Source of the DNA: Candidatus Spechtbacteria bacterium | GTDB taxonomy: Bacteria > Patescibacteriota > Minisyncoccia > Spechtbacterales > JACPHP01 | Length of the DNA: 64,000 bases | Direction of reading: 5' to 3' | Assembly: GCA_016188605.1 (NCBI GenBank) | Contig: JACPHP010000001.1 | Location: forward strand, 1,327-65,326 | Part shown: piece by piece, positions 1 to 64,000 of the stretch | How positions within the stretch are numbered: position 1 is the stretch's first letter | Layout: every line of letters begins with the position of its first letter | Position numbers and translations under genes: made by a program | Notes under the pieces: generated by a model | Seen by the model: only the letters and a program-made list of their open reading frames with translations | Database searches by the model: none | What the model was told of the DNA's origin: nothing

Positions 1-595
1 CATGCACTTGTGCTGGTCCCATTGCTTTGCGGGCAAAATCTTCGGCATACACACGTTGTTCTGGAGAAAGTGTAATATTTTTGTCTTTCAAGTATCGCGT
101 AATTGCGTGTCTTGCAAGATGCGTCATTCCTTCGCCGCGTACTGCTTGCTCGGTTATAAAATCTCCTTGCTGTGATACTGCCGGTCCTTCAACTTGTATT
201 GTTTTTCCGTCAGGCCCAATTTGCACCCGCATATTGGAATTAGCCGATGATATAGATGATACAGGCGCGCTAGAGTCTTTTTGCGACAGGCTGGCTACAA
301 GTTTTTCGGGAAAATTAGTGGAGAATGAAGGCGCGACGCGGAAAGCGATAAACGCGCCAGCCGCAATAAGAGCAATGCCGGCGATAACCATCATCACGCG
401 CGCGCGGTTTTGCTGAAACCAGATTGCAAGCTGAAAGCCCCACCCATTTGTTCGCGCCCTATCCATAATAGTGTAGAAGTCATCCATTACTAAATCATCA
501 CCTGTATTTTTTCCCGATGAAAAACGCGGCCCCTGGTGACCTTGAGAAGGTGAACCGTTTTGTTGTAGTGGAGAATCTTGAGAAAAAGTAAACAT
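1..595 (-). CDS. hypothetical membrane-anchored protein, 3' end truncated by window edge (ATG at 595-593, N-terminal TM helix, Ser-rich linker)
   Basis: Manual reverse translation of 1..595 gives a continuous ORF: MFTFSQDSPLQQNGSPSQGHQG...MVIAGIALIAAGAFIAF...RYLKDKNITLSPEQRVYAEDFARKAMGPAQVH, running off the window. It is not in the ORF track because it has no stop inside the window. The antisense track ORF 27..416 has low-complexity composition. Confidence 0.4.
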   Translation of the reverse strand, partial: MFTFSQDSPLQQNGSPSQGHQGPRFSSGKNTGDDLVMDDFYTIMDRARTNGWGFQLAIWFQQNRARVMMVIAGIALIAAGAFIAFRVAPSFSTNFPEKLVASLSQKDSSAPVSSISSANSNMRVQIGPDGKTIQVEGPAVSQQGDFITEQAVRGEGMTHLARHAITRYLKDKNITLSPEQRVYAEDFARKAMGPAQVH

Positions 596-647
596 AGAGA
601 TACGGAAATAAGGGTTAAAAAACCCTTTTTGGGTCGTCGCTCGCTAG

Positions 648-672
648 GAAGAGAAAGCTTGCTTTCTCTTCT
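648..672. repeat. perfect 10-bp stem hairpin gaagagaaag-cttg-ctttctcttc, flanked by direct repeat gctcgctag
   Basis: Seen directly in the sequence. Function unknown: possible terminator or recombination site. Confidence 0.5.
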
Positions 673-795
673 CTTGCTCGCTAGACAATAATTATAATTA
701 AAAATGAAACGGATAATATCCGTTGTTTTTATCGCTATATTAAAGCGATATGTTTGTTAATGAACAAATTCTATTTCAATAGTTATCAATATAAC

Positions 796-950
796 ATCTC
801 AAATCTCAAATGTTAAATCGCAAAACTAAAACTCAAATCTCTCAGCCAAGGGCTGATCCGCCTCCGGCGGAAAAACTTTTAATCTGACAGAGAGGAGATT
901 GTAGATTTAAGATGCAGATTTAAGATTTGCCATTTGAGATTTGAGATAAA
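796..950. repeat. palindromic heptamer array (aaatctc / gagattt arms) enclosing a REP-like twin-hairpin element
   Basis: Left arm has tandem caaatct-type 7-mers and the right arm has the reverse-complement 7-mers. The same organisation recurs at 58914..59068. Confidence 0.7.
842..875 (+). mobile_element. REP-like twin-hairpin element copy R1 (tCAGCC-aag-GGCTGa-tCCGCC-tcc-GGCGGaaaaa)
   Basis: Two adjacent GC-rich mini-hairpins in AT-rich spacer. Family has about 10 copies in the window. Confidence 0.7.
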
Positions 951-1009
951 AACAATCAAATTTATAGTCTTATTAAAATCTAAGATCTCATACTTAGAAT
1001 TAATACTAT

Positions 1010-2062
1010 TTATTTCTCATTCTGTGCCGCGGATGAAATTACGTCAAGCATTTCATCTAAATCACCATCGAGAATTGCGGTGATGTTGTGCCAATTTTCG
1101 TTAATACGATGATCCGTAACGCGATCTTGAGGAATATTGTATGTGCGAATTTTTTCACTTCGCTCGCCGCTGCCTATTTGAGAACGGCGCGCCTCTCCGC
1201 GCGCTTTTTCTTCTTTTTCACGCTGTTCTTGTAATATGCGGCTACGCAAAATTGTTAGCGCGATCTCTTTGTTTTCCGCTTGCGAGCGTCCGGCTTGCGA
1301 AGCAACGACCGTACCGGTGGGAATGTGGGTTACCCTTACAGCCGAAGATGTTTTATTTACATATTGTCCGCCAGGCCCAGACGCGCGAAAAACGTCTATC
1401 TGTAATTCGTCTTGGCGGATTTGAATATCGATCGGTTTTGCTTTTGGCAAAATTGCCACGGATGCCGTGGATGTATGCACGCGACCCGCTTTTTCTGTTT
1501 CCGGAATACGCTGTACACGATGTACGCCGCTTTCATATTCTAGGCGCGAAAAAGCGCCCTTGCCATGTATTTCACAAACCGCTTCTTTAATGCCGCCAAT
1601 TTCCGTTCTGCTTGAATCTAGAATGGTAAATTTCCAATTTTTGCGTTCGGCATATCGTGTGTACATACGCAGAAGGTTTTGCGCGAACAAGGCCGCCTCA
1701 TCACCACCGACACCAGCTCGTATTTCCATAATCAAATCGTCATATTCTTTATCAGATGTTGTGGGATTAACGAATTCTGTTAGCTGTTTCTCAATGTCAG
1801 CCATTTTTTGTTTATCTTCCCGCGCTGTTTCTGTGGCGAGTTGCGCCATCTCCGGATCGGTTTCTTTCTGAGCCATTTCCTCGTGTTCTTTTATCATTTC
1901 CTCAAGCTCATTGATTTGTTCCTGGAAGGAGACGATCTGCTCTACAAAAGAGTACCTTTTGGACGCTTCTCGCAGTTCTTGGCTAGACGAAAAAGCTCTC
2001 GGGTTGCTTAGTTTACCCGCGAGCTCATCCCGTTCTTTTTTTAGTTCGGAAGTATCATGCAT
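1010..2062 (-). CDS. prfA: peptide chain release factor 1
   Basis: 350 aa. GGQ motif (SGPGGQYVNKT) and the RF1-type tripeptide region RVQRIPETEKAGRVHTS (PxT-type, not the SPF of RF2). Confidence 0.9.
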   Translation of the reverse strand: MHDTSELKKERDELAGKLSNPRAFSSSQELREASKRYSFVEQIVSFQEQINELEEMIKEHEEMAQKETDPEMAQLATETAREDKQKMADIEKQLTEFVNPTTSDKEYDDLIMEIRAGVGGDEAALFAQNLLRMYTRYAERKNWKFTILDSSRTEIGGIKEAVCEIHGKGAFSRLEYESGVHRVQRIPETEKAGRVHTSTASVAILPKAKPIDIQIRQDELQIDVFRASGPGGQYVNKTSSAVRVTHIPTGTVVASQAGRSQAENKEIALTILRSRILQEQREKEEKARGEARRSQIGSGERSEKIRTYNIPQDRVTDHRINENWHNITAILDGDLDEMLDVISSAAQNEK

Positions 2063-2097
2063 AGCTATGATTTGAGAAGCTGGACATGAATTATATC

Positions 2098-2177
2098 ATC
2101 AACGAATAACGAATCTGTTACGAATAAACGAATTGACCAGCATTCGTAATTTAGCGCGGGATTCGCTATTCGTTGAT
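2098..2177. mobile_element. MITE family A copy 1 (TIR ATCAACGAATAACGAAT ... ATTCGCTATTCGTTGAT)
   Basis: 17-bp terminal inverted repeats seen directly, with internal cgaata 7-mer sub-repeats. Fills the prfA-rpmE spacer. Confidence 0.75.
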
Positions 2178-2191
2178 GATGCCATTGAAAA

Positions 2192-2410
2192 TTATTTCGT
2201 CTTCAGATCCTCATGTTTCTCCGCTCGTTTACGGAAACGTTCTACGCGGCTGCCTCGTAACGCGCTCTGCGCGCCGGTGTAGAAAGGATGGCAGGCGCTG
2301 CAGGTTTCTATCTCAATAGATTCTTTGGTCGCGCCAATAGTAAAAGTAACGCCGCAGGCGCAGGTTACTTTGGCATTAGGGAAATATTTAGGATGAATAT
2401 CTTTTTTCAT
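2192..2410 (-). CDS. rpmE: 50S ribosomal protein L31
   Basis: 72 aa. MKKDIHPKY N-terminus and a C-x-C...C-x-x-H zinc pattern typical of L31. Confidence 0.85.
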   Translation of the reverse strand: MKKDIHPKYFPNAKVTCACGVTFTIGATKESIEIETCSACHPFYTGAQSALRGSRVERFRKRAEKHEDLKTK

Positions 2411-2562
2411 AGGATTGAATGAATTTAGTAAGTGTTCCGATTTCTTTTATATAATAGGCGAAAACCGGTATTTTGTAAATCTGGCAGGAAAAAATAGGCA
2501 AGGCGGGAGGCTAACAAGCCCCCGCCTCGTAGGATAAGCAGCAGTCCACCTTGGGGTTATTG

Positions 2563-3087
2563 TTAACTGGCAGAGTTTTTTTGGGGAAGCGACGCGGAGA
2601 TCGTTGAAATAGCGCTGCGAAGCAATGAAATAATGTCACTGCGAAACCGCACCATCTCGTTGCCAACAAAAAACACACTAACACTCAACAGTGGATGTGG
2701 CCACACCTCATCTAGCACCTTACTTTGACCAATATGGAAAGAGGAAAATGTTAGGAGTGCTAGGAACAAGCTCCACCATGCCACAAAGAATACTTCCCCT
2801 GGCTTGCGCTTGAGGGCTCCATTGCACTTTGCCTTATAAACTTCCTTTGTGCCGAGGTATACTCCCAAGAGTATAAGGTATATCTCGTTTAGCATTGTCG
2901 GCGCTTGGGCAAACCACTGGAAGCCCGCAAAACGCAGAAGGATAATGACAAGATACAGTACAGTAATTCCCGCGCTGAAGCAGAAAAGAAAGTTTTTTAT
3001 ATTTTCCGCAATGACAACGGCATCCACCGTCGCATTGCTATTACCGTTACCATTAAGCAGCGTGTCCGGCTGGGTAGTCATAGCCAT
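2563..3087 (-). CDS. hypothetical polytopic membrane protein
   Basis: 174 aa ORF with several hydrophobic helices and an Asn/Gly-rich N-terminus. No recognisable family. Confidence 0.45.
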   Translation of the reverse strand: MAMTTQPDTLLNGNGNSNATVDAVVIAENIKNFLFCFSAGITVLYLVIILLRFAGFQWFAQAPTMLNEIYLILLGVYLGTKEVYKAKCNGALKRKPGEVFFVAWWSLFLALLTFSSFHIGQSKVLDEVWPHPLLSVSVFFVGNEMVRFRSDIISLLRSAISTISASLPQKNSAS

Positions 3088-3220
3088 CCTCCCTCACTGG
3101 TTTTGTTGAAATGTGCTGTATATGGCTTATATCACGATTATCTGCTAAACACAAGCCCCTGCAGAGGAACTGCTCACACCTCTTAAAGATGACGTTACGT
3201 TGAGATTAAACCTCGCCAGA

Positions 3221-3332
3221 TTCCATTGTTTCATTGCTCTATCGTTACATTGTTACATTGTTTCATTGTTGCATGGTTTCATGGTTACATAAACAATGAA
3301 ACAATGGAGCAATGAAGGGTCAATGGGAGCGG
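3221..3332. repeat. palindromic heptamer array (cattgtt / aacaatg arms)
   Basis: ccattgtttcattgctc...cattgttacattgtttcattgttgc ... acaatgaaacaatggagcaatgaag. Inverted arms seen directly. Confidence 0.65.
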
Positions 3333-3444
3333 TCGGTAATAACTGCTCATGCGTCTTCAAAAATGGTTTATGTAAGCCAAATCATTATTTAGGGGTGTGA
3401 GAGGGGTTCCCTCCGCAGAGATGGGGCGCGCGCGTAAGTAAGTA

Positions 3445-4413
3445 TTGCGTACTATTAAATGTTCTGCTATACTTTTTGATATGTTAGAAAAAATTCAATT
3501 TACCCCCTTAGATCCTCAAAACTCCAGCTCTCAAGTTGTAGATGAGGGATATATAAGGTCAAACAACAATCCCGTTTCCCGTATTGTTAATCTAACGGGG
3601 TTTACAGATGAAGTGGATGCATCAAACGTTTCAGCGAAGTCCAGTCTCGCCAAGCCGAGGCCTTTGGCGGAGGATGGTCTCGCGCAAGGCTACAGCGAGA
3701 CGAAGCCAGGAATAATAGAGCCTGTTTCGCAAGAAATTGCAAATTTGTTTGCTCGCGGAGCGCATTTTGGGCACCAAAAATCGTACGTGCATCCGTCTAT
3801 GATGCCATACATTGTGGGCGTTAGAAACAACGTGCACATTATTGATGTACAGCAAACATTAGACAAATTAGAGGTAGCGCGAAATTTTCTTAGCACTCAA
3901 GCAACTCAAGGGAAAATTATTCTTTTCGTGGGTACCAAATTACCTGTTCGCGGTTTGGTTAAAAAGTATGCGGAAGAAGCAGGAATGCCATATATTATCG
4001 AACGATGGGCAGGTGGCATTTTAACCAACTGGAAAACTATTTCTTTGCGCGTTGAGTATTATCGCGACCTTGAGGCAAAGACCAAATCTGAAGATTGGGA
4101 AAAGTATCCTAAAATTGAGCGTTTGCACATGGAAGAGGAACTCGGACGGCTTGCAAGAGATTGGGGAGGTATTCATGATATGAAAAAGCAACCGGATGTC
4201 GTTGTGGTTGTTGATATGCATAGCGATAGTTTGGCGGTCGCAGAAGCAAATAAGCTCGATATTCCAGTTGTCGCGATTGCAGACACCAATATTAATGTCA
4301 ATTTGGCAACTTATCCAATTCCTGCAAGCGACGATTCTCTCGCAAGCGTGGAGTTTATACTAGAGAAGTTGGCTGAGGCAATTACTAAGGGGAAGAGCAA
4401 GGTGAGTCAATAG
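3445..4413 (+). CDS. rpsB: 30S ribosomal protein S2 with a roughly 100-aa non-conserved N-terminal extension (true start uncertain; possible internal TTG near 3655)
   Basis: Conserved S2 core (GAHFGHQKSYVHPSMMPYIVG ... VVVVDMHSDSLAVAEANKLDIPVVAIADTN) begins about aa 100. The rpsB-tsf order is conserved. Confidence 0.8.
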   Translation: MRTIKCSAILFDMLEKIQFTPLDPQNSSSQVVDEGYIRSNNNPVSRIVNLTGFTDEVDASNVSAKSSLAKPRPLAEDGLAQGYSETKPGIIEPVSQEIANLFARGAHFGHQKSYVHPSMMPYIVGVRNNVHIIDVQQTLDKLEVARNFLSTQATQGKIILFVGTKLPVRGLVKKYAEEAGMPYIIERWAGGILTNWKTISLRVEYYRDLEAKTKSEDWEKYPKIERLHMEEELGRLARDWGGIHDMKKQPDVVVVVDMHSDSLAVAEANKLDIPVVAIADTNINVNLATYPIPASDDSLASVEFILEKLAEAITKGKSKVSQ

Positions 4414-4440
4414 ATCATTTGAAGAAAATAGGTAGGCGCG

Positions 4441-4498
4441 AATAGTGAAGACAGAATCATGAATCATGAATACTGCACCTCACTATTCATAATTCATC
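4441..4498. repeat. interleaved inverted repeats (aatagtga/tcactatt and gaatcatgaatcatgaata/tattcataattcat) in the rpsB-tsf spacer
   Basis: Seen directly. Heptamer gaatcat units. Confidence 0.65.
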
Positions 4499-4505
4499 TT
4501 TTTTT

Positions 4506-5093
4506 ATGTCTATTTCTGCCCAACAAGTTCAGGAACTACGCCAAGCATCGGGCGCGGGTGTTATGGATGTGAAGCAAGCTCTTGAGGAAGCTGGTGGTGA
4601 TATACAAATTGCGCGTGATATTTTGCGTAAGAAGGGAATGATTAAGGCGGCTAAAAAAATGGAACGTGAAACACACGAAGGCCGCGTTGAAGCATATATT
4701 CATGCAAATAATAAAGTCGGAGTATTGTTGAAGCTTTATTGCGAAACAGATTTTGTCGCGCAAAACGAACAGTTTGCTCAGCTTGCGCACGATCTTGTGT
4801 TGCACATCGCGGCATCAAATCCTCAATATGTTTCTCCAGCCGACGTTCCCGCGCAAATTTTGGACAACGAACGCCGTATTTATACAGAGCAATTGCAGGG
4901 ATTGCAAAAGCCGACCGATGTTTTAGCGCAAATTATTGAAGGAAAGATAGAGAAGTTTATGCAAGAAGTCGCGCTCACCAAACAGCCATTCGTTAAAGAT
5001 CTGGATAAAACCGTGGAAGATGTTATTAACGAGGCAATTGCAAAAATAGGGGAGAATATTCAGATTGGGGGATTTGTGCGTTATGAGCTCTAA
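4506..5093 (+). CDS. tsf: elongation factor Ts
   Basis: 195 aa. N-terminal UBA-like region (LRQASGAGVMDVKQALEEAGGDIQIARDILRKKG) and EF-Ts core. Confidence 0.9.
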   Translation: MSISAQQVQELRQASGAGVMDVKQALEEAGGDIQIARDILRKKGMIKAAKKMERETHEGRVEAYIHANNKVGVLLKLYCETDFVAQNEQFAQLAHDLVLHIAASNPQYVSPADVPAQILDNERRIYTEQLQGLQKPTDVLAQIIEGKIEKFMQEVALTKQPFVKDLDKTVEDVINEAIAKIGENIQIGGFVRYEL

Positions 5094-5098
5094 ATCTA

Positions 5099-5195
5099 GA
5101 ATAGTGAATCACGAATCATGAATTATGAATTATGAATCACGTCAGTTAGCATTTATGATTCACAATTCATGATCCCATATTCATTTTTTATTCAT
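5099..5195. repeat. palindromic heptamer array (gaatcat/gaattat units) related to 4441..4498
   Basis: aatagtgaatcacgaatcatgaattatgaattatgaatcac ... atttatgattcacaattcatgatcccatattcat. Confidence 0.65.
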
Positions 5196-6009
5196 GCTTT
5201 CTTTTTTCCCCCACATTCTTTTTTTACTAAGCGTAGCTGGTATCATCATCATTTTTGGTAAAAAACTCCCGACGCTTAAAAATACTACGGATGTCGAGCC
5301 ATTGAATTATGAGGCAACAACATCTTTTTTGTATGACGTGTTTCGTTCCGCGCATATTTTGTTTAGTCGTTTTTTTGGATACTCGCAACGAGAAAAGGTA
5401 TTTATCTATTTAGAAAAATTGCTTCGCAAAGTAAAGGTGCTTCTGATGCGTTGGGAAAATAAGCTGAGCAAAGCATTAGAGTATTTTTCAACTCGTTCTT
5501 CGCAGCGTATTTTGAAGGAAAGATTTGACCAAGAATCCAAACACAGAATTAGCTGGGACGACATTCGTCAAACAGAGGGAAATTTTTTCTCTGCCAAGCC
5601 GAAGTCTTCGGCGAAGGATGGTTTTAAGAAGATAGCTGATCCTATATTGGCAAGCTCAAATTCAGACGCTGATCTAAATGTTATTGTACGGCAAAAGAAG
5701 AAATCCGCCCCCATCTCGTCTAATTGGGGTTCCGGCGAGGTAGACAGAAAATCTAAAAGCAGTAAACAGGAGCAGTCAGTCCAGATTTCTCCAGTTTCAA
5801 TCGTAAGCACAAATTCCGAAGAAGAAGAATTTTGGCTAAGTGTTCTTAGGCAAAATCCACACAACCCTCATCCATATAAAAAATTAGGCGAGATATATAT
5901 GAACCGCGGTGAATATCATGAGGCGAAGGCAGCGTTTGTGTATGTTTTGAAGCGAAATCCCGATGATCAGGAAACTATGAAATGGCTTGAGAATATAAAA
6001 AGGAAGTAA
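5194..6009 (+). CDS. hypothetical protein: N-terminal TM helix, Lys/Ser-rich middle, C-terminal TPR-like helix pair
   Basis: 271 aa. C-terminus YKKLGEIYMNRGEYHEAKAAFVYVLKRNPDDQETMKWLENI resembles one TPR unit. Confidence 0.5.
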   Translation: MLSFFPHILFLLSVAGIIIIFGKKLPTLKNTTDVEPLNYEATTSFLYDVFRSAHILFSRFFGYSQREKVFIYLEKLLRKVKVLLMRWENKLSKALEYFSTRSSQRILKERFDQESKHRISWDDIRQTEGNFFSAKPKSSAKDGFKKIADPILASSNSDADLNVIVRQKKKSAPISSNWGSGEVDRKSKSSKQEQSVQISPVSIVSTNSEEEEFWLSVLRQNPHNPHPYKKLGEIYMNRGEYHEAKAAFVYVLKRNPDDQETMKWLENIKRK

Positions 6010-6048
6010 GGGCTAGTATTTAAGATTTCTTGGTTTATATTCAATTTA

Positions 6049-6121
6049 GCCAGCGTAGCTCAGTTGGTAGAGCAACACTTTTGTAAAGTGAAGGTCGTCG
6101 GTTCGAATCCGACCGCTGGCT
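6049..6121 (+). tRNA. tRNA-Thr (anticodon UGU); CCA not encoded
   Basis: Manual fold: acceptor GCCAGCG/CGCTGGC, D-arm GCTC-AGTTGGTA-GAGC, anticodon stem ACACT/AGTGA with loop TTTGTAA (U33, anticodon TGT, A37), T-arm GTCGG-TTCGAATC-CGACC, discriminator T. Confidence 0.85.
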
Positions 6122-6180
6122 CATTGGCATCTTTAATGTGGGTTGGGCGGAAGAAGTAAAATAAGTGCGGTAGAAATAGC

Positions 6181-6211
6181 AATGCCCTCAACAACAGTCG
6201 AGGGCATTTCG
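6181..6211. terminator. 9-bp stem hairpin (aatgccctc ... gagggcatt) 3' of the GC-rich minus-strand gene
   Basis: Seen directly. Lies immediately downstream of the 6213 stop on the minus strand. Confidence 0.5.
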
Positions 6212-6212
6212 T

Positions 6213-6887
6213 TTAGCGACTACCGCAAGACGCGGAACCCCAGCGGCCATCCGAGTCGCCGACCCCGTACCAGAAGAGCCTCGGCCGATCGCCGCCGTCC
6301 AGATAGACATTCGGCACCCCGTCGGCGGACTCGTAGCGGGAGCCGGTAGCCCACACATAGTGCCGCGAGAGCACATCCGTGTGAGTGGTGAGCGCCATGA
6401 CCTCGGCGGCAGTGAGCGGAGACCGCTTCTGCTGCTTGAGGATTTTCTCGGCGTTCTCCGGCGACTTGCCGCGCGTGCTGTTGCCGTCCTCGACATCGTA
6501 GATGTAGTAGGGCTCGCTGGGAGCGTCCACCACATCGGAGATCGCGGTCGGGTTGAGATAGGTGTAGCCCACCTTCCCGCCGTTCTTGACCATCGCCATG
6601 AGGTCGTAGGGGCTCCGATACGAACGGGGGATGACCGGGAGGAACGGAATGTTGCCGTCTCCGATCGCCACCTCGCTCGCCTTCTTCACCACTGCGCCCT
6701 TCTGGTTCTGGAGGATCTCCACGATCTGCTCTGGGACGCCGCGATCCTTGAGAGTCGCGATCTGAGCATCGAAGAGCTTCTCGAGGTCGTTCCGCTTGGC
6801 CTGCGCCACCGCGTCATCGAACTTCTCCGGGTCGGCCTCTCGCAAGAGGGCGACCAACCTCCCGATCAACTGAAACTGATTTACCAT
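6213..6887 (-). CDS. hypothetical protein encoded on a roughly 62 % GC island (likely horizontally acquired); family not recognised
   Basis: 224 aa with strongly GC3-biased codons, unlike all neighbours. Strong SD GGAGGAA 6 nt upstream of ATG at 6887. The island starts 19 nt after tRNA-Thr. Confidence 0.7.
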   Translation of the reverse strand: MVNQFQLIGRLVALLREADPEKFDDAVAQAKRNDLEKLFDAQIATLKDRGVPEQIVEILQNQKGAVVKKASEVAIGDGNIPFLPVIPRSYRSPYDLMAMVKNGGKVGYTYLNPTAISDVVDAPSEPYYIYDVEDGNSTRGKSPENAEKILKQQKRSPLTAAEVMALTTHTDVLSRHYVWATGSRYESADGVPNVYLDGGDRPRLFWYGVGDSDGRWGSASCGSR

Positions 6888-6908
6888 CTGTCCTTCCTCC
6901 TTCTGGAC

Positions 6909-6928
6909 TTTTCCGCCAAAGGCGGATC
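6909..6928 (-). mobile_element. partial/degenerate REP-like element copy R2 (ttttCCGCCaaaGGCGGatc)
   Basis: CCGCC-aaa-GGCGG hairpin preceded by tttt, matching one half of the twin-hairpin element. Confidence 0.5.
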
Positions 6929-6938
6929 TGTCTCTGGC

Positions 6939-8015
6939 ATGACACTTTCTGCGTTATGTATAACAAAATTCTGCCTCCTGTCAAGTACCCCGGGTAATGT
7001 GCCGCACATTACCAGCAGTTACATCAAATGCAGAGAAATATGGTATAATAACCTCGTGAATAATTTATTCGTTGACAAATTACGCGATAATTTTTCAGCC
7101 ACTCCACGCAATCAATATATAGCGTCTGCTTTTTTGATTTTTGCGACGTTTGCAATGTGGGAAGGGGTGAATGTTTTGGTTTCTGGGTCTGAAATCGCAG
7201 ATATTCATCTGATAATTGGGCTTATTGGTTTTACCCTATGGTCCGCGCTATTTGCTCTAAGCTTTCTTTTGCTTGATCCGCCGTGGCTTGCATACATTGT
7301 ATATATTATTACAAGTATCGTGCTTCTCGCATTGTTCGGCTGGCAGCAATGGCCTATCGTTGGTGTTGCTTCGTTCTTAATTTTTACGGTGTCCGCGCGC
7401 CAAAGTGTTACAAATGAGCGTGAATTACTTGCATCGTTTAGATTGAGCCGCTTTGTTAAAAAGGGATTGTCGTCATTTTTTACCGGCGTTGCCATACTGC
7501 TCGCGTTCGTTTATTATTTTTCTCCGTACGGAGCAGCAAACTTGCGGCCGGAAATTCCGCGCGCGGTAGTTGATCTCTCATTTATTCCAATAGACGTTAT
7601 TGCCGCAACAACAATCTACGGCTACGAACCAGGAGCAACTGTCGGCCAGTTCCAATCGTTGATGATCCAAAATCTTTTGCCAATATTAACTCACAGTACC
7701 GGACCGGTTCAAATTACAGAAGATGTGAAAAAAAATTTCAGCGTGATTAAAGATGAAAAAACGCTCGGAATGCCCCTGCCCCAATTTATATACGAGCAGT
7801 CAAACGCCTATCTTGCAAAATTCGTTGAGCCGTATAAAAGCTATTTGCCAATATTTTTCGTGCTTACTTCATTCTTGACTTTTAAATTATTGAGTATACC
7901 ATTTGTATGGTTTACTCAGCTTGCCGCGTGGGGTTTAATGAAGCTATTTATTGCACTCGGTATAGCAGGGTTTAATAAGGAAATAATAGAAAAAGACAGG
8001 CTGGTGTTGAAGTAA
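6939..8015 (+). CDS. hypothetical polytopic membrane protein (start chosen at first ATG outside the GC island)
   Basis: Track ORF 6360..8015 runs antisense through the GC-rich gene for its first about 190 codons. The hydrophobic multi-TM sequence begins about 6939. Confidence 0.5.
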
Positions 8016-8028
8016 AACAATTAATGAA

Positions 8029-9111
8029 ATGGAAAAAGATTATTATAAGATATTGGGCCTTGAAAAAAGAGCCTCAAAAGACGATATCAAAAAGGCCTAT
8101 CGCAAGCTTGCGCACCAATATCATCCCGATAAACAAGGCGGAGATGAAAAGAAGTTTAAAGAAATAAACGAAGCCTATCAAGTATTGTCTGATGACACTA
8201 AGCGTGCTCGGTACGATCAGTTCGGCTCCGCTTTTGAGCAACAAGGAGGATTTAGTGGTTTCGGCGGCGCTGGCTTTGGTCGGGGCGGTGGAGCATGGCA
8301 AGGCGATATAAATGATATTTTCCGTGAGTTTTTTGGCGGCGGCCACGATGGTTTTGGCGCGGGCTTTGGAGGCGGTCAAACGCCAAGACAACGCGGTAGC
8401 GATATTTCTATAGATGTCGAGCTTACGCTCGAGCAGGCATTTAGCGGAATCGATCACACTGCTCACCTAAAGAAGTTTGCAAAATGTTCACGTTGTGAAG
8501 GTAGGCGAGGAGAGCCTGGCACGTCTGTTAAAACTTGTTCAAAATGTGACGGTAAGGGAGAGATTCGCCATGTGCAAAACACTATTTTGGGTTCATTTGC
8601 CAGCATGCAAACATGTCCGCAGTGCGGCGGCATAGGTACGATAGCGGAAAAGCCATGCAAGCAGTGTCGCGGTACTGGACGGGAACAGCAGGTTGAAAAG
8701 ATTACATTCAATATTCCAGCAGGGATCTCTGACGGGGAAATGGTGCGTGTTTCAGGCAAGGGTGAGTATGATATAAATGGCGCGGGCGATTTATATGCTA
8801 GAATATATATTAAAAAACACCCCGTGTTTATAAGAAAGGAGAGCGATCTTTACAGCACAATAACAATACCAATGACAGAAGCAATTTTAGGTGGTGAAAA
8901 AAGTGTCAGGGTAATTGATGGAAACGGTAAGCTAGAAATACCAGCGGGAATTCAGTCTGGCACATTGTTGAAGTTAAGCGGCAAGGGCATGTCTAGCCCT
9001 CAGCGCGGCGGCAGAGGCAATCATTTCTTTCAAGTAATCGTGGAAACACCAAAGAAAGTTTCCAGGCGGGCAAAAGAGTTGTTACAAGGGCTACAAAAAG
9101 AAGGATTATAA
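8029..9111 (+). CDS. dnaJ: chaperone DnaJ
   Basis: J-domain with HPD (AHQYHPDKQ), G/F-rich linker, and four CxxCxGxG zinc-finger repeats (CSRCEG, CSKCDG, CPQCGG, CKQCRG). Confidence 0.9.
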
Positions 9112-9112
9112 T

Positions 9113-9646
9113 ATGAGCTTTTTAAAATCTTTTTCTTTTCCGTCAATTCACACTCCATTCCAGTTTTCTCTTGATTTGGGAATCGTTGTATTTGGTCTTA
9201 TCGCGTTATTTCTGTATTGCATGTCTATCGGGCGAAAGCGTATCACGGTTTTACTTTTGAGCGGATACATAGCTCGAGTAGTATTTCAGGTTTTGCCATT
9301 TGATGTGAGCGCGAAGGTGTATTCTTTTAATACCAATTTTTTTTCATGGATAATGGGGCTGCTGTTTTTAATCCTGGTTGCTATAATATATTTTTTGCTA
9401 GCTGGATCGGCTTTGCGCATGGCTTTGCGCCTGCCTAATAATGGCGACGCATCGTGGTGGCATATTATCTTGCTTAGCCTGATTACGTCTGGATTTTTTA
9501 TGGCAACTTTGTTACATTTAATGACGGATGGCACAGCCCTTTCATCTACCGTCAAGATGGCGTTTTTCTCGCCTTACGCGTTATTTGGCTGGACGGTAGC
9601 GCCAATTATTGCAATTGCATTGGTACGGCGAGGAGGGACGGAATAA
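9113..9646 (+). CDS. hypothetical membrane protein (start 1 nt after dnaJ stop, so translationally coupled)
   Basis: 177 aa with 4-5 hydrophobic helices. Confidence 0.5.
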   Translation: MSFLKSFSFPSIHTPFQFSLDLGIVVFGLIALFLYCMSIGRKRITVLLLSGYIARVVFQVLPFDVSAKVYSFNTNFFSWIMGLLFLILVAIIYFLLAGSALRMALRLPNNGDASWWHIILLSLITSGFFMATLLHLMTDGTALSSTVKMAFFSPYALFGWTVAPIIAIALVRRGGTE

Positions 9647-9650
9647 ATCC

Positions 9651-9893
9651 ATGTCATCTGTATACGTGTTAAAGAGTCTGCGGAATGGCAAGAGGTATAT
9701 TGGAAGTACCGAACTTAATCCTGAAGAAAGATTGAAGCGGCATAATTCCGGTACCAATCAATTTACAAAAAGAAATGGGCCATTTGTATTGGTCTATCGA
9801 GAACAGTGTACTGACAAAACAGCATCAAGAAAAAGAGAGAATTTTTTAAAATCAGGAGTTGGAAGAAAGTACCTAGATAGTATTCTTAGTTAG
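9651..9893 (+). CDS. GIY-YIG nuclease superfamily protein (YhbQ/UPF0213-like, 80 aa)
   Basis: VYVLKSLRNGKRYIGSTELNPEERLKRHNSG...PFVLVYREQ...RENFLKSGVGRK matches the GIY-YIG core. GGAGGG sits upstream of ATG 9651. The track ORF starts earlier at 9609 inside the upstream gene. Confidence 0.6.
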   Translation: MSSVYVLKSLRNGKRYIGSTELNPEERLKRHNSGTNQFTKRNGPFVLVYREQCTDKTASRKRENFLKSGVGRKYLDSILS

Positions 9894-9906
9894 TTAAGTG
9901 TTTTGT

Positions 9907-9979
9907 GCACCCATAGCTCAGCTGGTAGAGCAGCTCCCTTTTAAGGAGATGGTCGCAGGTCCGAATCCTGCTGGGTGCA
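9907..9979 (+). tRNA. tRNA-Lys (anticodon UUU); CCA not encoded
   Basis: Acceptor GCACCCA/TGGGTGC, D-arm GCTC-AGCTGGTA-GAGC, anticodon stem GCTCC/GGAGA with loop CTTTTAA (anticodon TTT), T-arm GCAGG-TCCGAAT-CCTGC, discriminator A. Confidence 0.85.
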
Positions 9980-10002
9980 CAAAACACTTAACTATGTAGA
10001 GC

Positions 10003-10037
10003 AGCTCCCTTTTTCCGCCAGAGGCGGATCAGCCTTT
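10003..10037 (-). mobile_element. REP-like element copy R3 inserted in the anticodon loop of a tRNA-Lys fragment
   Basis: ttttCCGCCagagGCGGatCAGCCtttGGCTGaaa. Confidence 0.7.
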
Positions 10038-10152
10038 GGCTGAAAGGAGATGGTCGCAGGTCCGAAGGATCAGCCTTTGGCTGAAAGGAGATGGTCGCAG
10101 GTCCGAATCCTGCTGGGTGCACAAAACACTTAACTATGTAGAGCAGCTCCCT

Positions 10153-10197
10153 TTTTCCGCCCCGAGGTGTCTGTCCGCCTCAGAAGGGGATCAGTCT
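10153..10197 (-). mobile_element. degenerate long-variant REP-like element copy R5 in the second tRNA-Lys fragment
   Basis: ttttccgccccgaggtgtctgtccgcctcagaaggggatcagtct. Compare the long variant at 21367..21418. Confidence 0.5.
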
Positions 10198-10209
10198 AAA
10201 AGAAAAAAT

Positions 10210-10782
10210 ATGACCAAAAGAGTTTTTATAGTTCACGGCTGGGGTGGGCATCCTGAAGAAGGTTGGTTCCCTTGGCTGAAGCACGAGCTAGAAGCAAATG
10301 GTTTTGAAGCTATCGTTCCTCAGTTACCAGACGCCGACAATCCGCGCATTTACAATTGGGTGCCAAAGCTTGCCGAGATAGTCGGGGTTGCCGATGAAAA
10401 TACCTATTTTGTAGGTCACAGTATGGGTTGCCAAACCATCGCTCGCTATCTTGAAACTTTGCCCGAAGGAGTAAGGGTTGGAGGAGCGGTTTTTGTCGCG
10501 GGATTCTTTAAGCGGCTAAGCGGACTTGAGAACGACACAAACGCGAGAGTAACGGAGAGGCATTGGCTTGAGACGCCCGTTGACTTTGAAAAGATAGCGT
10601 CACACCTATCAAAAAGCATAGCTATATTTTCTGATGATGATCCTTATGTGCCGTTAGATAATCAAAATGACTTTCGCGATAAACTAGGTTCTGAAATTAT
10701 CATTCAACATAAAATGAGGCATTTTAGCGACGGGTTAACACGGCTGCCAATTGTATTGCAATCTGTGTTAAAACTTGCTTAA
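10210..10782 (+). CDS. alpha/beta hydrolase, YdeN/RBBP9-like serine hydrolase
   Basis: GHSMG nucleophile elbow. Start taken at ATG 10210 (MTKRVFIVHGWGG). The track start at 10036 lies inside the tRNA fragments. Confidence 0.7.
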   Translation: MTKRVFIVHGWGGHPEEGWFPWLKHELEANGFEAIVPQLPDADNPRIYNWVPKLAEIVGVADENTYFVGHSMGCQTIARYLETLPEGVRVGGAVFVAGFFKRLSGLENDTNARVTERHWLETPVDFEKIASHLSKSIAIFSDDDPYVPLDNQNDFRDKLGSEIIIQHKMRHFSDGLTRLPIVLQSVLKLA

Positions 10783-10811
10783 CTCAAATAAAAAAATGGT
10801 ATAATTAGTTT

Positions 10812-11783
10812 ATGAATACACCAATCACAAACACACCGAAAGATGTATTTTTGCATCTTTTGCATATCAGCATGCTCTACGTGAGCGTGGTAAGTTTTAT
10901 AACTTTATTCTTTCAGTATATTAATTATATGTTTCCTGATCAGTTGAATTTTTATCTGATGGGAATATTGGATTCTATACATCTTTCCAGCGCTTCACTG
11001 GCAATCTCTTTTCCCGTGTACTTACTTAGCACGTGGATGATAGAAAAAGATTTTATGTCCTTTCCAGAAAAGCGTGAATTTGCTATTCGCAAATGGTTAG
11101 TTAACCTAACACTCTTTATTGCCTCAATTACGATTATAGTTGACCTGATCACGCTCATCTATACATATTTTAACGGTGAACTGACGATGAGGTTTTTTCT
11201 GAAAGTAGCGCTCGTTCTAGCAATTGCCGCGGTTGTCTTTGGATATTATATTTGGGACATGCGAATAAAAGACGAGATAAAAACCGTTCGCATGCAGATA
11301 AAACTTGGCGCCGTGTCGCTTCTAGTAGTGCTGGCGACAATCGCGTATGGTTTTATTTTGGTGGGCAGCCCAGAGCAGCAGCGTGCCAGGCGCTTTGACG
11401 ATCAGCGCGTGCAAGATTTACAGGGTATTCAAAATGAGATAGTGAATTATTGGCAACAAAAAGAAGTCTTGCCGCAAAGCTTAGATGCGCTTACAAATAG
11501 CATTTCTGGTTATAGCGCGCCAAAAGATCCTCGGACTAACGAGTTGTACGAATACGCAGTCTCTGGCGCGCTTACGTTTCAACTCTGCTCTAACTTTGAA
11601 GCCTCTACTGCGGGGCAGTCGGATCAGCGCATATATAAGCATGGTCCATACGGTCAAAATTGGAATCACGCAGTCGGCCGCGTCTGTTTTCCAAAAGAGA
11701 TTGATCCGGAACTTTATAAAACTGCAAAGCGAGGAGAAATGTTGCCTATAGATTATGTTCGGCCACCGGCAGTTGCGCAGTAA
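10812..11783 (+). CDS. hypothetical membrane protein (N-terminal 4-5 TM, C-terminal soluble domain)
   Basis: 323 aa ORF. No confident family. Confidence 0.5.
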   Translation: MNTPITNTPKDVFLHLLHISMLYVSVVSFITLFFQYINYMFPDQLNFYLMGILDSIHLSSASLAISFPVYLLSTWMIEKDFMSFPEKREFAIRKWLVNLTLFIASITIIVDLITLIYTYFNGELTMRFFLKVALVLAIAAVVFGYYIWDMRIKDEIKTVRMQIKLGAVSLLVVLATIAYGFILVGSPEQQRARRFDDQRVQDLQGIQNEIVNYWQQKEVLPQSLDALTNSISGYSAPKDPRTNELYEYAVSGALTFQLCSNFEASTAGQSDQRIYKHGPYGQNWNHAVGRVCFPKEIDPELYKTAKRGEMLPIDYVRPPAVAQ

Positions 11784-11787
11784 CATT

Positions 11788-12129
11788 ATGAAATTCGTTA
11801 TTCCAAACACACGCCTAAGTATCGCGAACGCGTTGCGTATGTGTGGCTATCATTTTGAGCGAGAGCACGAAAAAAGCAACGAAGTGAGCGCCGCGCGTAA
11901 TATGGGCGCTGGAGATTTTCCGCGTTTTCATGTTTATGCCACCTTGCAGAAATCATCGGAACCCGACCCATATGGTCGCAAGCAAGATTTGAATATGAAT
12001 TTGCATTTAGACCAGAAAGGAGCAAGTTATAATGGTGCAAGTGCTCACAGCGGTGAATACGAAGGTCCGCTTGTAGAGCAGGAGGCAGCGAGGATTAAAA
12101 AAGTTTTGGCAGATAGCCAAGCGCAATAA
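11788..12129 (+). CDS. hypothetical protein (113 aa from MKFVIPNTR)
   Basis: ORF continuity. The earlier in-frame start 11755 overlaps the upstream gene. Confidence 0.4.
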   Translation: MKFVIPNTRLSIANALRMCGYHFEREHEKSNEVSAARNMGAGDFPRFHVYATLQKSSEPDPYGRKQDLNMNLHLDQKGASYNGASAHSGEYEGPLVEQEAARIKKVLADSQAQ

Positions 12130-12212
12130 GTGGGATATAATCGTGGAAAGGGGTTACTATGCAGCTTCTTGTTAAAAACGGTGTTTTGTTTTATTATCTT
12201 AAATCCAAGAAT

Positions 12213-12842
12213 ATGCCGAGAAAGGAGGCCGACGTGGCTTATAAGCCGGAGATTGAGCGTAAGTTCCTAGTGCGTTCTTTTCCAATTGAAGTATTGCGAG
12301 GACGAGAATGTTACTGGATCCAGCAGGCGTATCCAAGATTTAAGCGTGGAATTAGAGTAAGGGAGAAATTGCGTAATCCCTACATACAACCCCCCGCATC
12401 TATTAGTTCTGTGCCAGATGGGCCAACTATAATAAGCGAGGAGTGGCAGGGAACTATTACTATGAAGGCGCGCGCTAATAACAATGATTGGCGTACGCAA
12501 ATTGAATGCGAAAGCCCTATTGATCTTGAATTTGTTCGGGAATTTAGCAAAGGCGCTCCGGGCGTGCGCAAGGCGCGCTATGTTATTGGGCGTTTTGAAT
12601 TGGACATTTACACCAGTCCACAATTGCGTGGGCTTGTGGTTATGGAAATAGAGCTTAAAAATGCAGCCGAGCAAGTTTATATTCCCGATGGCTTTGACGT
12701 AGTTGAGGTAACAGAGGACCAACGATTTCGCAGCGCGAGCCTCGCTAGATTAAAAACCAGGAAAGCGATGTTGGAATTATTGCGAAAATACGGAATTGCG
12801 TTGAAGGAGGATGGCCAGAATGACAGGGCAAATAACCGTTAA
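12213..12842 (+). CDS. CYTH (triphosphate tunnel metalloenzyme) domain protein
   Basis: Signature EIERKFLV (ExExK) near the N-terminus. Start taken at ATG 12213 (MPRKEADVAYKPEIERKFLV). Confidence 0.7.
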   Translation: MPRKEADVAYKPEIERKFLVRSFPIEVLRGRECYWIQQAYPRFKRGIRVREKLRNPYIQPPASISSVPDGPTIISEEWQGTITMKARANNNDWRTQIECESPIDLEFVREFSKGAPGVRKARYVIGRFELDIYTSPQLRGLVVMEIELKNAAEQVYIPDGFDVVEVTEDQRFRSASLARLKTRKAMLELLRKYGIALKEDGQNDRANNR

Positions 12843-14034
12843 CGGTTTGAATGAAGGCATTGCGCGTATAAGCCAGTCTATCGGTAATTATGCAATACAA
12901 AAAACAAATCCTCTTATTGTGGGCATTGCCGGCGCTTCGGGTTCCGGAAAAACCGTATTAAGCAAACTTTTGCAACAGGCATGGCCTGGTTCTGCCATAC
13001 TTGCAGCCGATGACTATTTCTACGGCAAAAGGTATATGCGCAAGCATAATCTAGTTAGTTTTGACGATCCAAACTGTGTCAACTTGCAACTAATAGCAGA
13101 GCATCTAGCATCTCTCAAGAGAGGAGAGGCTATACAAAAATCAATCTATTCTTTTAATACGGGTGAGCCGGAAGATGATTTGGTATCTTTTGCTTGCGCC
13201 CCGATAATTTTCGTAGAAGGTATATTTGTCCTCATGGAACCAACACGGAGCATGCTTGACTTGACGGTTTTTGTTGAAGCGGGAGTACACGGGACGTTTT
13301 GGCGGCGCATTGTGCGCGATATTGAGCGAACTCGTCAAAGTCCCCTCGATATCGCCGGTGTGTTTATTAATAACGTTTATCCTGCATATAAAAAATTTAT
13401 TCTTCCGACGCGAGAGTGTGCGCAGATAATTGTAATAAATGACATGTTTCCGGGTGAAATGCAAAAAATCTTAAGCATGCAATACCAATTAAGGGGGTGT
13501 ATAGCATCTCCCTATGATGCGGGGGAGTACAATAGGATTCTCGGTATTCTTGCCGCCGCAGGATTTAAGAGTGAGAAAAAAGTTCTTCAGCATGATAAAT
13601 GGCTGGTTCCCCCGAGCAACTACGATATATCTGACGAGGAATTGATACGCGTTCGCGCTGAGTATTTGCAGCTAGACACAGCACATCAACACCTTACTCT
13701 TACATACAAAACTCCGGCCGACTCTTCCCCAAGAGGGGTATTGGAATTTTCCATTACTTCCGAAATCATAGATGGTTTAATCGCTCTGGGATACAGAAGC
13801 GGAAGAAGAAGGCTTAAAAAAGAAAGGGTTATGTATCATAAAAAAGGTATAAATAATTATGAGATAGCGCTTGATTCTTTTATTACGAACGACGATATTG
13901 TGCATTTATGGCTTGAAGTTCGTGGTGATACAATTGACGATTTGCATCAATGCCTTAAATTGTTAAGTAATTTAGGAGTGCAACAAAGTAAATTCGTCGC
14001 TACTTCTTATAGAAGTATAATCGCGTTAATTTAA
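12811..14034 (+). CDS. uridine kinase / phosphoribulokinase-family P-loop kinase with an about 190-aa C-terminal extension
   Basis: Walker A GIAGASGSGKT and DDYFY/udk-like core. Overlaps the CYTH gene by 32 nt. Confidence 0.75.
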   Translation: MARMTGQITVNGLNEGIARISQSIGNYAIQKTNPLIVGIAGASGSGKTVLSKLLQQAWPGSAILAADDYFYGKRYMRKHNLVSFDDPNCVNLQLIAEHLASLKRGEAIQKSIYSFNTGEPEDDLVSFACAPIIFVEGIFVLMEPTRSMLDLTVFVEAGVHGTFWRRIVRDIERTRQSPLDIAGVFINNVYPAYKKFILPTRECAQIIVINDMFPGEMQKILSMQYQLRGCIASPYDAGEYNRILGILAAAGFKSEKKVLQHDKWLVPPSNYDISDEELIRVRAEYLQLDTAHQHLTLTYKTPADSSPRGVLEFSITSEIIDGLIALGYRSGRRRLKKERVMYHKKGINNYEIALDSFITNDDIVHLWLEVRGDTIDDLHQCLKLLSNLGVQQSKFVATSYRSIIALI

Positions 14035-14046
14035 TTTCTTAAAGAA

Positions 14047-14076
14047 AAAAAGCGTCCCGCAAGGCAGGACGCTTTT
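14047..14076. terminator. intrinsic terminator hairpin (gcgtcc...ggacgc) flanked by A-tract and T-tract
   Basis: aaaaaaagcgtcccgcaaggcaggacgctttta between convergent genes. Confidence 0.7.
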
Positions 14077-14103
14077 ATAGTATCTCTAACTAATCTATTC
14101 GGC

Positions 14104-14133
14104 AAAAAAGGGCTACCGGGTAGCCCCTTTTTG
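14104..14133. terminator. intrinsic bidirectional terminator (gggcta-ccgg-tagccc, A-tract/T-tract)
   Basis: aaaaaagggctaccgggtagcccctttttgcc downstream of fmt on the minus strand. Confidence 0.7.
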
Positions 14134-14176
14134 CCACTGCGAGCAGTTTACCCTGCTTGCCCCTAATAGAATGTTA

Positions 14177-15139
14177 TTACTTTAGTATTGCTCCAATTAT
14201 CTGCGAATGTCCTCGGAGGAATTCTTGCGCGCTCTGTTCTTTTTTTCCTTCGTACTGAACTAGAACAGGAATTAAAATATTAGCGCCTGCTTGTATCGCT
14301 AAAGTATTTTCAAAAGCAATAACTTTTCCCGGCTCTAAATTTTCTTGTTGTGAGTTTGCGACGCGCGCGGAATGAATAATAATTCGCTTGCCATCCCAAA
14401 GCGTAAAAGTACCGGGCCAGGGAGTATATGCGCGAACCATTCGTTCAATTTCTTCCGCGGATTTATTCCAATCAATACGCGCGTTTTCTTTGGAAACGGG
14501 TTTGCAAAATACAGCCTTTTCGTGATCCTGTTCTATCGGAGTAATTCTGCCCTCAAGCCATTCTGGGATAGTTTCAAGCAATAATTCCGCGCTAAAGTTC
14601 GCAAGCTCCATAGATAGGCTCTCTGTGGTTGCGTCGACCGCTATAGGCCATTTTTTTTGCGCAAGAACAGGTCCGTGATCCATCCGCGCGTCCATCAGTA
14701 TTATAGAGGCACCTGTTTCTTTATCTCCGGCAAGAATCGCGCTTTGAATGGGGGAGGCGCCTCGCCATCGCGGCAGAAGCGATGGATGTACGTTTAGCGT
14801 GCCATACTTAGGAATTTTTAAAATTTCTTTCGGTAAAATTTTTCCGTACGCGGCGACAATGAATAAATCAGCCCGCGCAGGAAGGACCGACCCTCCGCGG
14901 AGGGTCGGTCCTTCCTGCAACTCCTTGCGCGTTGCGGGTTGAAAAACAGGGATGCTCAATTTTTCCGCATACAACTTTACCGGCGGCGGGTTGAGTATCT
15001 GTTTTCGTCCAGCAGGCATGTCGGGTGTCGTCACAATGAAAGCAGGCTTGTATGGTGATGCATCAAGGCGCTCCAAAACAATTGCCGCGAATTCCGGTGT
15101 GCCGAAGAATACAATAGATAAATTAGTATTATTTTTCAT
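14177..15139 (-). CDS. fmt: methionyl-tRNA formyltransferase
   Basis: IVFFGTPEFA N-terminal motif and formyltransferase core. Start taken at the second Met (MKNNTNLSIVFFGTPEFAA), so the overlap with def is only 11 nt. Confidence 0.85.
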   Translation of the reverse strand: MKNNTNLSIVFFGTPEFAAIVLERLDASPYKPAFIVTTPDMPAGRKQILNPPPVKLYAEKLSIPVFQPATRKELQEGPTLRGGSVLPARADLFIVAAYGKILPKEILKIPKYGTLNVHPSLLPRWRGASPIQSAILAGDKETGASIILMDARMDHGPVLAQKKWPIAVDATTESLSMELANFSAELLLETIPEWLEGRITPIEQDHEKAVFCKPVSKENARIDWNKSAEEIERMVRAYTPWPGTFTLWDGKRIIIHSARVANSQQENLEPGKVIAFENTLAIQAGANILIPVLVQYEGKKEQSAQEFLRGHSQIIGAILK

Positions 15140-15626
15140 GTAAGCGATCAATAAACAGCGTCCCATTTAAGTGATCGGTCTCATGCTGAAATATGCGAGC
15201 TAGAAGCCCCTCCACGGTAACGCGAAACCTCTGGCCTTTTTCGTTTTGCGCTTCAATAGTCACTCGACCGGAACGCGGCAGAGGATGGAAAATGCCGCGA
15301 ACGCTAAGGCACCCCTCTTCCTCAATCTCTTTTTTAGAAGAATAGTCTGATAGTTTTGGATTAAAGAAAATAGTTGCGCGGAATGGCTTGAATAAAGATG
15401 AGGGTATGCACAGAGAACGAACCATGGGCGCTACTTCTTTTGGTATTACAAATATTGTCAAACTTTCGTTAATTTGCGGCGCGGCCAGCCCAAGGCCTTC
15501 TTGCTGGATAAGCGTATCTTCCATGTCTTTCAGCAGAACTTTTAATTTGGGATCGTTAAAATTAGACACGAGCTGTGCCTTTTGTCGTAATGTAGGATGT
15601 GGTTCCTGGATTACGGGACGGATCAT
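15129..15626 (-). CDS. def: peptide deformylase
   Basis: Motifs G-x-G-L-A-A-x-Q, EGCLS and QHETDHLNG. Confidence 0.9.
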   Translation of the reverse strand: MIRPVIQEPHPTLRQKAQLVSNFNDPKLKVLLKDMEDTLIQQEGLGLAAPQINESLTIFVIPKEVAPMVRSLCIPSSLFKPFRATIFFNPKLSDYSSKKEIEEEGCLSVRGIFHPLPRSGRVTIEAQNEKGQRFRVTVEGLLARIFQHETDHLNGTLFIDRLHEK

Positions 15627-15630
15627 AACT

Positions 15631-15795
15631 AAAATTTTGAATTTTTAATTTCGAATTTTGAATAAATTTTGAATGACTGAAATTAGAAGAATTATCATCT
15701 TTATCATCAAAAAGTTATATATTAGCGCTAGATAGCACGTGTTTCAAAATTAAATAATTCTAATTTTATTCAAAATTCAAAATTCTAAATTAAAT
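15631..15795. repeat. palindromic heptamer array (ttttgaa / ttcaaaa arms)
   Basis: aaaattttgaatttttaatttcgaattttgaataaattttgaat ... attcaaaattcaaaattctaaatt. Confidence 0.65.
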
Positions 15796-17749
15796 CTATC
15801 GGATCTACGTCAATGTCCCAACCTTTTGGCAAAATGTCAAGCAGGCGGTTGCGCGCTTCTATCTCCACAGGATCTCCAAGCCGCGCGACAGGCCATTTTA
15901 CTATAATATACCACAAGAACCAGTTATTAACTTTAGGAACGAATGCGGGCGAAGGACCTAGCAGTTGAACTGCTGGCATCACCGAAGGATAATCTTTGGC
16001 TAGATATTTAATTTGCGTCTCCAGGCGTTTTTTTGTTGTAAGCACATCTTGTTGAGCGCGATTACTATCCTTATGTTCGTACGCTAGACGTATTATTTGG
16101 GAAAAAGGAGGCCATTTTAGCATCTTGCGCAAGGGGATTTCCTGCCGCGCAAATTCATTCCATTTGTTTTGCATCGCAAGCTGTAGCACCGGCGCTTCAG
16201 GGTGGTATGTCTGCACAGCATATTCTTTTGCGCACATAGCGCGTAATTTTTGCACAATATCAAACACGCGTTCGCCCATGCGATAATCAGGAAGGCTCAA
16301 AAGAGGATCTATGGAAATAATGGCGGAATACGCAACAGGCGAATAGGCGAGCGGCTTTAGCGAGAAGTGTGTACCGATTAGCACGTCATATTTTCCCTCA
16401 TTGAAATCCTTGATAATTTCTCGCTGGGCTTCAAAGGTTTGGGCGGCGTCAGAGTCGATCCTGCACACCTTTAATTCTGGAAAAAGAATTTCTATTTCTT
16501 CTTGAACTTTTTGTGTTCCTCCGCCCATATATTTTATGCGGTCGCTTTGGCATTTGGGGCAGACTGTTGGAGGGGTATCGCGCTTGCCGCATCTGTGGCA
16601 GACAAGCCTTCGACACGGCTCAGGCCAGGGCATATGAATGTTATTAGAGCGATGATAAACCATTGGCACGGAGCATTCGGTGCAGAAAATTATATGCCCG
16701 CAGTCACGGCACAAAAGCCCCGAAGCAAATCCTTTGCGATGAATAAAAAGGGTAACCCGACCACCCTTTTTATTCGCGTCAGCGAGCCAGTTTTGAACTT
16801 GCTTGCTAAGTATTGAGAAATTCTTTTCTTTCAGCTCGTTTCTCATATCAATAAGAAGCGGCTTTGGTGAAAGTCTTGGTGTGGTCGAAGATATGTTCCA
16901 ATTTCTCACCAGAGCTGTGTGCTGTATTTCAATGGTGGGACACTCAGATCCTAAGGTTAAACTAATTCCAAAATGATCATGCAGCCATAACATAGCGCGG
17001 ACACTGTTTGTATGCGGGTTTTGATCCCACGAAGTATGAGAGGGGTCTTGAGGATTTTCTATTAGTGCTTGGGAAAGATCTGCAAAAGGCATCAAAGATG
17101 CAAGTCTAGTGCCAGCTAATTTTAATGATTCACCTCGCCGGGCGCGGAGCCATAGATCTCTTTGTTTTGTTGCTCCAAGGCCGCTGTACAATACCTCCAG
17201 TTTGTCCAACTGCTTTGCTAGCGCAGACAGAGTAACAAGATCCGGCATTAAAAAAAGAGCTTGTCCCCTCCTACCGCTAGCTAGAATTTTTTTATACTCG
17301 TTGACTCGCCCCGCGCCTAAAATCAGCATACCGTGGAGCTTGCCCTGAGTGGAATCGGAGGGTTTCTTTCTATATTTTATTTTGTTGGGCAAATCTAATG
17401 CAAGCGATGGCTTCTTCAGTATTGAGCTTGGGATCATGCGTTTTATTACCGTGCCAAGCGAGGCGTAGTAATAGTCGGATAACCAACGGGCAAATTGCAG
17501 ATATTCTTCAGGCAAAATGTGTTGAGAAACAATCGAAAAAATTGATTTTAGCGGAAAGGGAGAGTTTTTTATCTCCATGCGCGCGTCTTGTACATCGCGG
17601 CAGGCAAATACGATGCCGAGCGTTTTGCGTCTATTTAGCGGCACTTCAACAAGCTGACCAACGGAGACGGAGTTGCGCGAAAAATAGTCCAGAATCTGGC
17701 TCGCGGGACGAGGTATTGAATTAAGTGGAGCAATTGAAACGATAAACAT
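15785..17749 (-). CDS. priA: primosomal protein N' (PriA) with degenerate helicase motifs I and II
   Basis: N-terminal 3'-DNA-binding-like region. C-terminal CxxC x4 zinc-binding region (CRDCGH..CTEC..CHRCG..CPKC) and helicase C domain. Walker A position reads LILGAGRVNEY instead of G-x-G-K-T-E-V-Y. Confidence 0.8.
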   Translation of the reverse strand: MFIVSIAPLNSIPRPASQILDYFSRNSVSVGQLVEVPLNRRKTLGIVFACRDVQDARMEIKNSPFPLKSIFSIVSQHILPEEYLQFARWLSDYYYASLGTVIKRMIPSSILKKPSLALDLPNKIKYRKKPSDSTQGKLHGMLILGAGRVNEYKKILASGRRGQALFLMPDLVTLSALAKQLDKLEVLYSGLGATKQRDLWLRARRGESLKLAGTRLASLMPFADLSQALIENPQDPSHTSWDQNPHTNSVRAMLWLHDHFGISLTLGSECPTIEIQHTALVRNWNISSTTPRLSPKPLLIDMRNELKEKNFSILSKQVQNWLADANKKGGRVTLFIHRKGFASGLLCRDCGHIIFCTECSVPMVYHRSNNIHMPWPEPCRRLVCHRCGKRDTPPTVCPKCQSDRIKYMGGGTQKVQEEIEILFPELKVCRIDSDAAQTFEAQREIIKDFNEGKYDVLIGTHFSLKPLAYSPVAYSAIISIDPLLSLPDYRMGERVFDIVQKLRAMCAKEYAVQTYHPEAPVLQLAMQNKWNEFARQEIPLRKMLKWPPFSQIIRLAYEHKDSNRAQQDVLTTKKRLETQIKYLAKDYPSVMPAVQLLGPSPAFVPKVNNWFLWYIIVKWPVARLGDPVEIEARNRLLDILPKGWDIDVDPIDLI

Positions 17750-17767
17750 GGTATAATGAATATAATG

Positions 17768-17890
17768 ACAAATTTCAAATACTAAATATCAAATCAATGT
17801 CAAAAACTTAATGCCAAAAACTATATTGTAGTTTTAAGTTTTTGTCCTTCGGCATTCATTTAACATTTGAAATTTGGATTTTGAAATTTA
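17768..17890. repeat. palindromic heptamer array (caaat / atttg units)
   Basis: aaatttcaaatactaaatatcaaatcaatgtcaaaaac ... catttaacatttgaaatttggattttgaaattt. Confidence 0.6.
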
Positions 17891-17895
17891 TTTTT

Positions 17896-18606
17896 ATGTC
17901 TAGCAAAGCAGTCAATATTTTAGGCGTGCGCGTAGACAATCTCTCCCTTAGCGAGGCTCTCTTACGCGCTGAGGATTTGCTTGAAAGTGGTGGCGCTCAT
18001 TACATTGTAACACCCAACCCGGAAATTGTTCTGCGGGCTTATCGCGACTCTAGACTACGCGAAATTCTCAACAATGCTTCAATGTCGCTGTGCGATGGAA
18101 TGGGTGTTTTTCTTGCGGGAATGTTAAATGGCAAAAGATTTACGCAGCGTATTACGGGAGTGGATTTTATGGACGCGCTTTGCCACAGGGCGGCGGAAAA
18201 AAAGTGGCGAGTTGCATTTGTCGGCGCTTCTAGCGATGTGAGAGAAAACCTTTGCGCGCATTATCAACAAATGCACCCCGCTAGTTTTTTTCAATCACTC
18301 GCAGATGAGATGATGAACAAACCAGTTGATGCCGATATCATATTTGTAGCGCTTGGCGCGCCGAAACAAGAAGAATGGATGGTGGTCAGACAGAAATCTT
18401 TTGATGCGCGTGGAGTAATGGTAGGTGTCGGCGGCGCATTTGATATATTAGCAGGTTCACTGCCAAGAGCGCCACAGAGCATGCGTTCGCTCGGACTCGA
18501 ATGGTTGTGGCGGATTTTCCTTCAGCCTTGGCGCATTAAGCGCGTAGTAAATGCGGTTATTGTTTTTCCGATTGTGTACAGTATAAATATTTTGAAAAAT
18601 CTGTGA
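17896..18606 (+). CDS. WecB/TagA/CpsF-family glycosyltransferase
   Basis: Family-typical NILGVRVD...YIVTPNPE...DGMGV N-terminus. Start taken at ATG 17896 (MSSKAVNILGV). Confidence 0.8.
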   Translation: MSSKAVNILGVRVDNLSLSEALLRAEDLLESGGAHYIVTPNPEIVLRAYRDSRLREILNNASMSLCDGMGVFLAGMLNGKRFTQRITGVDFMDALCHRAAEKKWRVAFVGASSDVRENLCAHYQQMHPASFFQSLADEMMNKPVDADIIFVALGAPKQEEWMVVRQKSFDARGVMVGVGGAFDILAGSLPRAPQSMRSLGLEWLWRIFLQPWRIKRVVNAVIVFPIVYSINILKNL

Positions 18607-18683
18607 TATAATGAAAGGGTATTTTAAAATTTATTACCCGCTAATATTCGAAGTCGTCGAATGAACGCGGGACGACAAACAAT

Positions 18684-18926
18684 ATGACACTATTTGTTGT
18701 ACTATTGGTGATCTTAATCGCCGCAGGCGCCGCGTATTACTATTTTTTTATGAAGAGAGAGGAGGGTGGCGGCGACAACATGGGTGGAGGAACAATGCCC
18801 CCAGGCCAGATGGAATCTCATGAGACGGGACATGATATGAGCAATATGGGCGGAATGGCGCACGACGACAAGGTGGAAGATAAAATGGAGGATGAGAACA
18901 CGCGGGACGGAGGAATGAATTCGTAA
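18684..18926 (+). CDS. small membrane protein with Gly/Met/His-rich acidic tail
   Basis: 80 aa: one N-terminal TM helix, then MGGGTMPPGQMESHETGHDMSNMGGMAHDD. Confidence 0.4.
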   Translation: MTLFVVLLVILIAAGAAYYYFFMKREEGGGDNMGGGTMPPGQMESHETGHDMSNMGGMAHDDKVEDKMEDENTRDGGMNS

Positions 18927-19023
18927 TTAGTAATGAAAAATCACCATGCTATGGTGATTTTTCATTTGAAAAAACAAGGTTTGTATGCTATAAAAAGGAT
19001 ATTATCTCTATAGAGATAATAAA

Positions 19024-20010
19024 ATGCCTATGGAAAAACCTTGGGTCGGGATTGTTACTATTAACTGGAACAACCCTCAAGAAACGCTCGAATGCCTCAA
19101 ATCTCTATCTGGCGTTTCCTATGACAGGAAACGCATTTTTGTTGTAGACAACGGCTCTTCTGACGATTCGGTCGAGGTTTTGTCAGCGCAACAGCAAGCC
19201 CTTAATTTTACGTTCGTTGAAAGTAAGGAGAACACTGGTTTTAGTGGCGGTTGCAATATTGGCATGCGCAAGGCGTTGGAAGACAACGACATCTCGTATA
19301 TACTTTTTTTAAATAATGATACGACAGTCGCGCCGGATTTTTTGGATAAAATGATTGAGGTTGCGGAGGGCGACAAAGCGGGCGGCATGTGGGCGCCCGT
19401 TATTTACTACTCTGCTCGTCCCGACGAAATTTGGTTTGCCGGAGGGAAGCTGCGCTGGATGCGTGTAAGCCAGATAGGCGAGCACGTGATTAGATTTGCC
19501 ACACGCAGCAGCGTGTTCGCAAAGCAATCATTTCGCCCTACGCGGGGCGAAATACCTTTTATTTATAACGCAAATAAATCAGACTATTTTGAAACAGAGT
19601 TTATAACTGGATGCGCGATGCTTGCGCGCAGGAAAGTTGCGCAGCGAGTGGGCGAGTGGGACGAGCGATTTTTTCTATATTTTGAGGATGTTGATTATAG
19701 CTTGCGAGCAAAGGATCTGGGATGGAAATTGCACATTATTCCCAGCGCCAAAATTTGGCACAAGGTATCCGCAACAGCACTAGGCAAAGTTGGCAGCCCA
19801 AAGATTTTGTATTATCACCATCGCAATGGCATGCTCATTACGAAATTACACGGACCATTCTGGGCAAATGTTTATAAACATTACTGGGCGGCGGCAAAAG
19901 TTAAATTGCAATTATTGAAAATTTTGCTCGGTATAAACAGAGAGCAGTCTAGGGCGATTATTCGCGGAATTACTGATTATTATAAAGGTAATTGGGGAAA
20001 AATTGATTAG
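19024..20010 (+). CDS. glycosyltransferase family 2
   Basis: VVDNGSSDDS and DxD-containing GT2 core. Confidence 0.8.
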   Translation: MPMEKPWVGIVTINWNNPQETLECLKSLSGVSYDRKRIFVVDNGSSDDSVEVLSAQQQALNFTFVESKENTGFSGGCNIGMRKALEDNDISYILFLNNDTTVAPDFLDKMIEVAEGDKAGGMWAPVIYYSARPDEIWFAGGKLRWMRVSQIGEHVIRFATRSSVFAKQSFRPTRGEIPFIYNANKSDYFETEFITGCAMLARRKVAQRVGEWDERFFLYFEDVDYSLRAKDLGWKLHIIPSAKIWHKVSATALGKVGSPKILYYHHRNGMLITKLHGPFWANVYKHYWAAAKVKLQLLKILLGINREQSRAIIRGITDYYKGNWGKID

Positions 20011-20037
20011 TCTTATTATGATAAATGAAAAAGTGTT

Positions 20038-20098
20038 GTCATCTCGAGCGAGCACGCGAGAGATCTCTCGTCCCGTCGTTGCAGGACTTCGAGATGAC
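20038..20098. mobile_element. MITE family C copy 1 (TIR GTCATCTCGA ... TCGAGATGAC; internal palindrome GAGAGATCTCTC plus gtcccg..ggac hairpin)
   Basis: Seen directly. Second copy at 49849..49906, with the internal modules in inverted order. Confidence 0.7.
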
Positions 20099-20107
20099 AA
20101 ACTAAAA

Positions 20108-21253
20108 ATGATTCAAATTGGCATCGACGCACATAATTTGGAACTAAACCGCGCGGGTGTTGCTCGGTATCTTGAAAATCTTTTGCGCGAGTGGGCAAAA
20201 GATCCGAAAATGCGCGGCAATTTCCATTTTACCCTTTATTTCAAGGGCCGAGTTCCTGACGACGATTTTTTGGAAGATTCAATTTTTACTTGCCGCTCCC
20301 TGCAGATATTGCCGCGCCCAAGCTTTTTTTTGTATTTTCTTTTTTCTTTGCCGCTACGGGCTATGCGCGATAAAATAGATATTATGTTTTTCCCGTCATA
20401 TATGGCATCGCCATTATGGCGCGGTAAATCAGTAATAGTTTTGCACGATATTTCCTTTGAACGTTTCCCGGAGCTTTTCCCAATTCGTTATCGTCTGCCC
20501 TATCGTATCCTGGGAAGATTTGGCGCAAATCATAGCCAAGCCGTAATTACCGTTTCAGAATTTTGCAAGAGGGAAATTAAAGAGATATATAAAGTTCCAG
20601 CAGAAAAAATTTTTGTAACTTATCTTGGCGTGAATGAAAGGATTAAGCGAGCTAGCGATGAGGAGATACGGCGCGTAAAGCAGAAGTTGGATATAACGGG
20701 TGAGTACATACTTTGGGTGGGGCAGATATTTAATCGAAGGCATGTTCTAGAATCTCTGCGCGCTTTTGAAATTATTGCGGATAAATTTCCCTGCGCGCAA
20801 TTTGTTGTATCTGGAAGGAACGGCACTAGCCCCCACCAGCCAATCGATGAGATATGTGGGGATATCAATAGAAAATTAGATCGGGAAGCAGTGATACGCG
20901 TTCAGTACGCGGAAGAAAAAGATCTGCCCGCGCTTTTATCTGGAGCTAGGGTAGGTGTTTATATATCAAATTACGAGGGCTTTGGTTTGCCGCCGCTTGA
21001 ATTTTTAGCATGTGGTACTCCGGTACTTGCGCCTAACACCACTTCATTAAAAGAAGCTTTGCGAGGCGAGCAAATTATAGTAGAAGACGCCTCAAGTGTA
21101 AAAGAAATAGCTGAGAAACTAACTTTTGCCTTTACTAATCAAGAAGTTATAGATCGCGCGCGTTTAAATGGCCCAAAGCACGCGGCGCAATTTAGCTGGA
21201 AACGATGCGCGGGGCAGACGATCAGCGTGTTTAATGGGGTGCAGAAGAATTAA
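20108..21253 (+). CDS. glycosyltransferase family 4 (GT-B)
   Basis: E-x7-E region EGFGLPPLEFLACGTPVLA. Start taken at ATG 20108 because the first 35 codons of the track ORF are the MITE. Confidence 0.8.
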   Translation: MIQIGIDAHNLELNRAGVARYLENLLREWAKDPKMRGNFHFTLYFKGRVPDDDFLEDSIFTCRSLQILPRPSFFLYFLFSLPLRAMRDKIDIMFFPSYMASPLWRGKSVIVLHDISFERFPELFPIRYRLPYRILGRFGANHSQAVITVSEFCKREIKEIYKVPAEKIFVTYLGVNERIKRASDEEIRRVKQKLDITGEYILWVGQIFNRRHVLESLRAFEIIADKFPCAQFVVSGRNGTSPHQPIDEICGDINRKLDREAVIRVQYAEEKDLPALLSGARVGVYISNYEGFGLPPLEFLACGTPVLAPNTTSLKEALRGEQIIVEDASSVKEIAEKLTFAFTNQEVIDRARLNGPKHAAQFSWKRCAGQTISVFNGVQKN

Positions 21254-21279
21254 AAAGTCTATTCATAAACTATAAGCAA

Positions 21280-21458
21280 AATTTCAAAATCCAAATGTCA
21301 AATTACAAATCAATTTCAAATACTAAATGTCAAATGCTAAAATTTTAGGTTTTGAATATTTGAGACTTTTCCGCCTGAGGCGCCTGTCCGCCTCTGGCGG
21401 GGATCAGCCTATGGCCGAGACATTGATTTGACATTTGTAATTTGGACTTTGTAATTTA
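21280..21458. repeat. palindromic heptamer array (caaatgt/acatttg units) enclosing a long-variant REP-like element
   Basis: aaatgtcaaattacaaatcaatttcaaatactaaatgtcaaatg ... cattgatttgacatttgtaatttggactttgtaattt. Confidence 0.65.
21367..21418 (-). mobile_element. REP-like element, long variant (R6) with two CCGCC hairpins plus CAGCC/GGCC hairpin
   Basis: ttttccgcctgaggcgcctgtccgcctctggcggggatcagcctatggccgaga. Its reverse complement matches the 45196..45246 copy. Confidence 0.65.
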
Positions 21459-21464
21459 CTAGCT

Positions 21465-23027
21465 ATGTCCTCTCGCATTTTCTCCCCTCTAAACATAATC
21501 TATATCCTCTCGCTGGTAACTCTGTTCGCGGCTGTCTTTGGCGTTGTGCCTCGGGAGTTTATTTTTATTCCAGCAGTCCTTATTCTGGGATATATGCTTG
21601 TCGCGCCGCATCAAAACGGCTTACTTTTGTTTGTTAGATTTATTCCATTTTTCTTTGCCCTGCCGCTCACGCAAGGATTTGATAATTTTAATCTCTGGCG
21701 TATTGCCATAATTTTGCTTTTCGCGAAATGGATTTTAAGCGGCAGAAATCTCGATGAAATTGTAGCTTCATTGCAATGGAATAATTTGCGCAATCTGTGG
21801 AACAGCGCGCGGGCAGAAGTTCTTGGCAGCGCATTGTTTGCGCTAGCTTTCATCTCGTTGTTTGTTGCGCAGGATATATCCACTGGTGTTAAAAGGATTA
21901 TTTATTTTGCTAACCTAACTCTTTTGTTTGTAATAGTGCGCGGTTTGGTGCGGCGCGAAAATGGATACGTGCAAAAACTGACGAATAATTTTGTAGTATC
22001 AGGGATGGTGGCTGTGGTTGTTGGATTTGGCCAGTGGATAAGCACATATTTTTTACCCGTCTGGATTTTTCATTATTGGTGGGGGCAGATCGTGTCTTTG
22101 AATATGTATGGACAACAATGGGCGAATATAGTAACAAATTTTGGCAACACGTGGTTTAGTTATTCGGGCGGTGGGCTGCGCCTGCGTATGTTTTCTTTAT
22201 TTCCCGACTCGCATACATTTCCGTTATACTTGCTCATGGTTTTGCCGTTTTTGTTTTTGTTCATATACGATGCAAAACGAACGCTCACAAAATGGGAACG
22301 CCGGCTGGCATGGTTTGGATTTTTGGCATTGCACCTCGCGCTTATTTTAAGTGGTACCAGAGGAATATGGGCGGGTATTATTTTTCCGGCAGTGGCACTT
22401 GGTACAGCGTGGTTTTTCATGCCGTATACGCGCGTATACGGAAAAAAAGTTGCTTTATCTATAGGGGCATTTATTTTGATGTTCCCTTTCGCGTGGGCGA
22501 TATTGATGCTGCCGCAATTTCAAGACGACAATGTGCCGTCGCATAATGTTTTCTTTACTAGGATTGGTTCTTTGATAGATACTTCTGAAACTTCAAACCA
22601 AGGCCGCATCGCTATTTGGAGAAGCACGCTGAAATCAATAGCGCATAATCCAGCGCTTGGTATAGGCATAGGGAATTATCCCGTGGTTTTAGATCAAAAT
22701 ATATCGGCAACAAGAATGGGCGCATCCGCGCATAATCTATATTTACAGGTTGCCTCGGAAATGGGCATTCCAGCTGCTATAATATTTATATGGTTCTTGT
22801 GGGAGGTGTTTGCTCGCGCGTGGCGGTTTGCTCAAAAACCGTCGTATAATACGTTAACGGGCCTTTTTGCTTTCGCAATCATTTTTTCATTTATTTGGAT
22901 TTTGGGTTACAGCCTAACTGATGCGGCGCTGTTTGACGAGCGGGCATTTTTGGGTTTCTTGGTGTTTATAGGCGTGTTACTTGGGATAACGAGGCAAAAT
23001 GAAATAAAAAATCCCAAACCCCAATGA
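21465..23027 (+). CDS. O-antigen ligase / Wzy-like polytopic membrane protein
   Basis: 520 aa, more than 10 TM helices with a large periplasmic-type loop. Its last codons and TGA stop lie inside the heptamer array at 23009..23130. Confidence 0.55.
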   Translation: MSSRIFSPLNIIYILSLVTLFAAVFGVVPREFIFIPAVLILGYMLVAPHQNGLLLFVRFIPFFFALPLTQGFDNFNLWRIAIILLFAKWILSGRNLDEIVASLQWNNLRNLWNSARAEVLGSALFALAFISLFVAQDISTGVKRIIYFANLTLLFVIVRGLVRRENGYVQKLTNNFVVSGMVAVVVGFGQWISTYFLPVWIFHYWWGQIVSLNMYGQQWANIVTNFGNTWFSYSGGGLRLRMFSLFPDSHTFPLYLLMVLPFLFLFIYDAKRTLTKWERRLAWFGFLALHLALILSGTRGIWAGIIFPAVALGTAWFFMPYTRVYGKKVALSIGAFILMFPFAWAILMLPQFQDDNVPSHNVFFTRIGSLIDTSETSNQGRIAIWRSTLKSIAHNPALGIGIGNYPVVLDQNISATRMGASAHNLYLQVASEMGIPAAIIFIWFLWEVFARAWRFAQKPSYNTLTGLFAFAIIFSFIWILGYSLTDAALFDERAFLGFLVFIGVLLGITRQNEIKNPKPQ

Positions 23028-23130
23028 CCAATGACCAATCAAATCCCAATGCCTAAAATCCCAAGACCTAACTTTAATCATTTGGATTTGGGGCTTGATT
23101 GGTCATTTGGATTTGGTCATTGGGATTTTT
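23009..23130. repeat. palindromic heptamer array (aatccca/tgggatt arms)
   Basis: aaaatcccaaaccccaatgaccaatgaccaatcaaatcccaatgcctaaaatcccaag ... tggatttggggcttgattggtcatttggatttggtcattgggatttt. Confidence 0.7.
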
Positions 23131-23136
23131 AAAGTT

Positions 23137-24165
23137 ATGCAATCTCCTCTAGTCTCAATCCACCTAATCGTAAAAGACGGCGAAAAATATATTCGCCAGT
23201 GTCTTGAACACGTGCAAAAGCAGACTTATCCTAACATTGAGTTTAGGGTGTTTGACAATGCTTCCACCGACAGGACTCGCGAAATTGTAAAGGAGATAAT
23301 GCCGAGCGCGGAAATCATTAGATTCCCTAAAAACTATATCCTTGGTGGTGGGTTTAATCGCAGTTTGTCTTGGAGTAGGGCGCCCTATGTGGTGGGTTTG
23401 TGCGTGGACGTGATGATGGCGCCTGACTTTATTGAAAGGGCGGTGGCGGTCGCGGAAGCGCACCCAACGGCAGGGGTGGTGCAAGCCAAGGTTTTGCGGT
23501 ATGATTATGAGCATGCAAAAGTGACATCTATAATAGATACCACTGGTATGCAGATCTTCCGCTCGCGCCGTATTATCAATCGCGGGCATGGAGAGGAAGA
23601 CACCGGGCAGTACAATAAGGCAGAGGAAATATTCTGCTATGAAGGCGCGGTGCCATTTTTCCGCCGCGAGGCGCTGGAAGCAATAAAGATGCCAAAATCA
23701 AAACCAGACGCAGAGTTTCCGTACGAGTATCTGGACGAGGATTTTGTTTGGTATGCTGACGAGCTTGATTTGGGATGGCGGCTTCATCATGCCGGCTGGA
23801 TGAATTGGTATGACCCAACCGTGCTTGCGGCGCACGATCGCCAGACCACAAAAAAATTGAGTAAGGGGTATAGAGGTTTTATAGAACTTCGCAAAACAAT
23901 TCCTGCGTTTAAACGCGTGCTTGATTGGCGCAACCAAAGATTGGCATTCTTGAAAAATGACTATCTTTCATCTGTGCTTAAGGATGTATTCTTCTGGCTT
24001 CCGCGAGAAATGATGATGTTTGGGTATTTTATCATTTTTGAAAGAACAAGTTTGTGGGCGTATATTGGTATGTTGCGCATGGCGCCCCTAATGCTGCGCA
24101 AACGACGAGCGATATTGAAGAATGATAAGACAAACGCAGGCGATATAAGAAAGTGGTTTTTGTAA
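23137..24165 (+). CDS. glycosyltransferase family 2
   Basis: VSIHLIVKDGEKYIRQCLEHVQKQTYPNIEFRVFDNASTDRT is GT2-typical. Start taken at the second Met (23137) after the array. Confidence 0.75.
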   Translation: MQSPLVSIHLIVKDGEKYIRQCLEHVQKQTYPNIEFRVFDNASTDRTREIVKEIMPSAEIIRFPKNYILGGGFNRSLSWSRAPYVVGLCVDVMMAPDFIERAVAVAEAHPTAGVVQAKVLRYDYEHAKVTSIIDTTGMQIFRSRRIINRGHGEEDTGQYNKAEEIFCYEGAVPFFRREALEAIKMPKSKPDAEFPYEYLDEDFVWYADELDLGWRLHHAGWMNWYDPTVLAAHDRQTTKKLSKGYRGFIELRKTIPAFKRVLDWRNQRLAFLKNDYLSSVLKDVFFWLPREMMMFGYFIIFERTSLWAYIGMLRMAPLMLRKRRAILKNDKTNAGDIRKWFL

Positions 24166-24177
24166 TAAATGAATGTC

Positions 24178-24250
24178 ATCAACGAATAACGTACGAATAT
24201 ATGAATCGGCCGTAGTGGAGTATTCGTATATTCGTACGTTATTCGTTGAT
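24178..24250. mobile_element. MITE family A copy 2
   Basis: atcaacgaataacg ... cgttattcgttgat. Fills the spacer between the GT2 stop (24165) and the LCP start (24259). Confidence 0.75.
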
Positions 24251-24258
24251 TATTCCAT

Positions 24259-25356
24259 ATGGATTTTCAACAAGACGAACAACCTCAACCTTTAATTCCA
24301 CAGCATCAATTGGAGTATGGGTCAGAAAAAAAATATTTAAGGCTGGGCGTTGCGCTTGGCGTTTTTGTGCTTGTTGCGGCAGGCATATTCTTTTTTTGGC
24401 AAGGCGCGCGCACTCTTACCGTGATTCAAGCGGGTGACGCAAATGTGGACGCGGGCTCGCTGTATCCTGACTTCAGGGTGAAGGAAGAGCCAAACCGCAT
24501 AGATGTATTATTGATGGCGATACGCGGGTCCGATGATCCAAATGGCGGTTTGCTTACAGACTCAATGATATTGATAAGCTTTGATACTGAAACAAAAAAA
24601 GCGGCAATGATTTCCATTCCTCGCGATCTTTACGTATTTATACCGCCAGCGGGCAAGATGATGAAGATTAATGCCGTGTATGAAACCGGTGAAAAAAATG
24701 AGCGTGGTGGCGGTTTGATTCTGACAAAACAAGCTGTGTCTTATATTACCGGCGTCTACGTTGATTATGCCGCGGTGGTTGATTTTGACACCTTTTCAAA
24801 GACAGTGGATGCGGTTGGCGGAGTCACCGTGAAGCGTACAACGACCCTAATAGAGGATAAACAATGGACCCAAGAAGGAAGGGAAGACGACCAGTTTTGG
24901 CATATTGAAACTAGCGGTGATGGTTCTCAGGCATGGGTATTCGAGGTTCCGATTGGCACATCCACGCTCGATAGTTTTGATGCCCTGTATTACGCGCGAT
25001 CTCGATATACGACTTCTGACTTTGACAGAATGAAGCGACAGCAGGAAATAATCAATCAAGTTGCAAAAAAAATGCTTTCACTAGGAGTCCTTTCAAACCC
25101 ATTTAAAGTTTCTGAGTTGATGGATATTATTGGAAAATCGGTGAAAACTGATATAAGTTCCCGACAGATATTAAACTATTTGCCTATATTACAGGAAAAC
25201 GCATCGGCGGGTAATGTAGCGGAATATGTGCTTGATACTTCAACCAATAGTTTTCTTATGGATGGACGAGAAGATAATCAATATGTATTACTTCCTCGTT
25301 CGGGAAATTTTGATCAGTTAAGGGTATTTATTCAGAGTTTAATTAGCGCAAAATAA
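24259..25356 (+). CDS. LytR-CpsA-Psr (LCP) family protein
   Basis: N-terminal TM, then SMILISFDTETKKAAMISIPRDLYV...INAVYETGE, the LCP core. Confidence 0.8.
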   Translation: MDFQQDEQPQPLIPQHQLEYGSEKKYLRLGVALGVFVLVAAGIFFFWQGARTLTVIQAGDANVDAGSLYPDFRVKEEPNRIDVLLMAIRGSDDPNGGLLTDSMILISFDTETKKAAMISIPRDLYVFIPPAGKMMKINAVYETGEKNERGGGLILTKQAVSYITGVYVDYAAVVDFDTFSKTVDAVGGVTVKRTTTLIEDKQWTQEGREDDQFWHIETSGDGSQAWVFEVPIGTSTLDSFDALYYARSRYTTSDFDRMKRQQEIINQVAKKMLSLGVLSNPFKVSELMDIIGKSVKTDISSRQILNYLPILQENASAGNVAEYVLDTSTNSFLMDGREDNQYVLLPRSGNFDQLRVFIQSLISAK

Positions 25357-25377
25357 AAATTTTTGCTAGACTTATAG

Positions 25378-26631
25378 ATGATGCAAGACGAATCCCAGCA
25401 ACAATCAAGCAAAGCTCGCGCGTTTTTCGCGCGAGTTGTTCTTGTAATTATGCTTGTTGGCATAAGTTTTGGCGCTGGGCTGATTGTTGGCCAGTTAAAG
25501 CAAACTCCTTTGCCGACAAGCATACTTCCGTTTAATTCCATCAATCTTTCGGGGCAAACAGTGCCGTCATCGTTTTCGTTGATTGAAGATGTATGGAAGC
25601 GCATCCATACGCAATATGTTTACAATGACAAATTGGATGACTCCCAACTTATTTACGGAGCAATTAGGGGTATGCTCGGAGCTGTAGGCGATCCTTATAG
25701 CGTATTTTTTAATCCACAAGAATCAAAAGATTTTTTGGAAACAGTGAATGGTCAGTTTGATGGTATTGGAGCTGAAGTGGGCATGCGCGACAGTCAACTT
25801 ACTATTATTGCTCCACTTAAAGATTCTCCAGCAGAACGCTCCGGACTAAAAGCGGCCGATCAAATTACAACCATTGACTCAGTAAGCACGAAAGGCATGA
25901 CCCTTGAGGAAGCGGTTAGTAAAATTCGCGGTCTTCGCGGCACAAATGTTGTGCTGGGCATTGCTCGCCAAAATGGTGAACAAAAAATATTTTCAATCAC
26001 CATCACTCGCGAAACAATAAAGGTCCCAAGCATGAAATGGGAAATGAAAGACGGCAATATTGCCGCAATATCTTTCTTTCAATTTAGCGAGAGGTCACCT
26101 CAGGATTTTCAAAAAATTGTAGAAGAAATTCAACGGGCAGATACGCGAGGCATTATTCTTGATTTGCGCAATAATCCGGGCGGCTACCTTTCGGCGGCAG
26201 TAGATATTGCCGGTTGGTTTTTGCCAAAAAACCAAATTGTGGTTACAGAGGATTTTGGCAGAGAGAATACTGAAGAGCACACAACCAAAGGTCCCGCAAC
26301 TTTACAGAATATGCCCCTAGTCGTATTGATAAATAAAGGATCGGCATCAGCGTCAGAGATATTGGCTGGCGCGCTTCTAGATAATAGGCAAGTGCCATTG
26401 ATTGGAGAAAAAAGTTTTGGGAAAGGCTCTGTACAACAGCTCGACTCGCTTTCCGGCGGATCTAGTCTAAAAATTACCGTGGCAAGATGGCTTACTCCAT
26501 CAGGCCGCTCTATACAAGAGCAGGGGATTGACCCGACTATTACGGTTAAGCAAAACGAGAGTTCGAAAGAAGATGACCAGCTTAATAAGGCATTGGATAC
26601 CATTATGGAATTGATAAGAAATCAAGATTAA
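25378..26631 (+). CDS. ctpA: carboxyl-terminal processing protease (S41), PDZ-containing
   Basis: PDZ (GIGAEVG...GLKAADQI) and catalytic Ser motif GSASASEILAGAL. Also DLRNNPGG. Confidence 0.85.
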   Translation: MMQDESQQQSSKARAFFARVVLVIMLVGISFGAGLIVGQLKQTPLPTSILPFNSINLSGQTVPSSFSLIEDVWKRIHTQYVYNDKLDDSQLIYGAIRGMLGAVGDPYSVFFNPQESKDFLETVNGQFDGIGAEVGMRDSQLTIIAPLKDSPAERSGLKAADQITTIDSVSTKGMTLEEAVSKIRGLRGTNVVLGIARQNGEQKIFSITITRETIKVPSMKWEMKDGNIAAISFFQFSERSPQDFQKIVEEIQRADTRGIILDLRNNPGGYLSAAVDIAGWFLPKNQIVVTEDFGRENTEEHTTKGPATLQNMPLVVLINKGSASASEILAGALLDNRQVPLIGEKSFGKGSVQQLDSLSGGSSLKITVARWLTPSGRSIQEQGIDPTITVKQNESSKEDDQLNKALDTIMELIRNQD

Positions 26632-26680
26632 GTCTAATGATAATTTATCTTGGATTTTAACATTTAGATAGATGTAAGCT

Positions 26681-27127
26681 ATGAAAGTCATCTTTCTTCA
26701 ACATGTACAAAACATTGCGCAAAAAGGAGACGTAAAGAATGTCTCTGAAGGATACGCGCGCAATTTTCTCTTCCCTAAAAAATTAGCTGATATTGCAACT
26801 ACTGAGCGTTTGGCACTAGCAAATTCACAGAAACAACAACAGGCGATTCATCACGACGCAGAGAACTTTCGTTTTCAGGAAATCGCATCAAAATTAAAAA
26901 ATGAAATTATTAAAATAAATGCCAAAGCGCACGACGACGGCGGTTTGTTTGGTTCCGTAGGCGCGCAGGAAATAAGCTCTGCTATGCGCAAACAAGGGTT
27001 TGATGTTGCGCCCAGTCACGTTCAGCTCCCAAAGCCTTTGAAGAAACTGGGAGAGTATGTCGTTGTTTTGAAGTTCAATCAAGAGATTAAGGGAGAGGTG
27101 AGGGTTAATATTGAGGCAGAAAAATAA
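26681..27127 (+). CDS. rplI: 50S ribosomal protein L9
   Basis: MKVIFLQHVQNIAQKGDVKNVSEGYARNFLFPKKLA N-domain. Confidence 0.85.
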   Translation: MKVIFLQHVQNIAQKGDVKNVSEGYARNFLFPKKLADIATTERLALANSQKQQQAIHHDAENFRFQEIASKLKNEIIKINAKAHDDGGLFGSVGAQEISSAMRKQGFDVAPSHVQLPKPLKKLGEYVVVLKFNQEIKGEVRVNIEAEK

Positions 27128-27160
27128 ATTCTATACATTAATTTTCAAGCACCAATTTTC

Positions 27161-27192
27161 TCAGCCAAAGGCTGATCCGCCTTCGGCGGAAA
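27161..27192 (+). mobile_element. REP-like element copy R7
   Basis: tCAGCCaaaGGCTGatCCGCCttcGGCGGaaattt. Confidence 0.7.
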
Positions 27193-27265
27193 TTTATCTC
27201 GCTTCGCGAGATCTAGCATAGCCAGACAATGAATTTACAATGACTCAATTACTAATCGTGTGTTT

Positions 27266-27300
27266 TCAGCCATAGGCTGATCCGCCTCAGGCGGAGAAAA
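27266..27300 (+). mobile_element. REP-like element copy R8
   Basis: tCAGCCataGGCTGatCCGCCtcaGGCGGagaaaa. Confidence 0.7.
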
Positions 27301-27459
27301 TTAGGGCATTGAGTTATTGCGTAAAGCAACGTGGGGCGTAAAACCCTCCGTGGAGGGCCACGCCCTCTTTACGGAGTTGCCACGCAACTCTACGTTGATT
27401 GAAAATTGTAAATTGATCATTGAAAATTCTTTCGGCATTTTTGATTTTAATTATATTAT

Positions 27460-29193
27460 ATGCCTCGTTTCATATTCGTAGTTGGAGGAGTAATGTCAGG
27501 GGTTGGTAAGGGCGTCGCGACTTCGTCAATTGGAACAATCCTGCAGGCGCGGGGTTTTCGCGTTACTGCGGTAAAAATTGATCCCTACTTAAACGTAGAT
27601 GCCGGCACCATGAACCCGGTTGAGCATGGCGAGGTTTTTGTGACCAGTGACGGCATGGAATGCGACCAGGATATTGGCAACTACGAGCGATTTTTAAATA
27701 AAGATATTCCCGCCATTAATTATATGACTAGCGGAAGTGTTTATTACACGGTAATTCAGCGTGAGAGAAACTTGGGTTACGGAGGACGTTGCGTTGAAGT
27801 GGTGCCAGATATCCCGGAGGAAGTAATTGGCCGTTTGCAGCGTGTTGCCAAAGTCTCAAAGGCAGATTTTGTGTTGGTAGAAATAGGTGGCACTGTGGGC
27901 GAATATCAGAATCTTCTTTTTTTGGAAGCGGCGCGTATGATGCGTTTGCGCACTCCAAAGCAAGTAATTTTTGCTTTGGTTAGCTATTTGCCAGTACCTA
28001 AAATGGTTGGCGAGATGAAAACTAAGCCAACGCAGTATGCCGTGCGATCTCTAAACTCTGCCGGCATTCAGCCGGATCTTATCATTGCGCGTTCAGAATG
28101 CCCTATAGATGAACCGCGCAAAAAAAAGCTTTCCGTGTTTTGCAATGTCGGACCGGAAGATATTATCTCTGCGCCAGATATTCAGTCAAGCATTTACGAG
28201 ATACCTGTTAATTTTGAAAATGATGGTCTTGGCAAGCGTATAGTGGTAAAGTTTGGCATGCGTGACAAAGCCGTGGAATTAAAGCAATGGAAGAGCGTTG
28301 TTTCCAAGATTCAGGCGCAAAATCCGGAGGTAAAAATCGGAGTCGTGGGAAAATACTTCGAATCAGGGAACTTTGTATTATCTGACTCTTATCTTTCGGT
28401 GCTAGAGGCAGTAAAGCATGCCGCGTGGTACCAGAATCGTATTCCTATCATCCAATGGCTTAATGCTGGCGACTACGATCCTTCGGCGAATTCGACCCTT
28501 TCGACAAGCTCAGGGCAAGGAATAAAAAAGCAATTGGCGCAACTTAGAGAATTTGATGGCATTATTGTACCCGGAGGATTTGGCAGCAGGGGGGTGGAGG
28601 GTAAGATTAATGTTATCCGTTATTGCCGCGAAAATAATATTCCATATTTTGGACTGTGCTATGGCATGCAGCTTGCAACAATTGAATTTGCGCGAAACGT
28701 TTGCGGCATGGAAGGTGCCAATACCACTGAGATTGATGGCAAGACACCTTACCCGGTGATAGATATAATGACCGAACAAAAAGCTAAGCTAGCAAAAGGG
28801 GACTACGGCGCTTCCATGCGACTTGGTGCATACGGATGCGCCCTGAAAGAAGGAACTTATGCGTATCAAGCATATGCACAGGAGGGTCGTACCCTTCGCG
28901 GAGGGTCCGACCCTCCTATCTTGTCGATGGGTAAAAAAAATGGCGAACTGCTTATTTCAGAACGCCATCGCCATAGATATGAATTAAATAATGCTTACCG
29001 AGAACAGTTTACCGCAAACGGCTTGGTTTTTTCTGGTGTGAACCCAGAGCGCGATCTTGTAGAGATTATTGAGTTGCCAAAACACAAATTTTTCATGGGT
29101 ACGCAATTTCATCCAGAGCTTCAATCGCGCCCCTTGAGGCCACATCCATTGTTTGTTGCGTTCATTGGGGCGGCAGTGAATATCAACGAATAA
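27460..29193 (+). CDS. pyrG: CTP synthase
   Basis: N-terminal synthetase domain (GGVMSGVGKG) and C-terminal GATase (GLCYGMQ). The last four codons and TAA (...N-I-N-E-stop) are supplied by the left TIR of MITE-A copy 3. Confidence 0.9.
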   Translation: MPRFIFVVGGVMSGVGKGVATSSIGTILQARGFRVTAVKIDPYLNVDAGTMNPVEHGEVFVTSDGMECDQDIGNYERFLNKDIPAINYMTSGSVYYTVIQRERNLGYGGRCVEVVPDIPEEVIGRLQRVAKVSKADFVLVEIGGTVGEYQNLLFLEAARMMRLRTPKQVIFALVSYLPVPKMVGEMKTKPTQYAVRSLNSAGIQPDLIIARSECPIDEPRKKKLSVFCNVGPEDIISAPDIQSSIYEIPVNFENDGLGKRIVVKFGMRDKAVELKQWKSVVSKIQAQNPEVKIGVVGKYFESGNFVLSDSYLSVLEAVKHAAWYQNRIPIIQWLNAGDYDPSANSTLSTSSGQGIKKQLAQLREFDGIIVPGGFGSRGVEGKINVIRYCRENNIPYFGLCYGMQLATIEFARNVCGMEGANTTEIDGKTPYPVIDIMTEQKAKLAKGDYGASMRLGAYGCALKEGTYAYQAYAQEGRTLRGGSDPPILSMGKKNGELLISERHRHRYELNNAYREQFTANGLVFSGVNPERDLVEIIELPKHKFFMGTQFHPELQSRPLRPHPLFVAFIGAAVNINE

Positions 29194-29272
29194 CGAATCC
29201 ATTACGAATTTACGAATATCCTACTATCTATAGCTGATTCGTTTATTCGGATAGGATTCGTTATTCGTTGAT
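29182..29272. mobile_element. MITE family A copy 3
   Basis: atcaacgaataacgaat...attcgttattcgttgat. Overlaps the pyrG stop and abuts the rpmA stop. Confidence 0.8.
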
Positions 29273-29544
29273 TATAGTACATGCACAACCTTCGCAACAC
29301 GTTGCTGTCCATTAAATCGTCGTTTTCGCACGGTAGTAAATGATATCTTGCCATTTCGCGCGGCGTAAAGCGTGTCATCCTTGCCGGAGCGTACATTGTC
29401 TCCCGCGATAAAATGCGAGCCACGCTGGCGCACGATTATATTTCCCGCTTTCACGTCTTGGCCCGCAAAGAGTTTTACTCCGAGGCGTTGTGAGTGCGAG
29501 TCTCGCCCGAGACGGGTTGTTCCTGCTGCTTTTGTTTTTGACAT
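29272..29544 (-). CDS. rpmA: 50S ribosomal protein L27
   Basis: [29 protein letters not shown]...[10 protein letters not shown] is the L27 signature. Confidence 0.85.
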
Positions 29545-29624
29545 AGTGTTAGATTAAATCAAATAATAAATTTTAGATTAGCCGAATCATTCAACATATA
29601 AATGACTATTTTGAAATTTTATTA

Positions 29625-29740
29625 TCTCAAAACGCAAATGTCAAAACTCAAATCTACATCGCAAATCTTAAATCTCCAGCAGTAGTTTCTTAGATTTGAT
29701 TTTCAGTTTTGCGATTTGAGCTTTAAGATTTGAGATGAAT
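29625..29740. repeat. palindromic heptamer array (caaatct / agatttg arms), same family as 796..950
   Basis: aaaacgcaaatgtcaaaactcaaatctacatcgcaaatcttaaatc ... gatttgattttcagttttgcgatttgagctttaagatttgagat. Confidence 0.7.
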
Positions 29741-29767
29741 ATGTAAATAAATAATTATTCAGATATT

Positions 29768-30154
29768 ATGGATAAAAAATTAATAGTTTCTCTAATAGCT
29801 TTCTCTATAGTAATTGCCTACGGGATCTTTGTGGCAGGATATGCCTCGCGATCTTTTTTGGAGATACGGAGACAGCCGATTACCGTAGAAAAAGAGTCGG
29901 AAAATACTGATAGTAATACTACCGCAAAAACCGCATCCTTGCAAGATGGCATAAGCCAGAATGCCCAAGATGCCCTGACGGCAGAAAAAGTCACCTTCTT
30001 TGCTAGCAAGAATGGCAAGGTCTACTATCTCCCCTGGTGTCTTAAACAAGGCCAAATAAGCGACAAAAATAAAGTGGAATTTGCCACGCGCAAGGAGGCG
30101 GAGGCTGCTGGGCTAAAGCCCGCGGCAAGCTGTCCGGAGATAAGTCTGTTTTAA
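29768..30154 (+). CDS. membrane-anchored protein with C-terminal Cys-containing YxxxC...EAxAAGxxPxxxC metal-binding-like motif
   Basis: N-terminal TM. C-terminus KVYYLPWCLKQGQISDKNKVEFATRKEAEAAGLKPAASCP resembles a small Zn-binding module seen at the ends of secreted nucleases. Confidence 0.45.
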   Translation: MDKKLIVSLIAFSIVIAYGIFVAGYASRSFLEIRRQPITVEKESENTDSNTTAKTASLQDGISQNAQDALTAEKVTFFASKNGKVYYLPWCLKQGQISDKNKVEFATRKEAEAAGLKPAASCPEISLF

Positions 30155-30160
30155 GATAAT

Positions 30161-30188
30161 TTGACAAATTATATGAGTTTGTTATAAT
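30161..30188 (+). promoter_or_regulatory. consensus sigma70-type promoter TTGACA-16 nt-TATAAT
   Basis: ttgaca at 30161-30166 and tataat at 30183-30188, read directly. Lies upstream of the 30217 and 30290 ORFs. Confidence 0.6.
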
Positions 30189-30216
30189 ATTTGAAATTAA
30201 AGAAAAGGGGTGCTTT

Positions 30217-30318
30217 ATGAAAAAGCAAGCCTGGTTCTGTCTGGATTGTGGGCATTACGGAATAGCTAGTTTAGCAAGGAGGCAAAGTCGTGAGTCAGAT
30301 TTCTCTACAAGGTCTTAA
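30217..30318 (+). CDS. possible 33-aa leader/upstream ORF with CxxC (MKKQAWFCLDCGHYGIASLARRQSRESDFSTRS), overlapping the GTG start of the next gene in another frame
   Basis: SD-like aaaggggtg 6 nt upstream. Not in the track because it is under 60 aa. Confidence 0.3.
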   Translation: MKKQAWFCLDCGHYGIASLARRQSRESDFSTRS

Positions 30319-30769
30319 TAAGGGAAATGTTTTGGCGGCGCTTTATAACGCTTCCAGGCCTCAAGGCATGGGGTTTTTGCAGTATGACCCCAAGCCAATG
30401 ACCCTCGAGGAGGCGGAGTATTTGCTTCAAAGAATGACCGACTTTGATTATATCAAAGGTCGAGTCATGAAGGTAGATCTGTCCGGCGATGTGCTGGACA
30501 CGTGGGGGTACGACCGCGGCAACGGTGATGGCGCTGCGGAGCAAGCTATCTCGGAGCTTCGCAGTACGGGAGACGTAAACTCGGTCGTCGCTCAAGCGAC
30601 TCACCATATGAGTACATTGGAAGCGGCCGAGGATGTGAAGGCCGATCTCAATAAAGAGACCACGGTGGCGAATAGTGAAGGAATTGTGATCTTGAGCCTA
30701 GGTCTTGCGGACGTCGCCGACGTGCTTGGTCCCGCCGTGGACCGGGCGATTGAGAAGCGCCGAGCGTAA
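30290..30769 (+). CDS. hypothetical acidic protein, GTG start with strong SD AGGAGG, elevated GC (about 53 %)
   Basis: 159 aa. aggaggcaaagtcGTG. Followed by an intrinsic terminator. No recognisable family. Confidence 0.55.
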   Translation: MSQISLQGLNKGNVLAALYNASRPQGMGFLQYDPKPMTLEEAEYLLQRMTDFDYIKGRVMKVDLSGDVLDTWGYDRGNGDGAAEQAISELRSTGDVNSVVAQATHHMSTLEAAEDVKADLNKETTVANSEGIVILSLGLADVADVLGPAVDRAIEKRRA

Positions 30770-30782
30770 TTCGGCATCAAGA

Positions 30783-30816
30783 GGCGCGTATGAGGAAACT
30801 CTGCGCGCCTTTTTTA
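30783..30816 (+). terminator. intrinsic terminator (ggcgcg ... cgcgcc + tttttta)
   Basis: aggcgcgtatgaggaaactctgcgcgccttttttatt. Confidence 0.65.
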
Positions 30817-30848
30817 TTACTAACTTTCGTGTTATGGTATAAAAGAAA

Positions 30849-30970
30849 AACACAAAACACAAATTACAAAAGCCAAACAAATTTCAATTTACAAAGTACA
30901 AACTACTGCGAATTTGGAATTTGTATCCTGTGTTTTGTTTGGACTTTGTGCTTTGAGTTTTGTGTTTTTC
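30849..30970. repeat. palindromic heptamer array (acaaa / tttgt units)
   Basis: cacaaaacacaaattacaaaagccaaacaaatttcaatttacaaagtacaaac ... tttgtatcctgtgttttgtttggactttgtgctttgagttttgtgtttt. Confidence 0.6.
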
Positions 30971-30976
30971 TAAACC

Positions 30977-32821
30977 ATGAAGCCACTTACAAAACAAACA
31001 TATCTTCTATACTGGCAGCACGCTCGAAAGTATTCTTTCTGGCTTTTTGTGACTGTCGCGGGGGTTGTGATCGCAAGTGTTTTGGAAGTTATTATACCTC
31101 TTTACTTCAAAGAGTTCTTCGAAGCGCTCGTACGAGGCGCGCAAGGCCGCGACTTGTATGCCAACGTGCTTCTGCAAATTCTATTTATAATAATTGCTTT
31201 GCGCGTTATTTCGTGGGCTTTTTGGCGCGTTTCTACTTTTGTTATAGCGCATTTACAAAGCAGGGTGATGTCCGATCTTCTCAACACTGCTTTTGAGAAC
31301 CTACAAAATCATTCATATTATTTCTTTGCTAACCGTTTCGTAGGTACGCTAGTGCGGCGCGCTGGCCGTCTTTCTGATTCTTTTGAAGGGATTGCGGATC
31401 GCGTATATTATGATTTCCTGCCGCTTATTGTAAAGATAATCGCTATTGTTTTTGTTTTATTCTTAAGTAGCAAGTTAGTTGCCTTTATCACGATAGCGTG
31501 GACTATTATGTATTTGGCTATAAATTATTTTTTTATAATTTATAGCATTAAATACGACGAAAAAAGCTCGGCAATGGATTCAATTGTATCTGGGCAGCTT
31601 GCTGATACGCTTACTAACAATACTAACGTTAAGCTTTTTACTGGCATTAAGTACGAAATAAGCCAATTTGTAAAACTTACAGAAGAGCAGTTCCGTTTGA
31701 GGCGTTTTGCTTGGTGGCTGGCGGAATCTTCCGAGGCGGTTCGCGCGGGCCTCATGGTCATTTTGGAGTTCGTTATATTCTATTTTGCTATTTCTTTGTG
31801 GCAATCCGGCCAGATTGGGGTAGGGGACTTCGTGCTCATTCAATCTTATTTAATAGATCTATTCGGCCGATTGTGGGGCTTTGCTCGCGCAATGCGCAAT
31901 ATGTTCCGTTATCTCGCCAATGCCGAGGAAATGGTGGAGATTATCAATACACCGCACGGAATTATTGATAAGTCTCGCGCAAAGAAATTAAAAGTTACCA
32001 ACGGCGAGGTTGAGTTTCGCGACGTGACATTCGCGTACAATCAGACTAGAGATGTAATAAATCATCTAAATCTTAAGATTAAGCCGGGCGAAAAAGTCGG
32101 TGTTGTAGGGTTATCCGGTTCAGGTAAGACAACCATCGCTTCGTTAATTTTACGCCTGTTTGATATTCAAGATGGCGCGATTCTTATTGATGGTCAAAAT
32201 ATTGCAGATGTTACGCAGGATTCACTCCATTCAAGCATAAGTTTTGTGCCACAAGACCCAATTCTTTTTCATCGTACTCTTTGGGAGAATATTCGCTACG
32301 GGAAAAGGGACGCAAAAGATAAGGAAGTTATACAAGCGGCGCGCGACGCGTATTGCGATGAGTTTGTAGAAACTTTGCCGGAGAAATATCAAACGTATGT
32401 AGGGGAGAGAGGCATCAAGCTTTCAGGCGGACAGCGCCAGCGTATAGCCATAGCGCGCGCATTTTTAAAGAACGCCTCTGTTTTGATTTTGGATGAGGCA
32501 ACCAGCAGCCTAGACTCTCATTCTGAGCAAATCATTCAGCAAGCGCTCGAACGGCTTATGCAAGGCCAGCCTTCGCAAAATGCTTCCGCCGGCACTAAAG
32601 TTCTGGCGGACGAGACGGCGGGGCAAGGCCGTACAACAATAGTGATAGCACACCGTTTATCAACGATAAGTAAAATGGATCGCATAGTTGTTCTTGATAA
32701 CGGAAAAGTAGTTGAGCAGGGGACGCATGCAGAACTTATAGCTAACCCCGACAGTATTTATACTAAACTATGGAATTTACAGGTCGGTGGATTTATTTCG
32801 GCCGGAGAAACGGAAGAATAA
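30977..32821 (+). CDS. ABC transporter permease/ATP-binding protein (MsbA-like exporter) with a 21-aa insertion between D-loop and H-loop
   Basis: Six TM helices. Walker A GLSGSGKTT, signature LSGGQRQRIAIARAF, Walker B ILDEATSSLD. The insert is QPSQNASAGTKVLADETAGQG, before RTTIVIAHRLSTI. Confidence 0.85.
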   Translation: MKPLTKQTYLLYWQHARKYSFWLFVTVAGVVIASVLEVIIPLYFKEFFEALVRGAQGRDLYANVLLQILFIIIALRVISWAFWRVSTFVIAHLQSRVMSDLLNTAFENLQNHSYYFFANRFVGTLVRRAGRLSDSFEGIADRVYYDFLPLIVKIIAIVFVLFLSSKLVAFITIAWTIMYLAINYFFIIYSIKYDEKSSAMDSIVSGQLADTLTNNTNVKLFTGIKYEISQFVKLTEEQFRLRRFAWWLAESSEAVRAGLMVILEFVIFYFAISLWQSGQIGVGDFVLIQSYLIDLFGRLWGFARAMRNMFRYLANAEEMVEIINTPHGIIDKSRAKKLKVTNGEVEFRDVTFAYNQTRDVINHLNLKIKPGEKVGVVGLSGSGKTTIASLILRLFDIQDGAILIDGQNIADVTQDSLHSSISFVPQDPILFHRTLWENIRYGKRDAKDKEVIQAARDAYCDEFVETLPEKYQTYVGERGIKLSGGQRQRIAIARAFLKNASVLILDEATSSLDSHSEQIIQQALERLMQGQPSQNASAGTKVLADETAGQGRTTIVIAHRLSTISKMDRIVVLDNGKVVEQGTHAELIANPDSIYTKLWNLQVGGFISAGETEE

Positions 32822-32849
32822 AAAAAGGGCCTCCGGGAGGCCCTTTTTC
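32821..32849 (+). terminator. intrinsic terminator (gggcctc-cgg-gaggccc + ttttt)
   Basis: aaaaaagggcctccgggaggccctttttca. Confidence 0.7.
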
Positions 32850-32945
32850 ATCGGCGATATAGAATAGAGGGGAGTATAAGAAGAAGCTTCTTTGGCCGTT
32901 ATTTATATAGTCGTATAATGTACCTTATGCGACATACAATATAAA

Positions 32946-33018
32946 ATCAACGAATAACGAATCCCTACGAATAAACGAATTAAAAATAAGAAGTAGATAG
33001 TATTCGTTATTCGTTGAT
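32946..33018. mobile_element. MITE family A copy 4
   Basis: atcaacgaataacgaat...attcgttattcgttgat. Confidence 0.75.
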
Positions 33019-33022
33019 ACAT

Positions 33023-33337
33023 CTATCGCGACGGTGTTGGTATCACCCTATCAACACCTTTATCAATTTGTTGGCTAACCCGTTGCTTGAGATTGTCTTT
33101 TAAATAGTTTTTGACATCATTAACGGCCTCAACAGCGCTTATTTTAGATTGTTGAAAAAGTTGTTTTATAAAATCTTCGTCCTTAATGCTATCAATCAAT
33201 CCCTTTGTCTTATTAACAATACTTACAACAAAATTTTTTATGTCTGATCCGTAAGGAATTTTTTGCACTAGATTATCGGGCACCACATATGCAAATATTA
33301 GCAATAAAATTATTGTAAATATAAGGAATTTCGCCAT
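33023..33337 (-). CDS. small hypothetical protein with N-terminal TM helix
   Basis: 104 aa ORF. Confidence 0.45.
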   Translation of the reverse strand: MAKFLIFTIILLLIFAYVVPDNLVQKIPYGSDIKNFVVSIVNKTKGLIDSIKDEDFIKQLFQQSKISAVEAVNDVKNYLKDNLKQRVSQQIDKGVDRVIPTPSR

Positions 33338-33369
33338 ATGTCGTATAATAATTATTAGTGTAAAATAGA

Positions 33370-34629
33370 TTATTTCGGCAAATAATCCATTGGATTCAAT
33401 GACGCGCCGATTGGCAATGTGCCAGCCAGTTTGCTGGCTTTAGTGGTGTATGTATTGGGCGCATACACCGTAAAATGCACATGGGAGCCCGTAGAATAGC
33501 CCGTAGACCCCATATATCCTATTATATCCCCTCTTTTTACGGTTTGGCCAACTTTTGCGGTCTGCACAGACATATGTCCATAAAGGGTTACGAGACCATT
33601 GTCGTGCTCTATAGTTATCCATTTTCCATATGCGTAAGGCGCGCTAGCCACTCCTATTACAACACCTTCGCGCGCAGCGCGAAGTGGCGTGCCTATAGGC
33701 CCCGCGATATCAATGCCATTATGAAAGCACGTGGGATATGCTTTGGACTTTTTAGCAAATGCCGTGCATCCGTATCCTTGTGAAAGCCTACCGCTAGCCG
33801 GCCATTCAAGAACGCCATGACCAGTAGTTGGTATAATGCTGGGATCGAGTGTTTCCCGTAATCGATCTTCTAATTCAAAAATTTGGCGCTGAACTTCATC
33901 TTGTTTACTTGTGACATCTTTGAGCAGATTCTGATATTGCGCTTCTTGATTGCGAGTCTGCTTTAGAACATCCTGCTGGTCGGCCCTTTGCGATTCAACA
34001 ATTGCCTGTTGAGCAGTAAGGTCGTCCTTTGCGTTGTTAAGATCGTCTTGCCGCTGGTTAAGTTCCAATTTCGCATTTTCAAGCCCGGCTTTTTCAGATT
34101 TTAAATTTTTTAGATTTTCATAAAGATTACTATTTAAGCTATCCTGATTCTGAACCTGATCGTAGAAATTGGATAAATTTTCATATTTTAGCACAAGTTC
34201 GAGGATTGACTCGCTATCACTCGCGTATATTTCGCGCACCAAAGCGGCAGTCTGCTCTTTATTTCTTTCAATAGATCGTTCAAGAGCGTGAATCTGCAAT
34301 TCGGTTTGCGTTATCTTATCAGACAACAATGTTATTGCCTGCCGATCTTTGTTTATTTGTTTTTCAAGCGATTGAATTGACCTGTTATAGTTAGCAATTA
34401 GATTTTTTAAAGTATTGGCCTGCTGTTGCGTTGTATCAATATTTTCTTTATAAGATTGCGCTTGTTCTTGCAATTCTCTTATTTGCTGTTGTTTTTCGTC
34501 AAGCTGTTTTTGAATATCGTCTGCTGTTGTGGCAGAGGCGTAGTTGGCAAAACCTGACAATACTAAAAGTAACTGCAATAATAGGCAGATTGATCGCAAA
34601 AAGTATTTTGATACATGAAACATTGGCAT
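33370..34629 (-). CDS. M23 family peptidase with long N-terminal coiled coil (EnvC-like murein hydrolase/activator)
   Basis: Coiled-coil Q/E/L-rich 250 aa, then the LytM domain (GIDIAGPIGTPLRAAREGVV ... GSTGYSTGSHVHFTVY). Confidence 0.8.
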   Translation of the reverse strand: MPMFHVSKYFLRSICLLLQLLLVLSGFANYASATTADDIQKQLDEKQQQIRELQEQAQSYKENIDTTQQQANTLKNLIANYNRSIQSLEKQINKDRQAITLLSDKITQTELQIHALERSIERNKEQTAALVREIYASDSESILELVLKYENLSNFYDQVQNQDSLNSNLYENLKNLKSEKAGLENAKLELNQRQDDLNNAKDDLTAQQAIVESQRADQQDVLKQTRNQEAQYQNLLKDVTSKQDEVQRQIFELEDRLRETLDPSIIPTTGHGVLEWPASGRLSQGYGCTAFAKKSKAYPTCFHNGIDIAGPIGTPLRAAREGVVIGVASAPYAYGKWITIEHDNGLVTLYGHMSVQTAKVGQTVKRGDIIGYMGSTGYSTGSHVHFTVYAPNTYTTKASKLAGTLPIGASLNPMDYLPK

Positions 34630-34667
34630 GAAAGGAGCTCACTATGAAACTTTTATACTTACCGATT

Positions 34668-36245
34668 TCAGAGGAGGCTTTTTGCATACGCTAATCGAGC
34701 AAGCGTTTTTTCTTTACCCAGAATACTAGCTACTTCAAACGGGCCAGGTGATGCTTTTTGACCAGTTAAGGCAACGCGCAAAGGCCATAATATAGTGCCT
34801 TTATCCCCCTTTGCCGAAGCATAAGGCATTAAAACGTCTTCCAGAGATTTTGCGGTCTGAAATATTTTATTATCTAACGACATGATAAAGTTTTCTAATT
34901 CAGACAGCGTTTTGGTAATAGTTATTTTGTCGGTATTTTTCCAAACAAGCAGGGATTCATCGTAAGAGGGACTATCTGTAAAGAAAAATCCTGCTCTCTC
35001 CCCTATTTCCGCGAGGCGCTTTAACCGTTCTTGCTCCAGAGCAATAATTTTTTTTAGCCATTCAAAATTAACTATCTCGCCGGTTTTAATAATTTTGAAT
35101 TTCAAACCGTCATTTTGCTTGTCTCGCGAAGCATAGGCGGAGTGAGGAGATTTGCGATTTGCGATTTGCGATTCCTCGATGTATCCCGCATAAACCAAAA
35201 ATGGTACACAACGCTGGGTTAATTCGCCTATCTCCATGTTACGTATGTACATGCCATTCATCCAATCCAATTTTTCGAGATTAAAAATAGCTCCGCTCTG
35301 CTGAATATTGTCGCCGTCAAATCGTTCGATAAGCTCCTTCATTGTCATTATTTCTTTATCATCATTGGCGTTCCAGCCAAGGATAGCAAGAAAGTTTATA
35401 AATGCTTCGGGCAGATATCCCATTTTTTCATATTCAAGAACAGAAACCGCGCCGTGGCGCTTGCTAAGCTTTGATCGATCTGTACCGAGTAGCAACGGCA
35501 AGTGAGCGTACTTAGGCGATTGCAATTTAAGCGCGCGTTGGATCAGAATTTGTTTCGGGGTATTTGAGATATGATCTTCGCCGCGAATAACATGCGTAAT
35601 TTCCATGTCGCTGTCGTCAATTACAGCCGCAAAATTATATAACGGCAAATCAAGCGACTTTGCGAGTGAAAAATCTCCCAGCAAATCAGCATTAAATTCT
35701 ATCTCTCCTCGTACATGATCATAAAATTTTACGCTGCCTCCAGGATTCTGAAAACGTATGATAGATTTTTCTTTATTAGTATCAGTAACATCGATTGCAG
35801 CAAATTTGCGATAATCACATATATGCATTGGCGGTTGCTTTTGCGCCTCTTGTTGCGCGCGTTCTTTTTCAAGCTCTGCTTGTGTATGCCAGCAATAAAA
35901 AGCATCGCCTTGTTCTAATAATTGATTTAAATACTGTTTATGAATTTTTAGGCGTTCGCTTTGACGATATGGGCCATGGAGGCCGCCAACATCGGGCCCT
36001 TCGTCCCAATCCATGCCTAGCAATTTAAGCCCCTTGAGGATATTTTCTTCATATTCTTTTTTGGAACGTTCGGTATCAGTATCCTCAATGCGTACTATAA
36101 ATACTCCCCCATGGTGACGAGCAAAAAGGTAGTTAAATAATGCGGTGCGAGCCGTGCCGACGTGCAGCATTCCCGTTGGGCTTGGAGCTATGCGGACGCG
36201 AACGGTTTGGTCAGGGGTTACGAATTGTTCTTTAGTGGTATTCAT
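34668..36245 (-). CDS. gltX: glutamyl-tRNA synthetase
   Basis: HIGH-type motif SPTGMLHVGTAR and KMSKS-type KLSKRHG. Confidence 0.85.
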   Translation of the reverse strand: MNTTKEQFVTPDQTVRVRIAPSPTGMLHVGTARTALFNYLFARHHGGVFIVRIEDTDTERSKKEYEENILKGLKLLGMDWDEGPDVGGLHGPYRQSERLKIHKQYLNQLLEQGDAFYCWHTQAELEKERAQQEAQKQPPMHICDYRKFAAIDVTDTNKEKSIIRFQNPGGSVKFYDHVRGEIEFNADLLGDFSLAKSLDLPLYNFAAVIDDSDMEITHVIRGEDHISNTPKQILIQRALKLQSPKYAHLPLLLGTDRSKLSKRHGAVSVLEYEKMGYLPEAFINFLAILGWNANDDKEIMTMKELIERFDGDNIQQSGAIFNLEKLDWMNGMYIRNMEIGELTQRCVPFLVYAGYIEESQIANRKSPHSAYASRDKQNDGLKFKIIKTGEIVNFEWLKKIIALEQERLKRLAEIGERAGFFFTDSPSYDESLLVWKNTDKITITKTLSELENFIMSLDNKIFQTAKSLEDVLMPYASAKGDKGTILWPLRVALTGQKASPGPFEVASILGKEKTLARLAYAKSLL

Positions 36246-36252
36246 AAAATAT

Positions 36253-36339
36253 ATTAGCGAATAACGAATGGCATAAGAATATACGAATACTCCACTACAG
36301 CCAATTCGTTTATTCGTAAAAAATTCGTTATTCGTTGAT
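36253..36339. mobile_element. MITE family A copy 5
   Basis: attagcgaataacgaat ... attcgttattcgttgat. The right TIR supplies the last codons of murG (...L-I-N-E-stop). Confidence 0.8.
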
Positions 36340-37491
36340 TAAGTCCAATATCATTCCTGCAATCTCATCCGCAGCCCTTGGCCGTGCAAACTCCGCGGCG
36401 CGTTGTGACATAAATCGCCGTTTTTGTTCATCATTAATAACAAAATTAATTGTTTCAAAAAATAAATTGGGTGTAAGGTTTTGCTCCTCAAGCACCGTAC
36501 TGGCGCCAAAATCAGCATAAAGATAAGCATTTTTTTTCTGGTGATCATCCGCCGCGCTTGGCAGTGGAATAAGGATACTTGGTTTTTGTATAGCGGCAAT
36601 TTCAAAAATACTTCCCGACCCCGCCCTGCTTACCACAAGCGAGCATAAAGCGTAGGCGTGCGCGAGGCCTGCTTCATCCATAAATGCATGCGGGTGGTAA
36701 GATGAGTACAATTCTAGCGGAGTCCTTGCAAGCGCAATTTCTTTCACGGCAACAAAATGCTTTTCTCCGATTTGATGTATCACTTCAAAGTTAGCAAGAA
36801 GTTTTGGCAATGATTCCAAAACAAGTTCGTTAATTTTTTGCGCGCCCTGGCTTCCTCCCTGTATTAAAATAATCGGCTTCTGCGAATCTATTTGAAAAAT
36901 TTTCCTCCCCTCATCAGTAGAACCGTTCATAAGATTAGGGCGAATCGGGTTTCCTAGAACCGTGTACAACTCTGGTAGGTGCTCGCGTTTAGCCCCTCGA
37001 ACAAACTCGGGGTAAACAACCGGAAATGAAAGTATAACTTTGTCAGCAAATCGTGCCAGTAAGCGATTTGCGAGCCCCATAACGCTATCTGACTCATGAA
37101 TTACTATCGGTATGCGATAAAGCCAACCAACTAAGACAGGGAAAGCGCTGCCGTAACCTCCTTTTGCGAATATCACATCAGGCATGAGCCAGTATAAATA
37201 CGCGAGAGATTGTATAAGAGTTATGGGCGGCTTTAATATATCTAAAATAGTTGTGAGCGAAAAATATCTGCGCAATTTGCCGGCAACAAGATTCCATACA
37301 GTAATGCCTTCTTGCGCGAATATTTCTTGTGCCATTTTTCCAGGTCCAAGGAATATAACTTCTGGCTCTGCGAATCCCTCTTCTTGCGTGCGAAAAACAA
37401 AACTGCGCGCAACAGCAATAAGCGGAAATAAGTGTCCGCCAGTGCCACCGCCGGTAAGCAGGATATGTAATTTTTCTTTTTCGTTTGACAT
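36328..37491 (-). CDS. murG: undecaprenyldiphospho-muramoylpentapeptide beta-N-acetylglucosaminyltransferase
   Basis: G-loop LLTGGGTGGHLFP and GT28 core. Confidence 0.85.
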   Translation of the reverse strand: MSNEKEKLHILLTGGGTGGHLFPLIAVARSFVFRTQEEGFAEPEVIFLGPGKMAQEIFAQEGITVWNLVAGKLRRYFSLTTILDILKPPITLIQSLAYLYWLMPDVIFAKGGYGSAFPVLVGWLYRIPIVIHESDSVMGLANRLLARFADKVILSFPVVYPEFVRGAKREHLPELYTVLGNPIRPNLMNGSTDEGRKIFQIDSQKPIILIQGGSQGAQKINELVLESLPKLLANFEVIHQIGEKHFVAVKEIALARTPLELYSSYHPHAFMDEAGLAHAYALCSLVVSRAGSGSIFEIAAIQKPSILIPLPSAADDHQKKNAYLYADFGASTVLEEQNLTPNLFFETINFVINDEQKRRFMSQRAAEFARPRAADEIAGMILDLINE

Positions 37492-37497
37492 TGCAGT

Positions 37498-37584
37498 AAT
37501 CAGCGAATAACGAATAGTGTACGAATATACGAATACTCTACCAAATCGATTCGTTTATTCGTGTTGGATTCGTTATTCGTTGAT
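37498..37584. mobile_element. MITE family A copy 6
   Basis: aatcagcgaataacgaat ... attcgttattcgttgat. Confidence 0.75.
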
Positions 37585-37588
37585 TATA

Positions 37589-38701
37589 TCAGTTATGCCG
37601 AGAAATCTGAAGTAGTAATCCGGAAGCCGCCAGTGTTGACACCATAGCCGAACCGCCATAACTAATAAATGGCAAAGGTATTCCCATCAAGGGCAAAACG
37701 CCTGTTATAGATCCGATGTTGATAAATGCCTGGATGCCAATCCAGGAAGTGATGCCGAGCGCTAACATGGAAGAAAATCTATCATTTGAGTCTCGCGCGA
37801 TTTTTAGTCCCCGCCAAATAAAAATTAAAAAAAGTAGTATGAGTGAAATAGCGCCAACAAATCCCGTCTCTTCGCTCCACACCGCAAAGATAGAGTCTCC
37901 CATTGGTTCTGGAAGAAAATTATGAGATTGCTGGCCTTGGGCTATTCCAACCCCCCAAAGTCCTCCCGAACCTTCCGCGAGCAACGCTTGATTAAGATGA
38001 TAGCTAATACCCATAGGATCGGTTTGAGGGTTAAGAAACGTAGATATTCTTTCTAGTCTGTACGGCGCAATTTGAATAAGAATAAATAATCCTATAACGC
38101 CCAGGACGCCCAGAAAAGCAAAATGCTGTATTTTTCCCCCAGCTACAATATACATAAATCCCGCGGTAAGACCAATTAAAATTAAAGTGCTAATATCGGG
38201 TTGAAGAAAGAGGAAAAAAGCCAACATGCCAACCAGGATCGTAAAGGGTACTAAACCAGTTCCAATATTTTGCACTTCATTTTTTTTTGATGCAAACCAT
38301 GCGGCAAGATATATTACAAATGTAAGTTTGGTAATTTCCGAGGGTTGCATTAGAAAAGACCCAATATGAATCCATCGCTGCGCGCCACCGGCTGCGTATG
38401 CAAACCCCGGAACAAAAATAAGTATAAGCAGAAATAGCGAGGTTAGATAGAATGGAAGCGCTAAACTATGCAATATTTTGTACGGTAAAAAATAAAATAT
38501 AAACCCGCCAATCAGTCCCAACCCCACTCCGTAAATCAATTGATGTTGCAAATATCCATATATGTTGCCAAAAACATACTGACTTTCGCCTCCTGACGCG
38601 GATGATAAAATAACAAGCCCGACACTAAACAGGGCTGCTATGGACATAAGCAAAATGAAATCTGGTTTTTTGAGCAGCAAATGTTTGTTCATGTGGAACA
38701 A
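37589..38701 (-). CDS. ftsW: SEDS family protein FtsW/RodA (TTG start)
   Basis: 10 TM. Conserved SEDS periplasmic loop (QRWIHIGSFLMQPSEITKL). Confidence 0.8.
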   Translation of the reverse strand: MFHMNKHLLLKKPDFILLMSIAALFSVGLVILSSASGGESQYVFGNIYGYLQHQLIYGVGLGLIGGFIFYFLPYKILHSLALPFYLTSLFLLILIFVPGFAYAAGGAQRWIHIGSFLMQPSEITKLTFVIYLAAWFASKKNEVQNIGTGLVPFTILVGMLAFFLFLQPDISTLILIGLTAGFMYIVAGGKIQHFAFLGVLGVIGLFILIQIAPYRLERISTFLNPQTDPMGISYHLNQALLAEGSGGLWGVGIAQGQQSHNFLPEPMGDSIFAVWSEETGFVGAISLILLFLIFIWRGLKIARDSNDRFSSMLALGITSWIGIQAFINIGSITGVLPLMGIPLPFISYGGSAMVSTLAASGLLLQISRHN

Positions 38702-38780
38702 TCAGCGAATAACGAATGGCGTACGAATATACGAATACTCCACTACCGCTAATTCGTTTATTCGTAAAAAATTCGTTGAT
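38700..38780. mobile_element. MITE family A copy 7 (right TIR shortened)
   Basis: aatcagcgaataacgaat ... aattcgttgat. Confidence 0.7.
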
Positions 38781-38781
38781 G

Positions 38782-40347
38782 TTATTCTCTTCTTAGTATC
38801 TCTCCCGCTCGATTCGTCGTCGTCTTTCCATCTCGCACCGCTACTTCGCCATTGACGATAACCCAATTTATACCAGATGGGTATTGATAAGGATTTTGAA
38901 AAGTCGCGTTATCTTTTATTTTCTTTGGATTAAATATCACTATGTCAGCATAAGCGCCTTTTTCAATTTTTCCGCGATTCTTTAAACCTATTTTTTGCGC
39001 AGGGCCGTATGTCGCCTTGTAGATGGCTTGTTCCCATGTCAGCAGATTGTTTTCTTGAATATATCGCGAAAAATATCTTGGAAATGCTCCAAATGATCGC
39101 GGATGAACGAGTTTCCCTGACTTGCCGTCAGAATGTAGATATCCGATACCATCGGACGATGTAAAAGAATAAGGATTCTGTACTGCTTGCATAATATTTG
39201 CCTCCGAAAGTGTGGTCGTAAATACTGATACGCGTCCTTCCGACGCCGAAAGCATATTGAGTACCGCATCTTCAATGGAGGTTTCCTGATTTTTGGCAAT
39301 CTCTTTTATGGTTCGGCCAATAAACGTAGGGTCAAGGTTAGCAGATGCGATAACCATTCTATCGTACTGATGCGGATCTTGCCGCATTTCCTGCACAAGG
39401 CGTTTGCGTATCACAGAATCTTGAATACGCTCAAGCATTTTTTTCTTTCCGCCTTCAGCAACCCAATCGGGAAGAAATATATAGAGTACAGATAAAGTCG
39501 TTGTATACGGATAAAGGTCAAAATTTACAAACACTCCCTGCGACCGAGCTTCTGTTATCATATCAATTGCTTTTGAAAAATTTGACCAGAATGTTTCTCC
39601 CATCGCTTTGAAATGGGATATTTCAAGATGTACTGTGTTGCGGCTGGCTGAATCAAGCGCTTCTTCCACCGCCGGAATTAAATGTTCTCCTTCGTCGCGT
39701 AGGTGCGCGCTATAAAGGCCATCATATTTTTTTACCACATCGAGCAACGCGTCAATTTCTGACGCTGACGCAATTTTGGCATGCGAATAAGCAAAACCGG
39801 TTGAAAGACCAAACGCGCCTTCGTTCATAGCATTATCCAGCAGGAATTGCATTTGTTTTATTTCATGACTATTAGCTTCGCGAAAACTATCACCAAGAAT
39901 ACCGCGACGGAGCGTTGAGTGACCAACAAGAGTGCCGACATTGATACGCAGATGATGATGATCTAATTCCGCAAGATACTCACCCATCGACATCCAGTTG
40001 ACATTTAACAGTGACGGATCAGCCCATTTTTGTACCATCATAATAACACCGGGGTTCGTTAACGGCGCGAGTGACGTGCCGCAATTGCCCATCAGGATGG
40101 TTGTTATACCCTGTTGAACAAGACTATTCTGGCCAGCGTTGGAAAATAACGTTAAATAGACGTCGGAATGATTAAGAATATCTACGAATCCGGGGACGAC
40201 GAAATTATTTTGCGCGTTAATGACACGTTCATTGTTATGCTCGTGAAGATTTCCAATTTCATGGATAAGATTTTTCTCAATTCTAATATCAGCTTCGTAT
40301 CGAGGCTGTTGCATGCCATCTATAATTATGCAATTTTTGATGAGCAT
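38782..40347 (-). CDS. amidohydrolase-superfamily protein, N-acyl-D-amino-acid deacylase (D-aminoacylase)-like; occupies the usual murD slot between mraY and ftsW
   Basis: 521 aa. N-terminal VVPGFVDILNHSD metal-binding segment. Overall D-aminoacylase-like architecture. Confidence 0.65.
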   Translation of the reverse strand: MLIKNCIIIDGMQQPRYEADIRIEKNLIHEIGNLHEHNNERVINAQNNFVVPGFVDILNHSDVYLTLFSNAGQNSLVQQGITTILMGNCGTSLAPLTNPGVIMMVQKWADPSLLNVNWMSMGEYLAELDHHHLRINVGTLVGHSTLRRGILGDSFREANSHEIKQMQFLLDNAMNEGAFGLSTGFAYSHAKIASASEIDALLDVVKKYDGLYSAHLRDEGEHLIPAVEEALDSASRNTVHLEISHFKAMGETFWSNFSKAIDMITEARSQGVFVNFDLYPYTTTLSVLYIFLPDWVAEGGKKKMLERIQDSVIRKRLVQEMRQDPHQYDRMVIASANLDPTFIGRTIKEIAKNQETSIEDAVLNMLSASEGRVSVFTTTLSEANIMQAVQNPYSFTSSDGIGYLHSDGKSGKLVHPRSFGAFPRYFSRYIQENNLLTWEQAIYKATYGPAQKIGLKNRGKIEKGAYADIVIFNPKKIKDNATFQNPYQYPSGINWVIVNGEVAVRDGKTTTNRAGEILRRE

Positions 40348-40354
40348 AAATTTA

Positions 40355-40468
40355 ATCTAAAATCTCAAATGGCAAATCTTAAATCTACATCGCAAATCTT
40401 AAAGCTTCAGTCGTAATTTTTAGATTTAAGTTTTAGTTTTGCGATTTGCGATTGGAGTTTTGACATTT
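40355..40468. repeat. palindromic heptamer array (caaatct / agatttg arms)
   Basis: aaaatctcaaatggcaaatcttaaatctacatcgcaaatcttaaag ... tagatttaagttttagttttgcgatttgcgattggagttttgacattt. Confidence 0.7.
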
Positions 40469-40470
40469 AT

Positions 40471-41619
40471 TTAATGGAAGCTAAGCCAAATTGCTGTCAT
40501 TGAAAAAAGCGAAGCTACAGCCCATGCGTACATCACTATAGTCGCCTCGCTCCAACCTGTAATTTCAAGGTGATGATGTAACGGGGCCATTGCAAGCAAT
40601 CTATGTCCGAATAATACACGCCACGCGACTTGAATGAGAACTGATACGATTTCAATAACGAATATTCCTCCTATGATTGGCAAAAGCACTACCCTGTCTA
40701 ACGCAAACGCAATCGCGGTAAGCATTACCCCCATTCCAAGCGATGCCACGTCTCCCATTTGATATCGTGCGGGTTTGATATTAAATAGTAAATAGCCAAG
40801 CAGTGCGCCTATCGTTACCGCAATCAGGAAAATGAAATCTGTGTTTCTATGTTGGAGCGCTACGATAAAAAACGCGCTGTAGGATAGCAGTAATGTCCCA
40901 GCAGATAGCCCGTCAATGCCGTCGGTAATGTTTACAGCATTAGACATAAACATAACCAGGAAAATAATTAAAGGAACAATCATCCAGCCCAGATCATATG
41001 AACCATGCCATGGAATCCAGATTGACGTCCAGCTAAGCTTAAATGAAAGCCACCAGGCAATAATGCATCCTATAATGAATTGTACCAAAATTTTCTCATG
41101 AGCCTGAATGCCACTGCCGGGATGCGATCCCAGAAGATAGAAAAATCTTTTATACGCGTACCACGGCAATAACAGTACATACCATACGCGAGCTAAAATA
41201 TTTTTGTGGACGCGTATAAGCGTCCAAACTTTTCCAAGCGTACGCACGGGGCGGGTTTTTGTATAAAAGATATTCAGCAGGTCGTCCAAACCACCCAAAG
41301 CAGCTGACAACAGTAGCACTCCTATTGGTACATATGTCGTCTCACGATGCCAATTAAACATCGTTGTGAGCACCGCGATAACGCTAACAATTATAATGCC
41401 TCCCATGATTGGTGTACCTATTTTTGCCTCGCGCCCGGCAATTAACGATGAAAAATCGTGTTCATCTCGTCGAGTTATGTGTAATTTTTTAAGAAGCGCG
41501 ATAAGCGGAATTGAGCCTATGACGGTTAAAGCGAATGCCGTGAAAAAAAATGCAAAAATAGAATCCGGAAATGAAGTAAAAATCATACTTACAAGTACAG
41601 CGGACGATATAGACCACAT
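40471..41619 (-). CDS. mraY: phospho-N-acetylmuramoyl-pentapeptide transferase
   Basis: Motifs GTPIMGG and NAVNITDGIDGLSAG. Confidence 0.85.
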   Translation of the reverse strand: MWSISSAVLVSMIFTSFPDSIFAFFFTAFALTVIGSIPLIALLKKLHITRRDEHDFSSLIAGREAKIGTPIMGGIIIVSVIAVLTTMFNWHRETTYVPIGVLLLSAALGGLDDLLNIFYTKTRPVRTLGKVWTLIRVHKNILARVWYVLLLPWYAYKRFFYLLGSHPGSGIQAHEKILVQFIIGCIIAWWLSFKLSWTSIWIPWHGSYDLGWMIVPLIIFLVMFMSNAVNITDGIDGLSAGTLLLSYSAFFIVALQHRNTDFIFLIAVTIGALLGYLLFNIKPARYQMGDVASLGMGVMLTAIAFALDRVVLLPIIGGIFVIEIVSVLIQVAWRVLFGHRLLAMAPLHHHLEITGWSEATIVMYAWAVASLFSMTAIWLSFH

Positions 41620-42359
41620 GCTACCTCCTGGCCCGATATAAACCCGCGTTGCTGGTTAATTGTGCGTGATGTGTTGGGCCACTCTTCCCAATGCTGTTCA
41701 ACCAAAGGCAACGATTCATTCGTGATAGTTATTTTTCCTTCTTTTATTCCCTCGCCAGTTTCTTCACGTACCGATTGAGCGTATTCCACGGAAATCAACT
41801 TATCGTTATTATCTCGTTCAGTTTTTATAACAAGTATGGCATGGTCAACTTCAGCGACAAATCTAATCAAGTCGCCGGGCTGCAATTCTTGCCAATTCTT
41901 TAATTCCCTAGCATTTTGTAGATCGGTAAGCGTTGCAACACCGATGTGCGTGAATGGGCGTAAATAAATTGCGATTTTTGCAAATAAGCCAGACTGCGGG
42001 AATTGCAAAACTTCATATACGCGCTTGCTCTTACTTTGACGCGTCCAAGCATCAAATATATGGGCGATAAAACCGGAGCATTCCACGCCGAGCCGCCTCT
42101 TTCTCATTATATCACGAACTTCATCTTCTTCCATTGAGGAAAAGTTTTTATGCTCAAGGCGCTCAATTATTTTGAGTTCGTCTTCAATCTCTTGAGGAGA
42201 CCCTTTGCCGGAAAAAGCGTTCAAGCCCCAGCGCTCCTTACCACTGCGAGGATTGCGATAATAAGGGCAACGGACTGCCCTGTTGTCACCTATGTTGAGA
42301 TGTTTATAGCGCTCTATAACGTCTAGAGCTGGTTGAGGGATACTTACAATTGTATTCAT
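41589..42359 (-). CDS. hypothetical protein, possible Cys/His hydrolase (ECSGFIAHIF ... EVDHAILV)
   Basis: 256 aa. Candidate catalytic Cys and His in a papain-like spacing. Family not confidently assigned. Confidence 0.45.
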   Translation of the reverse strand: MNTIVSIPQPALDVIERYKHLNIGDNRAVRCPYYRNPRSGKERWGLNAFSGKGSPQEIEDELKIIERLEHKNFSSMEEDEVRDIMRKRRLGVECSGFIAHIFDAWTRQSKSKRVYEVLQFPQSGLFAKIAIYLRPFTHIGVATLTDLQNARELKNWQELQPGDLIRFVAEVDHAILVIKTERDNNDKLISVEYAQSVREETGEGIKEGKITITNESLPLVEQHWEEWPNTSRTINQQRGFISGQEVACGLYRPLYL

Positions 42360-42368
42360 ATGTTTACT

Positions 42369-42455
42369 ATCAACGAATAACGAATCCTTTACGAATAAAC
42401 GAATTGGCTGTAGCGGAGTATTCGTATATTCGTACGCTATTCGTTATTCGTTGAT
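42369..42455. mobile_element. MITE family A copy 8
   Basis: atcaacgaataacgaat ... attcgttattcgttgat. The right TIR supplies ...I-I-N-E-stop of the ATP-grasp gene. Confidence 0.8.
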
Positions 42456-43673
42456 GATATATTCTTGCACCCTATATAGCTCCTCATTCACCCCTACCAC
42501 TTTCATACGCGAAGTAACAATTCCTTCACCTAAGGGCAGCTGAATTTCCGAAACCAGCACTTCATTCTGTAGTTTATTGCGATACAGCACTTGCCGTACC
42601 TTACCACGCAAGACAAGCGGCGGTAAGTCCCCGTTCGACAAGCTCAGGGCAAGCTCCTTTTTCGGCTCGAATCCTGGCTCCAGCATGTCGTTAATAAACA
42701 ATAGAATTAGAGGGGTTTTATTTATGGCTCGATGCAGTTTTGCTTCAAATGAAATGCTAGCTGGCTGATGCGTGTTTACTTCAATAAAGTATACTTTACC
42801 AGTGCTTTTTTCTGCCACAGCGTCAATGCCAAAAAGGCCATTGTAGCCCTTAGCATGCATCGCGGTTCCTACGTTTCTCGCCATCACGCCGATAGCTTCT
42901 ATTTGACTTTGCGAAAGTTCTTCGGACACGATGCCGAAATCGTTTCCCACGGTTGATGACGGATTGTTTGTTGCTTCAGGTAGTCCGGTAAGCTGTTTGC
43001 TGATAGAGCCCGTATAGACCGTGCCATTTTTTGCTGCAAACGCATTAAGAGTGTAAGTATTTCCCGTGATGAATTGCGCGATCCTTACTTCCCTATTCGG
43101 GAATTTTTCCGCGTGCGGAGTAAGATCTTCGATTGACTGCAAAATAAACGTCCCTCCTCCGCTGTGGCCGATATTATACTGGGCAACTAACGGTAACGGC
43201 ATTTTTGCAATAACTTTGGTTGCTTGCGACAATGTTGTAATAATAGTTGGCGGAAACTCAATGCTATCTTTAAGATGTTGATATTGGGTTATTTTATCTT
43301 CAAAAAGAGTTGCTAAATCCGCGCGCGGCGCCATAAGTTGCCAGCTGTTCTTTTGGCATTCTTGCTCGATAGGCTCGGAGGTTTTTAGTACAAGAATGTT
43401 TGATTGCTGTCCGGCCGACAAATCATCAATATATTTTATAACGCAGGTTAACTTCGCCACGCCATAAGTGCCAGCGCGCAGATTATCTTCCCAATTTTTG
43501 TCAACACAATCGCGTTCCAGAATAAACATTTTTGTGCCCCTTGCCTCCAAGTCATCTGTAAAAGCGCTTTTATATGGACAAATAATAGCGTAGTTAGCCA
43601 AATCATCCTCAACGCCGGTTGCGCGTTCAGGGTCAAGGGCGAGATAGAAAATTTTGTTATTCCCTATTGACAT
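42444..43673 (-). CDS. ATP-grasp domain protein (peptide/amino-acid ligase-like)
   Basis: ATP-grasp C-terminal motifs GLFGIDAV and YFIEVNTHQPASISFEA. Start taken at Met29 (43673), because the first 28 track codons lie in a tataat-rich spacer. Confidence 0.65.
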   Translation of the reverse strand: MSIGNNKIFYLALDPERATGVEDDLANYAIICPYKSAFTDDLEARGTKMFILERDCVDKNWEDNLRAGTYGVAKLTCVIKYIDDLSAGQQSNILVLKTSEPIEQECQKNSWQLMAPRADLATLFEDKITQYQHLKDSIEFPPTIITTLSQATKVIAKMPLPLVAQYNIGHSGGGTFILQSIEDLTPHAEKFPNREVRIAQFITGNTYTLNAFAAKNGTVYTGSISKQLTGLPEATNNPSSTVGNDFGIVSEELSQSQIEAIGVMARNVGTAMHAKGYNGLFGIDAVAEKSTGKVYFIEVNTHQPASISFEAKLHRAINKTPLILLFINDMLEPGFEPKKELALSLSNGDLPPLVLRGKVRQVLYRNKLQNEVLVSEIQLPLGEGIVTSRMKVVGVNEELYRVQEYIINE

Positions 43674-43746
43674 ATAATTATAATATATGGTATATAAAAA
43701 AAATAATCGGGAGTATCGCAATATATTCCTTAAAGGAGGAATAAGA

Positions 43747-43941
43747 GTGGTTGACATCGGTGAAGTAATCTATCTTGCTATTGCGGTATTTATTGGTTGT
43801 GCGTTCGGAAACTTTGTGGAAAGCTCTTCTAGAACGGGAAGCTCTTCTAGAAGTCGTGCGTTCGAGCGCAGTCTCTTTCAATTTGTAGCATTATTTTGTT
43901 TTGTCTTGTCCATCGTACTTGTCTACCTCATCCGTGTATAA
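43747..43941 (+). CDS. small two-TM protein (GTG start, strong SD AAGGAGG) containing a tandem 17-bp repeat
   Basis: aaaggaggaataagaGTG. Encodes VVDIGEVIYLAIAVFIGCAFGNFVESSSRTGSSSRSRAFERSLFQFVALFCFVLSIVLVYLIRV. Tandem agctcttctagaa x2 inside. Confidence 0.4.
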   Translation: MVDIGEVIYLAIAVFIGCAFGNFVESSSRTGSSSRSRAFERSLFQFVALFCFVLSIVLVYLIRV

Positions 43942-44793
43942 TAAATCCGTCATTAGACACACCGACTGCCCAGCTTCACCAAGAGGCTGGGCTTTTTCTT
44001 TCCATTTTAGAAATCCCGCGAATGCCAAAACGCTTTGCCAACCTGGCTTAAACTCACAGCCCTCAAAGTACTTCGCGGCATTTTCCAGTTCTTGATTGAA
44101 AATAACATAGCCATTGCCACCGGTTGCGCGGACAATATTCGCAACTGTTTTTTTGCGAGGTGCTACGCGGTCTACGATTGCCGTGGCCAAACTTTCTTTT
44201 TCTTCTATAAAATCTTTGCTAAATTCTTGCGCTATCGTGTGCACCTTGCTTGTTTGTACTATATGAAGTTCCGGAACCTCACATCCAAGGACTTTATATC
44301 CATTGTATATTCCCTGCAAGGTTGCGCCTGAGCTAGTAGGTATAAAAATGCGTTTCGTATCGGGCAACTGATCGCGTAGCTCAAACGAGATTGTTTTATA
44401 TCCCTCAATCCCCTCCTCATGCTTTGACGCGAGCAGATTAGGAATATTGTTCTTTTGGCTGAATTGTACGGATTCCTTGCGCGGAAGCGCGCTCTGGTAT
44501 ATCTGGATGTTGTCAAAAGATTGAAGGCGTGCTAGTTTTTCTTTGGCAAGCTTGGTGCTAATAAAAACATGCAGGCGGATATTTGCTAGCTTGCAATATG
44601 CCGCCGCGGAAATAGCGGAATTTCCGGACGAGGCAATAGCGAGCTCTTTTACGCCATTCATACGACAAAGCGAAATCCAATACGCGAAAGATCGATCTTT
44701 GTGCGTACCAGTGGGGTTGCGAAATTCAAGTTTTCCCCACACCGAAATATCCCCAATTGACTGCGTTTTTTGCAGACTATATACTGGGGTCAT
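43891..44793 (-). CDS. threonine synthase-like PLP-dependent enzyme (fold type II)
   Basis: GEGMTPVYSL...GKLEFRNPTGTHKDRS...ASSGNSAISAAAYC aligns with the ThrC N-terminus and PLP-Lys motif. Start taken at the internal Met (44793) so the gene does not overlap the divergent Zn-ribbon gene. Confidence 0.65.
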   Translation of the reverse strand: MTPVYSLQKTQSIGDISVWGKLEFRNPTGTHKDRSFAYWISLCRMNGVKELAIASSGNSAISAAAYCKLANIRLHVFISTKLAKEKLARLQSFDNIQIYQSALPRKESVQFSQKNNIPNLLASKHEEGIEGYKTISFELRDQLPDTKRIFIPTSSGATLQGIYNGYKVLGCEVPELHIVQTSKVHTIAQEFSKDFIEEKESLATAIVDRVAPRKKTVANIVRATGGNGYVIFNQELENAAKYFEGCEFKPGWQSVLAFAGFLKWKEKAQPLGEAGQSVCLMTDLLYTDEVDKYDGQDKTK

Positions 44794-44868
44794 TCCCTCT
44801 CCCAAGGAGGATTTACAACCATCCGGGATGGGCGGAGAAAACAAATCATTAAAGTCCCAAAATATCAT

Positions 44869-45031
44869 GAAAGTAAAATGCCAAGAATGTAAAAATGAAA
44901 AAGCGTTAGACGACTTTGACGCGCAAGCAGGCAACTGGTTTGAGTGCGACTATTGTGGCACTACCTACGAGATTGTCGATATTGACGAAGACGGTGAGCC
45001 GCAGCTGCAAATGATTGAGGAGGAAAAATAA
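44869..45031 (+). CDS. LysW-like zinc-ribbon protein (54 aa, CxxC-x17-CxxC followed by acidic tail)
   Basis: MKVKCQECKNEKALDDFDAQAGNWFECDYCGTTYEIVDIDEDGEPQLQMIEEEK. Has the G-x-x-Y-E-[IV]-V motif after the second CxxC, like amino-group carrier protein LysW, but the C-terminus is EEEK rather than EDWGE. Confidence 0.5.
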
Positions 45032-45099
45032 GTATCTAGTCTTACCGGGGCATCTCAATATGAGGTGCCTTTTGTTTTATAATCAGGTGTTATCTGGTT

Positions 45100-45295
45100 T
45101 CAAAATTTTCAATGGTTATGTTTTCAGCCATAGCAAGAAATACAAAAAAATGTATTTCTACGTTTAACAAAAATTACAACAAAATGTAATTTTACGCTAA
45201 GGCTGATCCCCGCCAGAGGCGGGCAGGCGTCTCAGGCGGAGAAAATTTAGTAATTGTAAATTTATTGAAAATTGTTAAATTGAAAATTGATCATT
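45100..45295. repeat. spacer filled with heptamer repeats (ttgaaaattg units) and a long-variant REP-like element
   Basis: ttcaaaattttcaatgg...gtaattgtaaatttattgaaaattgttaaattgaaaattgatcat. The same ttgaaaattg motif follows R8 at 27400..27455. Confidence 0.6.
45196..45246 (+). mobile_element. REP-like element long variant copy R9
   Basis: gctaaggctgatccccgccagaggcgggcaggcgtctcaggcggagaaaattt, the reverse complement of the 21367 copy. Confidence 0.65.
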
Positions 45296-46630
45296 TTTCT
45301 GTTTTATAGTTCTTATTGTCTCCTCTATCATCCCCCTAAACCCTTTTTGGCTCATGAAAACAACACAGCCAAAGATATCCCGTTTCCTCCAACCAACTAC
45401 AATTTTTTTAATTTGCGAAATTACCTCCTCGTCTTCCGTTATAAATTGTACGCGCTTGTAATCTTTTTGAATTTTCCGCGCAAGCTTTTTATTAAACTCT
45501 TGTGATTCAGCCGAAGTGCCGCTCAAGCGAGGCAGTAAGACATAATCCGCCTTCGCAAAACATTTGTGGTATTCTTTTTGCTTCAGCGCCAAATCGCTTC
45601 TATTTCCCGGTTCGTATATTGCGATTATAGATTTGCAAGGAAATTGCGCGCGGATTGCTTCAAGCGCCCCCTCAACTTTTTCCGGAGAATGGGCGTTGTC
45701 GTCTATCACTACTATGTTTTTGTCCTGGTAGCGCACTTCCTGGCGGCGTTTAATGCCCTTAAAAGTTCGCAGCGCTCTCTTTATTTGTTTATCTTCTATT
45801 CCTATCTGTTTGGCTAGCGCCACGACCGAACCAATATTCTCTTTCCATGCCGCGCCCAAAAAGGGAGGGGTAAAGCCTTCGGCGCTATTTTCATCGTACC
45901 AGCAAATTTGTGCTTTTGCACCATTTAGAACCTCTTGGGCATTCTCTCCCCTTCTATTGGCAATAATCACGCCATTTTTAGGCATTTTTAGGGCAAGCTT
46001 ATGGAATGTATTTATATAAGAACTCTTGGTCGGAAACATATCCATGTGGTCCCAGGTGGCACCCGTGAGAATAAGATATTTGGGGTGATAAGCCAAAAAT
46101 CGCGATGTTTTCTTCCAATTTGCGATGGGATATTCATCACCCTCAAGAACCGACCACTTGCTATCCGTGCTGCGGATGCCGTCGGTGAAGTTTTTGGCAA
46201 TGCCGCCTATCATAAAACTGGGATTGAATTTGGCGACTTCGAGCAGCCACGCAACGAGTGACGTTACAGAAGTTTTGCCGCACGATCCTGCCACAACAAT
46301 AGAATTTTCTTTTTCTATTAGTTCTGGTAAAACTTCGCCATATGTCTTGTAGGGAATCTTATTTTTTATAGCATAGGCAAGTTCGGGATTCTTTTTGCTA
46401 ATGAACGCCATAACTAGCACAAGATCGGGCCTTTGGCTAAGATGTTTTTCTTTGTAGCCAGGCATAATTGCAATGCCATTTTTCTTCAAATAGGTACTCA
46501 TGGGCGGGAAAAACGCGCGATCGGAACCAGTCACTTTCCAGCCAAGTTTTTTATACAAAACAGCCAGAGGTGCCATTGTCACCCCAGAAATGCCTATAAA
46601 ATGAATGTGTTTTTGAGTTTCTTTGGTCAT
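45275..46630 (-). CDS. Mur ligase of the MurC/Mpl subfamily (UDP-MurNAc--L-Ala ligase or UDP-MurNAc:tripeptide ligase)
   Basis: IHFIGISGVTMAPLAV...VTGSDRAFFPPMSTYLKKNGIAIMPGY...VAGSCGKTS...LEGDEY...TWDHMDMF. The GSD-x-x-x-PPMST and EGDEY...DH motifs resemble Mpl more than canonical MurC. Confidence 0.75.
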   Translation of the reverse strand: MTKETQKHIHFIGISGVTMAPLAVLYKKLGWKVTGSDRAFFPPMSTYLKKNGIAIMPGYKEKHLSQRPDLVLVMAFISKKNPELAYAIKNKIPYKTYGEVLPELIEKENSIVVAGSCGKTSVTSLVAWLLEVAKFNPSFMIGGIAKNFTDGIRSTDSKWSVLEGDEYPIANWKKTSRFLAYHPKYLILTGATWDHMDMFPTKSSYINTFHKLALKMPKNGVIIANRRGENAQEVLNGAKAQICWYDENSAEGFTPPFLGAAWKENIGSVVALAKQIGIEDKQIKRALRTFKGIKRRQEVRYQDKNIVVIDDNAHSPEKVEGALEAIRAQFPCKSIIAIYEPGNRSDLALKQKEYHKCFAKADYVLLPRLSGTSAESQEFNKKLARKIQKDYKRVQFITEDEEVISQIKKIVVGWRKRDIFGCVVFMSQKGFRGMIEETIRTIKQKNDQFSI

Positions 46631-46676
46631 CTTTATCGGGTAGTCTATAGAAGCACGGCTTCTATACTCGCGCTTA

Positions 46677-47810
46677 TCATATAATTTTCGCTAATACTTT
46701 CTCCGCGTAATCTTTATCGCGTACCACATCCCCTACAGGCAGACCAGTTTCATTCTCCGCTTCTTGTGTCGCGCGTCGCGTGTCTTCTTCAGACATGCCG
46801 GATGTATTCAAAGCCACCGCTGCAACTTTTGTGTCGCGGTATGTCGGTAAAATACTAGATTCGTAGTGCTTAATCGCTTCTTTCAGCGAAGGAAGAGCCA
46901 CAAGCTTGGAGCCAATGGAGTGTTTTCGCGCGGGCCTGTGGACTAACACCATATGCGTTGGCACCGCGCCGTGAATTAGGGAGATGCAGGTATTCGAGAA
47001 TGCGGGATGAAATAAACTCCCCTGCCCTTCCACAAAAAAAATATCGTAATCATTTTGTTTTTCAATCAGCATTTTCTCCACCGCGCCAGCCATAAAATCC
47101 GCTGGCAGGGCGTCTATGGAAATCCCCCAGCCCTCAATCATAATGCTCGTTTGTCCCGTAGGGATTACGCAGGCACGCATGCCCCGCTTTTGCGCAGCTC
47201 GCGCGAGTTCATAGCTTGTTGTCATCTTTCCAATAGCGGCATCGGTACCTACCGTTAAAACTATAGGTTTTGTAATGTGATAAGATTGCGAGGAACACAC
47301 GGGAATACTTTGCAAATCAACATCAGAGCGCACGTCCCAAATTATTGAGCCACTGGTTTTAGCGGCCTCGCTAAACTGCGCATTATTTTTTAGCGGATAA
47401 TGCATTCCCGAAACTACATGCATGCCTTGTTGCAAAGCCGTTAGAATATCATTTTCCCACTCGCGTGGCAACCCTCCGCCCTCTGGGGCGGCGCCTAGTA
47501 AAAGAACAGATGCTTTGGTAATATCACGCGCTTCAGCGAGCGACGAAAAAATTGGCGTATCGACATTTTTTGAATCATCGAGATATCCGCCAAGCACATC
47601 ATATACTCTTATGTGGGGTATCCGATACCCCACATAAGATGTGGAGTCCACGATGCCCGCTATCGGATATTCCGCGTATCGCAAAATCCCATCCGCGGTT
47701 TTTGCCCGCATGGGGAATTTTTTGCGTGCATTAAGGCCAAAAACCCCCTCGGCGTAGATGAGAGATACGTGCTCTGCTAGGTTAATCGGCGCATTTATTG
47801 GGCTAGCCAT
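46677..47810 (-). CDS. DUF1611-family P-loop protein (same family as MurL, the UDP-MurNAc-L-Ala-L-Glu epimerase described in Xanthomonas)
   Basis: N-terminal LIYAEGVFG...AKTADGILRY...GIVDS and P-loop TVGTDAAIGKMTT match the DUF1611 pattern from memory. Confidence 0.55.
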   Translation of the reverse strand: MASPINAPINLAEHVSLIYAEGVFGLNARKKFPMRAKTADGILRYAEYPIAGIVDSTSYVGYRIPHIRVYDVLGGYLDDSKNVDTPIFSSLAEARDITKASVLLLGAAPEGGGLPREWENDILTALQQGMHVVSGMHYPLKNNAQFSEAAKTSGSIIWDVRSDVDLQSIPVCSSQSYHITKPIVLTVGTDAAIGKMTTSYELARAAQKRGMRACVIPTGQTSIMIEGWGISIDALPADFMAGAVEKMLIEKQNDYDIFFVEGQGSLFHPAFSNTCISLIHGAVPTHMVLVHRPARKHSIGSKLVALPSLKEAIKHYESSILPTYRDTKVAAVALNTSGMSEEDTRRATQEAENETGLPVGDVVRDKDYAEKVLAKII

Positions 47811-47908
47811 AAGAAGTTATAATAGCACACAATCTAAATATATTCTAGCATAAGAAAATGAAAAAGCCCGTGCGAACACGAGCTTTGTTTGTTTGTAGAA
47901 CTTATACT

Positions 47909-48448
47909 TTATGCCATTGCCGGGTGCCTGGCTGGCATAAATAAATTGCCTATACTTTTCACCGCTTCCTTTAAGCGGCTTTTCCCCCCGCTATTAGAGC
48001 ATACTGCAACATAAAAATGTAATAGGAAACATATGCTCGAAATAGCTTGTAGAGACGCTGGCATCATAATAATATATGAAATTAGAAAAATACTTCTAAA
48101 CAGAATTGTTAATGGCGCATAATACATGCTCATTTCCATCGGAGCAATATCGCTTGCGGACTTCATCTTAATTTTTTCAAGCATTGCGTAGAATAGCCCG
48201 TATAACGAAAGGGCTACTACGGTATCGAAGCCGAATAATATACTAGCTGGCATCGATTGATCAGCCAGTACAAAAAAGACTACCCTGATTAAACGAAAAA
48301 ATATTGCTATGAGCAATAATATTTTTGCCAATGCGATGTTGGTTTCGCCCGTCCATTCTGACCAAAAATCAACCGCGCGCCTCACGACACGCAGTATAAA
48401 ATTGTCAAAAGAACTTATGACATCCATTATAACGCTCCCCACAGACAC
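47909..48448 (-). CDS. hypothetical membrane protein
   Basis: 179 aa with several TM helices. Confidence 0.45.
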   Translation of the reverse strand: MSVGSVIMDVISSFDNFILRVVRRAVDFWSEWTGETNIALAKILLLIAIFFRLIRVVFFVLADQSMPASILFGFDTVVALSLYGLFYAMLEKIKMKSASDIAPMEMSMYYAPLTILFRSIFLISYIIMMPASLQAISSICFLLHFYVAVCSNSGGKSRLKEAVKSIGNLFMPARHPAMA

Positions 48449-48579
48449 CTCCTTCGGTAGTATTCAATACCCCAGCAGCCATTTTTCGTATTTTATAGAT
48501 TACATGATAATAACATCTTTGTCAATATTAAACACAATGCACTAACGCATTGTGTTTAATATATTAACTACTAGCTGGC

Positions 48580-49821
48580 TCATTGCCAATAATAGGCATC
48601 CTTAACCCACGTGATAAGGTTAGTCATCGCTTGAATGCGATTGGTGGAACCCAACACAACAGTGACGACAGATTTGTCGTTTGTAATCTTTGTCACAATA
48701 GTCATGCACTCTCCTGCCTCGTCGGTATAGCCGGTTTTGCCCGCTACAACGCCAGAAATTGCCCCGAGAAGCGAATTTGTGCTAACCCAACGATGAGAAA
48801 TTCCATCTTTGCTTTTAGTTTCGTATATTGGCAATGCGAGAATGCCGCGAAGGGTTTCGTTCTTGTATGCTTCAAAAATAAGCGTTGCCACATCAGACGC
48901 GCTCGCCACATTATTTTGCGATAACCCACTTGAATCTTCAAAAAAAGCGGAAGCTAGTCCAAGTTCGTGCGCTTTTTGATTCATAGTGCCTAAAAATGTA
49001 ATTCCCTCTCCTGAATTATTTCTATCATATTGTTCTTGCAGTGCCACCGCGGCATCGTTGCTTGATTCCAAAAGCAACGCGTACAAAAGCTGGTTTACAG
49101 AAAAAATTTCATTTACTACTAGATCCCCTTCTGTTCCCGTTGTATTTATTGCATTTTGGCTTATGACCACTTTTTCATCGAGTGCCATAGAATCAACAAC
49201 GACGAGAGCATTCATTAATTTTGAAATGCTGGCGATTGGCCGCGCGGTGAGGGAATCTTTCTCGTACAAGATTTTGTTATCAGGAAGCTCTACCGCAAGC
49301 ACGGACAAGCCATCTATATCCATAAGAGGCACTTGCCAATTGCGAATTGGGAAAAGATCGGGCGATCGCACTCCGTGCAAGAACAGAGAATTAGACGACA
49401 TCATTACTGATGAAACTGGTAGATTCGCGGGCGCGGAATTGTATTTAGATAGAAAGTCTTTCCAGTCTTGAATTAGTGGTGTTTGCGGTGATGGCTCTTT
49501 ATCTACTGAAGTTGGTTGAGTTTCGGTGGGGGTGTCATCTGCATTATCTTCTTTTATCGTTTCATCTTGGCTTGCAGATTGAGCTTCCTTCAATCCTTGT
49601 CCTTGCTGAATTTCAGGACTTTCAGCAGGTTGCGTTGGCGTATCGCTTACCGCTTCATTAACTGAAGCTTCAAAAGAAGAAATTGCCGGTGGCTGACCTT
49701 GCCTCGCCGTAGCCTCGTGCGAAGGAGGGTTCTGTACATTTCCAGCAAAAATACCCGCCAGCGCAAACACTGGTAGAAAAATTGCAAATCCAACTGAAAT
49801 AAGAATATGTCTTGTGTCCAT
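48580..49821 (-). CDS. D-alanyl-D-alanine carboxypeptidase (S11, PBP5-like) with low-complexity N-terminal region
   Basis: SxxK (ASISKLM), SxN (LESSNDAA) and KTG (AGKTGYT) motifs. Confidence 0.75.
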   Translation of the reverse strand: MDTRHILISVGFAIFLPVFALAGIFAGNVQNPPSHEATARQGQPPAISSFEASVNEAVSDTPTQPAESPEIQQGQGLKEAQSASQDETIKEDNADDTPTETQPTSVDKEPSPQTPLIQDWKDFLSKYNSAPANLPVSSVMMSSNSLFLHGVRSPDLFPIRNWQVPLMDIDGLSVLAVELPDNKILYEKDSLTARPIASISKLMNALVVVDSMALDEKVVISQNAINTTGTEGDLVVNEIFSVNQLLYALLLESSNDAAVALQEQYDRNNSGEGITFLGTMNQKAHELGLASAFFEDSSGLSQNNVASASDVATLIFEAYKNETLRGILALPIYETKSKDGISHRWVSTNSLLGAISGVVAGKTGYTDEAGECMTIVTKITNDKSVVTVVLGSTNRIQAMTNLITWVKDAYYWQ

Positions 49822-49848
49822 TTAAGGTTTTAACTCTTTGAAAGATTT

Positions 49849-49906
49849 GTCATCTCGAAGTCCCGTAGCGGCGGGACGAGAGATCTCTCACTATGTTCGA
49901 GATGAC
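49849..49906. mobile_element. MITE family C copy 2 (inverted relative to copy 1)
   Basis: gtcatctcgaa-gtcccgtagcggcgggac-gagagatctctc-actatgt-tcgagatgac. Confidence 0.7.
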
Positions 49907-49927
49907 AGCTGCTACTAACGATCAGTT

Positions 49928-51328
49928 CTATTCTTTTTCTTTTACAGGAATAATCTTGAGATGTAATTCATTAAGTTGCGCTTCGTCAACCGTGCTTGGC
50001 GCTTCCATTACGGAAGTCCTGCCATTTCCGGTTGTTGGAAACGGAATTACTTCGCGAATACTCTGCTCTCCTAATAATACCAGAAGCCAGCGGTCAAAGC
50101 CAGCAATGCCTCCATGAGGAGGAACGCCGAAAGAAAAAGCTTCAAGAAGATGTCCGAAACGATCTTCAATTTCTTCTTTGCTATGCCCTAGCGCTTGAAA
50201 AACCTTTGTAAGAACATTGGGGTCTGTGGTCCTGATACTGCCTCCGAAGACTTCAGCGCCATTTAGCACCAAGTCGTATTGCTTTGCGCGAATTTGGCCG
50301 TACGCGGAAGGATCGTCTAATTTTATTATGTCATCATCTACAATTGCTGTAAACGGATGGTGAGCTGCTCCCCAACTTCCATCGTCTTTTTTTTCAAACA
50401 TTGGAAAATCTACAACCCATGTATAGGCCATTACATTTTTATCTTCTTTATTCTTGCGCACATCAGGGTTATCGCGGCCATAATCTTTCATAGCATCGGC
50501 GTATGACATACGCGGGAATGGCTTTTCCTGTATTGTTTTGCCCAGCACGTTCTCCGTGACATATACCACGAGCTCCTCAAGCAGAGAAATAATATCTTCT
50601 TGCTCTACAAATGACATTTCTATGTCTAACTGATCAAACTCAAAGAGGCGGTCGTTGCGCAAATCTTCATCGCGGAAACAACGCGCGAATTGAAAATACC
50701 GATCCATGCCGCCAACCATCAATAATTGCTTGTATTGCTGTGGTGATTGCGGGAGTGCGTAAAATTTTCCCGGATAATGACGAGATGGTACAAGGAAGTC
50801 GCGCGCGCCTTCCGGTGTGCTTTTGGTAAGGATTGGCGTGTCGATTTCGGTAAATCCTTTTTCCGTCAGCATATTGCGCAAGGTCTGCTTCACTTTGTGG
50901 CGCGCTTGCAATATCTCTCGCACGCGAGCGCGGCGAATATCAAGGTAACGATACTTCCAGCGAAGTTCTTCGCTGATATCGTATCCATCACCATCAATAG
51001 AAAACGGCAGTGTTTTTGCCACGCTTAAAACTTCAATCGTTTGCGCCAGCATTTCAAAATCACCCGTTATCATATTTGGGTTTTTCATGTTTTCAGGGCG
51101 GCGCTGGACTGTGCCTGTAATTTTCAAAACCCATTCTGAACGCGCGTCTTTTGCCTTTTCGTAGAATTCACCCGCAGAAGGCAATATCACGACCTGCAAA
51201 AGCCCGGATACATCGCGCATGTCCAGGAAAATAATCTTGCCATGGTCGCGGCGAACATGCACCCATCCGGCGATGGTTACCGATTCGTTTTCGTGTTGAA
51301 CTATGTCTTTTATAAGAATTCTGTTCAT
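49928..51328 (-). CDS. aspS: aspartyl-tRNA synthetase, short (archaeal/eukaryal-like, no GAD insertion) form
   Basis: N-terminal OB fold, motif 2 FRDEDLRNDRLFEFDQLDIEMSF, motif 3 GGSIR..PPHGGIAGFDRW. 466 aa. Confidence 0.75.
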   Translation of the reverse strand: MNRILIKDIVQHENESVTIAGWVHVRRDHGKIIFLDMRDVSGLLQVVILPSAGEFYEKAKDARSEWVLKITGTVQRRPENMKNPNMITGDFEMLAQTIEVLSVAKTLPFSIDGDGYDISEELRWKYRYLDIRRARVREILQARHKVKQTLRNMLTEKGFTEIDTPILTKSTPEGARDFLVPSRHYPGKFYALPQSPQQYKQLLMVGGMDRYFQFARCFRDEDLRNDRLFEFDQLDIEMSFVEQEDIISLLEELVVYVTENVLGKTIQEKPFPRMSYADAMKDYGRDNPDVRKNKEDKNVMAYTWVVDFPMFEKKDDGSWGAAHHPFTAIVDDDIIKLDDPSAYGQIRAKQYDLVLNGAEVFGGSIRTTDPNVLTKVFQALGHSKEEIEDRFGHLLEAFSFGVPPHGGIAGFDRWLLVLLGEQSIREVIPFPTTGNGRTSVMEAPSTVDEAQLNELHLKIIPVKEKE

Positions 51329-51341
51329 AGTTATAGTTATA

Positions 51342-52910
51342 TTATTCGTTTCTATAAAACGGCAGTGACACTATAAAGGTTGACCCTTTCCCTTCCCCCT
51401 CTGACTCAACCCACGCCGTACCGCCGTGATCTTCTACAATACGCTTGACTATAAATAAGCCAAGTCCGGTGCCATTAACGTCAATTTTTTTACCTCCCTC
51501 CCCACGGGAAAAACGCTGGAACAACTTTTCTTTATCCGCTTCGGTAATGCCAATGCCCGTATCTTTCACGGAGATGCGCATGCGCAATGGGTTATTGTAT
51601 AATTGAGTAACGCTTACCTCCACAGACCCTCGCGGCGTATATTTTATCGCATTGTCGATAAGGTTCAATATCACCTGGCGCAATTTGCTATCATCTGCTT
51701 TGACGCAAAACCGCACGGCATTTTCTGGATGGTGCCAAATAAGCTTTAGGCCTTTTGATTCAGCAGAGATTTTTTGCTCGTCTACAATACTGTCTATCAT
51801 ATCGGGAATGCAGATTTTTTGGAAGACATAATGAAATTCGCCTCGTTCAATGCGAGACACGTCTAGCAAATCTTTCACAAGTCCTATGAGCACCTCGTTG
51901 CTTGAATAAACCTTTTTTAACGCGTCATTTGCGTTGATGTCTATTTTTCCGTAGTCGCCATCAATAACCATAGAAAGATAGCCCTTGATGGCCGTGAGAG
52001 GCGTGCGTAGCTGATGCGAGGCGATGGAGATAAACTCTGATTTGAGGTCGGAAATTTTTTGCAGTTCTCTGATTTCACGAAGCGTGCCGCGAATAAGAGA
52101 GATGCCAAATATAGTTACAAATATAAATAGAATACTATTGACTGAGAATTCTCGCGGTGTCGGCGATGTTAGTACATTTATGAGGAAAATAAGAATAACT
52201 AGAAAAGTAAATGTTTCTGTGGCAATAACGCGAATATTGAATAGCTGATGTCTAAATATGGCATATGCCGTGAGTATTAGAAACGGCAACGTAAAAATAG
52301 GCCCGAATTTTATGAAGAATGTAATGTGTAGCAATGCCGTCGCGACAAATTGAGTTAGTATAAGTAGCGCAAACATTAAGAAATAGCCAGTAGCAACGTA
52401 AACCATCTGCGCCCGCCTAAGTCCAGTAGCTATTTTTAATTTAAGTATCAACTGCCTACCTCCCAATATAAAGAGTAGGAGGATCGTGATGCCAAATAGT
52501 GGAATAAGTGACCCGGGTATTGGCGCTCCATTGGCATCAATGTACTTAAAAACAAATGGCGTTTGAGTGGCTATGATCGTGACGATCGAAAGTATCCATA
52601 TTCCTGCATGGGCGAACTTCGGCATTTTCAATTCCTCGTCCGGGAAGACTTGAACCAAAAAGAAAAACATCAGCTGCAGGAAAACCGCAACCATCAAAAC
52701 TATCCTTGCCCATATCAGCATGTATGGCGATGGCTGCAATGAAAAATAATTTGCAATAGTCCACAGAACAAGGGCTATTGTGGATAAGACAAAGAATCGT
52801 CTGCTGGGGCCCGAATCGCCCTTAAAATAAATAAGCGCGCCAAGAAATATACTTGCCGCGACAGCAATAAAAGCCGAGATAAATGTGACATCACCAAAAA
52901 GTGATGGCAT
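51342..52910 (-). CDS. sensor histidine kinase with about 7 N-terminal TM helices; no cognate response regulator in the window
   Basis: H-box SHQLRTPLTAIKGY. HATPase N/G boxes (DNAIKYTP, DTGIGI, GTGLGLFIVK). Confidence 0.8.
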   Translation of the reverse strand: MPSLFGDVTFISAFIAVAASIFLGALIYFKGDSGPSRRFFVLSTIALVLWTIANYFSLQPSPYMLIWARIVLMVAVFLQLMFFFLVQVFPDEELKMPKFAHAGIWILSIVTIIATQTPFVFKYIDANGAPIPGSLIPLFGITILLLFILGGRQLILKLKIATGLRRAQMVYVATGYFLMFALLILTQFVATALLHITFFIKFGPIFTLPFLILTAYAIFRHQLFNIRVIATETFTFLVILIFLINVLTSPTPREFSVNSILFIFVTIFGISLIRGTLREIRELQKISDLKSEFISIASHQLRTPLTAIKGYLSMVIDGDYGKIDINANDALKKVYSSNEVLIGLVKDLLDVSRIERGEFHYVFQKICIPDMIDSIVDEQKISAESKGLKLIWHHPENAVRFCVKADDSKLRQVILNLIDNAIKYTPRGSVEVSVTQLYNNPLRMRISVKDTGIGITEADKEKLFQRFSRGEGGKKIDVNGTGLGLFIVKRIVEDHGGTAWVESEGEGKGSTFIVSLPFYRNE

Positions 52911-52920
52911 AAGAAAAAAG

Positions 52921-53955
52921 TTACTTTATTGTCTGATTGCTATTATCAAGATAAACGATATACCTGCCTGATTTTAAATCTTGTTTTGTAGTAATTTTTC
53001 GAACTGCATAAGCTACTGCCGATCCCGCGATTGTCGCGGTGGTTCCAAGCTGAGGCACTGCCGCAATCGTTTTGCCGATTTCAGAAAGAGACTCCCGCAT
53101 TCTTTGCGTGAGGTTAGCGGGATCAACTATTCTTGTCGCAACCTTTACCCATTCAGAATACGCCAGTCCAGCTATCTTGTCGGGATCAACTCCTTCAACC
53201 AGACCGTGTAGAATAGGTCTTTCTGGTTCTTCATCAAATCTCTCAACATCAAGTATAACATTATCTCCGTTATCTGTAGCCATAACCACCGGAATGCGAT
53301 GTTCGCGGCACACTATGCGTGAAAGAAGCTTTAATTCCAAGCTATCCATTTCATCAATGAAAACGTCTAATTTTGGCTCAAGAATAAATTTTTCAAGCGT
53401 TTGGCGATTTACACCATCAGTCCATAAATCCAATTCTGAAAAAGGGTCTAGCTCCCAAACCTGTTGTGCCGCAAAGTCAGTTTTATTCATTCCTATGGCA
53501 AATACTGGCGCGCGAAGGCGGTTGAGATTAGTAATCTCAATGACATCATAGTCGGCTATTTTTAAATTTTTCGGACCACCGCTGAAAACCAGCGCGTTTA
53601 TTACATTAGAACCAACGGAAAGACCTATAATTCCTACTCTCGCCGCTCTATATGTTTCCTGTTCTTCCTTGGTAATAATATTTTTGTTGCGCGCAGTGCG
53701 CAACTCAAGATAAATCTCCTCGCTAGGCACGCGCGCCACGATATTTCGCCAAGGATAATATACATACACTGCGGGCAAACCTTCGTTATTTTTGATAAAA
53801 ATATCGCACTTTTCCGCCCTCTCTGTTGGCGGAGCGGATTTTAGCGCGGGGTTGCGGATAACGCAGAGTTCTTTCAGCGCTGTGGGGATTGTGTCAACAA
53901 AAATCGCGCCGGCGGGTAACAATTGTTTATCTTTTTCTATACGAATTGATTGCAT
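52921..53955 (-). CDS. ThiF/MoeB/E1-like adenylyltransferase-fold protein with about 110-aa N-terminal extension
   Basis: Rossmann GIIGLSVGSNVINALVFSGGPKNLKIADYDVIEITNLNR, typical of the E1-like superfamily. Confidence 0.65.
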   Translation of the reverse strand: MQSIRIEKDKQLLPAGAIFVDTIPTALKELCVIRNPALKSAPPTERAEKCDIFIKNNEGLPAVYVYYPWRNIVARVPSEEIYLELRTARNKNIITKEEQETYRAARVGIIGLSVGSNVINALVFSGGPKNLKIADYDVIEITNLNRLRAPVFAIGMNKTDFAAQQVWELDPFSELDLWTDGVNRQTLEKFILEPKLDVFIDEMDSLELKLLSRIVCREHRIPVVMATDNGDNVILDVERFDEEPERPILHGLVEGVDPDKIAGLAYSEWVKVATRIVDPANLTQRMRESLSEIGKTIAAVPQLGTTATIAGSAVAYAVRKITTKQDLKSGRYIVYLDNSNQTIK

Positions 53956-53966
53956 AGATATGCATA

Positions 53967-55532
53967 TTACGTCTTTTTAGTCCACCTTTGTTTAATAGAT
54001 TTTACATTGAAGTATTTTTCATCTCCCTTGGCTGCAAAACGAATTGACGGAATAGCTCTTTCTCCAATAGCATCATAGAGCCGATTGTATTCAAGGTTTC
54101 TTTTGCGAAGCGCCGCGACGATGTAATCGCTTACGATTTTTCGGGCGAGCGCGCTTTCCTTTACGCCTTCGCGCAATTCAACAGTAATTTCCCAGTATTG
54201 GTCCTGGTTGCTTTTACTTTTTTGCTGCATCACAAATTTACCCGTCGCAAATGGCACAACTTCTTCGTTCTCCAATCCCTCCTTGATGTTTTCTGGATAA
54301 ATCTTTAGCCCGTAAAAAGAGATGGTAAAATCGCTTTTTCCAAATACTGCTAAAAATGGAAACGTCCATTTAGGTTGTTTTTGTACCGACTGATCGCTAG
54401 CAAGGCTTGAAATTTTCATCACTTCGTCAAAAGGAATAATTTTTCCGGCATCGTGGACGTTATACCTTACAAGCGGCACTCCACCCCTTGCCGTAAAAAG
54501 AAGCTCCCCTTCCTGTTCTTCGAAGAATTTAAAGATGGGATGATATTGCACAAATGTCGGGGTAAACGTTTCATCTCCCCACAATTCCGATGCTGTGTCT
54601 TTATCCTCTGATGCCGCGCGGCGTATGGCAACCGAAAGAGGTGTTTCGTGTCCCAGAATCCCCGAATCGGCAGAGCCATATATATTAATTGATGTAGATT
54701 CGGCGCTAGTCGCGTTGGTTTTACTTAGTATGTAGTCGCGAAATGCTTCGCTGAAATTTTCTGTAGCAAAAAGAAATTTTATCTTTTGATTTTCCCACGA
54801 TATCCCCCTTTTCTCTCCGGCGTCAATAATATCTTTAACAAACGGCGGGTACCCGGCGAGAACAATCTGGTTATATTTTGGGCCCAGTTCCTTTATAGCA
54901 CGCAGTACGTCATTAAGCTCAACTCCCGGAGCAATAATACTGATAGGCAACCCCATTTGCGATGTATGTAAAATAGAATCAAGTGTAATAATTCCGGCAA
55001 TATAAATACCCATTGAGAAACTTATTACTACAAGCGTGGGCGTGCTGCCGGCATCAAAAAATTCTTTTAATATAAGAGCGTGGATAAGAGACGTTTCTAT
55101 TTCAAGATTGTCACCCCTAGGCCAAAAATATGGCGTACCTGAAGAGCCAGAGCTGACAGAAAAGATAGTATTTTCTTCAACCTTGCCATCCCACGACAGC
55201 TCTTCGGACGAATATGCCTTGATATAGTTTTCTTTATCAGTAAAAGGTACATTCTTAAAATCATCTATAGTTTTAATTTCGGTGTGCTTGATATTGTTCT
55301 TTCTTAGAAAATCTTTATACGCGGGCACGCTTTCTGCCGCTTCGTGAAATAGAGAAAGAGCCATCTCTTGTCCGTGAGTTTCCCAAAAATCGGCGCTTTT
55401 TGAGCAAAGCAAGGAATTTGCTTCGTCAAGATTTATTTTATACAAATTGAGGATTCCGTCATATTTAAATCCACGCCTGTCAAAAAGGCGTAAGAAAAGT
55501 TTATAAAAAGGATTTAACGTGTCGTGTTTCAT
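53967..55532 (-). CDS. adenylate-forming enzyme of the PaaK/CapK/F390-synthetase (ANL-like) family
   Basis: ATP-binding motif FSVSSGSSGTPYFWPRG and overall architecture. Confidence 0.6.
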   Translation of the reverse strand: MKHDTLNPFYKLFLRLFDRRGFKYDGILNLYKINLDEANSLLCSKSADFWETHGQEMALSLFHEAAESVPAYKDFLRKNNIKHTEIKTIDDFKNVPFTDKENYIKAYSSEELSWDGKVEENTIFSVSSGSSGTPYFWPRGDNLEIETSLIHALILKEFFDAGSTPTLVVISFSMGIYIAGIITLDSILHTSQMGLPISIIAPGVELNDVLRAIKELGPKYNQIVLAGYPPFVKDIIDAGEKRGISWENQKIKFLFATENFSEAFRDYILSKTNATSAESTSINIYGSADSGILGHETPLSVAIRRAASEDKDTASELWGDETFTPTFVQYHPIFKFFEEQEGELLFTARGGVPLVRYNVHDAGKIIPFDEVMKISSLASDQSVQKQPKWTFPFLAVFGKSDFTISFYGLKIYPENIKEGLENEEVVPFATGKFVMQQKSKSNQDQYWEITVELREGVKESALARKIVSDYIVAALRKRNLEYNRLYDAIGERAIPSIRFAAKGDEKYFNVKSIKQRWTKKT

Positions 55533-55576
55533 ATTTTTATACGTGACGCAAACTTCAATAATATCTCATGAATATC

Positions 55577-56626
55577 TCATGTTAGCACTTCTTCAACTCC
55601 TCTTCGCGGGCTATGTGGCGCAACTTTTGTAGGATATCCTAGTCCAAAAAACATTTGCGGAGAGAGGGTCTGGTTAGTTTTTTCAAAAATAAAAGTCGAG
55701 AGTTTTTTTCTGGACTCGCCACTTTCAATTGCAGCAACCATAATGGACGCGGCCATGCCTTTGCTTTGTAATGTCAGAAGTACGCTTTCAAGAAGCTCTC
55801 CGGTATGCAGCCACGCCGCCGCATTATCATCTTTGGTGCTTATTATACCAACAGCTCCGAAATTTAGCACGCGCTTAATCGCTTTTTTCTCCTCTACTGG
55901 CGATACATCTATTAAGCGTAACGCCCAAGGTGCCGCAAGTGATTTAAGCATAGACATTTCGTGTCCAGATCCCGGCATGCCATCTCGGCTCATCGTCCAA
56001 TTATTGCGAATCCATGTCGCAAGTTCTTTGCGGAAATCAAGCTGCGACATTTTTTCTTTCATGCCTTCCCCCGCTATCGAAGCCAATAGTTTTTTATCGG
56101 TGAAATTATTGGTAATAGTTAGATTGATGCCGCTTTCGCTAACTAGATTCTGAAGATCATCAATAATTTCCGCTGGCACTTCTTTGTTCTGATACTCTGC
56201 TCTGTATGAAACGCGCTGCGTAATTGCTGAAAATAAGGCATCATCATGGCTAACAAGGCCTTTATCGTCGCATGTTAGCGTTACGGCGTGCTCGGCGTTA
56301 GCGTTTGAAAGCTGTTCGTTATAATGAACAGCGCATTCAAAACCGTAATGTTTTGCCGCAATAATCATATTTTCTGCGGCGCAACCAAGGGCGATATAAG
56401 TCATGCGGCCTGTCGGATCGCCAAATTGCGGGCGGCGTGAAAAATCAGCAATTATTTCAATGCTGTTATTATCTACATGAAATTTCCATGGTTGTGTGTT
56501 GTGGCTGGATGGCGCGAGGATGCCAAAACAAACTAAAAATTTTAGTTTGTCGGTTTTGGTGGGCTGGTCATAGAAACCCCTTGGGTCTATACTCCACGCT
56601 TCGTAGTTTGATGGTTTACGGCACAT
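55577..56626 (-). CDS. nitroreductase-family flavoprotein (two-lobed, about 350 aa; SagB/Acg-like size class)
   Basis: SSHNTQPWKF motif and a second degenerate lobe. Confidence 0.65.
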   Translation of the reverse strand: MCRKPSNYEAWSIDPRGFYDQPTKTDKLKFLVCFGILAPSSHNTQPWKFHVDNNSIEIIADFSRRPQFGDPTGRMTYIALGCAAENMIIAAKHYGFECAVHYNEQLSNANAEHAVTLTCDDKGLVSHDDALFSAITQRVSYRAEYQNKEVPAEIIDDLQNLVSESGINLTITNNFTDKKLLASIAGEGMKEKMSQLDFRKELATWIRNNWTMSRDGMPGSGHEMSMLKSLAAPWALRLIDVSPVEEKKAIKRVLNFGAVGIISTKDDNAAAWLHTGELLESVLLTLQSKGMAASIMVAAIESGESRKKLSTFIFEKTNQTLSPQMFFGLGYPTKVAPHSPRRGVEEVLT

Positions 56627-56641
56627 ATAATGATCAAGTGA

Positions 56642-57718
56642 CTAAAGTTGTAACACTGTTTGATGAATAGCCTCCTGTACTTTTTTCATATCTTGTTCTG
56701 AAGGCACTGCCATGCGCACCGCGTTTGCTAGATACGGTAGATTGGCTGGATGGTGTGATAGGTCATTTATCAATATTCCGTGATCGCGCATAGCTTCTAA
56801 GAAATTGGCTGAATTTTCGGTTTTGAAAAGGAAAAAGTTGGCCTTCGAAGGATAGACGCTAATCCCTTCTTTGCGCAGAAATTTTTCCATCGCCGCCTTC
56901 CTTTCGGCAAACTTTTTCCATTGTTCTTCAAAATAATGGAGGTTTTTAAGCGCAGTTGTTGCCGCGTAAGTGCTGAAATGGCTTAATTCCCAAGGGCCGC
57001 GCAGTTTTATTATTTCCCCAACAATAGATTCGTCAGCCAACATATATCCGATTCTTAGTCCCGCCATGCCAAAAAATTTGGAAAAAGTGCGTAAAACTAT
57101 AAGATTTTTGTGTTTCAAGATGTCTTGTACGTGGCTATGAGGGTAAAATCCAAAATATGCCTCGTCAAGGATGACAGGTATGCCTTGGTCGTCGCATGTA
57201 GCAATAAGCTCATTTAGCTGGCTCTCGTCCATTGCCGCTCCAAGAGGATTGTTAGGGTTGCACAGCAAAAGCGCTTTTGCACCTGGAAGGGCTTGTTTTG
57301 TTTCTTCAAAAGGAAATTCAAAGGATGTTTCGTTGTCGCGGTAAGGAATTTCTACAAGCTGGATTGGAGAAAATTGCGCTCGGTAGTTATAAAAAGCAAA
57401 GTTTGGCGATGGCATGATAACCTTGTCACCCTCGCGAAATAAAAGTTTAAAAAGTAGGTCAATTGCCCTGTCGGACCCGCCGGTAAGAAATATATTTTTA
57501 GTAGAAACGCCCGTGTAATTGGCTAGCAAGTCTAGTAGTTCCTCGTATTCCGGGTAACATCCGACAGTAAAAACGCTGAAATCCTTCAGCTTTGCCAAAA
57601 AATCGTCGTTTATAAGCCCGTAGCTCTCATTCAAATCTAGTCGGATAAATTGCTCTCTTTTAGAGGGCATTTTGTAGCGCTTTTGTGGCAACGAGTATTT
57701 CTCTGTAGAGAAAGTCAT
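56642..57718 (-). CDS. class I/II PLP aminotransferase, histidinol-phosphate aminotransferase (HisC/CobD)-like
   Basis: LNESY...GSDRAIDLL...NPNNPLG...RTFSKFFGMAGLRIGY (PLP-Lys). Confidence 0.75.
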   Translation of the reverse strand: MTFSTEKYSLPQKRYKMPSKREQFIRLDLNESYGLINDDFLAKLKDFSVFTVGCYPEYEELLDLLANYTGVSTKNIFLTGGSDRAIDLLFKLLFREGDKVIMPSPNFAFYNYRAQFSPIQLVEIPYRDNETSFEFPFEETKQALPGAKALLLCNPNNPLGAAMDESQLNELIATCDDQGIPVILDEAYFGFYPHSHVQDILKHKNLIVLRTFSKFFGMAGLRIGYMLADESIVGEIIKLRGPWELSHFSTYAATTALKNLHYFEEQWKKFAERKAAMEKFLRKEGISVYPSKANFFLFKTENSANFLEAMRDHGILINDLSHHPANLPYLANAVRMAVPSEQDMKKVQEAIHQTVLQL

Positions 57719-57777
57719 ATAGCTTATATTATAATATCACAAAATACCTTTTAAGTAAATAGATAGGGTTTGCGGCT

Positions 57778-58908
57778 CTATAACCCTCGTTTTATACGGC
57801 GCAAGCTTTCCAGTGCCCAGTTTGGCCAATAACGCCAGGAAATCGGTAAATCTTGCGCGTGGAGATAATCTGTTTGGTAGCCTCCGAATCCTTTTTTGAA
57901 CAACGTTAAGCCAGCCCATGGGTGCTTAGGATTTTCGCTGGTTGTGATGCCCCAAAAGTTATATAGCTTCTTGTTTCTTCTCTTTGCTTCTTTAATTGCC
58001 GCCCACTGCACTGCGTAGGCAGTCGGGATATTTGAATACCTAAGCGATGACGCGCCGTGGTGGTAGAAAGCGCTGTTTCCGTAAAAAATAATCACCGCGC
58101 TTGCTTGAGGTTCACCCTGAGCATTGCCGAAGGGCTCGCCCTTATACCAAGCGGAGATCACCTCCGCTTGTCCTTCCGTAGTCCTTCCGTAGCATTGTAG
58201 CGTAGGAGGGCGAAGGAGGACACTTTCATTTTTCGAGAACGCATCAACCTCGCATTGAATATATTCTCGTGAAAATGGAATAAAGTCGTGCTTAGCAACT
58301 GTTTCTTTGTGTAATTTATAAAAATGGTCAATATCTTCCTTGCTGGCGCCGATTGTAATCTCTACGCCTTCTCTTTCCGCGCGGCGGATGAGGTTTCGCG
58401 TGGTTTTGCGCATGCCCTTTAGCAATTCTTCCTCGCTAGGCGATAAATCAAGTGTCCAAGTAGTTTCCGCGTGCATGTGAATTGGCGCGGGGCGAAAACC
58501 CAAATCAGCAAAAAGCTGGCGATTTTCTTCAGTAGCTATCATTGGCGGGCTGACGCGAATAAAATACGCTTTTTCTTGTTGTGCAATCTTTTTTAACTCC
58601 GATGTAAGGGTTTTTAAGATTTCAAATTTTGAATTTTCATTTTGAGATTTGAGATTTGAGATTTGAGATTGAAATATCGGCCCGTGTGGTATAAAAAGAA
58701 ACCTTCCGCGTCTCGCCTCTACCAAAATTACAAGTATCACTGATACGAGTTCTCCATTTTCCTCAACACCAAAACGCCACATCTTATCCCCCATTCGCAC
58801 GTTAAACTCGCCCCACTGCCATGAATGCAGGAAAGTATGGTCGGGCTGGGAAGTGACGAAACTATCCCATTTTTCCTTGTCTGTTATTTGGATGATTTGT
58901 GGAGACAT
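57778..58908 (-). CDS. FemAB/FemX-family aminoacyl-tRNA-dependent peptidyltransferase-like protein
   Basis: HSWQWGEF N-terminal motif and tandem GNAT-like halves, about 376 aa. Confidence 0.65.
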   Translation of the reverse strand: MSPQIIQITDKEKWDSFVTSQPDHTFLHSWQWGEFNVRMGDKMWRFGVEENGELVSVILVILVEARRGRFLFIPHGPIFQSQISNLKSQNENSKFEILKTLTSELKKIAQQEKAYFIRVSPPMIATEENRQLFADLGFRPAPIHMHAETTWTLDLSPSEEELLKGMRKTTRNLIRRAEREGVEITIGASKEDIDHFYKLHKETVAKHDFIPFSREYIQCEVDAFSKNESVLLRPPTLQCYGRTTEGQAEVISAWYKGEPFGNAQGEPQASAVIIFYGNSAFYHHGASSLRYSNIPTAYAVQWAAIKEAKRRNKKLYNFWGITTSENPKHPWAGLTLFKKGFGGYQTDYLHAQDLPISWRYWPNWALESLRRIKRGL

Positions 58909-58913
58909 AATGT

Positions 58914-59068
58914 TATCTCAAAACGCAAATCTCAAATGTCAAAACTGAAACTTAAATCTCAAAACTACTACGGAGATACTTTTAATTTTTCCGCCAGAGG
59001 CGGATCAGCCTCAGGCTGAAGATTTAAGATTTTGATTTGAGTTTTACGATTTGAAATTTGAGATAAAA
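58914..59068. repeat. palindromic heptamer array (caaatct / agatttg arms) enclosing REP-like element R10
   Basis: Same organisation as 796..950. Confidence 0.7.
58987..59020 (-). mobile_element. REP-like element copy R10
   Basis: ttttCCGCCagagGCGGatCAGCCtcaGGCTGaa. Confidence 0.7.
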
Positions 59069-59082
59069 ATAGTTTACTACTG

Positions 59083-60318
59083 CTATAAGATATTTTTTAA
59101 AAAATTAATCACATTTCTTGCATCCTGTTTTGATATATTTACGTGCGTCGGCAAGTTAAAAACTTCGCGCGCGGCTTTCTCGGCATTGGGGCATGAGCCT
59201 TCCGCATAATTCATTATGTCGAAATCTGTACCTCGCGGCGCAATGACACTATCATACCAATCCCCTAGCAAAATGCGCGCATTCTTTGCTTTTTGCAAGA
59301 TACTGTCTCTGTTTTGATTGCGCATTGGATAGCGCAAGAATACATATTTGGCTCCGCGAGACATATTAAGCCATGAATTTTTTGCCGGTGTTGGGTCAAG
59401 CGCTTTTTTATACATATCCGCAACCGCGTTCCTATGAGCACTGAACAATTCGATTTTTTCAAGCTGGTGGAGAGCGAGTATAGCCAAAGCGCCAGGTAGT
59501 CGCGCGGGAAAATATTCTGGCTTCCTGCCGTATCTTTCACCTTGCGTTACGGCTTTTGAAAGCAAATGCAAGCGTTGCGCCGCTCTTAGCGCGTACCTGC
59601 CAACAGTCCAGTATGTTGCGATAATAGGAGCCATGAATAAAGGATGCAGTAATTGCTGGCTAGTCCACAAATACGATGGACAAGGAAGCGTTGTCCATTC
59701 CTGTAGCGCGCGCCGCGACACTATTTTTTTATTTACTATTAGCGCTCCTCCATAAACCGAAGAAATAACTTTGTCTCTGCCGAAGCTAAAGAACGTGGCG
59801 TCACCAATGGTGCCAACCCTTTTTCCACCCCACTCCGCGCCAAGCGCGTGAGCGCAGTCTTCTATTACAAACAACTTATGATTTTTTGCTACCCGCAAGA
59901 GCGCGTCCATGTTAGCCGGTATGCCAAATGTATGCTGAACTACCACAGCTTTACAGCGTGGTGTAATTTTGTGTTCTAAATCCATTGGATCCATGTTGTA
60001 GCCATCCTTTTCTATATCTACAAATACTGGCTTTGCGCCCCACCATAATACTGGATTTGGCACTGCGTTGCAGGTAAATGCTTGTACAAGTATTTCGTCC
60101 CCAGGCTGAATACGCAACGCTTTAAGCAGTGTCAAAAAAGCCGAACGACCGCTGTTAAATAGCAAGACTTCCGCAGTGGTGCCGAGGTATTGCGCAAGGG
60201 CTTTTTGTAATTTTTTATTAGCCCCCTCGTTTCTCCAATTCCACGGACGTATCAAAACAGACCAAGCGAGGCGCCTGTCATCATTTTGAGTATTGGGAGA
60301 AAGTGAAGTATAGATCAT
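59083..60318 (-). CDS. DegT/DnrJ/EryC1/StrS-family PLP-dependent sugar aminotransferase
   Basis: FTCNAVPNPVLWWGAKPVFVDI...EDCAHALGAEW...FSFGRDKVISS (PLP-Lys). Confidence 0.85.
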   Translation of the reverse strand: MIYTSLSPNTQNDDRRLAWSVLIRPWNWRNEGANKKLQKALAQYLGTTAEVLLFNSGRSAFLTLLKALRIQPGDEILVQAFTCNAVPNPVLWWGAKPVFVDIEKDGYNMDPMDLEHKITPRCKAVVVQHTFGIPANMDALLRVAKNHKLFVIEDCAHALGAEWGGKRVGTIGDATFFSFGRDKVISSVYGGALIVNKKIVSRRALQEWTTLPCPSYLWTSQQLLHPLFMAPIIATYWTVGRYALRAAQRLHLLSKAVTQGERYGRKPEYFPARLPGALAILALHQLEKIELFSAHRNAVADMYKKALDPTPAKNSWLNMSRGAKYVFLRYPMRNQNRDSILQKAKNARILLGDWYDSVIAPRGTDFDIMNYAEGSCPNAEKAAREVFNLPTHVNISKQDARNVINFLKNIL

Positions 60319-60373
60319 CTATTTTTCTTTAGTGTATTTTAAGAGTTGGTTCTATGAAAGATCTGATGTTTTT

Positions 60374-60439
60374 GAATACAGAATACAGAATTGAGAATAC
60401 AGGTCCTGTATTCCGTATTCTTGATTCTGTATTCTGTTT
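60374..60439. repeat. perfect-ish palindrome of gaataca heptamers
   Basis: ttgaatacagaatacagaattgagaatacaggtcctgtattccgtattcttgattctgtattctgtt. Confidence 0.7.
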
Positions 60440-60441
60440 AG

Positions 60442-62073
60442 TTAGTCATCTATAATCAAATTTCTCACAATCGTTTCCGGTACGCGATTCTCTAACAATA
60501 TAACGTCTCCTTCGTCGCATAATTCTTGGGCTTTGCGCATTGCTATATATGGATCTGGTATGCACCACAAGGCATTTTTACTCATGCCGGCTTTAATAGC
60601 TTCGTCTTTTATGTATTCGTAGAAATCTGGCGCCGTAACAATGCACTGATCGCAGGTCTCCGCGATTTTTGCTCCTATCGCGCGATGCGCGTCTTCCGCA
60701 GCACGACCAAGTTCAATCAAGGGATATATTATGCATATTTTTTTGCGGCCCTCTGATTCTTTTAGAATATCGAGCGCCGCAAACACTCCATCTGTGTTAG
60801 CTGAATAACTATCATCAATTATTGTAGTATGCTTGATACCTCGACGGAAATGAATTGCGTGCGGAGGCGTTTCAAGTGTTTTGCAGGCCTCGGCAATCTC
60901 TTTGTAGCTCATGCCAAGTCCGTGCGCTGCGCAAATAGCGCCGACAACATTCGTACCGTTATGCGCGCCGCTTAATGGCACCTCAATGGCGATTTTCTTT
61001 TTCTTGTCCCGTATTTCCACTGTCATCCTATCTTTGCCTTGGTGAATTTTCTGCGCAAAAATTGCAGCAGATGCGAGGCCTTCAGGTAAATTGGTCGCGT
61101 ACAGACGTTTTGGTTTTTTGCAATTATCGTAGAGAGCGCGCGTGTACTGGTTGTCGCCGTTAAATATCGCGAGCCCTTTTTCTGGCAGTGATTCAATTAG
61201 TTCGTATTTTGCGCGCTGAATATTACGAAACGAACCAAAGAGCGACAAGTGCTGTTGGTTGATGCCGGTTAAAATACCGATTTGCGGCTTCACCATCGCG
61301 CAAATGTCGCGTATTTCTCCTCGCTTGTAAGCTCCCATCTCAACGATGAATATTTCATGCTCTTGCCTAAGATTTTTTATAATATGGCTTGCGATGCCAA
61401 TCTCTGTATTGGTATTTTCCGGCGTTTTTAATACATTAAAATTATTTTCCAAAATATGCGAAAGAAATTCTTTCATGCTGGTCTTGCCGAAGCTTCCCGT
61501 AATGCCAATGACGAGCAAGTCTGGAGTAGATGCTAACTTTGTCTTGGCCCGAGCAACTATTTTTCGCTTCATGTAAAGCGATAATGGCCGAGCAGTACCC
61601 ACAAAAGCTGTTGCAATAGCTGGAACCATTAAATCTGTAAAAAACAGAAGCGATAACGCGCTTGGAAGCGGCGACAACAGCCCAGCGATAACCATTACGA
61701 GCGCCGAGCTAAAAGTTAGACCAAGCAGAGACACGGCCTTTTTGGTAAATGTAGGCATACGAAGGCGATGGTCTTGATATGCTTCATACATGCGGTATGC
61801 CTGAAAACCATATAAGCCAATCCCGGCTAAAAGCATTACATAAGAGAAGAAAGATGCTAGCAATCCAAGCGCGGAAAACAAGAACAGCACTCCCACTGCC
61901 AGGGTTTTATAACTTAACAAAAGTTTTTTCGCGCTTGGTAGCTCGAAGTGAGCGCGCATGCGATCAAGCCGATATTCTTTTAATTGCCAAAGATATATCC
62001 AAAACAGCGCGTCTTTTACCACGCTTGTGATCCAAAGTATTCCGAAAATAAATAATAGGATTATTTCTACCAT
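60442..62073 (-). CDS. murF: Mur ligase (MurF-like, UDP-MurNAc-pentapeptide synthetase) fused to an N-terminal about 190-aa polytopic membrane domain
   Basis: 4-5 TM helices, then LLVIGITGSFGKTS...IVEMGAYKRGEI...GAHNGTNVVGA. A cytoplasmic Mur ligase fused to TM helices is unusual. Confidence 0.7.
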   Translation of the reverse strand: MVEIILLFIFGILWITSVVKDALFWIYLWQLKEYRLDRMRAHFELPSAKKLLLSYKTLAVGVLFLFSALGLLASFFSYVMLLAGIGLYGFQAYRMYEAYQDHRLRMPTFTKKAVSLLGLTFSSALVMVIAGLLSPLPSALSLLFFTDLMVPAIATAFVGTARPLSLYMKRKIVARAKTKLASTPDLLVIGITGSFGKTSMKEFLSHILENNFNVLKTPENTNTEIGIASHIIKNLRQEHEIFIVEMGAYKRGEIRDICAMVKPQIGILTGINQQHLSLFGSFRNIQRAKYELIESLPEKGLAIFNGDNQYTRALYDNCKKPKRLYATNLPEGLASAAIFAQKIHQGKDRMTVEIRDKKKKIAIEVPLSGAHNGTNVVGAICAAHGLGMSYKEIAEACKTLETPPHAIHFRRGIKHTTIIDDSYSANTDGVFAALDILKESEGRKKICIIYPLIELGRAAEDAHRAIGAKIAETCDQCIVTAPDFYEYIKDEAIKAGMSKNALWCIPDPYIAMRKAQELCDEGDVILLENRVPETIVRNLIIDD

Positions 62074-62089
62074 ATTAAATATAAATACT

Positions 62090-62212
62090 AATCAAAACAA
62101 TCTCAAATCGCAAAACTCAAATCGCAAATCTGCAACTCAAATCTTAAATCTACTGCGAAGATTTTAGATTTGAGATTCAGTTTTGAGATTTGCCATTTGA
62201 GATTTGAGATTA
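62090..62212. repeat. palindromic heptamer array (caaatc / gatttg arms); encodes the C-terminal about 18 aa (NNNLKSQMANLKTESQI) of the downstream hydrolase
   Basis: aatcaaaacaatctcaaatcgcaaaactcaaatcgcaaatctgcaactcaaatcttaaatc ... agatttgagattcagttttgagatttgccatttgagatttgagatt. Confidence 0.7.
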
Positions 62213-62991
62213 TTATTTTTATGTTGTGCTATAAACTCCGCCATTGTTTGAGCCATTTCATGTGGCACCTCCAGGTTTATCGCGTGCCCTCTCTCGGGAA
62301 ATACGTGCAGGCGTGAATCTGCAACTTCTTTTTGAATGATATACGCGTCGGCAAGCGGTGTTGCTCTATCGTTTTCTCCCCATAAAATTAGCGTAGGTAA
62401 GGTAATATGCCTCACGTATTTGCGCAAATTTTCGTTAATAACTTTTTTAAATGTTTCGCGCATGACGCCGTCTGTCTTGTAGTAATCTCGTTCCAGGGTA
62501 AATTTGTACCAGAGATTACGAACTATGGGTTTTAGGAAATGAAGCGGCGGCACGGCAAAAATAACATTGCCGATTTTTGTTGTTATCAGAAACATGCGCG
62601 TACGTACCGTGTGTCGACGCACTACTCCTGCCGCATCGCATAAAATGAGGGTGGAAACATTTTCTCCGTGCTTTGCGCCATAGATTATGGCAATTCTTCC
62701 GCCAAACGAATGTCCTACAAGAGTGAAATCTTGCAGGCCAAGCGACTGGATGAACTCGTATACAAACTCCGTGTATTGATAAATATCCCAAGGTTCTGAC
62801 GGTGGAGGCGTTTCGCCAAATCCAGGCATATCAGGAACTATCGCTCTGAAGCCGCGTTCTGCTAAATCATTTTGCACGGCGCGCCAGTTGTTAGCGCGAG
62901 ATCCCCATCCGTGAAGAATAACAATTACGGCTCCCGTGCCCAGGTCGCGGTAGAAGACGGGAATACCTTGAATGGTGATGTTTTTATCCAT
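62164..62991 (-). CDS. alpha/beta hydrolase fold protein; its C-terminal tail is encoded by the heptamer array
   Basis: GHSFGG nucleophile elbow and HGWGS oxyanion region. The last about 18 codons lie inside 62164..62212. Confidence 0.75.
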   Translation of the reverse strand: MDKNITIQGIPVFYRDLGTGAVIVILHGWGSRANNWRAVQNDLAERGFRAIVPDMPGFGETPPPSEPWDIYQYTEFVYEFIQSLGLQDFTLVGHSFGGRIAIIYGAKHGENVSTLILCDAAGVVRRHTVRTRMFLITTKIGNVIFAVPPLHFLKPIVRNLWYKFTLERDYYKTDGVMRETFKKVINENLRKYVRHITLPTLILWGENDRATPLADAYIIQKEVADSRLHVFPERGHAINLEVPHEMAQTMAEFIAQHKNNNLKSQMANLKTESQI

Positions 62992-63010
62992 TACTTTCAG
63001 TTTATCATAT

Positions 63011-64000
<990 letters not shown>

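What the first reader, a model, noticed from the sequence alone, without database searches (positions are those of the whole stretch)
600..62300. Genome-wide family of palindromic intergenic elements built from tandem 7-bp units with a shared AAT core
At least 20 intergenic spacers (796-950, 3221-3332, 4441-4498, 5099-5195, 15631-15795, 17768-17890, 21280-21458, 23009-23130, 27400-27455, 29625-29740, 30849-30970, 40355-40468, 45100-45295, 58914-59068, 60374-60439, 62090-62212, plus the MITE-A copies) share one architecture. Each has a left arm of 3-8 tandem heptamers and a right arm of the reverse-complement heptamers around a short centre. The heptamer differs between loci (aatctca, gaatcat, gaattat, cgaataa, gaataca, cattgtt, aatccca, ttgaaat, caaatgt) but nearly always contains AAT/ATT. 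Strict 7-nt periodicity and locus-specific sequence with conserved architecture are not typical of REPs, CRISPRs or ordinary terminators. The pattern suggests either a diversifying MITE superfamily or arrays of binding sites for a protein with a 7-bp register. In 62090-62212 and 23009-23130 the arrays read into gene 3' ends and encode protein tails.
Basis: seen in the sequence. Interest (0 to 1): 0.85.

Follow-up and report, generated by a model that had tools for sequence, protein, structure and literature searches.

The report
Palindromic short-repeat elements filling gene junctions
The spaces between genes in this tiny uncultured bacterium are packed with small hairpin-forming DNA elements built from repeated ~7-base units, which look like parasitic mobile DNA, and one family turns out to be the stripped-down form of an element that carries an uncharacterised nuclease gene (GxxExxY).

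Summary
Intergenic DNA has a strong period-7 signal (lag-7 identity 0.335 against 0.269 in shuffles, z=12; coding 0.255). 23 of 36 spacers of at least 40 nt hold a palindrome with arms 72-97% complementary.

The host is a Candidatus Spechtbacteria MAG (CPR/Patescibacteria), not a cyanobacterium.

- A: heptamer-array palindromes, including five alignable ATCTCAA-type copies plus unique ones.
- B: an ~85-nt palindrome with four CGAAT motifs per arm, 8 copies.
- C: a GC-rich twin mini-hairpin nested in the loops of some palindromes.

Syntenic relatives have the same genes abutting or overlapping and no period-7 signal, so the elements are lineage-specific insertions.

Family B occurs in more than 50 metagenome contigs. 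13 of 13 sampled genes of one GxxExxY (PD-(D/E)XK nuclease) clade sit between the same two B arms, so B is a gene-less MITE-like derivative. A second GxxExxY clade (Bacteroidota, Caldithrix) is flanked by its own ~8-nt AATC-core repeats.

There is no RNA-strand asymmetry and no U-tract, so terminator function is unsupported.

The closest known things are cyanobacterial STRR hairpins, Xanthomonas GGGAATC inverted pairs, MITEs/REPINs and Elhai's SDRs. I rate this a new variant of a known kind. The nuclease link is the valuable part.

The parts
796..947 (.). Family A palindrome (ATCTCAA-type heptamer arms) with the GC-rich twin hairpin (C element, 834-873) nested in its loop. It lies downstream of a PCRF/RF-1-domain peptide chain release factor gene, in a convergent spacer.
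   Evidence: (z -5.4/-6.8)
2098..2177 (.). Family B palindrome (ATCAACGAATAACGAAT ... ATTCGCTATTCGTTGAT).
3221..3332 (.). Palindrome built from 8-nt units (CATTGTTN), in a divergent spacer.
   Evidence: z -6.7; I24
4441..4498 (.). Short GAATCAT array with a weak hairpin, between rpsB and tsf.
   Evidence: z -2.8/-3.9
5099..5195 (.). TGAATCA-type heptamer palindrome that reaches the ATG of the next gene.
   Evidence: I16
15631..15795 (.). AATTTTG/ATTCAAA heptamer palindrome with 52-nt arms, 79% complementary.
   Evidence: I3
17768..17890 (.). CAAATNT heptamer palindrome in a divergent spacer. It is the same family as 21280.
   Evidence: D15; I19
21280..21458 (.). CAAATGT-type heptamer palindrome with degenerate GC-rich C-like hairpins in its centre.
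   Evidence: z -6.8/-9.3; I12
23009..23130 (.). AATCCCA/CCAATGA heptamer palindrome. It supplies the last ~6 codons and the stop codon of the Wzy_C gene. The next gene starts 7 nt after it.
   Evidence: I6
24178..24250 (.). Family B palindrome (arms 97% complementary), 8 nt before an ATG.
   Evidence: (I18)
27398..27428 (.). Single ATTGAAA array with no partner arm. It is not a hairpin.
   Evidence: z +0.5
29182..29272 (.). Family B palindrome.
   Evidence: (I13)
29624..29736 (.). Family A palindrome.
30849..30970 (.). AAAACAC-type heptamer palindrome with 59-nt arms, 78% complementary.
   Evidence: I2
32946..33018 (.). Family B palindrome.
35149..35173 (.). Unpaired GATTTGC x3.6 array lying in frame inside the gltX coding region.
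36253..36339 (.). Family B palindrome that fills the whole stop-to-start spacer.
   Evidence: I17
37499..37584 (.). Family B palindrome.
   Evidence: I14
38701..38777 (.). Family B copy with a truncated right end.
40355..40466 (.). Family A palindrome between the MraY-like gene and the amidohydrolase gene. These genes are 6 nt apart in relative L006 (a racemase gene lies between them in L004).
42369..42455 (.). Family B palindrome.
   Evidence: (I15)
45100..45295 (.). Composite element with ATTGAAA-type arms, internal hairpins and degenerate C-like hairpins. Its right end overlaps the last codons of the murC-like gene.
   Evidence: (z -6.5)
58641..58670 (.). TTTGAGA x4.3 array in frame inside FemAB. 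It encodes QSQISNLKSQ in a loop that varies among homologues.
58915..59064 (.). Family A palindrome with a C element (58982-59021) in its loop, between DegT and FemAB. These genes overlap or sit 13 to about 370 nt apart in relatives, none of which has a period-7 array at this junction.
60374..60439 (.). GAATACA heptamer hairpin starting 3 nt after the Mur ligase stop codon. Mur ligase and DegT overlap by 4 nt in relatives.
   Evidence: (z -8.6)
62100..62210 (.). Family A palindrome between the abhydrolase and Mur ligase genes. Its arm encodes about 15 residues of the abhydrolase's 18-aa C-terminal tail and the stop codon.
   Evidence: (z -8.2)
27153..27297 (.). Two stand-alone copies of the GC-rich twin hairpin (C element), TCAGCCnnnGGCTGATCCGCCnnnGGCGGA.
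   Evidence: D7; I10
10006..10045 (.). C element (opposite orientation) beside the duplicated 3' part of tRNA-Lys.

Best explanation
**What they are.** These are non-coding, palindromic, dispersed repeat elements (MITE/REPIN-like selfish DNA). They have colonised the junctions between genes in this Candidatus Spechtbacteria lineage.

**Anatomy.** Each arm is an iterated short unit.
- The unit may be a degenerate heptamer (family A, ATCTCAA, and several rarer units).
- It may instead be a fixed layout of four CGAAT motifs spaced 7, ~11 and 8 nt apart (family B).

**Shown**
- The elements are insertions relative to syntenic relatives.
- Copies descend from common ancestors.
- Family B is the gene-less form of a small element that carries a GxxExxY PD-(D/E)XK nuclease gene between the same two arms.
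- That gene-bearing element is widespread in Patescibacteria metagenomes.

**Inferred**
- The iterated unit is the binding or recognition site of the element's nuclease, or of a partner protein.
- The nuclease promotes spread, either by homing-like double-strand-break repair or by cutting the extruded hairpin or cruciform.
- Slipped-strand mispairing expands, contracts and diversifies the arrays. This yields locus-specific heptamers on a conserved architecture.
- The heptamer families other than B arose in the same way.

**Consequences for the host (shown)**
- Formerly overlapping genes are pushed 90-174 nt apart.
- New C-terminal tails and in-frame peptide inserts arise.
- Long hairpins lie 5-12 nt from start codons.

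A second, unrelated small element, the GC-rich twin hairpin C, has inserted into some of the loops.
For: **Insertion**
- Relatives L002, L004 and L006 keep the order abhydrolase, Mur ligase, DegT, FemAB ... MraY-like, amidohydrolase, MurD. At the abhydrolase-Mur ligase, Mur ligase-DegT and amidohydrolase-MurD junctions their genes overlap or lie at most 18 nt apart; DegT-FemAB and MraY-like-amidohydrolase are tight in some relatives only.
- They show no lag-7 signal and no intergenic period-7 arrays.
- In the window the same junctions hold the elements.

**Common descent**
- Five family A copies align end to end with sharp borders.
- In-register arm similarity is 29.7, against 18.6 +/- 1.1 when heptamer order is shuffled.
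- An independent Logan assembly breaks inside two family A copies.

**Family B**
- The terminal 17-mer gives 15 matches in the window, against 0.05 expected.
- There are more than 120 metagenome loci, with 58 further full elements.
- Whole-element identity to the window copies is 77-80%.
- 83 of 130 arms carry four exact CGAAT motifs at fixed spacing. The spacers between motifs are not complementary between arms.

**Nuclease link**
- 10 GxxExxY genes lie in the B-bearing loci. None was found in 2.1 Mb of other fetched loci.
- 3 more genes, chosen only by protein homology, are all bracketed by B arms.
- They match PF13366 and TIGR04256.
- D74, E84 and K86 are invariant.
- The AF2 model has pLDDT 93 and a restriction-endonuclease-like fold.
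- A second clade (Bacteroidota, Caldithrix) is flanked by ~8-nt AATC-core repeats. Inverted-flank alignment scores are 26, 25 and 20, against shuffle maxima of 17, 16 and 20.
- B-unit heptamers also form long plain arrays and an inverted heptamer palindrome (L287).
Against: - No GxxExxY gene, and no transposase of any kind, lies in the 64-kb window.
- No target-site duplication is visible at family A or family B borders.
- No protein partner was found for family A or for the unique heptamer elements.
- IMG/VR and GTDB loci rich in heptamer arrays hold no GxxExxY gene within a few kb.
- The two arms of a family A copy match each other no better than arms of different copies do (23.9 against 29.5). 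Recent palindrome formation or arm conversion is therefore not seen.
- No empty-versus-filled site polymorphism between close strains could be examined. The nearest relatives share only ~50% protein identity.
- Nuclease activity, binding to the repeats and mobility are all untested.
Confidence: 0.6

Rival explanations
1. The arrays are generated locally and are host-functional RNA hairpins, as has been proposed for STRR. On this view each array arose in place by replication slippage. It is kept because its hairpin terminates transcription, stabilises the upstream mRNA, or separates genes that are translated without Shine-Dalgarno sequences.
For: - The elements sit exactly between stop and start codons, and most fold strongly.
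- Only 5 of 44 genes have an SD-like motif, and many have a TATAAT-like box just before the ATG. Genes may therefore need their own promoters and terminators.
- Ends of family A give -35-like TTGAGA hexamers 17 nt from a -10-like box upstream of the Mur ligase gene.
- The literature proposes stability or terminator roles for STRR hairpins (PMC2670836).
Against: - On the sense strand there are 14 G.U-type and 13 A.C-type mismatches, plus 82 mismatches that break pairing on both strands.
- The sense strand is not the more stable one in most elements.
- No U-tract follows the stems.
- The elements also occur in divergent spacers.
- Copies share the order of variant heptamers.
- Family B is conserved across unrelated genomes and is tied to a nuclease gene.
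- Relatives manage without these elements.
Confidence: 0.2
2. The arrays are binding sites for a host chromosomal protein, such as a global regulator or a nucleoid-associated protein, that reads a ~7-bp register with an AAT core. They would then be operators, not mobile DNA.
For: - In family B the motif (CGAAT) and its spacing are conserved, not the base pairing.
- The AAT/ATT core is in 12 of 14 units, p=0.009.
- Family B ends lie a median of 9 nt from start codons.
Against: - Units differ from locus to locus, so there is no common site.
- The elements precede unrelated housekeeping genes in many genomes.
- They are absent from relatives that have the same genes.
- The only protein that co-occurs consistently is encoded inside the element.
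Confidence: 0.12
3. The repeats are an assembly or binning artefact of a metagenome-assembled genome.
For: The source is a MAG. Repeats break short-read assemblies.
Against: - An independent Logan assembly is 100% identical over 3158 nt, including the GAATACA hairpin and parts of two family A copies.
- Homologous elements occur in many independent metagenomes.
- Open reading frames read through the arrays consistently.
Confidence: 0.02

Closest known systems
STRR (short tandemly repeated repetitive sequences) of filamentous cyanobacteria
   Same: - Tandem ~7-bp units lie in intergenic DNA.
- They can fold into hairpins between genes, e.g. hupS-hupL and upstream of hoxW (PMC2670836).
- They are also found inside an RNA gene (Vioque 1997, cited in PMC4046671).
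- Their function is unknown.
   Different: - The host here is a CPR bacterium with no HIP1 enrichment.
- Here the arrays come mostly as inverted pairs, with many different units and multi-copy families.
- Here there is a link to a nuclease-bearing parent element.
- From memory, one classical STRR unit (TTGGTCA) resembles the unit at 23021-23039 and 23099-23128. I did not test that resemblance.
GGGAATC heptamer repeats of Xanthomonas
   Same: - Heptamer arrays are mostly intergenic and close to gene ends.
- 70-75 cases per genome are two arrays in convergent (inverted) orientation that can form stem-loops (PMC4692102).
   Different: - Xanthomonas has one G-rich unit with G-quadruplex potential.
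- Those repeats are conserved at orthologous sites between species.
- No multi-unit diversity and no gene-bearing relative have been reported there.
MITEs and REPINs (e.g. Correia, Nezha, REP doublets)
   Same: - They are small, non-coding, have terminal inverted repeats, are multi-copy, lie in intergenic DNA and insert into one another (PMC10969869, PMC3116915).
- As in REPINs, left and right arms are interchangeable versions of one sequence.
   Different: - Here the arms are internally iterated short units.
- No target-site duplication is seen.
- The gene-bearing relative of family B encodes a 130-aa PD-(D/E)XK nuclease, not a DDE or HUH (RAYT) transposase.
Small dispersed repeats (SDR) of Nostoc (Elhai et al. 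2008, Genome Res; paper not held, described here from memory and from its citation in PMC3116915)
   Same: These are very small (~20-30 nt) hairpin-forming elements that insert into other repeats, including tandem heptamer arrays. The GC-rich twin hairpin (C) here behaves the same way.
   Different: - The C sequence is found across many phyla of uncultured bacteria.
- Identity with any SDR family could not be checked.
Rickettsia palindromic elements (RPE)
   Same: Palindromic repeats that are tolerated inside coding regions and add peptide segments (listed in PMC10969869; the details are from my own knowledge).
   Different: Here most copies are intergenic. Coding overlap is limited to C-terminal tails and two short in-frame arrays.

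Membership tests
STRR (cyanobacterial) | Tandem heptanucleotide units in intergenic DNA, able to form hairpins | tested here: met
STRR (cyanobacterial) | Occurs in (heterocyst-forming or filamentous) cyanobacteria | tested here: not met
   - The host is a Candidatus Spechtbacteria MAG.
- Gene content is CPR-like.
- HIP1 occurs once in 64 kb.
MITE | Short non-coding element with terminal inverted repeats, in many dispersed copies | tested here: met
   - Family A: 5 copies. Family B: 8 copies in 64 kb.
- Family B occurs in more than 50 other contigs.
MITE | Target-site duplication flanking each copy | tested here: not met
   No shared or duplicated flank is visible at family A borders or family B borders.
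MITE | A longer autonomous element with the same ends that encodes the transposase | tested here: inconclusive
   Gene-bearing units with B arms exist in 13 of 13 sampled cases. However, the gene is a GxxExxY PD-(D/E)XK nuclease whose role in mobility is untested. None lies in the window.
REP/REPIN | Inverted doublets of one short repeat, with interchangeable arms | tested here: met
   Left arms match the reverse complements of right arms of other copies as well as they match other left arms.
REP/REPIN | An associated RAYT (HUH tyrosine transposase) gene, and each REP being itself a 20-40 nt GC-rich imperfect palindrome | tested here: not met
   - No such Pfam family was found among the window ORFs.
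- The arms are AT-rich tandem arrays, not palindromes.
Intrinsic (Rho-independent) terminator | GC-rich stem followed by a U-tract on the transcribed strand | tested here: not met
   - Stems are AT-rich.
- Apart from one site on the non-coding (+) strand inside 60374-60439, no terminator-like site lies in an element in 44001-64000.
- The sequence after the stems lacks T-runs.
- There is no strand asymmetry.
CRISPR array | Direct repeats of 24-48 nt separated by unique spacers of similar length | tested here: not met
   Units are 7-8 nt, contiguous, and arranged as inverted arms.
Known RNA families (Rfam 15) | Match to a curated covariance model | tested here: not met
   - Only two tRNAs reach the gathering score.
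- Nothing meaningful appears at E <= 10 around the C elements.
Homing-endonuclease-type selfish gene (for the GxxExxY unit) | Nuclease cleaves the empty allele and the element is copied in by repair | not testable with these tools
   Only the fold and the catalytic motif are shown.

The most novel reading that the evidence does not exclude
GxxExxY proteins form a very large, uncharacterised PD-(D/E)XK family. More than 8000 homologues were found in one capped search. The novel reading is that they are the nucleases of a previously unrecognised class of small mobile elements.

- The ends of these elements are inverted arrays of iterated short (7-8 nt) AAT/AATC-core units.
- Each nuclease clade has its own unit.
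- The gene-less derivatives of these elements are the short-period palindromes seen here.
- By extension, they may also be the unexplained heptamer-repeat hairpins (STRR and the like) of cyanobacteria and other bacteria.
Probability: 0.3. Interest if true: 0.85.

Novelty: new variant of a known kind. Interest (0 to 1): 0.62.

Why it matters
CPR/Patescibacteria genomes are regarded as small and streamlined. Here about two thirds of the larger spacers are occupied by repeat elements. These elements have split formerly overlapping genes and rewritten protein ends, so selfish DNA can reshape even such genomes.

More broadly, heptamer-repeat hairpins have been known in bacteria since 1990 without an accepted origin or function. 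GxxExxY is a protein name applied by automated annotation to members of a very large family (thousands of homologues in public data) with no known role. The consistent bracketing of GxxExxY genes by iterated-unit arms links the two puzzles. The link makes both directly testable: does the nuclease bind or cut its own arms, and do nuclease clades and repeat units co-diversify?

The elements are also a practical cause of assembly breaks in CPR MAGs.

Tried and rejected
1. **Cyanobacterial origin (first hypothesis: classical STRR plus SDR).** Rejected. HIP1 occurs once in 64 kb, gene content is CPR-like, and NCBI names the source Candidatus Spechtbacteria.
2. **Searching GTDB genomes with the PriA-like protein.** It found no relative. 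The source genome and close relatives are not in that collection.
3. **RNA-level selection.** The comparison of sense and antisense folding energies and the G.U/A.C asymmetry test were both negative.
4. **Known RNA families.** None matched.
5. **Target-site duplications.** None is visible.
6. **A switch in translation-initiation mode as the explanation.** SD-like motifs occur in 11% of genes here and in 23-38% in relatives. That difference is too small to carry weight.
7. **C element inserts into tRNA genes.** Several flanks look tRNA-like, but removing C in silico restores an ARAGORN tRNA in only 1 of 138 cases.
8. **A gene bracketed by split halves of C.** No consistent case was found.
9. 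**GxxExxY relatives in IMG/VR.** None found.
10. **GxxExxY relatives in the PDB, by sequence.** None found.
11. **GxxExxY near heptamer-rich loci in general.** None was found in 2.1 Mb of loci that were not selected for B. The nuclease link is therefore demonstrated only for B and, less firmly, for a Bacteroidota-type clade.
12. **Cyanobacterial plasmids carrying GxxExxY, to test the STRR link.** There were no hits.
13. **The Elhai 2008 paper.** It could not be read.

Full report
**1. The observation**

TRF finds period-7 arrays at nearly every listed site. In each case the unit of the right array is the reverse complement of the left one.

I took the non-overlapping long ORFs as genes, which gives 89% coding. 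On that map:
- Intergenic DNA has lag-7 self-identity of 0.335 and lag-14 of 0.309. Neighbouring lags are about 0.29, and coding DNA gives 0.255.
- In 300 dinucleotide-preserving shuffles of the spacers, lag 7 is 0.269 +/- 0.0054. That gives z=12.2 for lag 7 and z=7.6 for lag 14.
- Of 28 merged period-7 arrays, 8 adjacent pairs are inverted and none is direct.
- Gapless inverted arms of 25-63 nt are 72-97% complementary.
- 12 of the 16 listed intervals fold with z of -4 or lower (down to -9.3) on at least one strand, 9 of them on both.
- 23 of 36 spacers of at least 40 nt hold such an element.

The exceptions are:
- 27400-27455 is a lone array.
- 29625-29740 and 4441-4498 fold weakly.
- 3221-3332 has an 8-nt unit.
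- The periodicity is degenerate rather than strict.
- The AAT/ATT core is in 12 of 14 distinct units, against 52% expected from composition (p=0.009). That is only modestly beyond chance.

**2. The organism**

I first took this for classical cyanobacterial STRR, but that is wrong taxonomically.
- HIP1 occurs once in 64 kb.
- The genes include a DUF5671 protein, a 195-aa EF-Ts, an AspRS without its insertion domain, FemAB, LytR_cpsA_psr and WecG.
- The Mur-ligase protein is recorded by NCBI as coming from a Candidatus Spechtbacteria MAG, on a 68-kb contig.
- The nearest homologues of that protein are only about 52% identical. No close relative is available.

**3. Three kinds of element, not one**

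*Family A.* Five copies align end to end with sharp borders, ATCTCAAA...TTTGAGAT. They lie at 796-947, 29624-29736, 40355-40466, 58915-59064 and 62100-62210.
- Their arms share the order of variant heptamers. The mean in-register score is 29.7, against 18.6 +/- 1.1 when heptamer order is shuffled.
- The two arms of one copy match no better (23.9) than arms of different copies do (29.5).
- The unit of descent is therefore an arm of about 50 nt used in either orientation, as in REP doublets.
- Other heptamer palindromes are single or double in the window: GAATACA, TGAATCA, AATTTTG, CAAATNT, AATCCCA/CCAATGA and AAAACAC.

*Family B.* Eight copies of an ~85-nt palindrome, ATCAACGAATAACGAAT...ATTCGTTATTCGTTGAT. 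The terminal 17-mer gives 15 matches at up to 2 mismatches, against 0.05 expected.

*Element C.* A GC-rich pair of 6-bp stem-loops, TCAGCCnnnGGCTGATCCGCCnnnGGCGGA.
- It is nested in the loops of the 796 and 58915 copies.
- It appears in degenerate form in the 21280 and 45100 elements.
- It also stands alone.

**4. The elements are insertions**

Three relatives were examined: L002 from soil, L004 from a Spechtbacterales MAG, and L006 from a 349-kb contig.
- They keep the gene order abhydrolase, Mur ligase, DegT, FemAB, (HisK), AspRS, peptidase S11, MraY-like, amidohydrolase, MurD.
- Their genes overlap by 4 nt or lie at most 18 nt apart at the abhydrolase-Mur ligase, Mur ligase-DegT and amidohydrolase-MurD junctions. 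The DegT-FemAB and MraY-like-amidohydrolase junctions are tight in some relatives only: L004 has an extra ORF (DegT-FemAB) or a racemase gene at them.
- They have no lag-7 excess and no intergenic period-7 arrays.

In the window the same junctions are 80-174 nt long, and each is filled by an element.

The insertions rewrote gene ends:
- The abhydrolase reads about 15 codons into the family A arm. Its 18-aa tail, KNNNLKSQMANLKTESQI, is absent from homologues.
- The Wzy_C protein ends inside the 23009 element.
- FemAB and gltX each carry a short heptamer array in frame.
- Downstream genes start 5-12 nt beyond the element.

An independent Logan assembly is identical over 3158 nt. It breaks inside two family A copies, as multi-copy repeats would cause.

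**5. No sign of an RNA-level function**

- Stems are AT-rich and no T-run follows them.
- The elements also lie in divergent spacers.
- The sense strand is not consistently the more stable one.
- Mismatches that would be G.U on the sense transcript number 14, against 13 A.C-type. A further 82 break pairing on both strands.
- Rfam gives only two tRNAs.

A terminator or stabiliser role is therefore not excluded, but nothing supports it. Weak promoter-like hexamers at family A ends and the scarcity of SD motifs (5 of 44 genes; 23-38% in relatives) leave room for co-option.

**6. Family B outside the window**

- 58 further full elements were extracted from about 50 contigs.
- Whole-element identity to the window copies is 77-80%.
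- Arms typically carry four exact CGAAT motifs (83 of 130 arms), spaced 7, 10-12 and 8 nt.
- The stretch between motifs 2 and 3 is not complementary between the two arms of one element (0.25, against 0.33 for unrelated pairs).

The conserved feature is thus a motif layout and not a perfect hairpin, which is what a protein-binding array looks like. The elements fit tightly into junctions. 53 sides abut a start codon at a median of 9 nt, and 29 abut a stop codon, mostly within 5 nt.

**7. The nuclease link**

I looked for B left and right arms without a nearby partner. This revealed units in which the arms bracket a gene.
- Four contigs hold homologous 130-aa proteins, 44-66% identical to one another.
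- The proteins match PF13366 (PDDEXK_3, E 1e-28 to 1e-32) and TIGR04256 (GxxExxY).
- A tblastn and HMM sweep of everything fetched (2.9 Mb) finds 10 such genes. All are in the B-bearing contigs. Each is followed directly by a B right arm, and most are preceded by a left arm. Three also carry a second cargo gene inside the same arms.
- Three more proteins were chosen only by homology and contig length (P0134, P0138, P0199). They sit between T4SS genes, between rpsO and pnp, and between htrA and clpB. All are bracketed by B arms.
- D74, E84 and K86 are invariant in two alignments.
- The AF2 model (pLDDT 93, pTM 0.86) matches Cas4, lambda-exonuclease-like enzymes, tRNA splicing endonuclease, an Hjc resolvase and a homing-endonuclease catalytic domain. 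All have restriction-endonuclease-like folds, at modest TM-scores.

Family B in the window is therefore best read as the gene-less, MITE-like form of a GxxExxY-bearing element.

**8. Does the link generalise?**

- A search starting from a Persicobacter GxxExxY returns at least 8000 homologues, the cap for that search.
- Four contexts from Caldithrix abyssi, Ancylomarina, a 5.5-Mb genome and a Crocinitomicaceae MAG show flanks built from ~8-nt AATCCTG/AATCAAG units plus a conserved GGTTCAGACA.
- Inverted-flank alignment scores are 26, 20 and 25, against shuffle maxima of 17, 20 and 16. One locus has a 107-nt direct flank repeat, and one is one-sided.
- Treponema, Fusobacteria and Persicobacter plasmid copies have, respectively, a 16-nt inverted flank, a 21-nt direct flank and AATCC-type arrays.
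- B-type CGAATAA units also occur as long plain heptamer arrays and as an inverted heptamer palindrome (L287).
- In the B-bearing contigs period 7 is the commonest tandem period: 220 arrays, with 13 inverted pairs against 1 direct, and with locus-specific units.
- In C-bearing GTDB loci period 7 is again the commonest: 142 arrays, with 8 inverted pairs against 1 direct.
- Some high-GC IMG/VR contigs have even denser inverted heptamer pairs.

Against generalisation, no GxxExxY gene lies near those heptamer-rich loci. No partner was found for family A.

**9. Comparison with what is known**

- Heptamer hairpins between genes are known as STRR in filamentous cyanobacteria, with proposed but unproven roles in transcript stability or termination (PMC2670836).
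- Heptamers are the most abundant long simple-sequence-repeat class in many prokaryotes, which has been attributed to polymerase slippage (Mrazek 2007, as summarised in PMC4679880 and PMC4692102).
- Xanthomonas has 70-75 convergent inverted pairs of GGGAATC arrays per genome (PMC4692102).
- MITEs and REPINs share the small size, inverted ends, copy number and nesting (PMC10969869, PMC3116915).
- Nested insertion of a tiny hairpin element into heptamer arrays recalls Elhai's SDRs. That comparison rests on my own knowledge because the paper is not held.

Membership tests:
- STRR fails on host.
- MITE fails on target-site duplication and is inconclusive on the autonomous partner.
- REPIN fails on RAYT and on arm structure.
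- Terminator and CRISPR both fail.

I found no description of such elements in CPR. Only three papers in the library even mention GxxExxY.

**10. Verdict**

The feature is real, dense and statistically solid. It is best explained as several families of selfish palindromic short-unit repeats inserted at gene junctions. It is a new variant of a known kind.

The most valuable result is the tie between one family and the uncharacterised GxxExxY nuclease family. That tie offers a testable mechanism for short-period palindromes in general.

My confidence in the main explanation is 0.6. I put the probability of the broad novel reading at about 0.3.

Noticed in passing
window 834-873, 27163-27192, 27268-27297, 10015-10044, 58990-59019; degenerate copies at 21365-21420, 45195-45250, 6904-6943; loci L128-L137, L140-L259: The 30-nt GC-rich twin hairpin TCAGCCnnnGGCTGATCCGCCnnnGGCGGA has fixed stems, variable loops, a T-run 5' and an A-run 3'. 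The loci span many Patescibacteria classes plus Ignavibacteria, Omnitrophota, Proteobacteria, Elusimicrobia, Verrucomicrobiota, Planctomycetia and Binatia MAGs. It often sits inside tandem heptamer arrays. No partner gene was found.
   Followed up: partly
window 9891-10161; L186: The 3' part of tRNA-Lys(UUU) and its downstream sequence are duplicated exactly (9943-10019 = 10085-10161). In the pseudo-copy a C element sits exactly in the anticodon loop (CTCCCTTTT|C|AAGGAG). The same arrangement is seen in a Giovannonibacteria contig (L186). However, removing C in silico restores a predicted tRNA in only 1 of 138 cases.
   Followed up: partly
window 9891-9913 and 9972-9994: A perfect 23-nt inverted repeat overlaps both ends of the intact tRNA-Lys gene. 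It extends the acceptor stem by about 16 bp (I23).
   Followed up: no
window 17339-17362, 28496-28519, 42630-42653, 63173-63196: A ~25-nt GC-rich repeat, CTTGCCCTGAGCnTnGTCGAAnGGG, lies inside four coding regions: the PriA-like gene, pyrG, an unknown ORF and tgt. These look like in-frame insertions of another small element (D17/D18, 108).
   Followed up: partly
window 14877-14918 and 63815-63886: A perfect 42-nt palindrome lies inside the fmt gene. A 26-nt, 96% inverted repeat lies inside the tgt gene (I25 and I20).
   Followed up: no
window, upstream of 44 genes: Only 5 of 44 genes have a Shine-Dalgarno-like motif. Many have a TATAAT-like box 5-10 nt before the ATG, which suggests leaderless mRNAs. 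Relatives have 23-38% SD-like motifs.
   Followed up: partly
window 15785-17749 (- strand): A PriA-like ORF of 654 aa matches only the N-terminal 3'DNA-binding domain and the C-terminal domain of PriA. No helicase-domain Pfam hit was found between them.
   Followed up: no
window 6360-8015: A 551-aa ORF with no Pfam or NCBIfam match lies in the most GC-rich part of the window (49% GC). It contains a degenerate C-like hairpin at 6904-6943.
   Followed up: no
window 57778-58908 (FemAB): Besides the heptamer-coded loop, this FemAB has two further insertions relative to three homologues, of 18 aa and 8 aa. They lie near short GC-rich tandem repeats at 58170-58219.
   Followed up: no
loci L015, L011 (IMG/VR, 58-60% GC): High-GC viral-classified contigs carry very dense inverted pairs of heptamer arrays with different units (AGTGGCT/CACTAGC, AATCCAA, ATTGACG). 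L015 has 6 pairs in 13.5 kb. The same architecture therefore exists in unrelated, unidentified hosts.
   Followed up: partly
loci L260, L332, L307: Some B-bracketed units carry a second cargo gene upstream of GxxExxY. It is an unknown 163-aa protein in two contigs (76% identical) and a glyoxalase/VOC-family protein in a third.
   Followed up: partly

Follow-up and report, generated by a model that had tools for sequence, protein, structure and literature searches.

A 30-nt twin-hairpin module in a Candidatus Spechtbacteria contig and its association with GIY-YIG nuclease genes and tRNA copies

Twin-hairpin copies in the window

The window, as we call the whole stretch analysed here, is a 64,000-nt segment of a Candidatus Spechtbacteria (Patescibacteria) contig in which a 30-nt module, hereafter module E, is repeated. 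Its sequence is T-CAGCC-n3-GGCTG-A|T-CCGCC-n3-GGCGG-A, that is, two abutting 15-nt palindromic units of the form T-C-N-GCC-n3-GGC-N'-G-A, usually with CAGCC in the first and CCGCC in the second. The window contains five perfect copies and four to five degenerate, truncated or nested ones, all of them intergenic without exception:

842-871, + strand: perfect copy, CAGCC hairpin first on the + strand; loops AAG/TCC; 50.1 bits, z -4.55; centre of a heptamer-repeat palindrome, between an ORF at 27-416 (+) and a release-factor gene at 1010-2062 (-)
6912-6942, - strand: partly decayed copy, hairpin TCCGCC-aaa-GGCGGA intact and second unit degenerate (TCTGTC-tct-GGCATGA); 28.7 bits; directly upstream of a DUF5701 gene at 6213-6887 (-)
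10014-10043, - strand: perfect copy, CCGCC hairpin first on the + strand; loops AGA/TTT; 57.8 bits
10069-10084, - strand: single CAGCC hairpin unit; 27.1 bits; within a 41-nt tandem duplication (10026-10107)
10156-10197, - strand: decayed long variant, TCCGCC..TCCGCC..GGGGATCAG; recognised by eye, below the model's reach; no significant fold
21370-21418, - strand: long variant, CAGCC unit with one mismatch (GGCCGA); 22.6 bits, z -3.1; centre of a heptamer palindrome between ORFs at 20003-21253 and 21465-23027 (+)
27161-27190, + strand: perfect copy; loops AAA/TTC; 54.6 bits; between rplI (26681-27127) and pyrG (27460-29193)
27266-27295, + strand: perfect copy; loops ATA/TCA; 55.7 bits; same spacer, 105 nt past the 27161 copy
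45201-45240, + strand: long variant, reverse complement of 21370-21418, left arm of the CAGCC hairpin lost; 20.1 bits; between ORFs at 43891-44934 and 45275-46630 (-)
58990-59019, - strand: perfect copy; loops AGA/TCA on the + strand; 55.2 bits, z -5.0; heptamer-repeat palindrome between ORFs at 57778-58908 and 59083-60318 (-)

A preliminary description of this DNA had reported about ten copies of a short, GC-rich, structured intergenic repeat in both orientations, and this picture is borne out in the window: every copy that it listed exists, some with coordinates off by 3-10 nt, and the long variants at 21370-21418 and 45201-45240 are indeed mutual reverse complements. As a covariance model run with filters off over the whole window returned no further copy below an E-value of about 0.6, that list is complete. 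The motif CAGCCNNNGGCTG has six exact matches in the window against 0.02 expected, and CCGCCNNNGGCGG, with at most one mismatch, has nine against 1.3. Perfect 30-mers (T...A) score 46-58 bits (model R1) and, as single-stranded DNA, fold into two abutting 6-bp hairpins at about -11.6 kcal/mol (z -3.6 to -5.0). In the long variant (21370-21418 and 45201-45240), 17 nt are nested in the CCGCC hairpin, where they interrupt the loop and, at 21370-21418, lengthen the stem; paralogues of the heptamer palindromes occur in the window both with and without the module. The statement that copies are always flanked by T4 and A4 holds approximately; the actual rule is Y-Y-T before the module and A-R-A after it.

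Selection on structure, also proposed in the preliminary description, acts on the stems of the wider family. In DNA sampled regardless of hairpins, a Watson-Crick pair occupies stem position 2 in 69 of 71 C.GCC...GGC.G units, all four types being present (C:G 30, A:T 27, G:C 8 and T:A 4), and the closing pair likewise covaries (T:A 46 times, C:G 20 times). Twin scores are bimodal, with 24 perfect and 5 slightly damaged. These data support selection on the stems. The compensatory variation had been assigned to the loops, but these simply vary, with preferences for nRA and TYn, and true compensatory change concerns stem position 2 and the closing T:A pair.

The tRNA-Lys locus and insertion sites

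Seven of the eight module sites in the window are solo, lacking any remnants of a nuclease gene, and the exception adjoins the window's sole GIY-YIG gene in a cluster of tRNA-Lys sequences:

9651-9893, + strand: GIY-YIG nuclease gene, 80 aa, Slx1/YhbQ (UPF0213) type; PF01541, 5.6e-14
9907-9980, + strand: intact tRNA-Lys(UUU), on the strand of the GIY-YIG gene and 13 nt past its stop codon
9996-10123, + strand: damaged second tRNA-Lys copy, from the 3' strand of the D-stem to the 3' end
10138-10197, - strand: third tRNA-Lys fragment, gtagagcagctccctttt, from 10138, with the decayed long variant from 10156

The nuclease gene encodes every residue found invariant when the family is aligned. In the damaged tRNA copy, the module at 10014-10043 splits the anticodon loop (ccctttt^aaggag) after tRNA position 36, and the copy is broken again by the 41-nt tandem duplication (10067-10107; family D11). 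The half unit at 10069-10084 was rejected as a separate insertion because it belongs to this duplication. A 77-nt repeat (family D10) also joins the copies, 9943-10019 being equal to 10085-10161.

When intact tRNAs are set against their damaged paralogous neighbours, the module is a clean 30-nt difference without target duplication. The added block is exactly T[CAGCC..GGCGG]A. It interrupts a tRNA-Ser D-loop at TT^AA, a tRNA-Ser anticodon loop at TC^GA, a T-loop at GGTTC^GAATC and the tRNA-Lys anticodon loop at TTTT^AAGG, the last of which is occupied in the window and at two other loci (L050 and L220), in both orientations. In tRNA numbering the insertion positions are 5, 8, 12-14, 17, 20-21, 35-36, 55 and 71-72, a variety that points to many independent events. 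Y-Y^R-A steps make up most of the sites, and in many cases the site is in a segment that codes for a loop in a redundant or damaged tRNA copy. These alignments support the view that module E behaves as an insertion.

Distribution and neighbouring genes

Further copies are found well beyond the window. Species-representative genomes contain the exact 22-base pattern of the module in at least 120 stretches, where chance alone predicts about 0.07, and 10 viral contigs carry it too. The module is near-identical in bacteria of at least 10 phyla, its hosts including Patescibacteria, Ignavibacteria/Bacteroidota, Omnitrophota, Gamma- and Deltaproteobacteria, Binatia, Verrucomicrobia, Planctomycetia, Elusimicrobia and others, with GC-rich genomes among them. 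In the search for filled and empty orthologous sites, the next homologue is 77% identical. Among the genome matches listed, about 90% of copies are solo in that they lack a GIY-YIG gene within 1 kb. We found no prior description of the module in the literature.

Across 1539 ORFs lying within 1 kb of the module at 131 loci, GIY-YIG is the only gene family present at more than 4 loci, being found at 14 with a median distance of 34 nt. The association was also seen from the side of the protein, in 80 metagenome loci (84 genes) picked by GIY-YIG protein similarity alone. Here a twin hairpin lies within 120 nt of 22 of the 84 genes (26%), upstream in 17 of these, and 26 of 28 twins fall in the 13% of bases that are this close to a GIY-YIG gene. 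The module sits mostly 10-50 nt upstream of the start codon, within a partial tRNA, while 74% of the genes have no canonical twin nearby, many having other GC-rich hairpins, or none. An intact tRNA lies within 150 nt of 56 of the 71 evaluable genes (79%), on the same strand in every case, and for 42 of these 56 the opposite flank and that tRNA have an identical stretch of 11 nt or more in common, which indicates a partial tRNA copy in the flank.

The profile matches of these proteins are led by the UPF0213 structures 1zg2 and 1ywl, followed by SLX1 structure-specific endonucleases. Bacterial GIY-YIG proteins of the Slx1-like kind have been read as repair enzymes passed on by vertical inheritance (PMC1564403). 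Proteins with the same type of neighbouring hairpin are 50.0% identical as against 46.2%, a difference reached in 1 of 1000 permutations; this agreement of hairpin type with nuclease clade is weak, and host phylogeny confounds it.

Origin of the module and related systems

Near-identity across at least 10 phyla, together with the repeated adjacency to GIY-YIG genes and tRNAs, suggests that module E may be mobile DNA, perhaps of a very small and undescribed kind. The reading that we favour, holding it about evenly balanced as a whole, is that it is a miniature insertion module linked with GIY-YIG cassettes that invade tRNA genes, and that horizontal transfer has carried the family into many bacterial phyla. 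The selfish cassette would comprise a Slx1/YhbQ-like GIY-YIG gene of about 80 aa between an intact tRNA and its partial copy. Its structure-specific nuclease would break DNA at tRNA genes, at other sites that extrude hairpins or at the module; the module, or the entire cassette, would then be copied into the break through repair synthesis, and a module in the partial tRNA would disrupt a direct repeat otherwise able to delete the cassette. Solo copies in A/T-rich spacers would be products of the same activity in trans. The sequences show the family and its boundaries, the constraint on its hairpins, its spread across phyla and the linkage of nuclease gene, tRNAs and module; that the nuclease mobilises the module, and how, is what we infer from these patterns. 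Against this reading stand the solo majority of copies, the many GIY-YIG genes that have no canonical twin nearby and the vertical inheritance ascribed to Slx1-like proteins, and we know of no GIY-YIG DNA transposase. The linkage could also be indirect, if the module prefers tRNA-like loops and persists only in dispensable tRNA copies, and if these arise mostly beside GIY-YIG cassettes. The main lead is the link of the module to a Slx1/YhbQ-like GIY-YIG gene nested in tRNA duplications, which was invisible from the window's letters by themselves.

An unrelated trans-acting enzyme, for example a Y1/HUH transposase such as serves REP-RAYT systems or palindromic elements derived from IS200/IS605, might instead move the module as a miniature non-autonomous element, its adjacency to GIY-YIG genes arising merely from both ending in dispensable tRNA copies. 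We regard this as a minor but real possibility, since it would accommodate the majority of solo copies, the insertion without target duplication, the preference for loop-coding segments that are potential hairpins in single-stranded DNA, and the two similar but distinct hairpins, which recall the left and right ends of IS200/IS605. The preliminary description leaned this way in comparing the copies with REP elements mobilised by RAYT-type transposases; its view of a structured, dispersed and probably mobile repeat stands, but the GTAG/CGTC head is absent, the same sequence recurs across phyla, and a search of the window and of 130 other loci with the module gave no IS200/RAYT-like ORF. This absence is weak evidence, and a gene acting in trans might be located outside these loci. 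A count of 26 of 28 twins within 120 nt of the gene is very tight for a purely indirect link, and the many different insertion positions in adjoining tRNA copies also count against it. It is quite unlikely, in our view, that the module is mainly functional, a stable hairpin pair rather than a parasite, spread by recombination with the cassette and serving in transcript protection or processing (for instance at operon 3' ends, or at the 5' end of a GIY-YIG mRNA cut out of a tRNA precursor) or in blocking tRNA-repeat recombination. The stability of the hairpins, the stems kept while loops drift, the great excess of perfect over slightly damaged copies, the placement just before GIY-YIG start codons and the transcribed-looking spacers around every window copy would all suit such a role. 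A host function, however, leaves the identity across phyla and the clean insertions at multiple tRNA positions unexplained, and the RNA past the hairpins begins A-R-A instead of a U-tract. Copies in the window lie in both orientations relative to transcription and have no Rfam match, which also weighs against the structured small RNA that had been offered as an alternative.

The highly regular palindromic layout with fixed spacing, in copies that are all intergenic, could also reflect a site in double-stranded DNA to which a regulator or a nucleoid protein binds, with four TCNGCC hexamers in alternating orientation. We consider this very improbable: operators do not stay unchanged across phyla, the module is present within damaged tRNA copies and viral contigs, and no recurring regulator gene was found beside it at the 131 loci. 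Compensatory changes moreover preserve the self-complementarity of each unit, as would be expected of a hairpin or of half-sites that evolve together. That the module acts as an intrinsic terminator of transcription, or that it arose as an artefact of assembly or sequencing, is scarcely credible, for all that GC-rich hairpins lie between genes with T and A runs close by. The hairpins are followed by A (122 of 124), A or G, and A on either strand, because the module is quasi-palindromic, and the T-run precedes them; the module also appears in assemblies of many unrelated studies, with covariation and a consistent gene context.

Like the module, REP/BIME and REPIN-RAYT systems involve short, GC-rich, palindromic intergenic repeats that are multicopy, lie in both orientations, are sometimes clustered, and for which a single-domain nuclease acting in trans is proposed as the means of mobilisation. 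Module E differs in consisting of two tandem 15-nt palindromes in 30 nt rather than an inverted pair in one long hairpin, and in lacking the GTAG/CGTC tag, which PMC3733652 gives as a REP feature, and any RAYT seen at the loci searched. It is conserved across phyla, whereas REPs are species-specific, and its recurring neighbour is a GIY-YIG rather than a Y1 (HUH) nuclease.

The double-hairpin elements (DHEs) reportedly described by Paquin, Laforest and Lang in 2000 from the mitochondrial DNA of Allomyces and other chytrids are said to be very short, GC-rich and lineage-restricted, with two adjacent hairpins, scattered in spacers and in variable regions of genes for structural RNAs, probably mobile, and observed beside a mobile endonuclease ORF. 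Likened by description and not by sequence, they match the module in two-hairpin fold, location, inferred mobility and endonuclease neighbour; they are mitochondrial, eukaryotic and confined to a lineage, whereas the module is bacterial. The small dispersed repeats SDR4-6 of Nostoc, 21-27 nt long (Elhai et al. 2008, Genome Res 18:1484), reportedly have a shared hairpin fold with compensatory changes, lie in heptamer arrays, are sometimes nested, and are taken to be mobile, with no enzyme known for them. Again compared by description, they have the fold, the compensatory changes, the heptamer arrays, the occasional nesting and the inferred mobility without a known enzyme in common with the 30-nt module; SDRs are confined to a cyanobacterial subgroup with no nuclease partner proposed, in contrast to the cross-phylum, GIY-YIG-linked module.

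Phage T4 SegB is a free-standing GIY-YIG homing endonuclease encoded in a tRNA region (PMC2330249, PMC13096335). SegB-type systems and the cassettes described here both place a GIY-YIG gene among tRNA genes with local duplications of tRNA segments around it, whereas SegB belongs to the I-TevI/UvrC lineage with DNA-binding modules, the proteins linked to module E are bare Slx1-like catalytic domains, and Seg elements are not known to have a hairpin module. CPR rRNA genes carry GIY-YIG ORFs in non-intron insertions (PMC11270868), sharing with the cassettes the host group and the placement of small GIY-YIG ORFs at structural-RNA stem-loops outside introns; that work mentions neither tRNA genes nor a conserved hairpin module. 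At three of our loci (L203, L205 and L208), a small GIY-YIG ORF lies in the 5' part of the 16S gene.

Copies of the twin-hairpin module in the window

In register, the repeated unit is a 30-mer, T-CAGCC-n3-GGCTG-A followed directly by T-CCGCC-n3-GGCGG-A, made of two 15-nt palindromes that are one base pair apart in sequence (module E hereafter). The window matches CAGCCNNNGGCTG exactly six times, where shuffled sequence would give 0.02 matches, and CCGCCNNNGGCGG nine times at no more than one mismatch, where 1.3 would be expected; all copies listed in the preliminary description exist. A covariance model (R1), trained on 50 E copies from other genomes and run over the window with filters off, scored the five perfect copies at 46-58 bits and also picked up 6909-6945, 10058-10087, 21368-21404 and 45206-45244 at 20-29 bits. 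It returned no further copy in the window below an E-value of about 0.6, so the earlier list was complete. In total, the 64 kb contain five perfect copies and a further four or five that are degenerate. All are intergenic, and they occur in either orientation with respect to the neighbouring ORFs.

Copies of module E and related units in the window
842-871: perfect copy
10014-10043: perfect copy, within a tRNA-Lys copy
27161-27190: perfect copy
27266-27295: perfect copy
58990-59019: perfect copy
10069-10084: half unit, inside the 41-nt tandem duplication 10026-10107
21370-21418: long variant
45201-45240: long variant, reverse complement
10156-10197: decayed copy of the long variant

The long variant is a normal module with a 17-nt insertion nested in the loop of the CCGCC hairpin, which refines the original account of two long copies that are mutual reverse complements. 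The partial copy once given as 10059-10077 is not a separate copy, as its half unit belongs to the tandem duplication. The five perfect copies were also folded as single-stranded DNA. Four of them give two 6-bp hairpins that abut, with an energy of about -11.6 kcal/mol (z -4.5 to -5.0); in the copy at 10014 the flanking anticodon stem pairs too, which brings the energy to -12.7 kcal/mol (z -3.6).

The region downstream of tRNA-Lys also contains a 77-nt perfect direct repeat (9943-10019 = 10085-10161, spaced 142 nt) and a perfect 41-nt tandem duplication (10026-10066 = 10067-10107), both of which are very recent local duplications around E. The flanks of tRNA-Lys at 9886-9906 and 9981-9992 are complementary (ttaagtgttttgtgcaccca / tgggtgcacaaaacacttaa) and make the acceptor stem longer by about 12 bp, and the 3' flank recurs with a tRNA fragment at 10123-10134.

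Distribution across phyla and constraint on the hairpins

An exact-pattern search of one genome per species matched the 22 fixed bases of E in at least 120 stretches, where about 0.07 would be expected by chance in 596 Gb; the family extends beyond this genome. Among the matches listed, the hosts are Patescibacteria (many classes), Ignavibacteria/Bacteroidota, Omnitrophota, Gamma- and Deltaproteobacteria, Binatia, Thermodesulfobacteriota, Bdellovibrionota, Verrucomicrobiota, Planctomycetia, Elusimicrobia and others, and the 22 bases are common to at least ten phyla. Several of these loci have GC-rich flanks and are therefore not mis-binned Patescibacteria DNA. Ten viral contigs carry E; BLAST searches of PLSDB plasmids and GenBank phages gave chance-level matches only (E-values of at least 1), and no cyanobacteria appear among the first 80 listed of the at least 120 stretches.

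The profile of 124 copies reads Y-Y-T-CAGCC-nRA-GGCTG-AT-CCGCC-TYn-GGCGG-A-R-A, with T at -1 in 121 copies, A at +1 in 122, A or G at +2 in 110 and A at +3 in 104. Only about four positions in E vary freely, and the flanks outside it are unrelated among copies. Collectively, these data demonstrate that the module is 30 nt long, has fixed ends and recurs across phyla.

Stem pairing was counted in 80 metagenome loci picked without reference to hairpins (the set fetched with the GIY-YIG protein, described below). At the free stem position, 69 of the 71 C.GCC...GGC.G units are Watson-Crick paired (C:G 30, A:T 27, G:C 8, T:A 4), the remaining two being G/T wobble combinations (T with G; G with T), while the closing pair, which is not part of the pattern, is T:A in 46 units and C:G in 20; pair counts on alignment A4 agree. 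When two perfect 5-bp hairpins of any sequence were sought at the spacing of E, only C-N-GCC stems rose above a chance-level background. The twin scores are bimodal (24 perfect against five with one to five defects), which indicates that the stems are maintained, or damaged copies quickly lost, as the loops drift. One locus (L054; L-numbers denote loci from other genomes, metagenomes or viral contigs) has units with two compensatory changes, TGTGCC/GGCACA and GAGCC/GGCTC. The hairpins of E are thus under selection, as had been proposed from the conserved stems. The loop differences that had been called compensatory are plain variation, and complementarity between the two loops of E is not significant (equalled or exceeded in 175 of 2000 permutations).

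Insertion into tRNA copies and linkage to a GIY-YIG gene

Many copies of E sit in damaged tRNA gene copies that adjoin an intact copy of the same tRNA, and the empty site was read off by aligning the two.

Empty and filled tRNA sites
tRNA-Ser, D-loop: intact GGCTT^AACTGG, filled GGCTT-T[CAGCC..GGCGG]A-AACTGG
tRNA-Ser, anticodon loop: intact GGTCTC^GAAAACC, same 30 nt gained
T-loop: intact GGTTC^GAATCC, same 30 nt gained
tRNA-Lys, window: intact CCCTTTT^AAGGAG, E at 10014-10043

These intact and damaged pairs contain no target-site duplication, and E was inserted as a clean gain of 30 nt. The anticodon-loop site of tRNA-Lys is also occupied, in the opposite orientation, in a Giovannonibacteria contig (L050) and a metagenome contig (L220). 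Across loci, the insertion points fall at tRNA positions 5, 8, 12-14, 17, 20-21, 35-36, 55 and 71-72, and such varied positions reflect many independent events rather than one inherited insertion. The target is loosely Y-Y^R-A. E does not generally occupy the tip of a host inverted repeat, given that in-register flank complementarity and joined-flank folding energy equal those of permuted controls. Direct 8-mers are common to both flanks in 20% versus 3%, because E tends to lie in short tandem-repeat arrays. In L042, L065, L087, L102, L215 and L219, near GIY-YIG genes or a twin hairpin, another GC-rich palindrome, CCTGCCTGCCGG(C/T)AGGCAGG, fills the loops of tRNA fragments as E does.

A small nuclease gene lies next to the tRNA-Lys copies of the window.

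Features at the tRNA-Lys locus
9651-9893: GIY-YIG gene, 80 aa
9907-9980: tRNA-Lys
10014-10197: copies following tRNA-Lys

Its product matches Pfam PF01541 (5.6e-14), and the family alignment has invariant columns at Y5, Y16, R27, H31 and E63. The family is large, with 2588 clusters (50% identity) at an E-value of 1e-3 or better for this short query. Among solved structures, its profile hits 1zg2 and 1ywl of UPF0213 (2e-14 and 2e-13) and then chains of the structure-specific endonuclease SLX1, which places the nuclease in the bare 'prokaryotic Slx1-like' group of GIY-YIG proteins [PMC1564403]. By its sequence, with a minimal domain that has the catalytic Tyr, Arg, His and Glu and is closest to bacterial UPF0213 and eukaryotic SLX1, the 9651-9893 product is predicted to be a standalone GIY-YIG nuclease of the Slx1/YhbQ (UPF0213) type.

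When the 1539 ORFs within 1 kb of E at 131 loci were clustered, GIY-YIG was the sole family present in more than four loci, occurring in 14 at a median distance of 34 nt. As anchoring on E would bias the linkage, we fetched 80 metagenome loci (296 kb, 84 genes) with the consensus GIY-YIG protein alone. Of the 84 genes, 11 have an exact twin no more than 50 nt away, and 30 have one or more exact hairpin units at that distance. When a twin may have any C-N-GCC stems (with a score of 20 or more out of 24), 22 genes have one within 120 nt, upstream in 17. Of the 28 twins in the 296 kb, 26 fall in the 13% of bases that are close to a GIY-YIG gene. These genes nearly always sit inside a tRNA duplication. 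An intact tRNA is found within 150 nt of 56 of the 71 evaluable genes and in every case shares the strand of the gene; the tRNAs include Ser, Arg, Gln, Asn, Cys and others. For 42 of the 56, a stretch of 11 nt or more on the other flank matches that tRNA exactly, which we took as a putative partial tRNA copy. In this cassette, a GIY-YIG gene nested in a tRNA duplication, E is located within the partial tRNA copy, where its alternatives are CGGCC/CAGCC, CCGCC/CCGCC and CAGCC/CAGCC twins, single CCGCC hairpins, and CCTGCCTGCCGGCAGGCAGG. Tandemly duplicated cassettes occur in L063, L054 and L142. E is therefore tightly linked, in physical terms, to a tRNA-nested Slx1-like GIY-YIG gene. Proteins with the same hairpin type are 50.0% identical versus 46.2% (1 of 1000 permutations reached this), a difference confounded by host phylogeny.

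Many database homologues of the nuclease have 20-45 extra N-terminal residues (e.g. P0121), and stop-to-stop frames of the nuclease gene extend upstream across E or the partial tRNA (e.g. L063|995-1384, L111, L131|11534-11881), giving peptides such as QPEADPPLAE and FRPRRISLGL where they cross the twin hairpin. The longer N-termini are probably an annotation artefact, and gene callers may be extending ORFs through E. In L203, L205 and L208, this small GIY-YIG ORF is lodged inside the 5' part of the 16S rRNA gene, coming after AGAGTTTGATCCTGGCTCAG and about 70 nt further on, and is bracketed about 130 nt before and after by the inverted repeat gccacaccaat / attggtgtggc.

Origin of the module and its relation to known systems

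The proposed mechanism is that the GIY-YIG nuclease would supply a DNA break into which repair would copy E or the whole cassette; E in the partial tRNA may disrupt a direct repeat that would otherwise delete the cassette. We judge it about as likely as not, and likelier than any rival, that E is a GIY-YIG-linked insertion module. More tentatively, E and the Slx1-like gene might constitute an unrecognised class of mobile DNA, in which the bare, structure-specific nuclease invades tRNA (and rRNA) genes across phyla and also disperses E, with no duplication of the target, to sites that are loop-like or read Y-Y^R-A. If the link holds, few known mobile units would be as small or as widely transferred as E, which is near-invariant from Patescibacteria to Deltaproteobacteria, and the nuclease would gain a defined 30-nt substrate; if the reading is true, the 30-nt E would be the smallest known mobile unit in bacteria. 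To our knowledge, the large UPF0213/YhbQ family (bacterial Slx1-like) has solved structures and no established function; it would gain that of a selfish element, and the tRNA gene fragments and tandem tRNA duplications common in reduced genomes would be accounted for. E could also be used to trace the exchange of DNA between lineages of groundwater and sediment and with their phages.

The main weakness of assigning E to the nuclease is the solo copies, those with no GIY-YIG gene within 1 kb, which make up about 90% of genomic copies and seven of the eight window sites; no nuclease gene or remnant lies nearby, and neither decayed nuclease genes nor tRNA T-arm fragments were found near the solo copies of the window. 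The linkage could be indirect, arising from a common preference for dispensable tRNA copies. E could instead be a small element moved by another enzyme acting in trans, including the RAYT transposase of the preliminary description; this we think unlikely. A phmmer search of all ORFs of the window and 130 loci, with an IS200 TnpA sequence as query, matched no IS200/RAYT-like ORF; such a gene may lie elsewhere in the genome. Selection on the hairpins is also what a structural module of RNA or DNA would show, a reading that we hold to be somewhat less likely still. The structured small RNA suggested earlier found no backing in Rfam, where the only matches were tRNAs, at gathering score for the window and at E-values up to 1 for seven loci. 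It is highly improbable that E is an operator (a protein-binding site), and scarcely credible that it is a terminator or an artefact. Intrinsic terminators are GC-rich hairpins followed by a U-tract, whereas the hairpins of E are followed on either strand by A-R-A and no T-run, E being quasi-palindromic.

REP/BIME elements are short imperfect palindromes of 20-40 nt in many intergenic copies, species- or genus-specific in sequence, in genomes with a RAYT/Y1 transposase gene that is typically REP-flanked. E resembles them as a short palindromic intergenic repeat in many copies, and differs in that the same 22 bases occur in at least ten phyla. REPINs are two inverted REPs making one long hairpin, whereas the units of E are each self-complementary and in tandem, forming two separate 6-bp hairpins. 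MITEs have terminal inverted repeats and a target-site duplication; E inserts without duplicated target bases, and its identity as a MITE was ruled out. IS200/IS605-derived palindromic elements have hairpins at both ends and are inserted by Y1 TnpA, without target duplication, 3' of a fixed tetra- or pentanucleotide; E shares the hairpins and the absence of duplication, but its target is only loosely Y-Y^R-A. In homing cassettes, a nuclease gene lies in or beside a conserved target gene that is duplicated or interrupted, to which the GIY-YIG genes beside a tRNA with a partial copy (56/71; 42/56) are alike. The closest analogies are the double-hairpin elements of chytrid mitochondria, the 'small dispersed repeats' (SDRs) of Nostoc, and GIY-YIG homing genes in tRNA clusters.

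T4 SegB is such a free-standing GIY-YIG homing gene in a tRNA cluster [PMC2330249]. GIY-YIG ORFs have been reported in non-intron insertions of CPR rRNA genes, with tRNAs or hairpins unmentioned [PMC11270868], and a recent survey of Patescibacteria tRNA introns is silent on hairpins, repeats and pseudogenes [PMC13011429]. REPs have a conserved GTAG or CGTC tetranucleotide as a tag at one end [PMC3733652]; neither occurs in the 124-copy profile, where the ends of E are YYT-CAGCC and GGCGG-ARA. The observation made in the preliminary description is confirmed and its interpretation partly supported: the short palindromic intergenic repeat stands, and the REP/REPIN assignment lacks the tag, the species specificity and the inverted pair. 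The literature searched, in partial coverage, contained no earlier description of the E sequence or of its association with the nuclease family. In general kind, E is best grouped with short palindromic mobile repeats that have a partner nuclease, with a substantial, though less than even, chance that it forms a distinct class.

Several other repeats accompany E. Intergenic modules of about 110 nt consist of inverted heptamer arrays, CAAATCT-like on the left and AGATTTG-like on the right, around a short centre. These palindromes contain E at about 790-950, 21275-21470 and 58910-59070, and paralogous ones at about 29618-29740, 40349-40470 and 62094-62214 are without it; further heptamer repeats of this family lie at 35148-35173 and 58604-58670. 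Similar short tandem-repeat arrays are found beside E in unrelated genomes (e.g. L034, L084, L090, L109). In Ignavibacteria and some viral contigs, ACTTTC-type repeats surround E, in the order ctttctactttct, E, atactttccact (L025, L044, L075, L131, L135, L138, L139), which suggests a larger composite repeat common to hosts and phages.

A second intergenic family, of about 80-90 nt with AACGAAT/ATTCGTT heptamers (ATCAACGAATAACGAAT...ATTCGTTATTCGTTGAT; D3-D5, D9), is found mainly in the gene spacers of the minus-strand operon at 33-43 kb.

Sites of the second repeat family
2098-2179
24171-24247
29182-29274
32931-33018
36253-36341
37499-37586
38701-38789
42369-42457

A tandem array of about nine copies of the 8-nt unit TTNCATTG (family D8) occupies 3221-3292. 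The heptamer arrays had first pointed to a cyanobacterium and the SDRs of Nostoc, a reading rejected because the hydrolase beside the 10-kb cluster is 100% identical to a Candidatus Spechtbacteria protein; its next relative in the protein database is only 77% identical. A 551-aa ORF with no Pfam match (6360-8015, plus strand) overlaps the DUF5701 gene (6213-6887, minus strand) and crosses the decayed module at 6912, and its upstream part is probably non-coding; the 2-kb stretch at this ORF has the highest GC in the window, 0.49.

Follow-up and report, generated by a model that had tools for sequence, protein, structure and literature searches.

Selfish-looking palindromic inserts among the housekeeping genes of a candidate-phyla-radiation bacterium

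The window, by which we mean the whole 64-kb stretch of DNA analyzed, carries eight palindromic repeats of 73 to 91 bp that are dispersed copies of one element, present in both orientations. They are selfish-looking inserts, lodged in housekeeping operons at very short gene junctions. Based on relatives recovered from other genomes, the full-length form appears to be a widespread small element that carries a gene for an uncharacterized putative nuclease and is built like the intervening sequences (IVSs) of bacterial rRNA. The reading that we prefer, with a probability of roughly 0.6, is that the window copies are ORF-less, MITE-like derivatives of such a small palindromic, IVS-like nuclease element. 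The streamlined genomes of Patescibacteria have been thought to be repeat-poor, yet they hold many small palindromic inserts within essential operons, which give conserved proteins short tails and break short-read assemblies.

Eight copies of a modular palindrome

A search of the window with the arm pattern ATCAACGAATAACGAAT, allowing up to 2 mismatches, returned 15 matches, all within eight sites (0.05 expected from shuffled sequences, which never reached 15). The boundaries given in the first-pass annotation proved accurate to within 1 base, the pattern placing the starts of copies 6 and 7 at 37499 and 38701. Arm pairing extends past the 17-bp terminal inverted repeat described there, giving arms of 29 to 38 nt that are 78 to 97% complementary across the eight copies. 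Each arm comprises four CGAAT modules at fixed spacing, laid out as ATCA-[A/G]CGAAT-A-[A/G]CGAAT, a free spacer of 4 to 5 nt, and then (T)ACGAAT-WW-ACGAAT. The 15-nt loop ACTCCACTACAGCCA is common to copies 2, 5, 7, and 8, in either orientation, and a second loop motif is common to two other copies. Other module types with the same architecture also occur in the window. As a separate observation, Logan contigs break off at the elements.

All eight copies lie in the spacer between two genes, as had been claimed. Copy 1 (2098 to 2177, 80 bp), in which TAG replaces TAA in one arm, is at the junction of rpmE (2192 to 2410, minus strand) and prfA (1010 to 2062, minus strand). Copy 2 (24178 to 24250, 73 bp), the arms of which are 97% complementary, separates a GT2 glycosyltransferase gene with its stop at 24165 from a LytR_cpsA_psr gene with its ATG at 24259, 8 nt from the element. 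Copy 3 (29182 to 29272, 91 bp) is found between pyrG and the region downstream. Copy 4 (32946 to 33018, 73 bp), from which the inner module pair of one arm is missing, lies between a convergent pair consisting of an ABC transporter gene and a 104-aa ORF (33023 to 33337, minus strand), the stop of which is 4 nt away. At the murG/gltX junction, the gltX ATG is 7 nt off the left end of copy 5 (36253 to 36339, 87 bp), and at the ftsW/murG junction, copy 6 (37498 to 37584, 87 bp) is 4 nt from the ftsW stop and 6 to 7 nt from the murG ATG. Copy 7 (38700 to 38780, 81 bp) has lost one outer module from one arm and sits 1 nt from the stop of an amidohydrolase gene and 8 nt from the ftsW ATG. Copy 8 (42369 to 42455, 87 bp) lies between the gene for a conserved 437-aa protein and a 256-aa ORF (41589 to 42359), whose ATG is 9 nt off its left end. 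Start codons downstream of elements in the window are only 6 to 9 nt from the element end, and across many genomes starts lie 4 to 12 nt and stops 0 to 9 nt from element ends.

The predicted RNA hairpins are stable, at −21 to −42 kcal/mol (copy 1, −26.6 kcal/mol, z of −4.4; copy 2, −42.4 kcal/mol, z of −10.7; copy 3, −40.9 kcal/mol). Stems are A+T-rich, and there is no T run in the downstream flanks. We rejected a role as intrinsic terminators, since a terminator scan called none of the elements, though it called a canonical terminator at 32821 to 32849, about 100 nt ahead of copy 4. In Rfam searches of the window, only two tRNAs reached the gathering score, and the elements gave nothing beyond sub-threshold, generic miRNA-precursor hairpins.

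Empty sites and element-built protein ends

Two relatives (L203 and L204) share the gene order of the amidohydrolase-ftsW-murG-gltX operon, and their genes overlap or are 4 to 6 nt apart. No element is present at these junctions in either relative, which supports the claim that the repeats are insertions; at the 55 to 57% MurG identity of these relatives, the comparison leaves exact insertion points undefined. Direct repeats flanking 60 elements, mostly of 0 to 1 nt, are at chance level, and there is no target-site duplication, an absence that carries no positive information on mechanism.

The first-pass annotation had three proteins ending in I-N-E-stop on a TAA within the element, read from either end, and the translations agree. 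The genes for PyrG (CTP synthase; 27460 to 29193, plus strand; Pfam CTP_synth_N and GATase), MurG (36328 to 37491, minus strand; Pfam Glyco_transf_28), and the 437-aa protein (42444 to 43757, minus strand) all use the TAA inside ATCAACGAATAA (atc aac gaa taa), ending in ...AAVNINE, ...LDLINE, and ...EYIINE, respectively. The last of these had been called an ATP-grasp protein; it has no Pfam domain match, and the database copy begins at residue 29. The pyrG frame enters the element from the left end, with bases 1 to 12 of copy 3 forming its final three codons and stop, and the two minus-strand genes enter from the right end, where copy 5 gives murG its (I-N-)E and stop and copy 8 gives the 437-aa protein its I-N-E and stop.

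An I-N-E ending is found in 0/119 other PyrG and 0/119 other MurG sequences, which supports a stop supplied by the element. PyrG orthologs end in ...KAAIS and the window protein in ...GAAVN+INE, based on the C termini of 119 homologs, showing that the native C terminus is retained and lengthened by the I-N-E of copy 3. Homologs of the 437-aa protein stop 2 to 4 residues past RxQ, and the window protein reads RVQEYI+INE. The closest MurG relatives, in which the element is absent, end in ...LIN and ...VINV, so perhaps the E alone is new. The idea of C-terminal remodeling accordingly survives in part: the stop comes from the element, but orthologs show a tail of 1 to 3 residues added to the protein rather than a replaced C terminus. 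A TAA in frame is part of the outermost module, so an insertion on a stop codon, or immediately ahead of one, costs the protein no more than this tail. Six more proteins from other genomes (GroES twice, L15, ValRS, a P-type ATPase, and a membrane protease) end in INE, ISE, or IIE on the equivalent TAA, and annotators should regard these recurrent endings as element derived, not native. The suggested preference for targets near stop codons is not supported: it is inseparable from the effect of purifying selection acting on a compact genome, and start codons are adjoined just as tightly.

Full-length relatives and their distribution

Of 120 loci fetched, about 50 show the same architecture; most come from a wide range of Patescibacteria lineages, and some from MAGs labeled Bacteroidota. 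Some 140 chance matches to the 17-mer alone are expected by calculation in 596 Gb, so the raw match list is uninformative and only the approximately 50 full-palindrome loci count. Because the search for loci used the 17-mer of one arm, conservation of the outer modules is built in for at least one arm of every element; in 100 arms, modules outside the search pattern reach 1.5 to 1.9 bits and the spacer 0 to 0.5 bits. No covariation links the variable positions of one arm to those of the other: spacers are 38% complementary within elements versus 41% between them, and G/G pairs are absent at position 5. This pattern fits independent recognition of each arm.

Full-length relatives measure about 457 bp and contain, between these same arms, a gene for a GxxExxY protein of about 130 aa (L035, L114, and L046). 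The ORF matches TIGR04256 (E = 1.4e-32) and PF13366 (E = 5e-31), and the protein has a PD-(D/E)XK nuclease fold with the D...E-x-K motif intact. At all three loci, the gene starts with an ATG that overlaps one arm's innermost module and stops at a TAA within the innermost modules of the opposite arm. Inverted module arrays, defined as a 5-mer repeated at least twice upstream with its reverse complement repeated at least twice downstream, flank 55 of 75 independent GxxExxY genes (73%) versus 3% of controls; with at least three repeats, the values are 41% and 0.1%. Long and short forms occur together in the MAGs JBBUGM01, VMFT01, and CAZYEL01. Module type tracks protein similarity weakly (43.2% versus 41.2% identity; 26/1,000 permutations). 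ORFs of the 23S_rRNA_IVP family (PF05635) at L098 and L137 likewise lie between inverted arrays, of other modules.

We found no IS200/IS605 TnpA, RAYT, or TnpB partner of the kind that the first-pass annotation had envisaged, and the loci analyzed yielded no DDE or HUH transposase. Longer units with the same ends encode the GxxExxY PD-(D/E)XK protein, which is not a known transposase; none lies in the 64-kb window, in which tblastn returned no GxxExxY gene. GxxExxY proteins matched no solved structure by sequence and no PHROG or PADLOC family. The literature searched contained no documented nuclease or transposase activity for any of them, and one survey lists their function as "Unknown" (PMC3424549). 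These elements are not described in the literature retrieved for the motif, GxxExxY/PF13366, or CPR together with MITEs or palindromic repeats.

We infer the manner of movement as follows. The element would be cotranscribed with its operon and fold into a 17-bp plus 14-bp hairpin, which, by analogy with 23S rRNA IVSs, RNase III probably cuts, so that the flanking cistrons would stay functional. The GxxExxY nuclease from a full-length copy would recognize both terminal CGAAT arrays and promote copying of long and short forms, via transposition or break-induced copying. More tentatively, GxxExxY proteins (TIGR04256/PF13366) could serve an unrecognized class of hairpin-bounded mini-elements, one that includes or is sister to rRNA IVSs, as its mobility or maintenance nucleases; the nuclease would read tandem modules of 5 to 8 nt in each of the arms, and its action in trans would let ORF-less copies fill gene junctions in the candidate phyla radiation and Bacteroidota. 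Such a class, a possibility that we rate well below even odds, would provide the large family annotated merely as "GxxExxY protein" with a concrete function that can be tested, and would offer a candidate answer to the old question of where rRNA IVSs come from and how they spread.

Alternative readings and known systems

The stability of the hairpins, their exact intercistronic placement in many genomes, and the conservation of the modules across phyla would also be expected of an RNA that serves the host, either as an intercistronic processing or stabilizing signal in the manner of REP and ERIC or as a regulator of translation coupling, with GxxExxY as an occasional passenger. We consider this unlikely: relatives do without the hairpin in this operon, where their genes overlap, the arms show no compensatory variation and the spacers are never complementary, both orientations relative to transcription occur, Rfam offers only the sub-threshold matches noted above, and copy 4 lies between convergent genes, past a real terminator. 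The constraint on CGAAT pentamers at fixed spacing, independently in each arm, could instead point to binding-site arrays for a host nucleoid or regulatory protein, or to DNA-uptake signals, rather than to mobile DNA. That reading seems extremely improbable, given that the shared loops mark whole units as copied, that in relatives an ORF lies within the units, and that other module types of the same architecture coexist in the window. Outside the elements, ACGAAT occurs about 14 times per strand versus 18 expected, and this lack of enrichment led us to reject a DNA-uptake sequence.

Two further readings accept mobility. A classical MITE with ends ATCAACGAAT...ATTCGTTGAT, moved by a DDE-type IS transposase encoded elsewhere and carrying GxxExxY as cargo, would fit the small, multicopy, intergenic nature of the elements, their terminal inverted repeats, and the extra passenger gene present in those at L123, L124, and L130. 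We think this very unlikely: 60 elements lack a target-site duplication, about 200 loci contain no longer element that pairs these ends with a transposase, and independent lineages have the GxxExxY start and stop incorporated in the arms, with the association seen for 73% of GxxExxY genes. Alternatively, the short copies could be remnants of full-length insertions that lost their ORF by deletion in situ, much as the ORFs at L114 (frameshifted) and L057 (premature stop) are decaying and the Coxiella IVS ORF is eroding. Four window copies at separate loci carry one 15-nt loop, however, two others carry another motif, and three copies at L040 share loops; independent deletions would not yield identical end points, which makes this reading quite improbable. 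The short form has itself been copied around this genome; such spread is not confined to the long form.

Among known systems, MITEs resemble the elements in their terminal inverted repeats (arms of 29 to 38 nt here), size (73 to 91 bp), and copy number (eight). Integron attC sites are likewise imperfect palindromes close behind a stop with the next ORF within a few bases, and the ends resemble ...AAC/GTT.... We rejected an attC assignment, as ATCAAC and GTTGAT each miss RYYYAAC/GTTRRRY at one position and the elements have core housekeeping neighbors, both orientations, and repeated modules. REPINs and REPs are also short palindromic nonautonomous units scattered in intergenic spacers without target-site duplication, and REP-RAYT systems also have a single small gene flanked by repeats in inverted orientation. 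Unlike RAYT, an HUH/Y1 (IS200-like) enzyme, the flanked TIGR04256/PF13366 ORF has a PD-(D/E)XK fold, and REPs are single 20- to 40-nt palindromes with a GTAG head rather than four-module arrays; this class was rejected as well. Correia/NEMIS elements, ERIC/YPAL, and Rickettsia palindromic elements (RPEs) are small palindromes that are cotranscribed, as is probable here, and can add coding sequence or stops, but none is known to be tied to a nuclease ORF. Correia hairpins are cut by RNase III; Correia elements have TA duplications and no module arrays, and RPEs insert in frame inside ORFs, whereas the elements described here add at most 3 residues at the end.

The 23S rRNA IVSs of Coxiella, Leptospira, and Salmonella share complementary termini and a long stem of tandem short repeats that runs up to the start of a small ORF, an ORF that is often decaying or absent, and insertion into highly expressed transcripts (PMC4990558). 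In the Coxiella IVS, tandem GACAGAT heptamers precede the S23p ATG, the termini form a stem, and RNase III cleaves at the first repeat; the same paper describes the origin and function of IVSs as still unclear (PMC4990558). Differences are that the window copies lie between protein-coding cistrons rather than in rRNA helices, with no rRNA in the window by Rfam, and that the short form reaches many copies per genome. The long-form cargo of the ACGAAT-type element is GxxExxY, a PD-(D/E)XK nuclease, and not S23p/23S_rRNA_IVP (PF05635), the IVS cargo, which is a four-helix bundle.

Structure and placement of the repeated palindromes

The first-pass annotation had described a MITE family with 17-bp terminal inverted repeats whose eight copies occupy spacers between genes, and both the number and the placement of the copies were borne out. 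With up to 2 mismatches allowed, the 17-mer ATCAACGAATAACGAAT matched the window 15 times, versus 0.05 expected by shuffling (15 was never reached in shuffles), and every match fell within copies 1 to 8 at 2098-2177, 24178-24250, 29182-29272, 32946-33018, 36253-36339, 37498-37584, 38700-38780, and 42369-42455. All eight are intergenic palindromes of 73 to 91 bp, with arms of 29 to 38 nt that are 78 to 97% complementary, and pairing continues past the 17 bases. In five cases the downstream start codon lies 6 to 9 nt from the element. The host belongs to the Patescibacteria (candidate phyla radiation), and the closest named relatives of its PyrG are Candidatus Spechtbacteria (67% identity).

CGAAT modules recur in a fixed array along each arm, reading ATCA-[A/G]CGAAT-A-[A/G]CGAAT, a 4- to 5-nt spacer, and (T)ACGAAT-WW-ACGAAT; copy 7 lacks one module in one arm. 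The second arm mirrors the first across a variable loop of 8 to 25 nt, and the predicted RNA fold comprises an outer helix of 17 bp, a symmetric internal loop, and an inner helix of ∼14 bp (−21 to −42 kcal/mol; z-scores, −2.6 to −10.7). The 15-nt loop ACTCCACTACAGCCA or its complement is common to copies 2, 5, 7, and 8, with both orientations represented, and copies 3 and 4 have another loop motif in common. These shared loops show that short units were copied whole rather than having converged.

Spacer complementarity was 38% within elements versus 41% between them, with full complementarity in 0 of 19 pairs, and G was never seen on both arms at the A/G positions. Given this lack of covariation at variable arm positions, each arm looks to be independently held to the consensus, which would be expected of protein-recognized ends rather than of a helix maintained through compensatory changes. 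Even so, the transcript will unavoidably form a hairpin.

No target-site duplication was found flanking the elements. Immediately outside ACGAAT elements, TGAT is never followed by C, nor is ATCA preceded by G (0 of ∼120 ends in the window and comparison loci L002 to L120), though TGATC accounts for ∼13% of TGATN in these loci. The motif GAGCGAAGCGA or its complement directly adjoins an element end in four different genomes (L002, 6115-6126; L007, 1376-1387; L102, 3324-3335; L031, 1140-1151) and could represent an additional outer module or a favored neighbor.

The window also holds at least 10 more intergenic palindromes with the same architecture (arms of tandem 5- to 8-nt modules) built from different modules, including CTCAAAT, ATGAAT, TTTGAAT, CCAATGA, ACAAA, and GAATACA, at 765-947, 3224-3325, 5100-5195, 15636-15794, 17762-17897, 21279-21457, 22998-23130, 29627-29733, 30844-30971, 58908-59071, 60374-60435, and 62089-62221. 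Under a strict criterion, 16 arrays were detected, among them six of the eight ACGAAT copies, and none in 20 simulated windows. Separately, a tRNA gene (9907-9979) lies within a perfect 23-nt inverted repeat (9891-9913/9972-9994). Cumulative GC skew peaks at about 32000-36000, gene orientation changes from the + to the − strand at ∼33 kb, and a canonical bidirectional terminator occupies 32821-32849; this region looks like a replication terminus. Two Logan contigs from the same organism with identical murG (L121 and L122) both begin and end inside ACGAAT elements, indicating that the repeats fragment assemblies of this genome.

Insertion at gene junctions and effect on C termini

Empty sites were found in two relatives (L203 and L204) that share the order amidohydrolase, ftsW, murG, gltX and whose MurG is 55 to 57% identical to that of the window. 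In both, these operon genes overlap or stand 4 to 6 nt apart without an element, while the window carries one element in each of the three junctions. The comparison of these junctions shows gain of elements within an operon, with the relatives too divergent to define exact insertion points.

Translation agreed with the earlier observation that three proteins stop on a TAA inside the repeat. PyrG ends in AAVNINE, MurG in LDLINE, and a conserved 437-aa protein (42444-43757, − strand) in EYIINE, all on the TAA of atc aac gaa taa, which both ends of the palindrome can provide. Pfam backs the names pyrG and murG and gave no match in the 437-aa protein. The INE ending is absent from all 119 other PyrG sequences compared, which finish in KAAIS or similar; the window counterpart reads GAAVN and then INE. 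Homologues of the 437-aa protein have a conserved RxQ followed by 2 to 4 residues, corresponding to RVQEYI and then INE in the window. The nearest MurG relatives end in LIN and VINV, and therefore the I-N of the window protein may be native, with E alone added. From these orthologue comparisons, the native C termini are kept, the element contributing 1 to 3 residues and a stop codon. The annotation was correct in reading a mobile element as the source of the stop; of the C-terminal remodeling that it proposed, the addition of a short tail and stop stands, but the native terminus was not replaced and the change is trivial in size. The identity of the element is the more interesting result.

A widespread family whose long form encodes a putative nuclease

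Searched against one genome per species, the outer 17-mer matched at least 120 stretches; because ∼140 chance matches are expected arithmetically in 596 Gb, the raw match list is uninformative. Among the 120 matches listed, ∼50 have the full palindromic four-module architecture. The inner modules, which lay outside the search pattern, carry 1.5 to 1.9 bits per position versus 0 to 0.5 bits in the spacer (100 arms). These full-architecture loci come mostly from many Patescibacteria lineages, and the lineages among the matches listed include Saccharibacteria, Parcubacteria, and Portnoy-, Sungii-, Gottesman-, Lipton-, Staskawicz-, and Nealsonbacteria; several MAGs labeled Bacteroidota also have four-module palindromes. 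Across 62 elements, ends facing a gene 3′ end mostly lie 0 to 9 nt from the stop codon, nine using the TAA inside the arm, and ends facing a gene 5′ end mostly lie 4 to 12 nt from the start codon. The same TAA ends six more proteins elsewhere (two GroES, ribosomal protein L15, ValRS, a P-type ATPase, and a membrane protease), whose endings in these other genomes are INE, ISE, or IIE. Supplying a stop is a property of the family.

In three loci (L035, L114, and L046), a ∼457-bp unit is bounded by the same arms and encodes a ∼130-aa protein (frameshifted in L114) with matches to NCBIfam TIGR04256, “GxxExxY protein” (E = 1.4e-32), and to Pfam PF13366, PDDEXK_3 (E = 5e-31). The gene starts on an ATG that shares bases with the innermost module (CGAATG) and stops on a TAA within the inner modules of the opposite arm (ATTCGTAA); D74, E84, and K86 are invariant in an alignment of 22 homologues. 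A metagenome scan returned 555 relatives, and 80 loci were kept. Around these genes, CGAAT averaged 1.4 upstream and ATTCG 1.7 downstream, versus 0.14 and 0.18 in the opposite orientation. Irrespective of module, a 5-mer present at least twice upstream with its reverse complement at least twice downstream marked 55 of 75 GxxExxY genes versus 3% of control positions (41% versus 0.1% when three or more copies were required). In other lineages the modules differ (for example, ACAAAT, ACTAAT, ACGAAA, CACAGAT, CACGGAT, CGCGGA, and CTCAGAT) and in every case recur in mirror image on the opposite arm. Module type only weakly tracked protein similarity (43.2% versus 41.2% identity; 26 of 1,000 permutations reached this difference).

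Three MAGs hold both the long form and the ORF-less short form; no GxxExxY gene was found within the 64-kb window. In some elements with ACGAAT arms, the left arm is separated from the GxxExxY gene by a passenger gene, either a 163-aa ORF (L123, 1900-2890; L124, 604-1562) or a different 137-aa ORF (L130, 2512-3430); the right arms of L123 and L130 are nearly identical. Full-length elements occupy the same place in two genomes (L046, 7826-8000; L125, 2539-2986), 2 to 3 nt past the stop of a gene ending in HFAR(W), which we take to encode ribosomal protein S7. This shared position could reflect orthologous insertion or site-specific homing.

We conclude that the window copies are ORF-less members of a widespread, intervening sequence (IVS)-like family of module-built hairpin elements, the long form of which, judging by its domain matches, encodes an uncharacterized PD-(D/E)XK nuclease. 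The data establish the repeats, where they inserted, how widely the family occurs, its link to the ORF, and the lack of covariation between arms; beyond this, we infer that the GxxExxY nuclease would mobilize the elements and that RNase III would process their transcript.

Relation to known systems

A classical MITE requires a target-site duplication and a transposase, neither of which was found here, and identity with a terminator, an attC site, or an Rfam family was excluded. REPIN/RAYT systems follow a similar logic, but their enzyme is of the HUH type. No description of GxxExxY genes as hairpin-bounded elements, or of these repeats in Patescibacteria, was found in the openly accessible literature; one survey lists PF13366 with function “Unknown” and “multiple transfers” between lineages (PMC3424549).

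The closest described counterpart is the 23S rRNA IVS. That of Coxiella, a 428-nt “selfish genetic element” whose origin was termed unclear, has termini that pair as a 28-bp stem and tandem GACAGAT heptamers reaching the ATG of a small, decaying S23p ORF, with RNase III cleavage at the first repeat (PMC4990558). Similarly, two 23S_rRNA_IVP (PF05635) ORFs in our comparison loci are flanked by inverted arrays of other modules, CATCAAA (L098, 4551-5178) and GATGTTAG (L137, about 4740-5160), and both lie outside rRNA genes.
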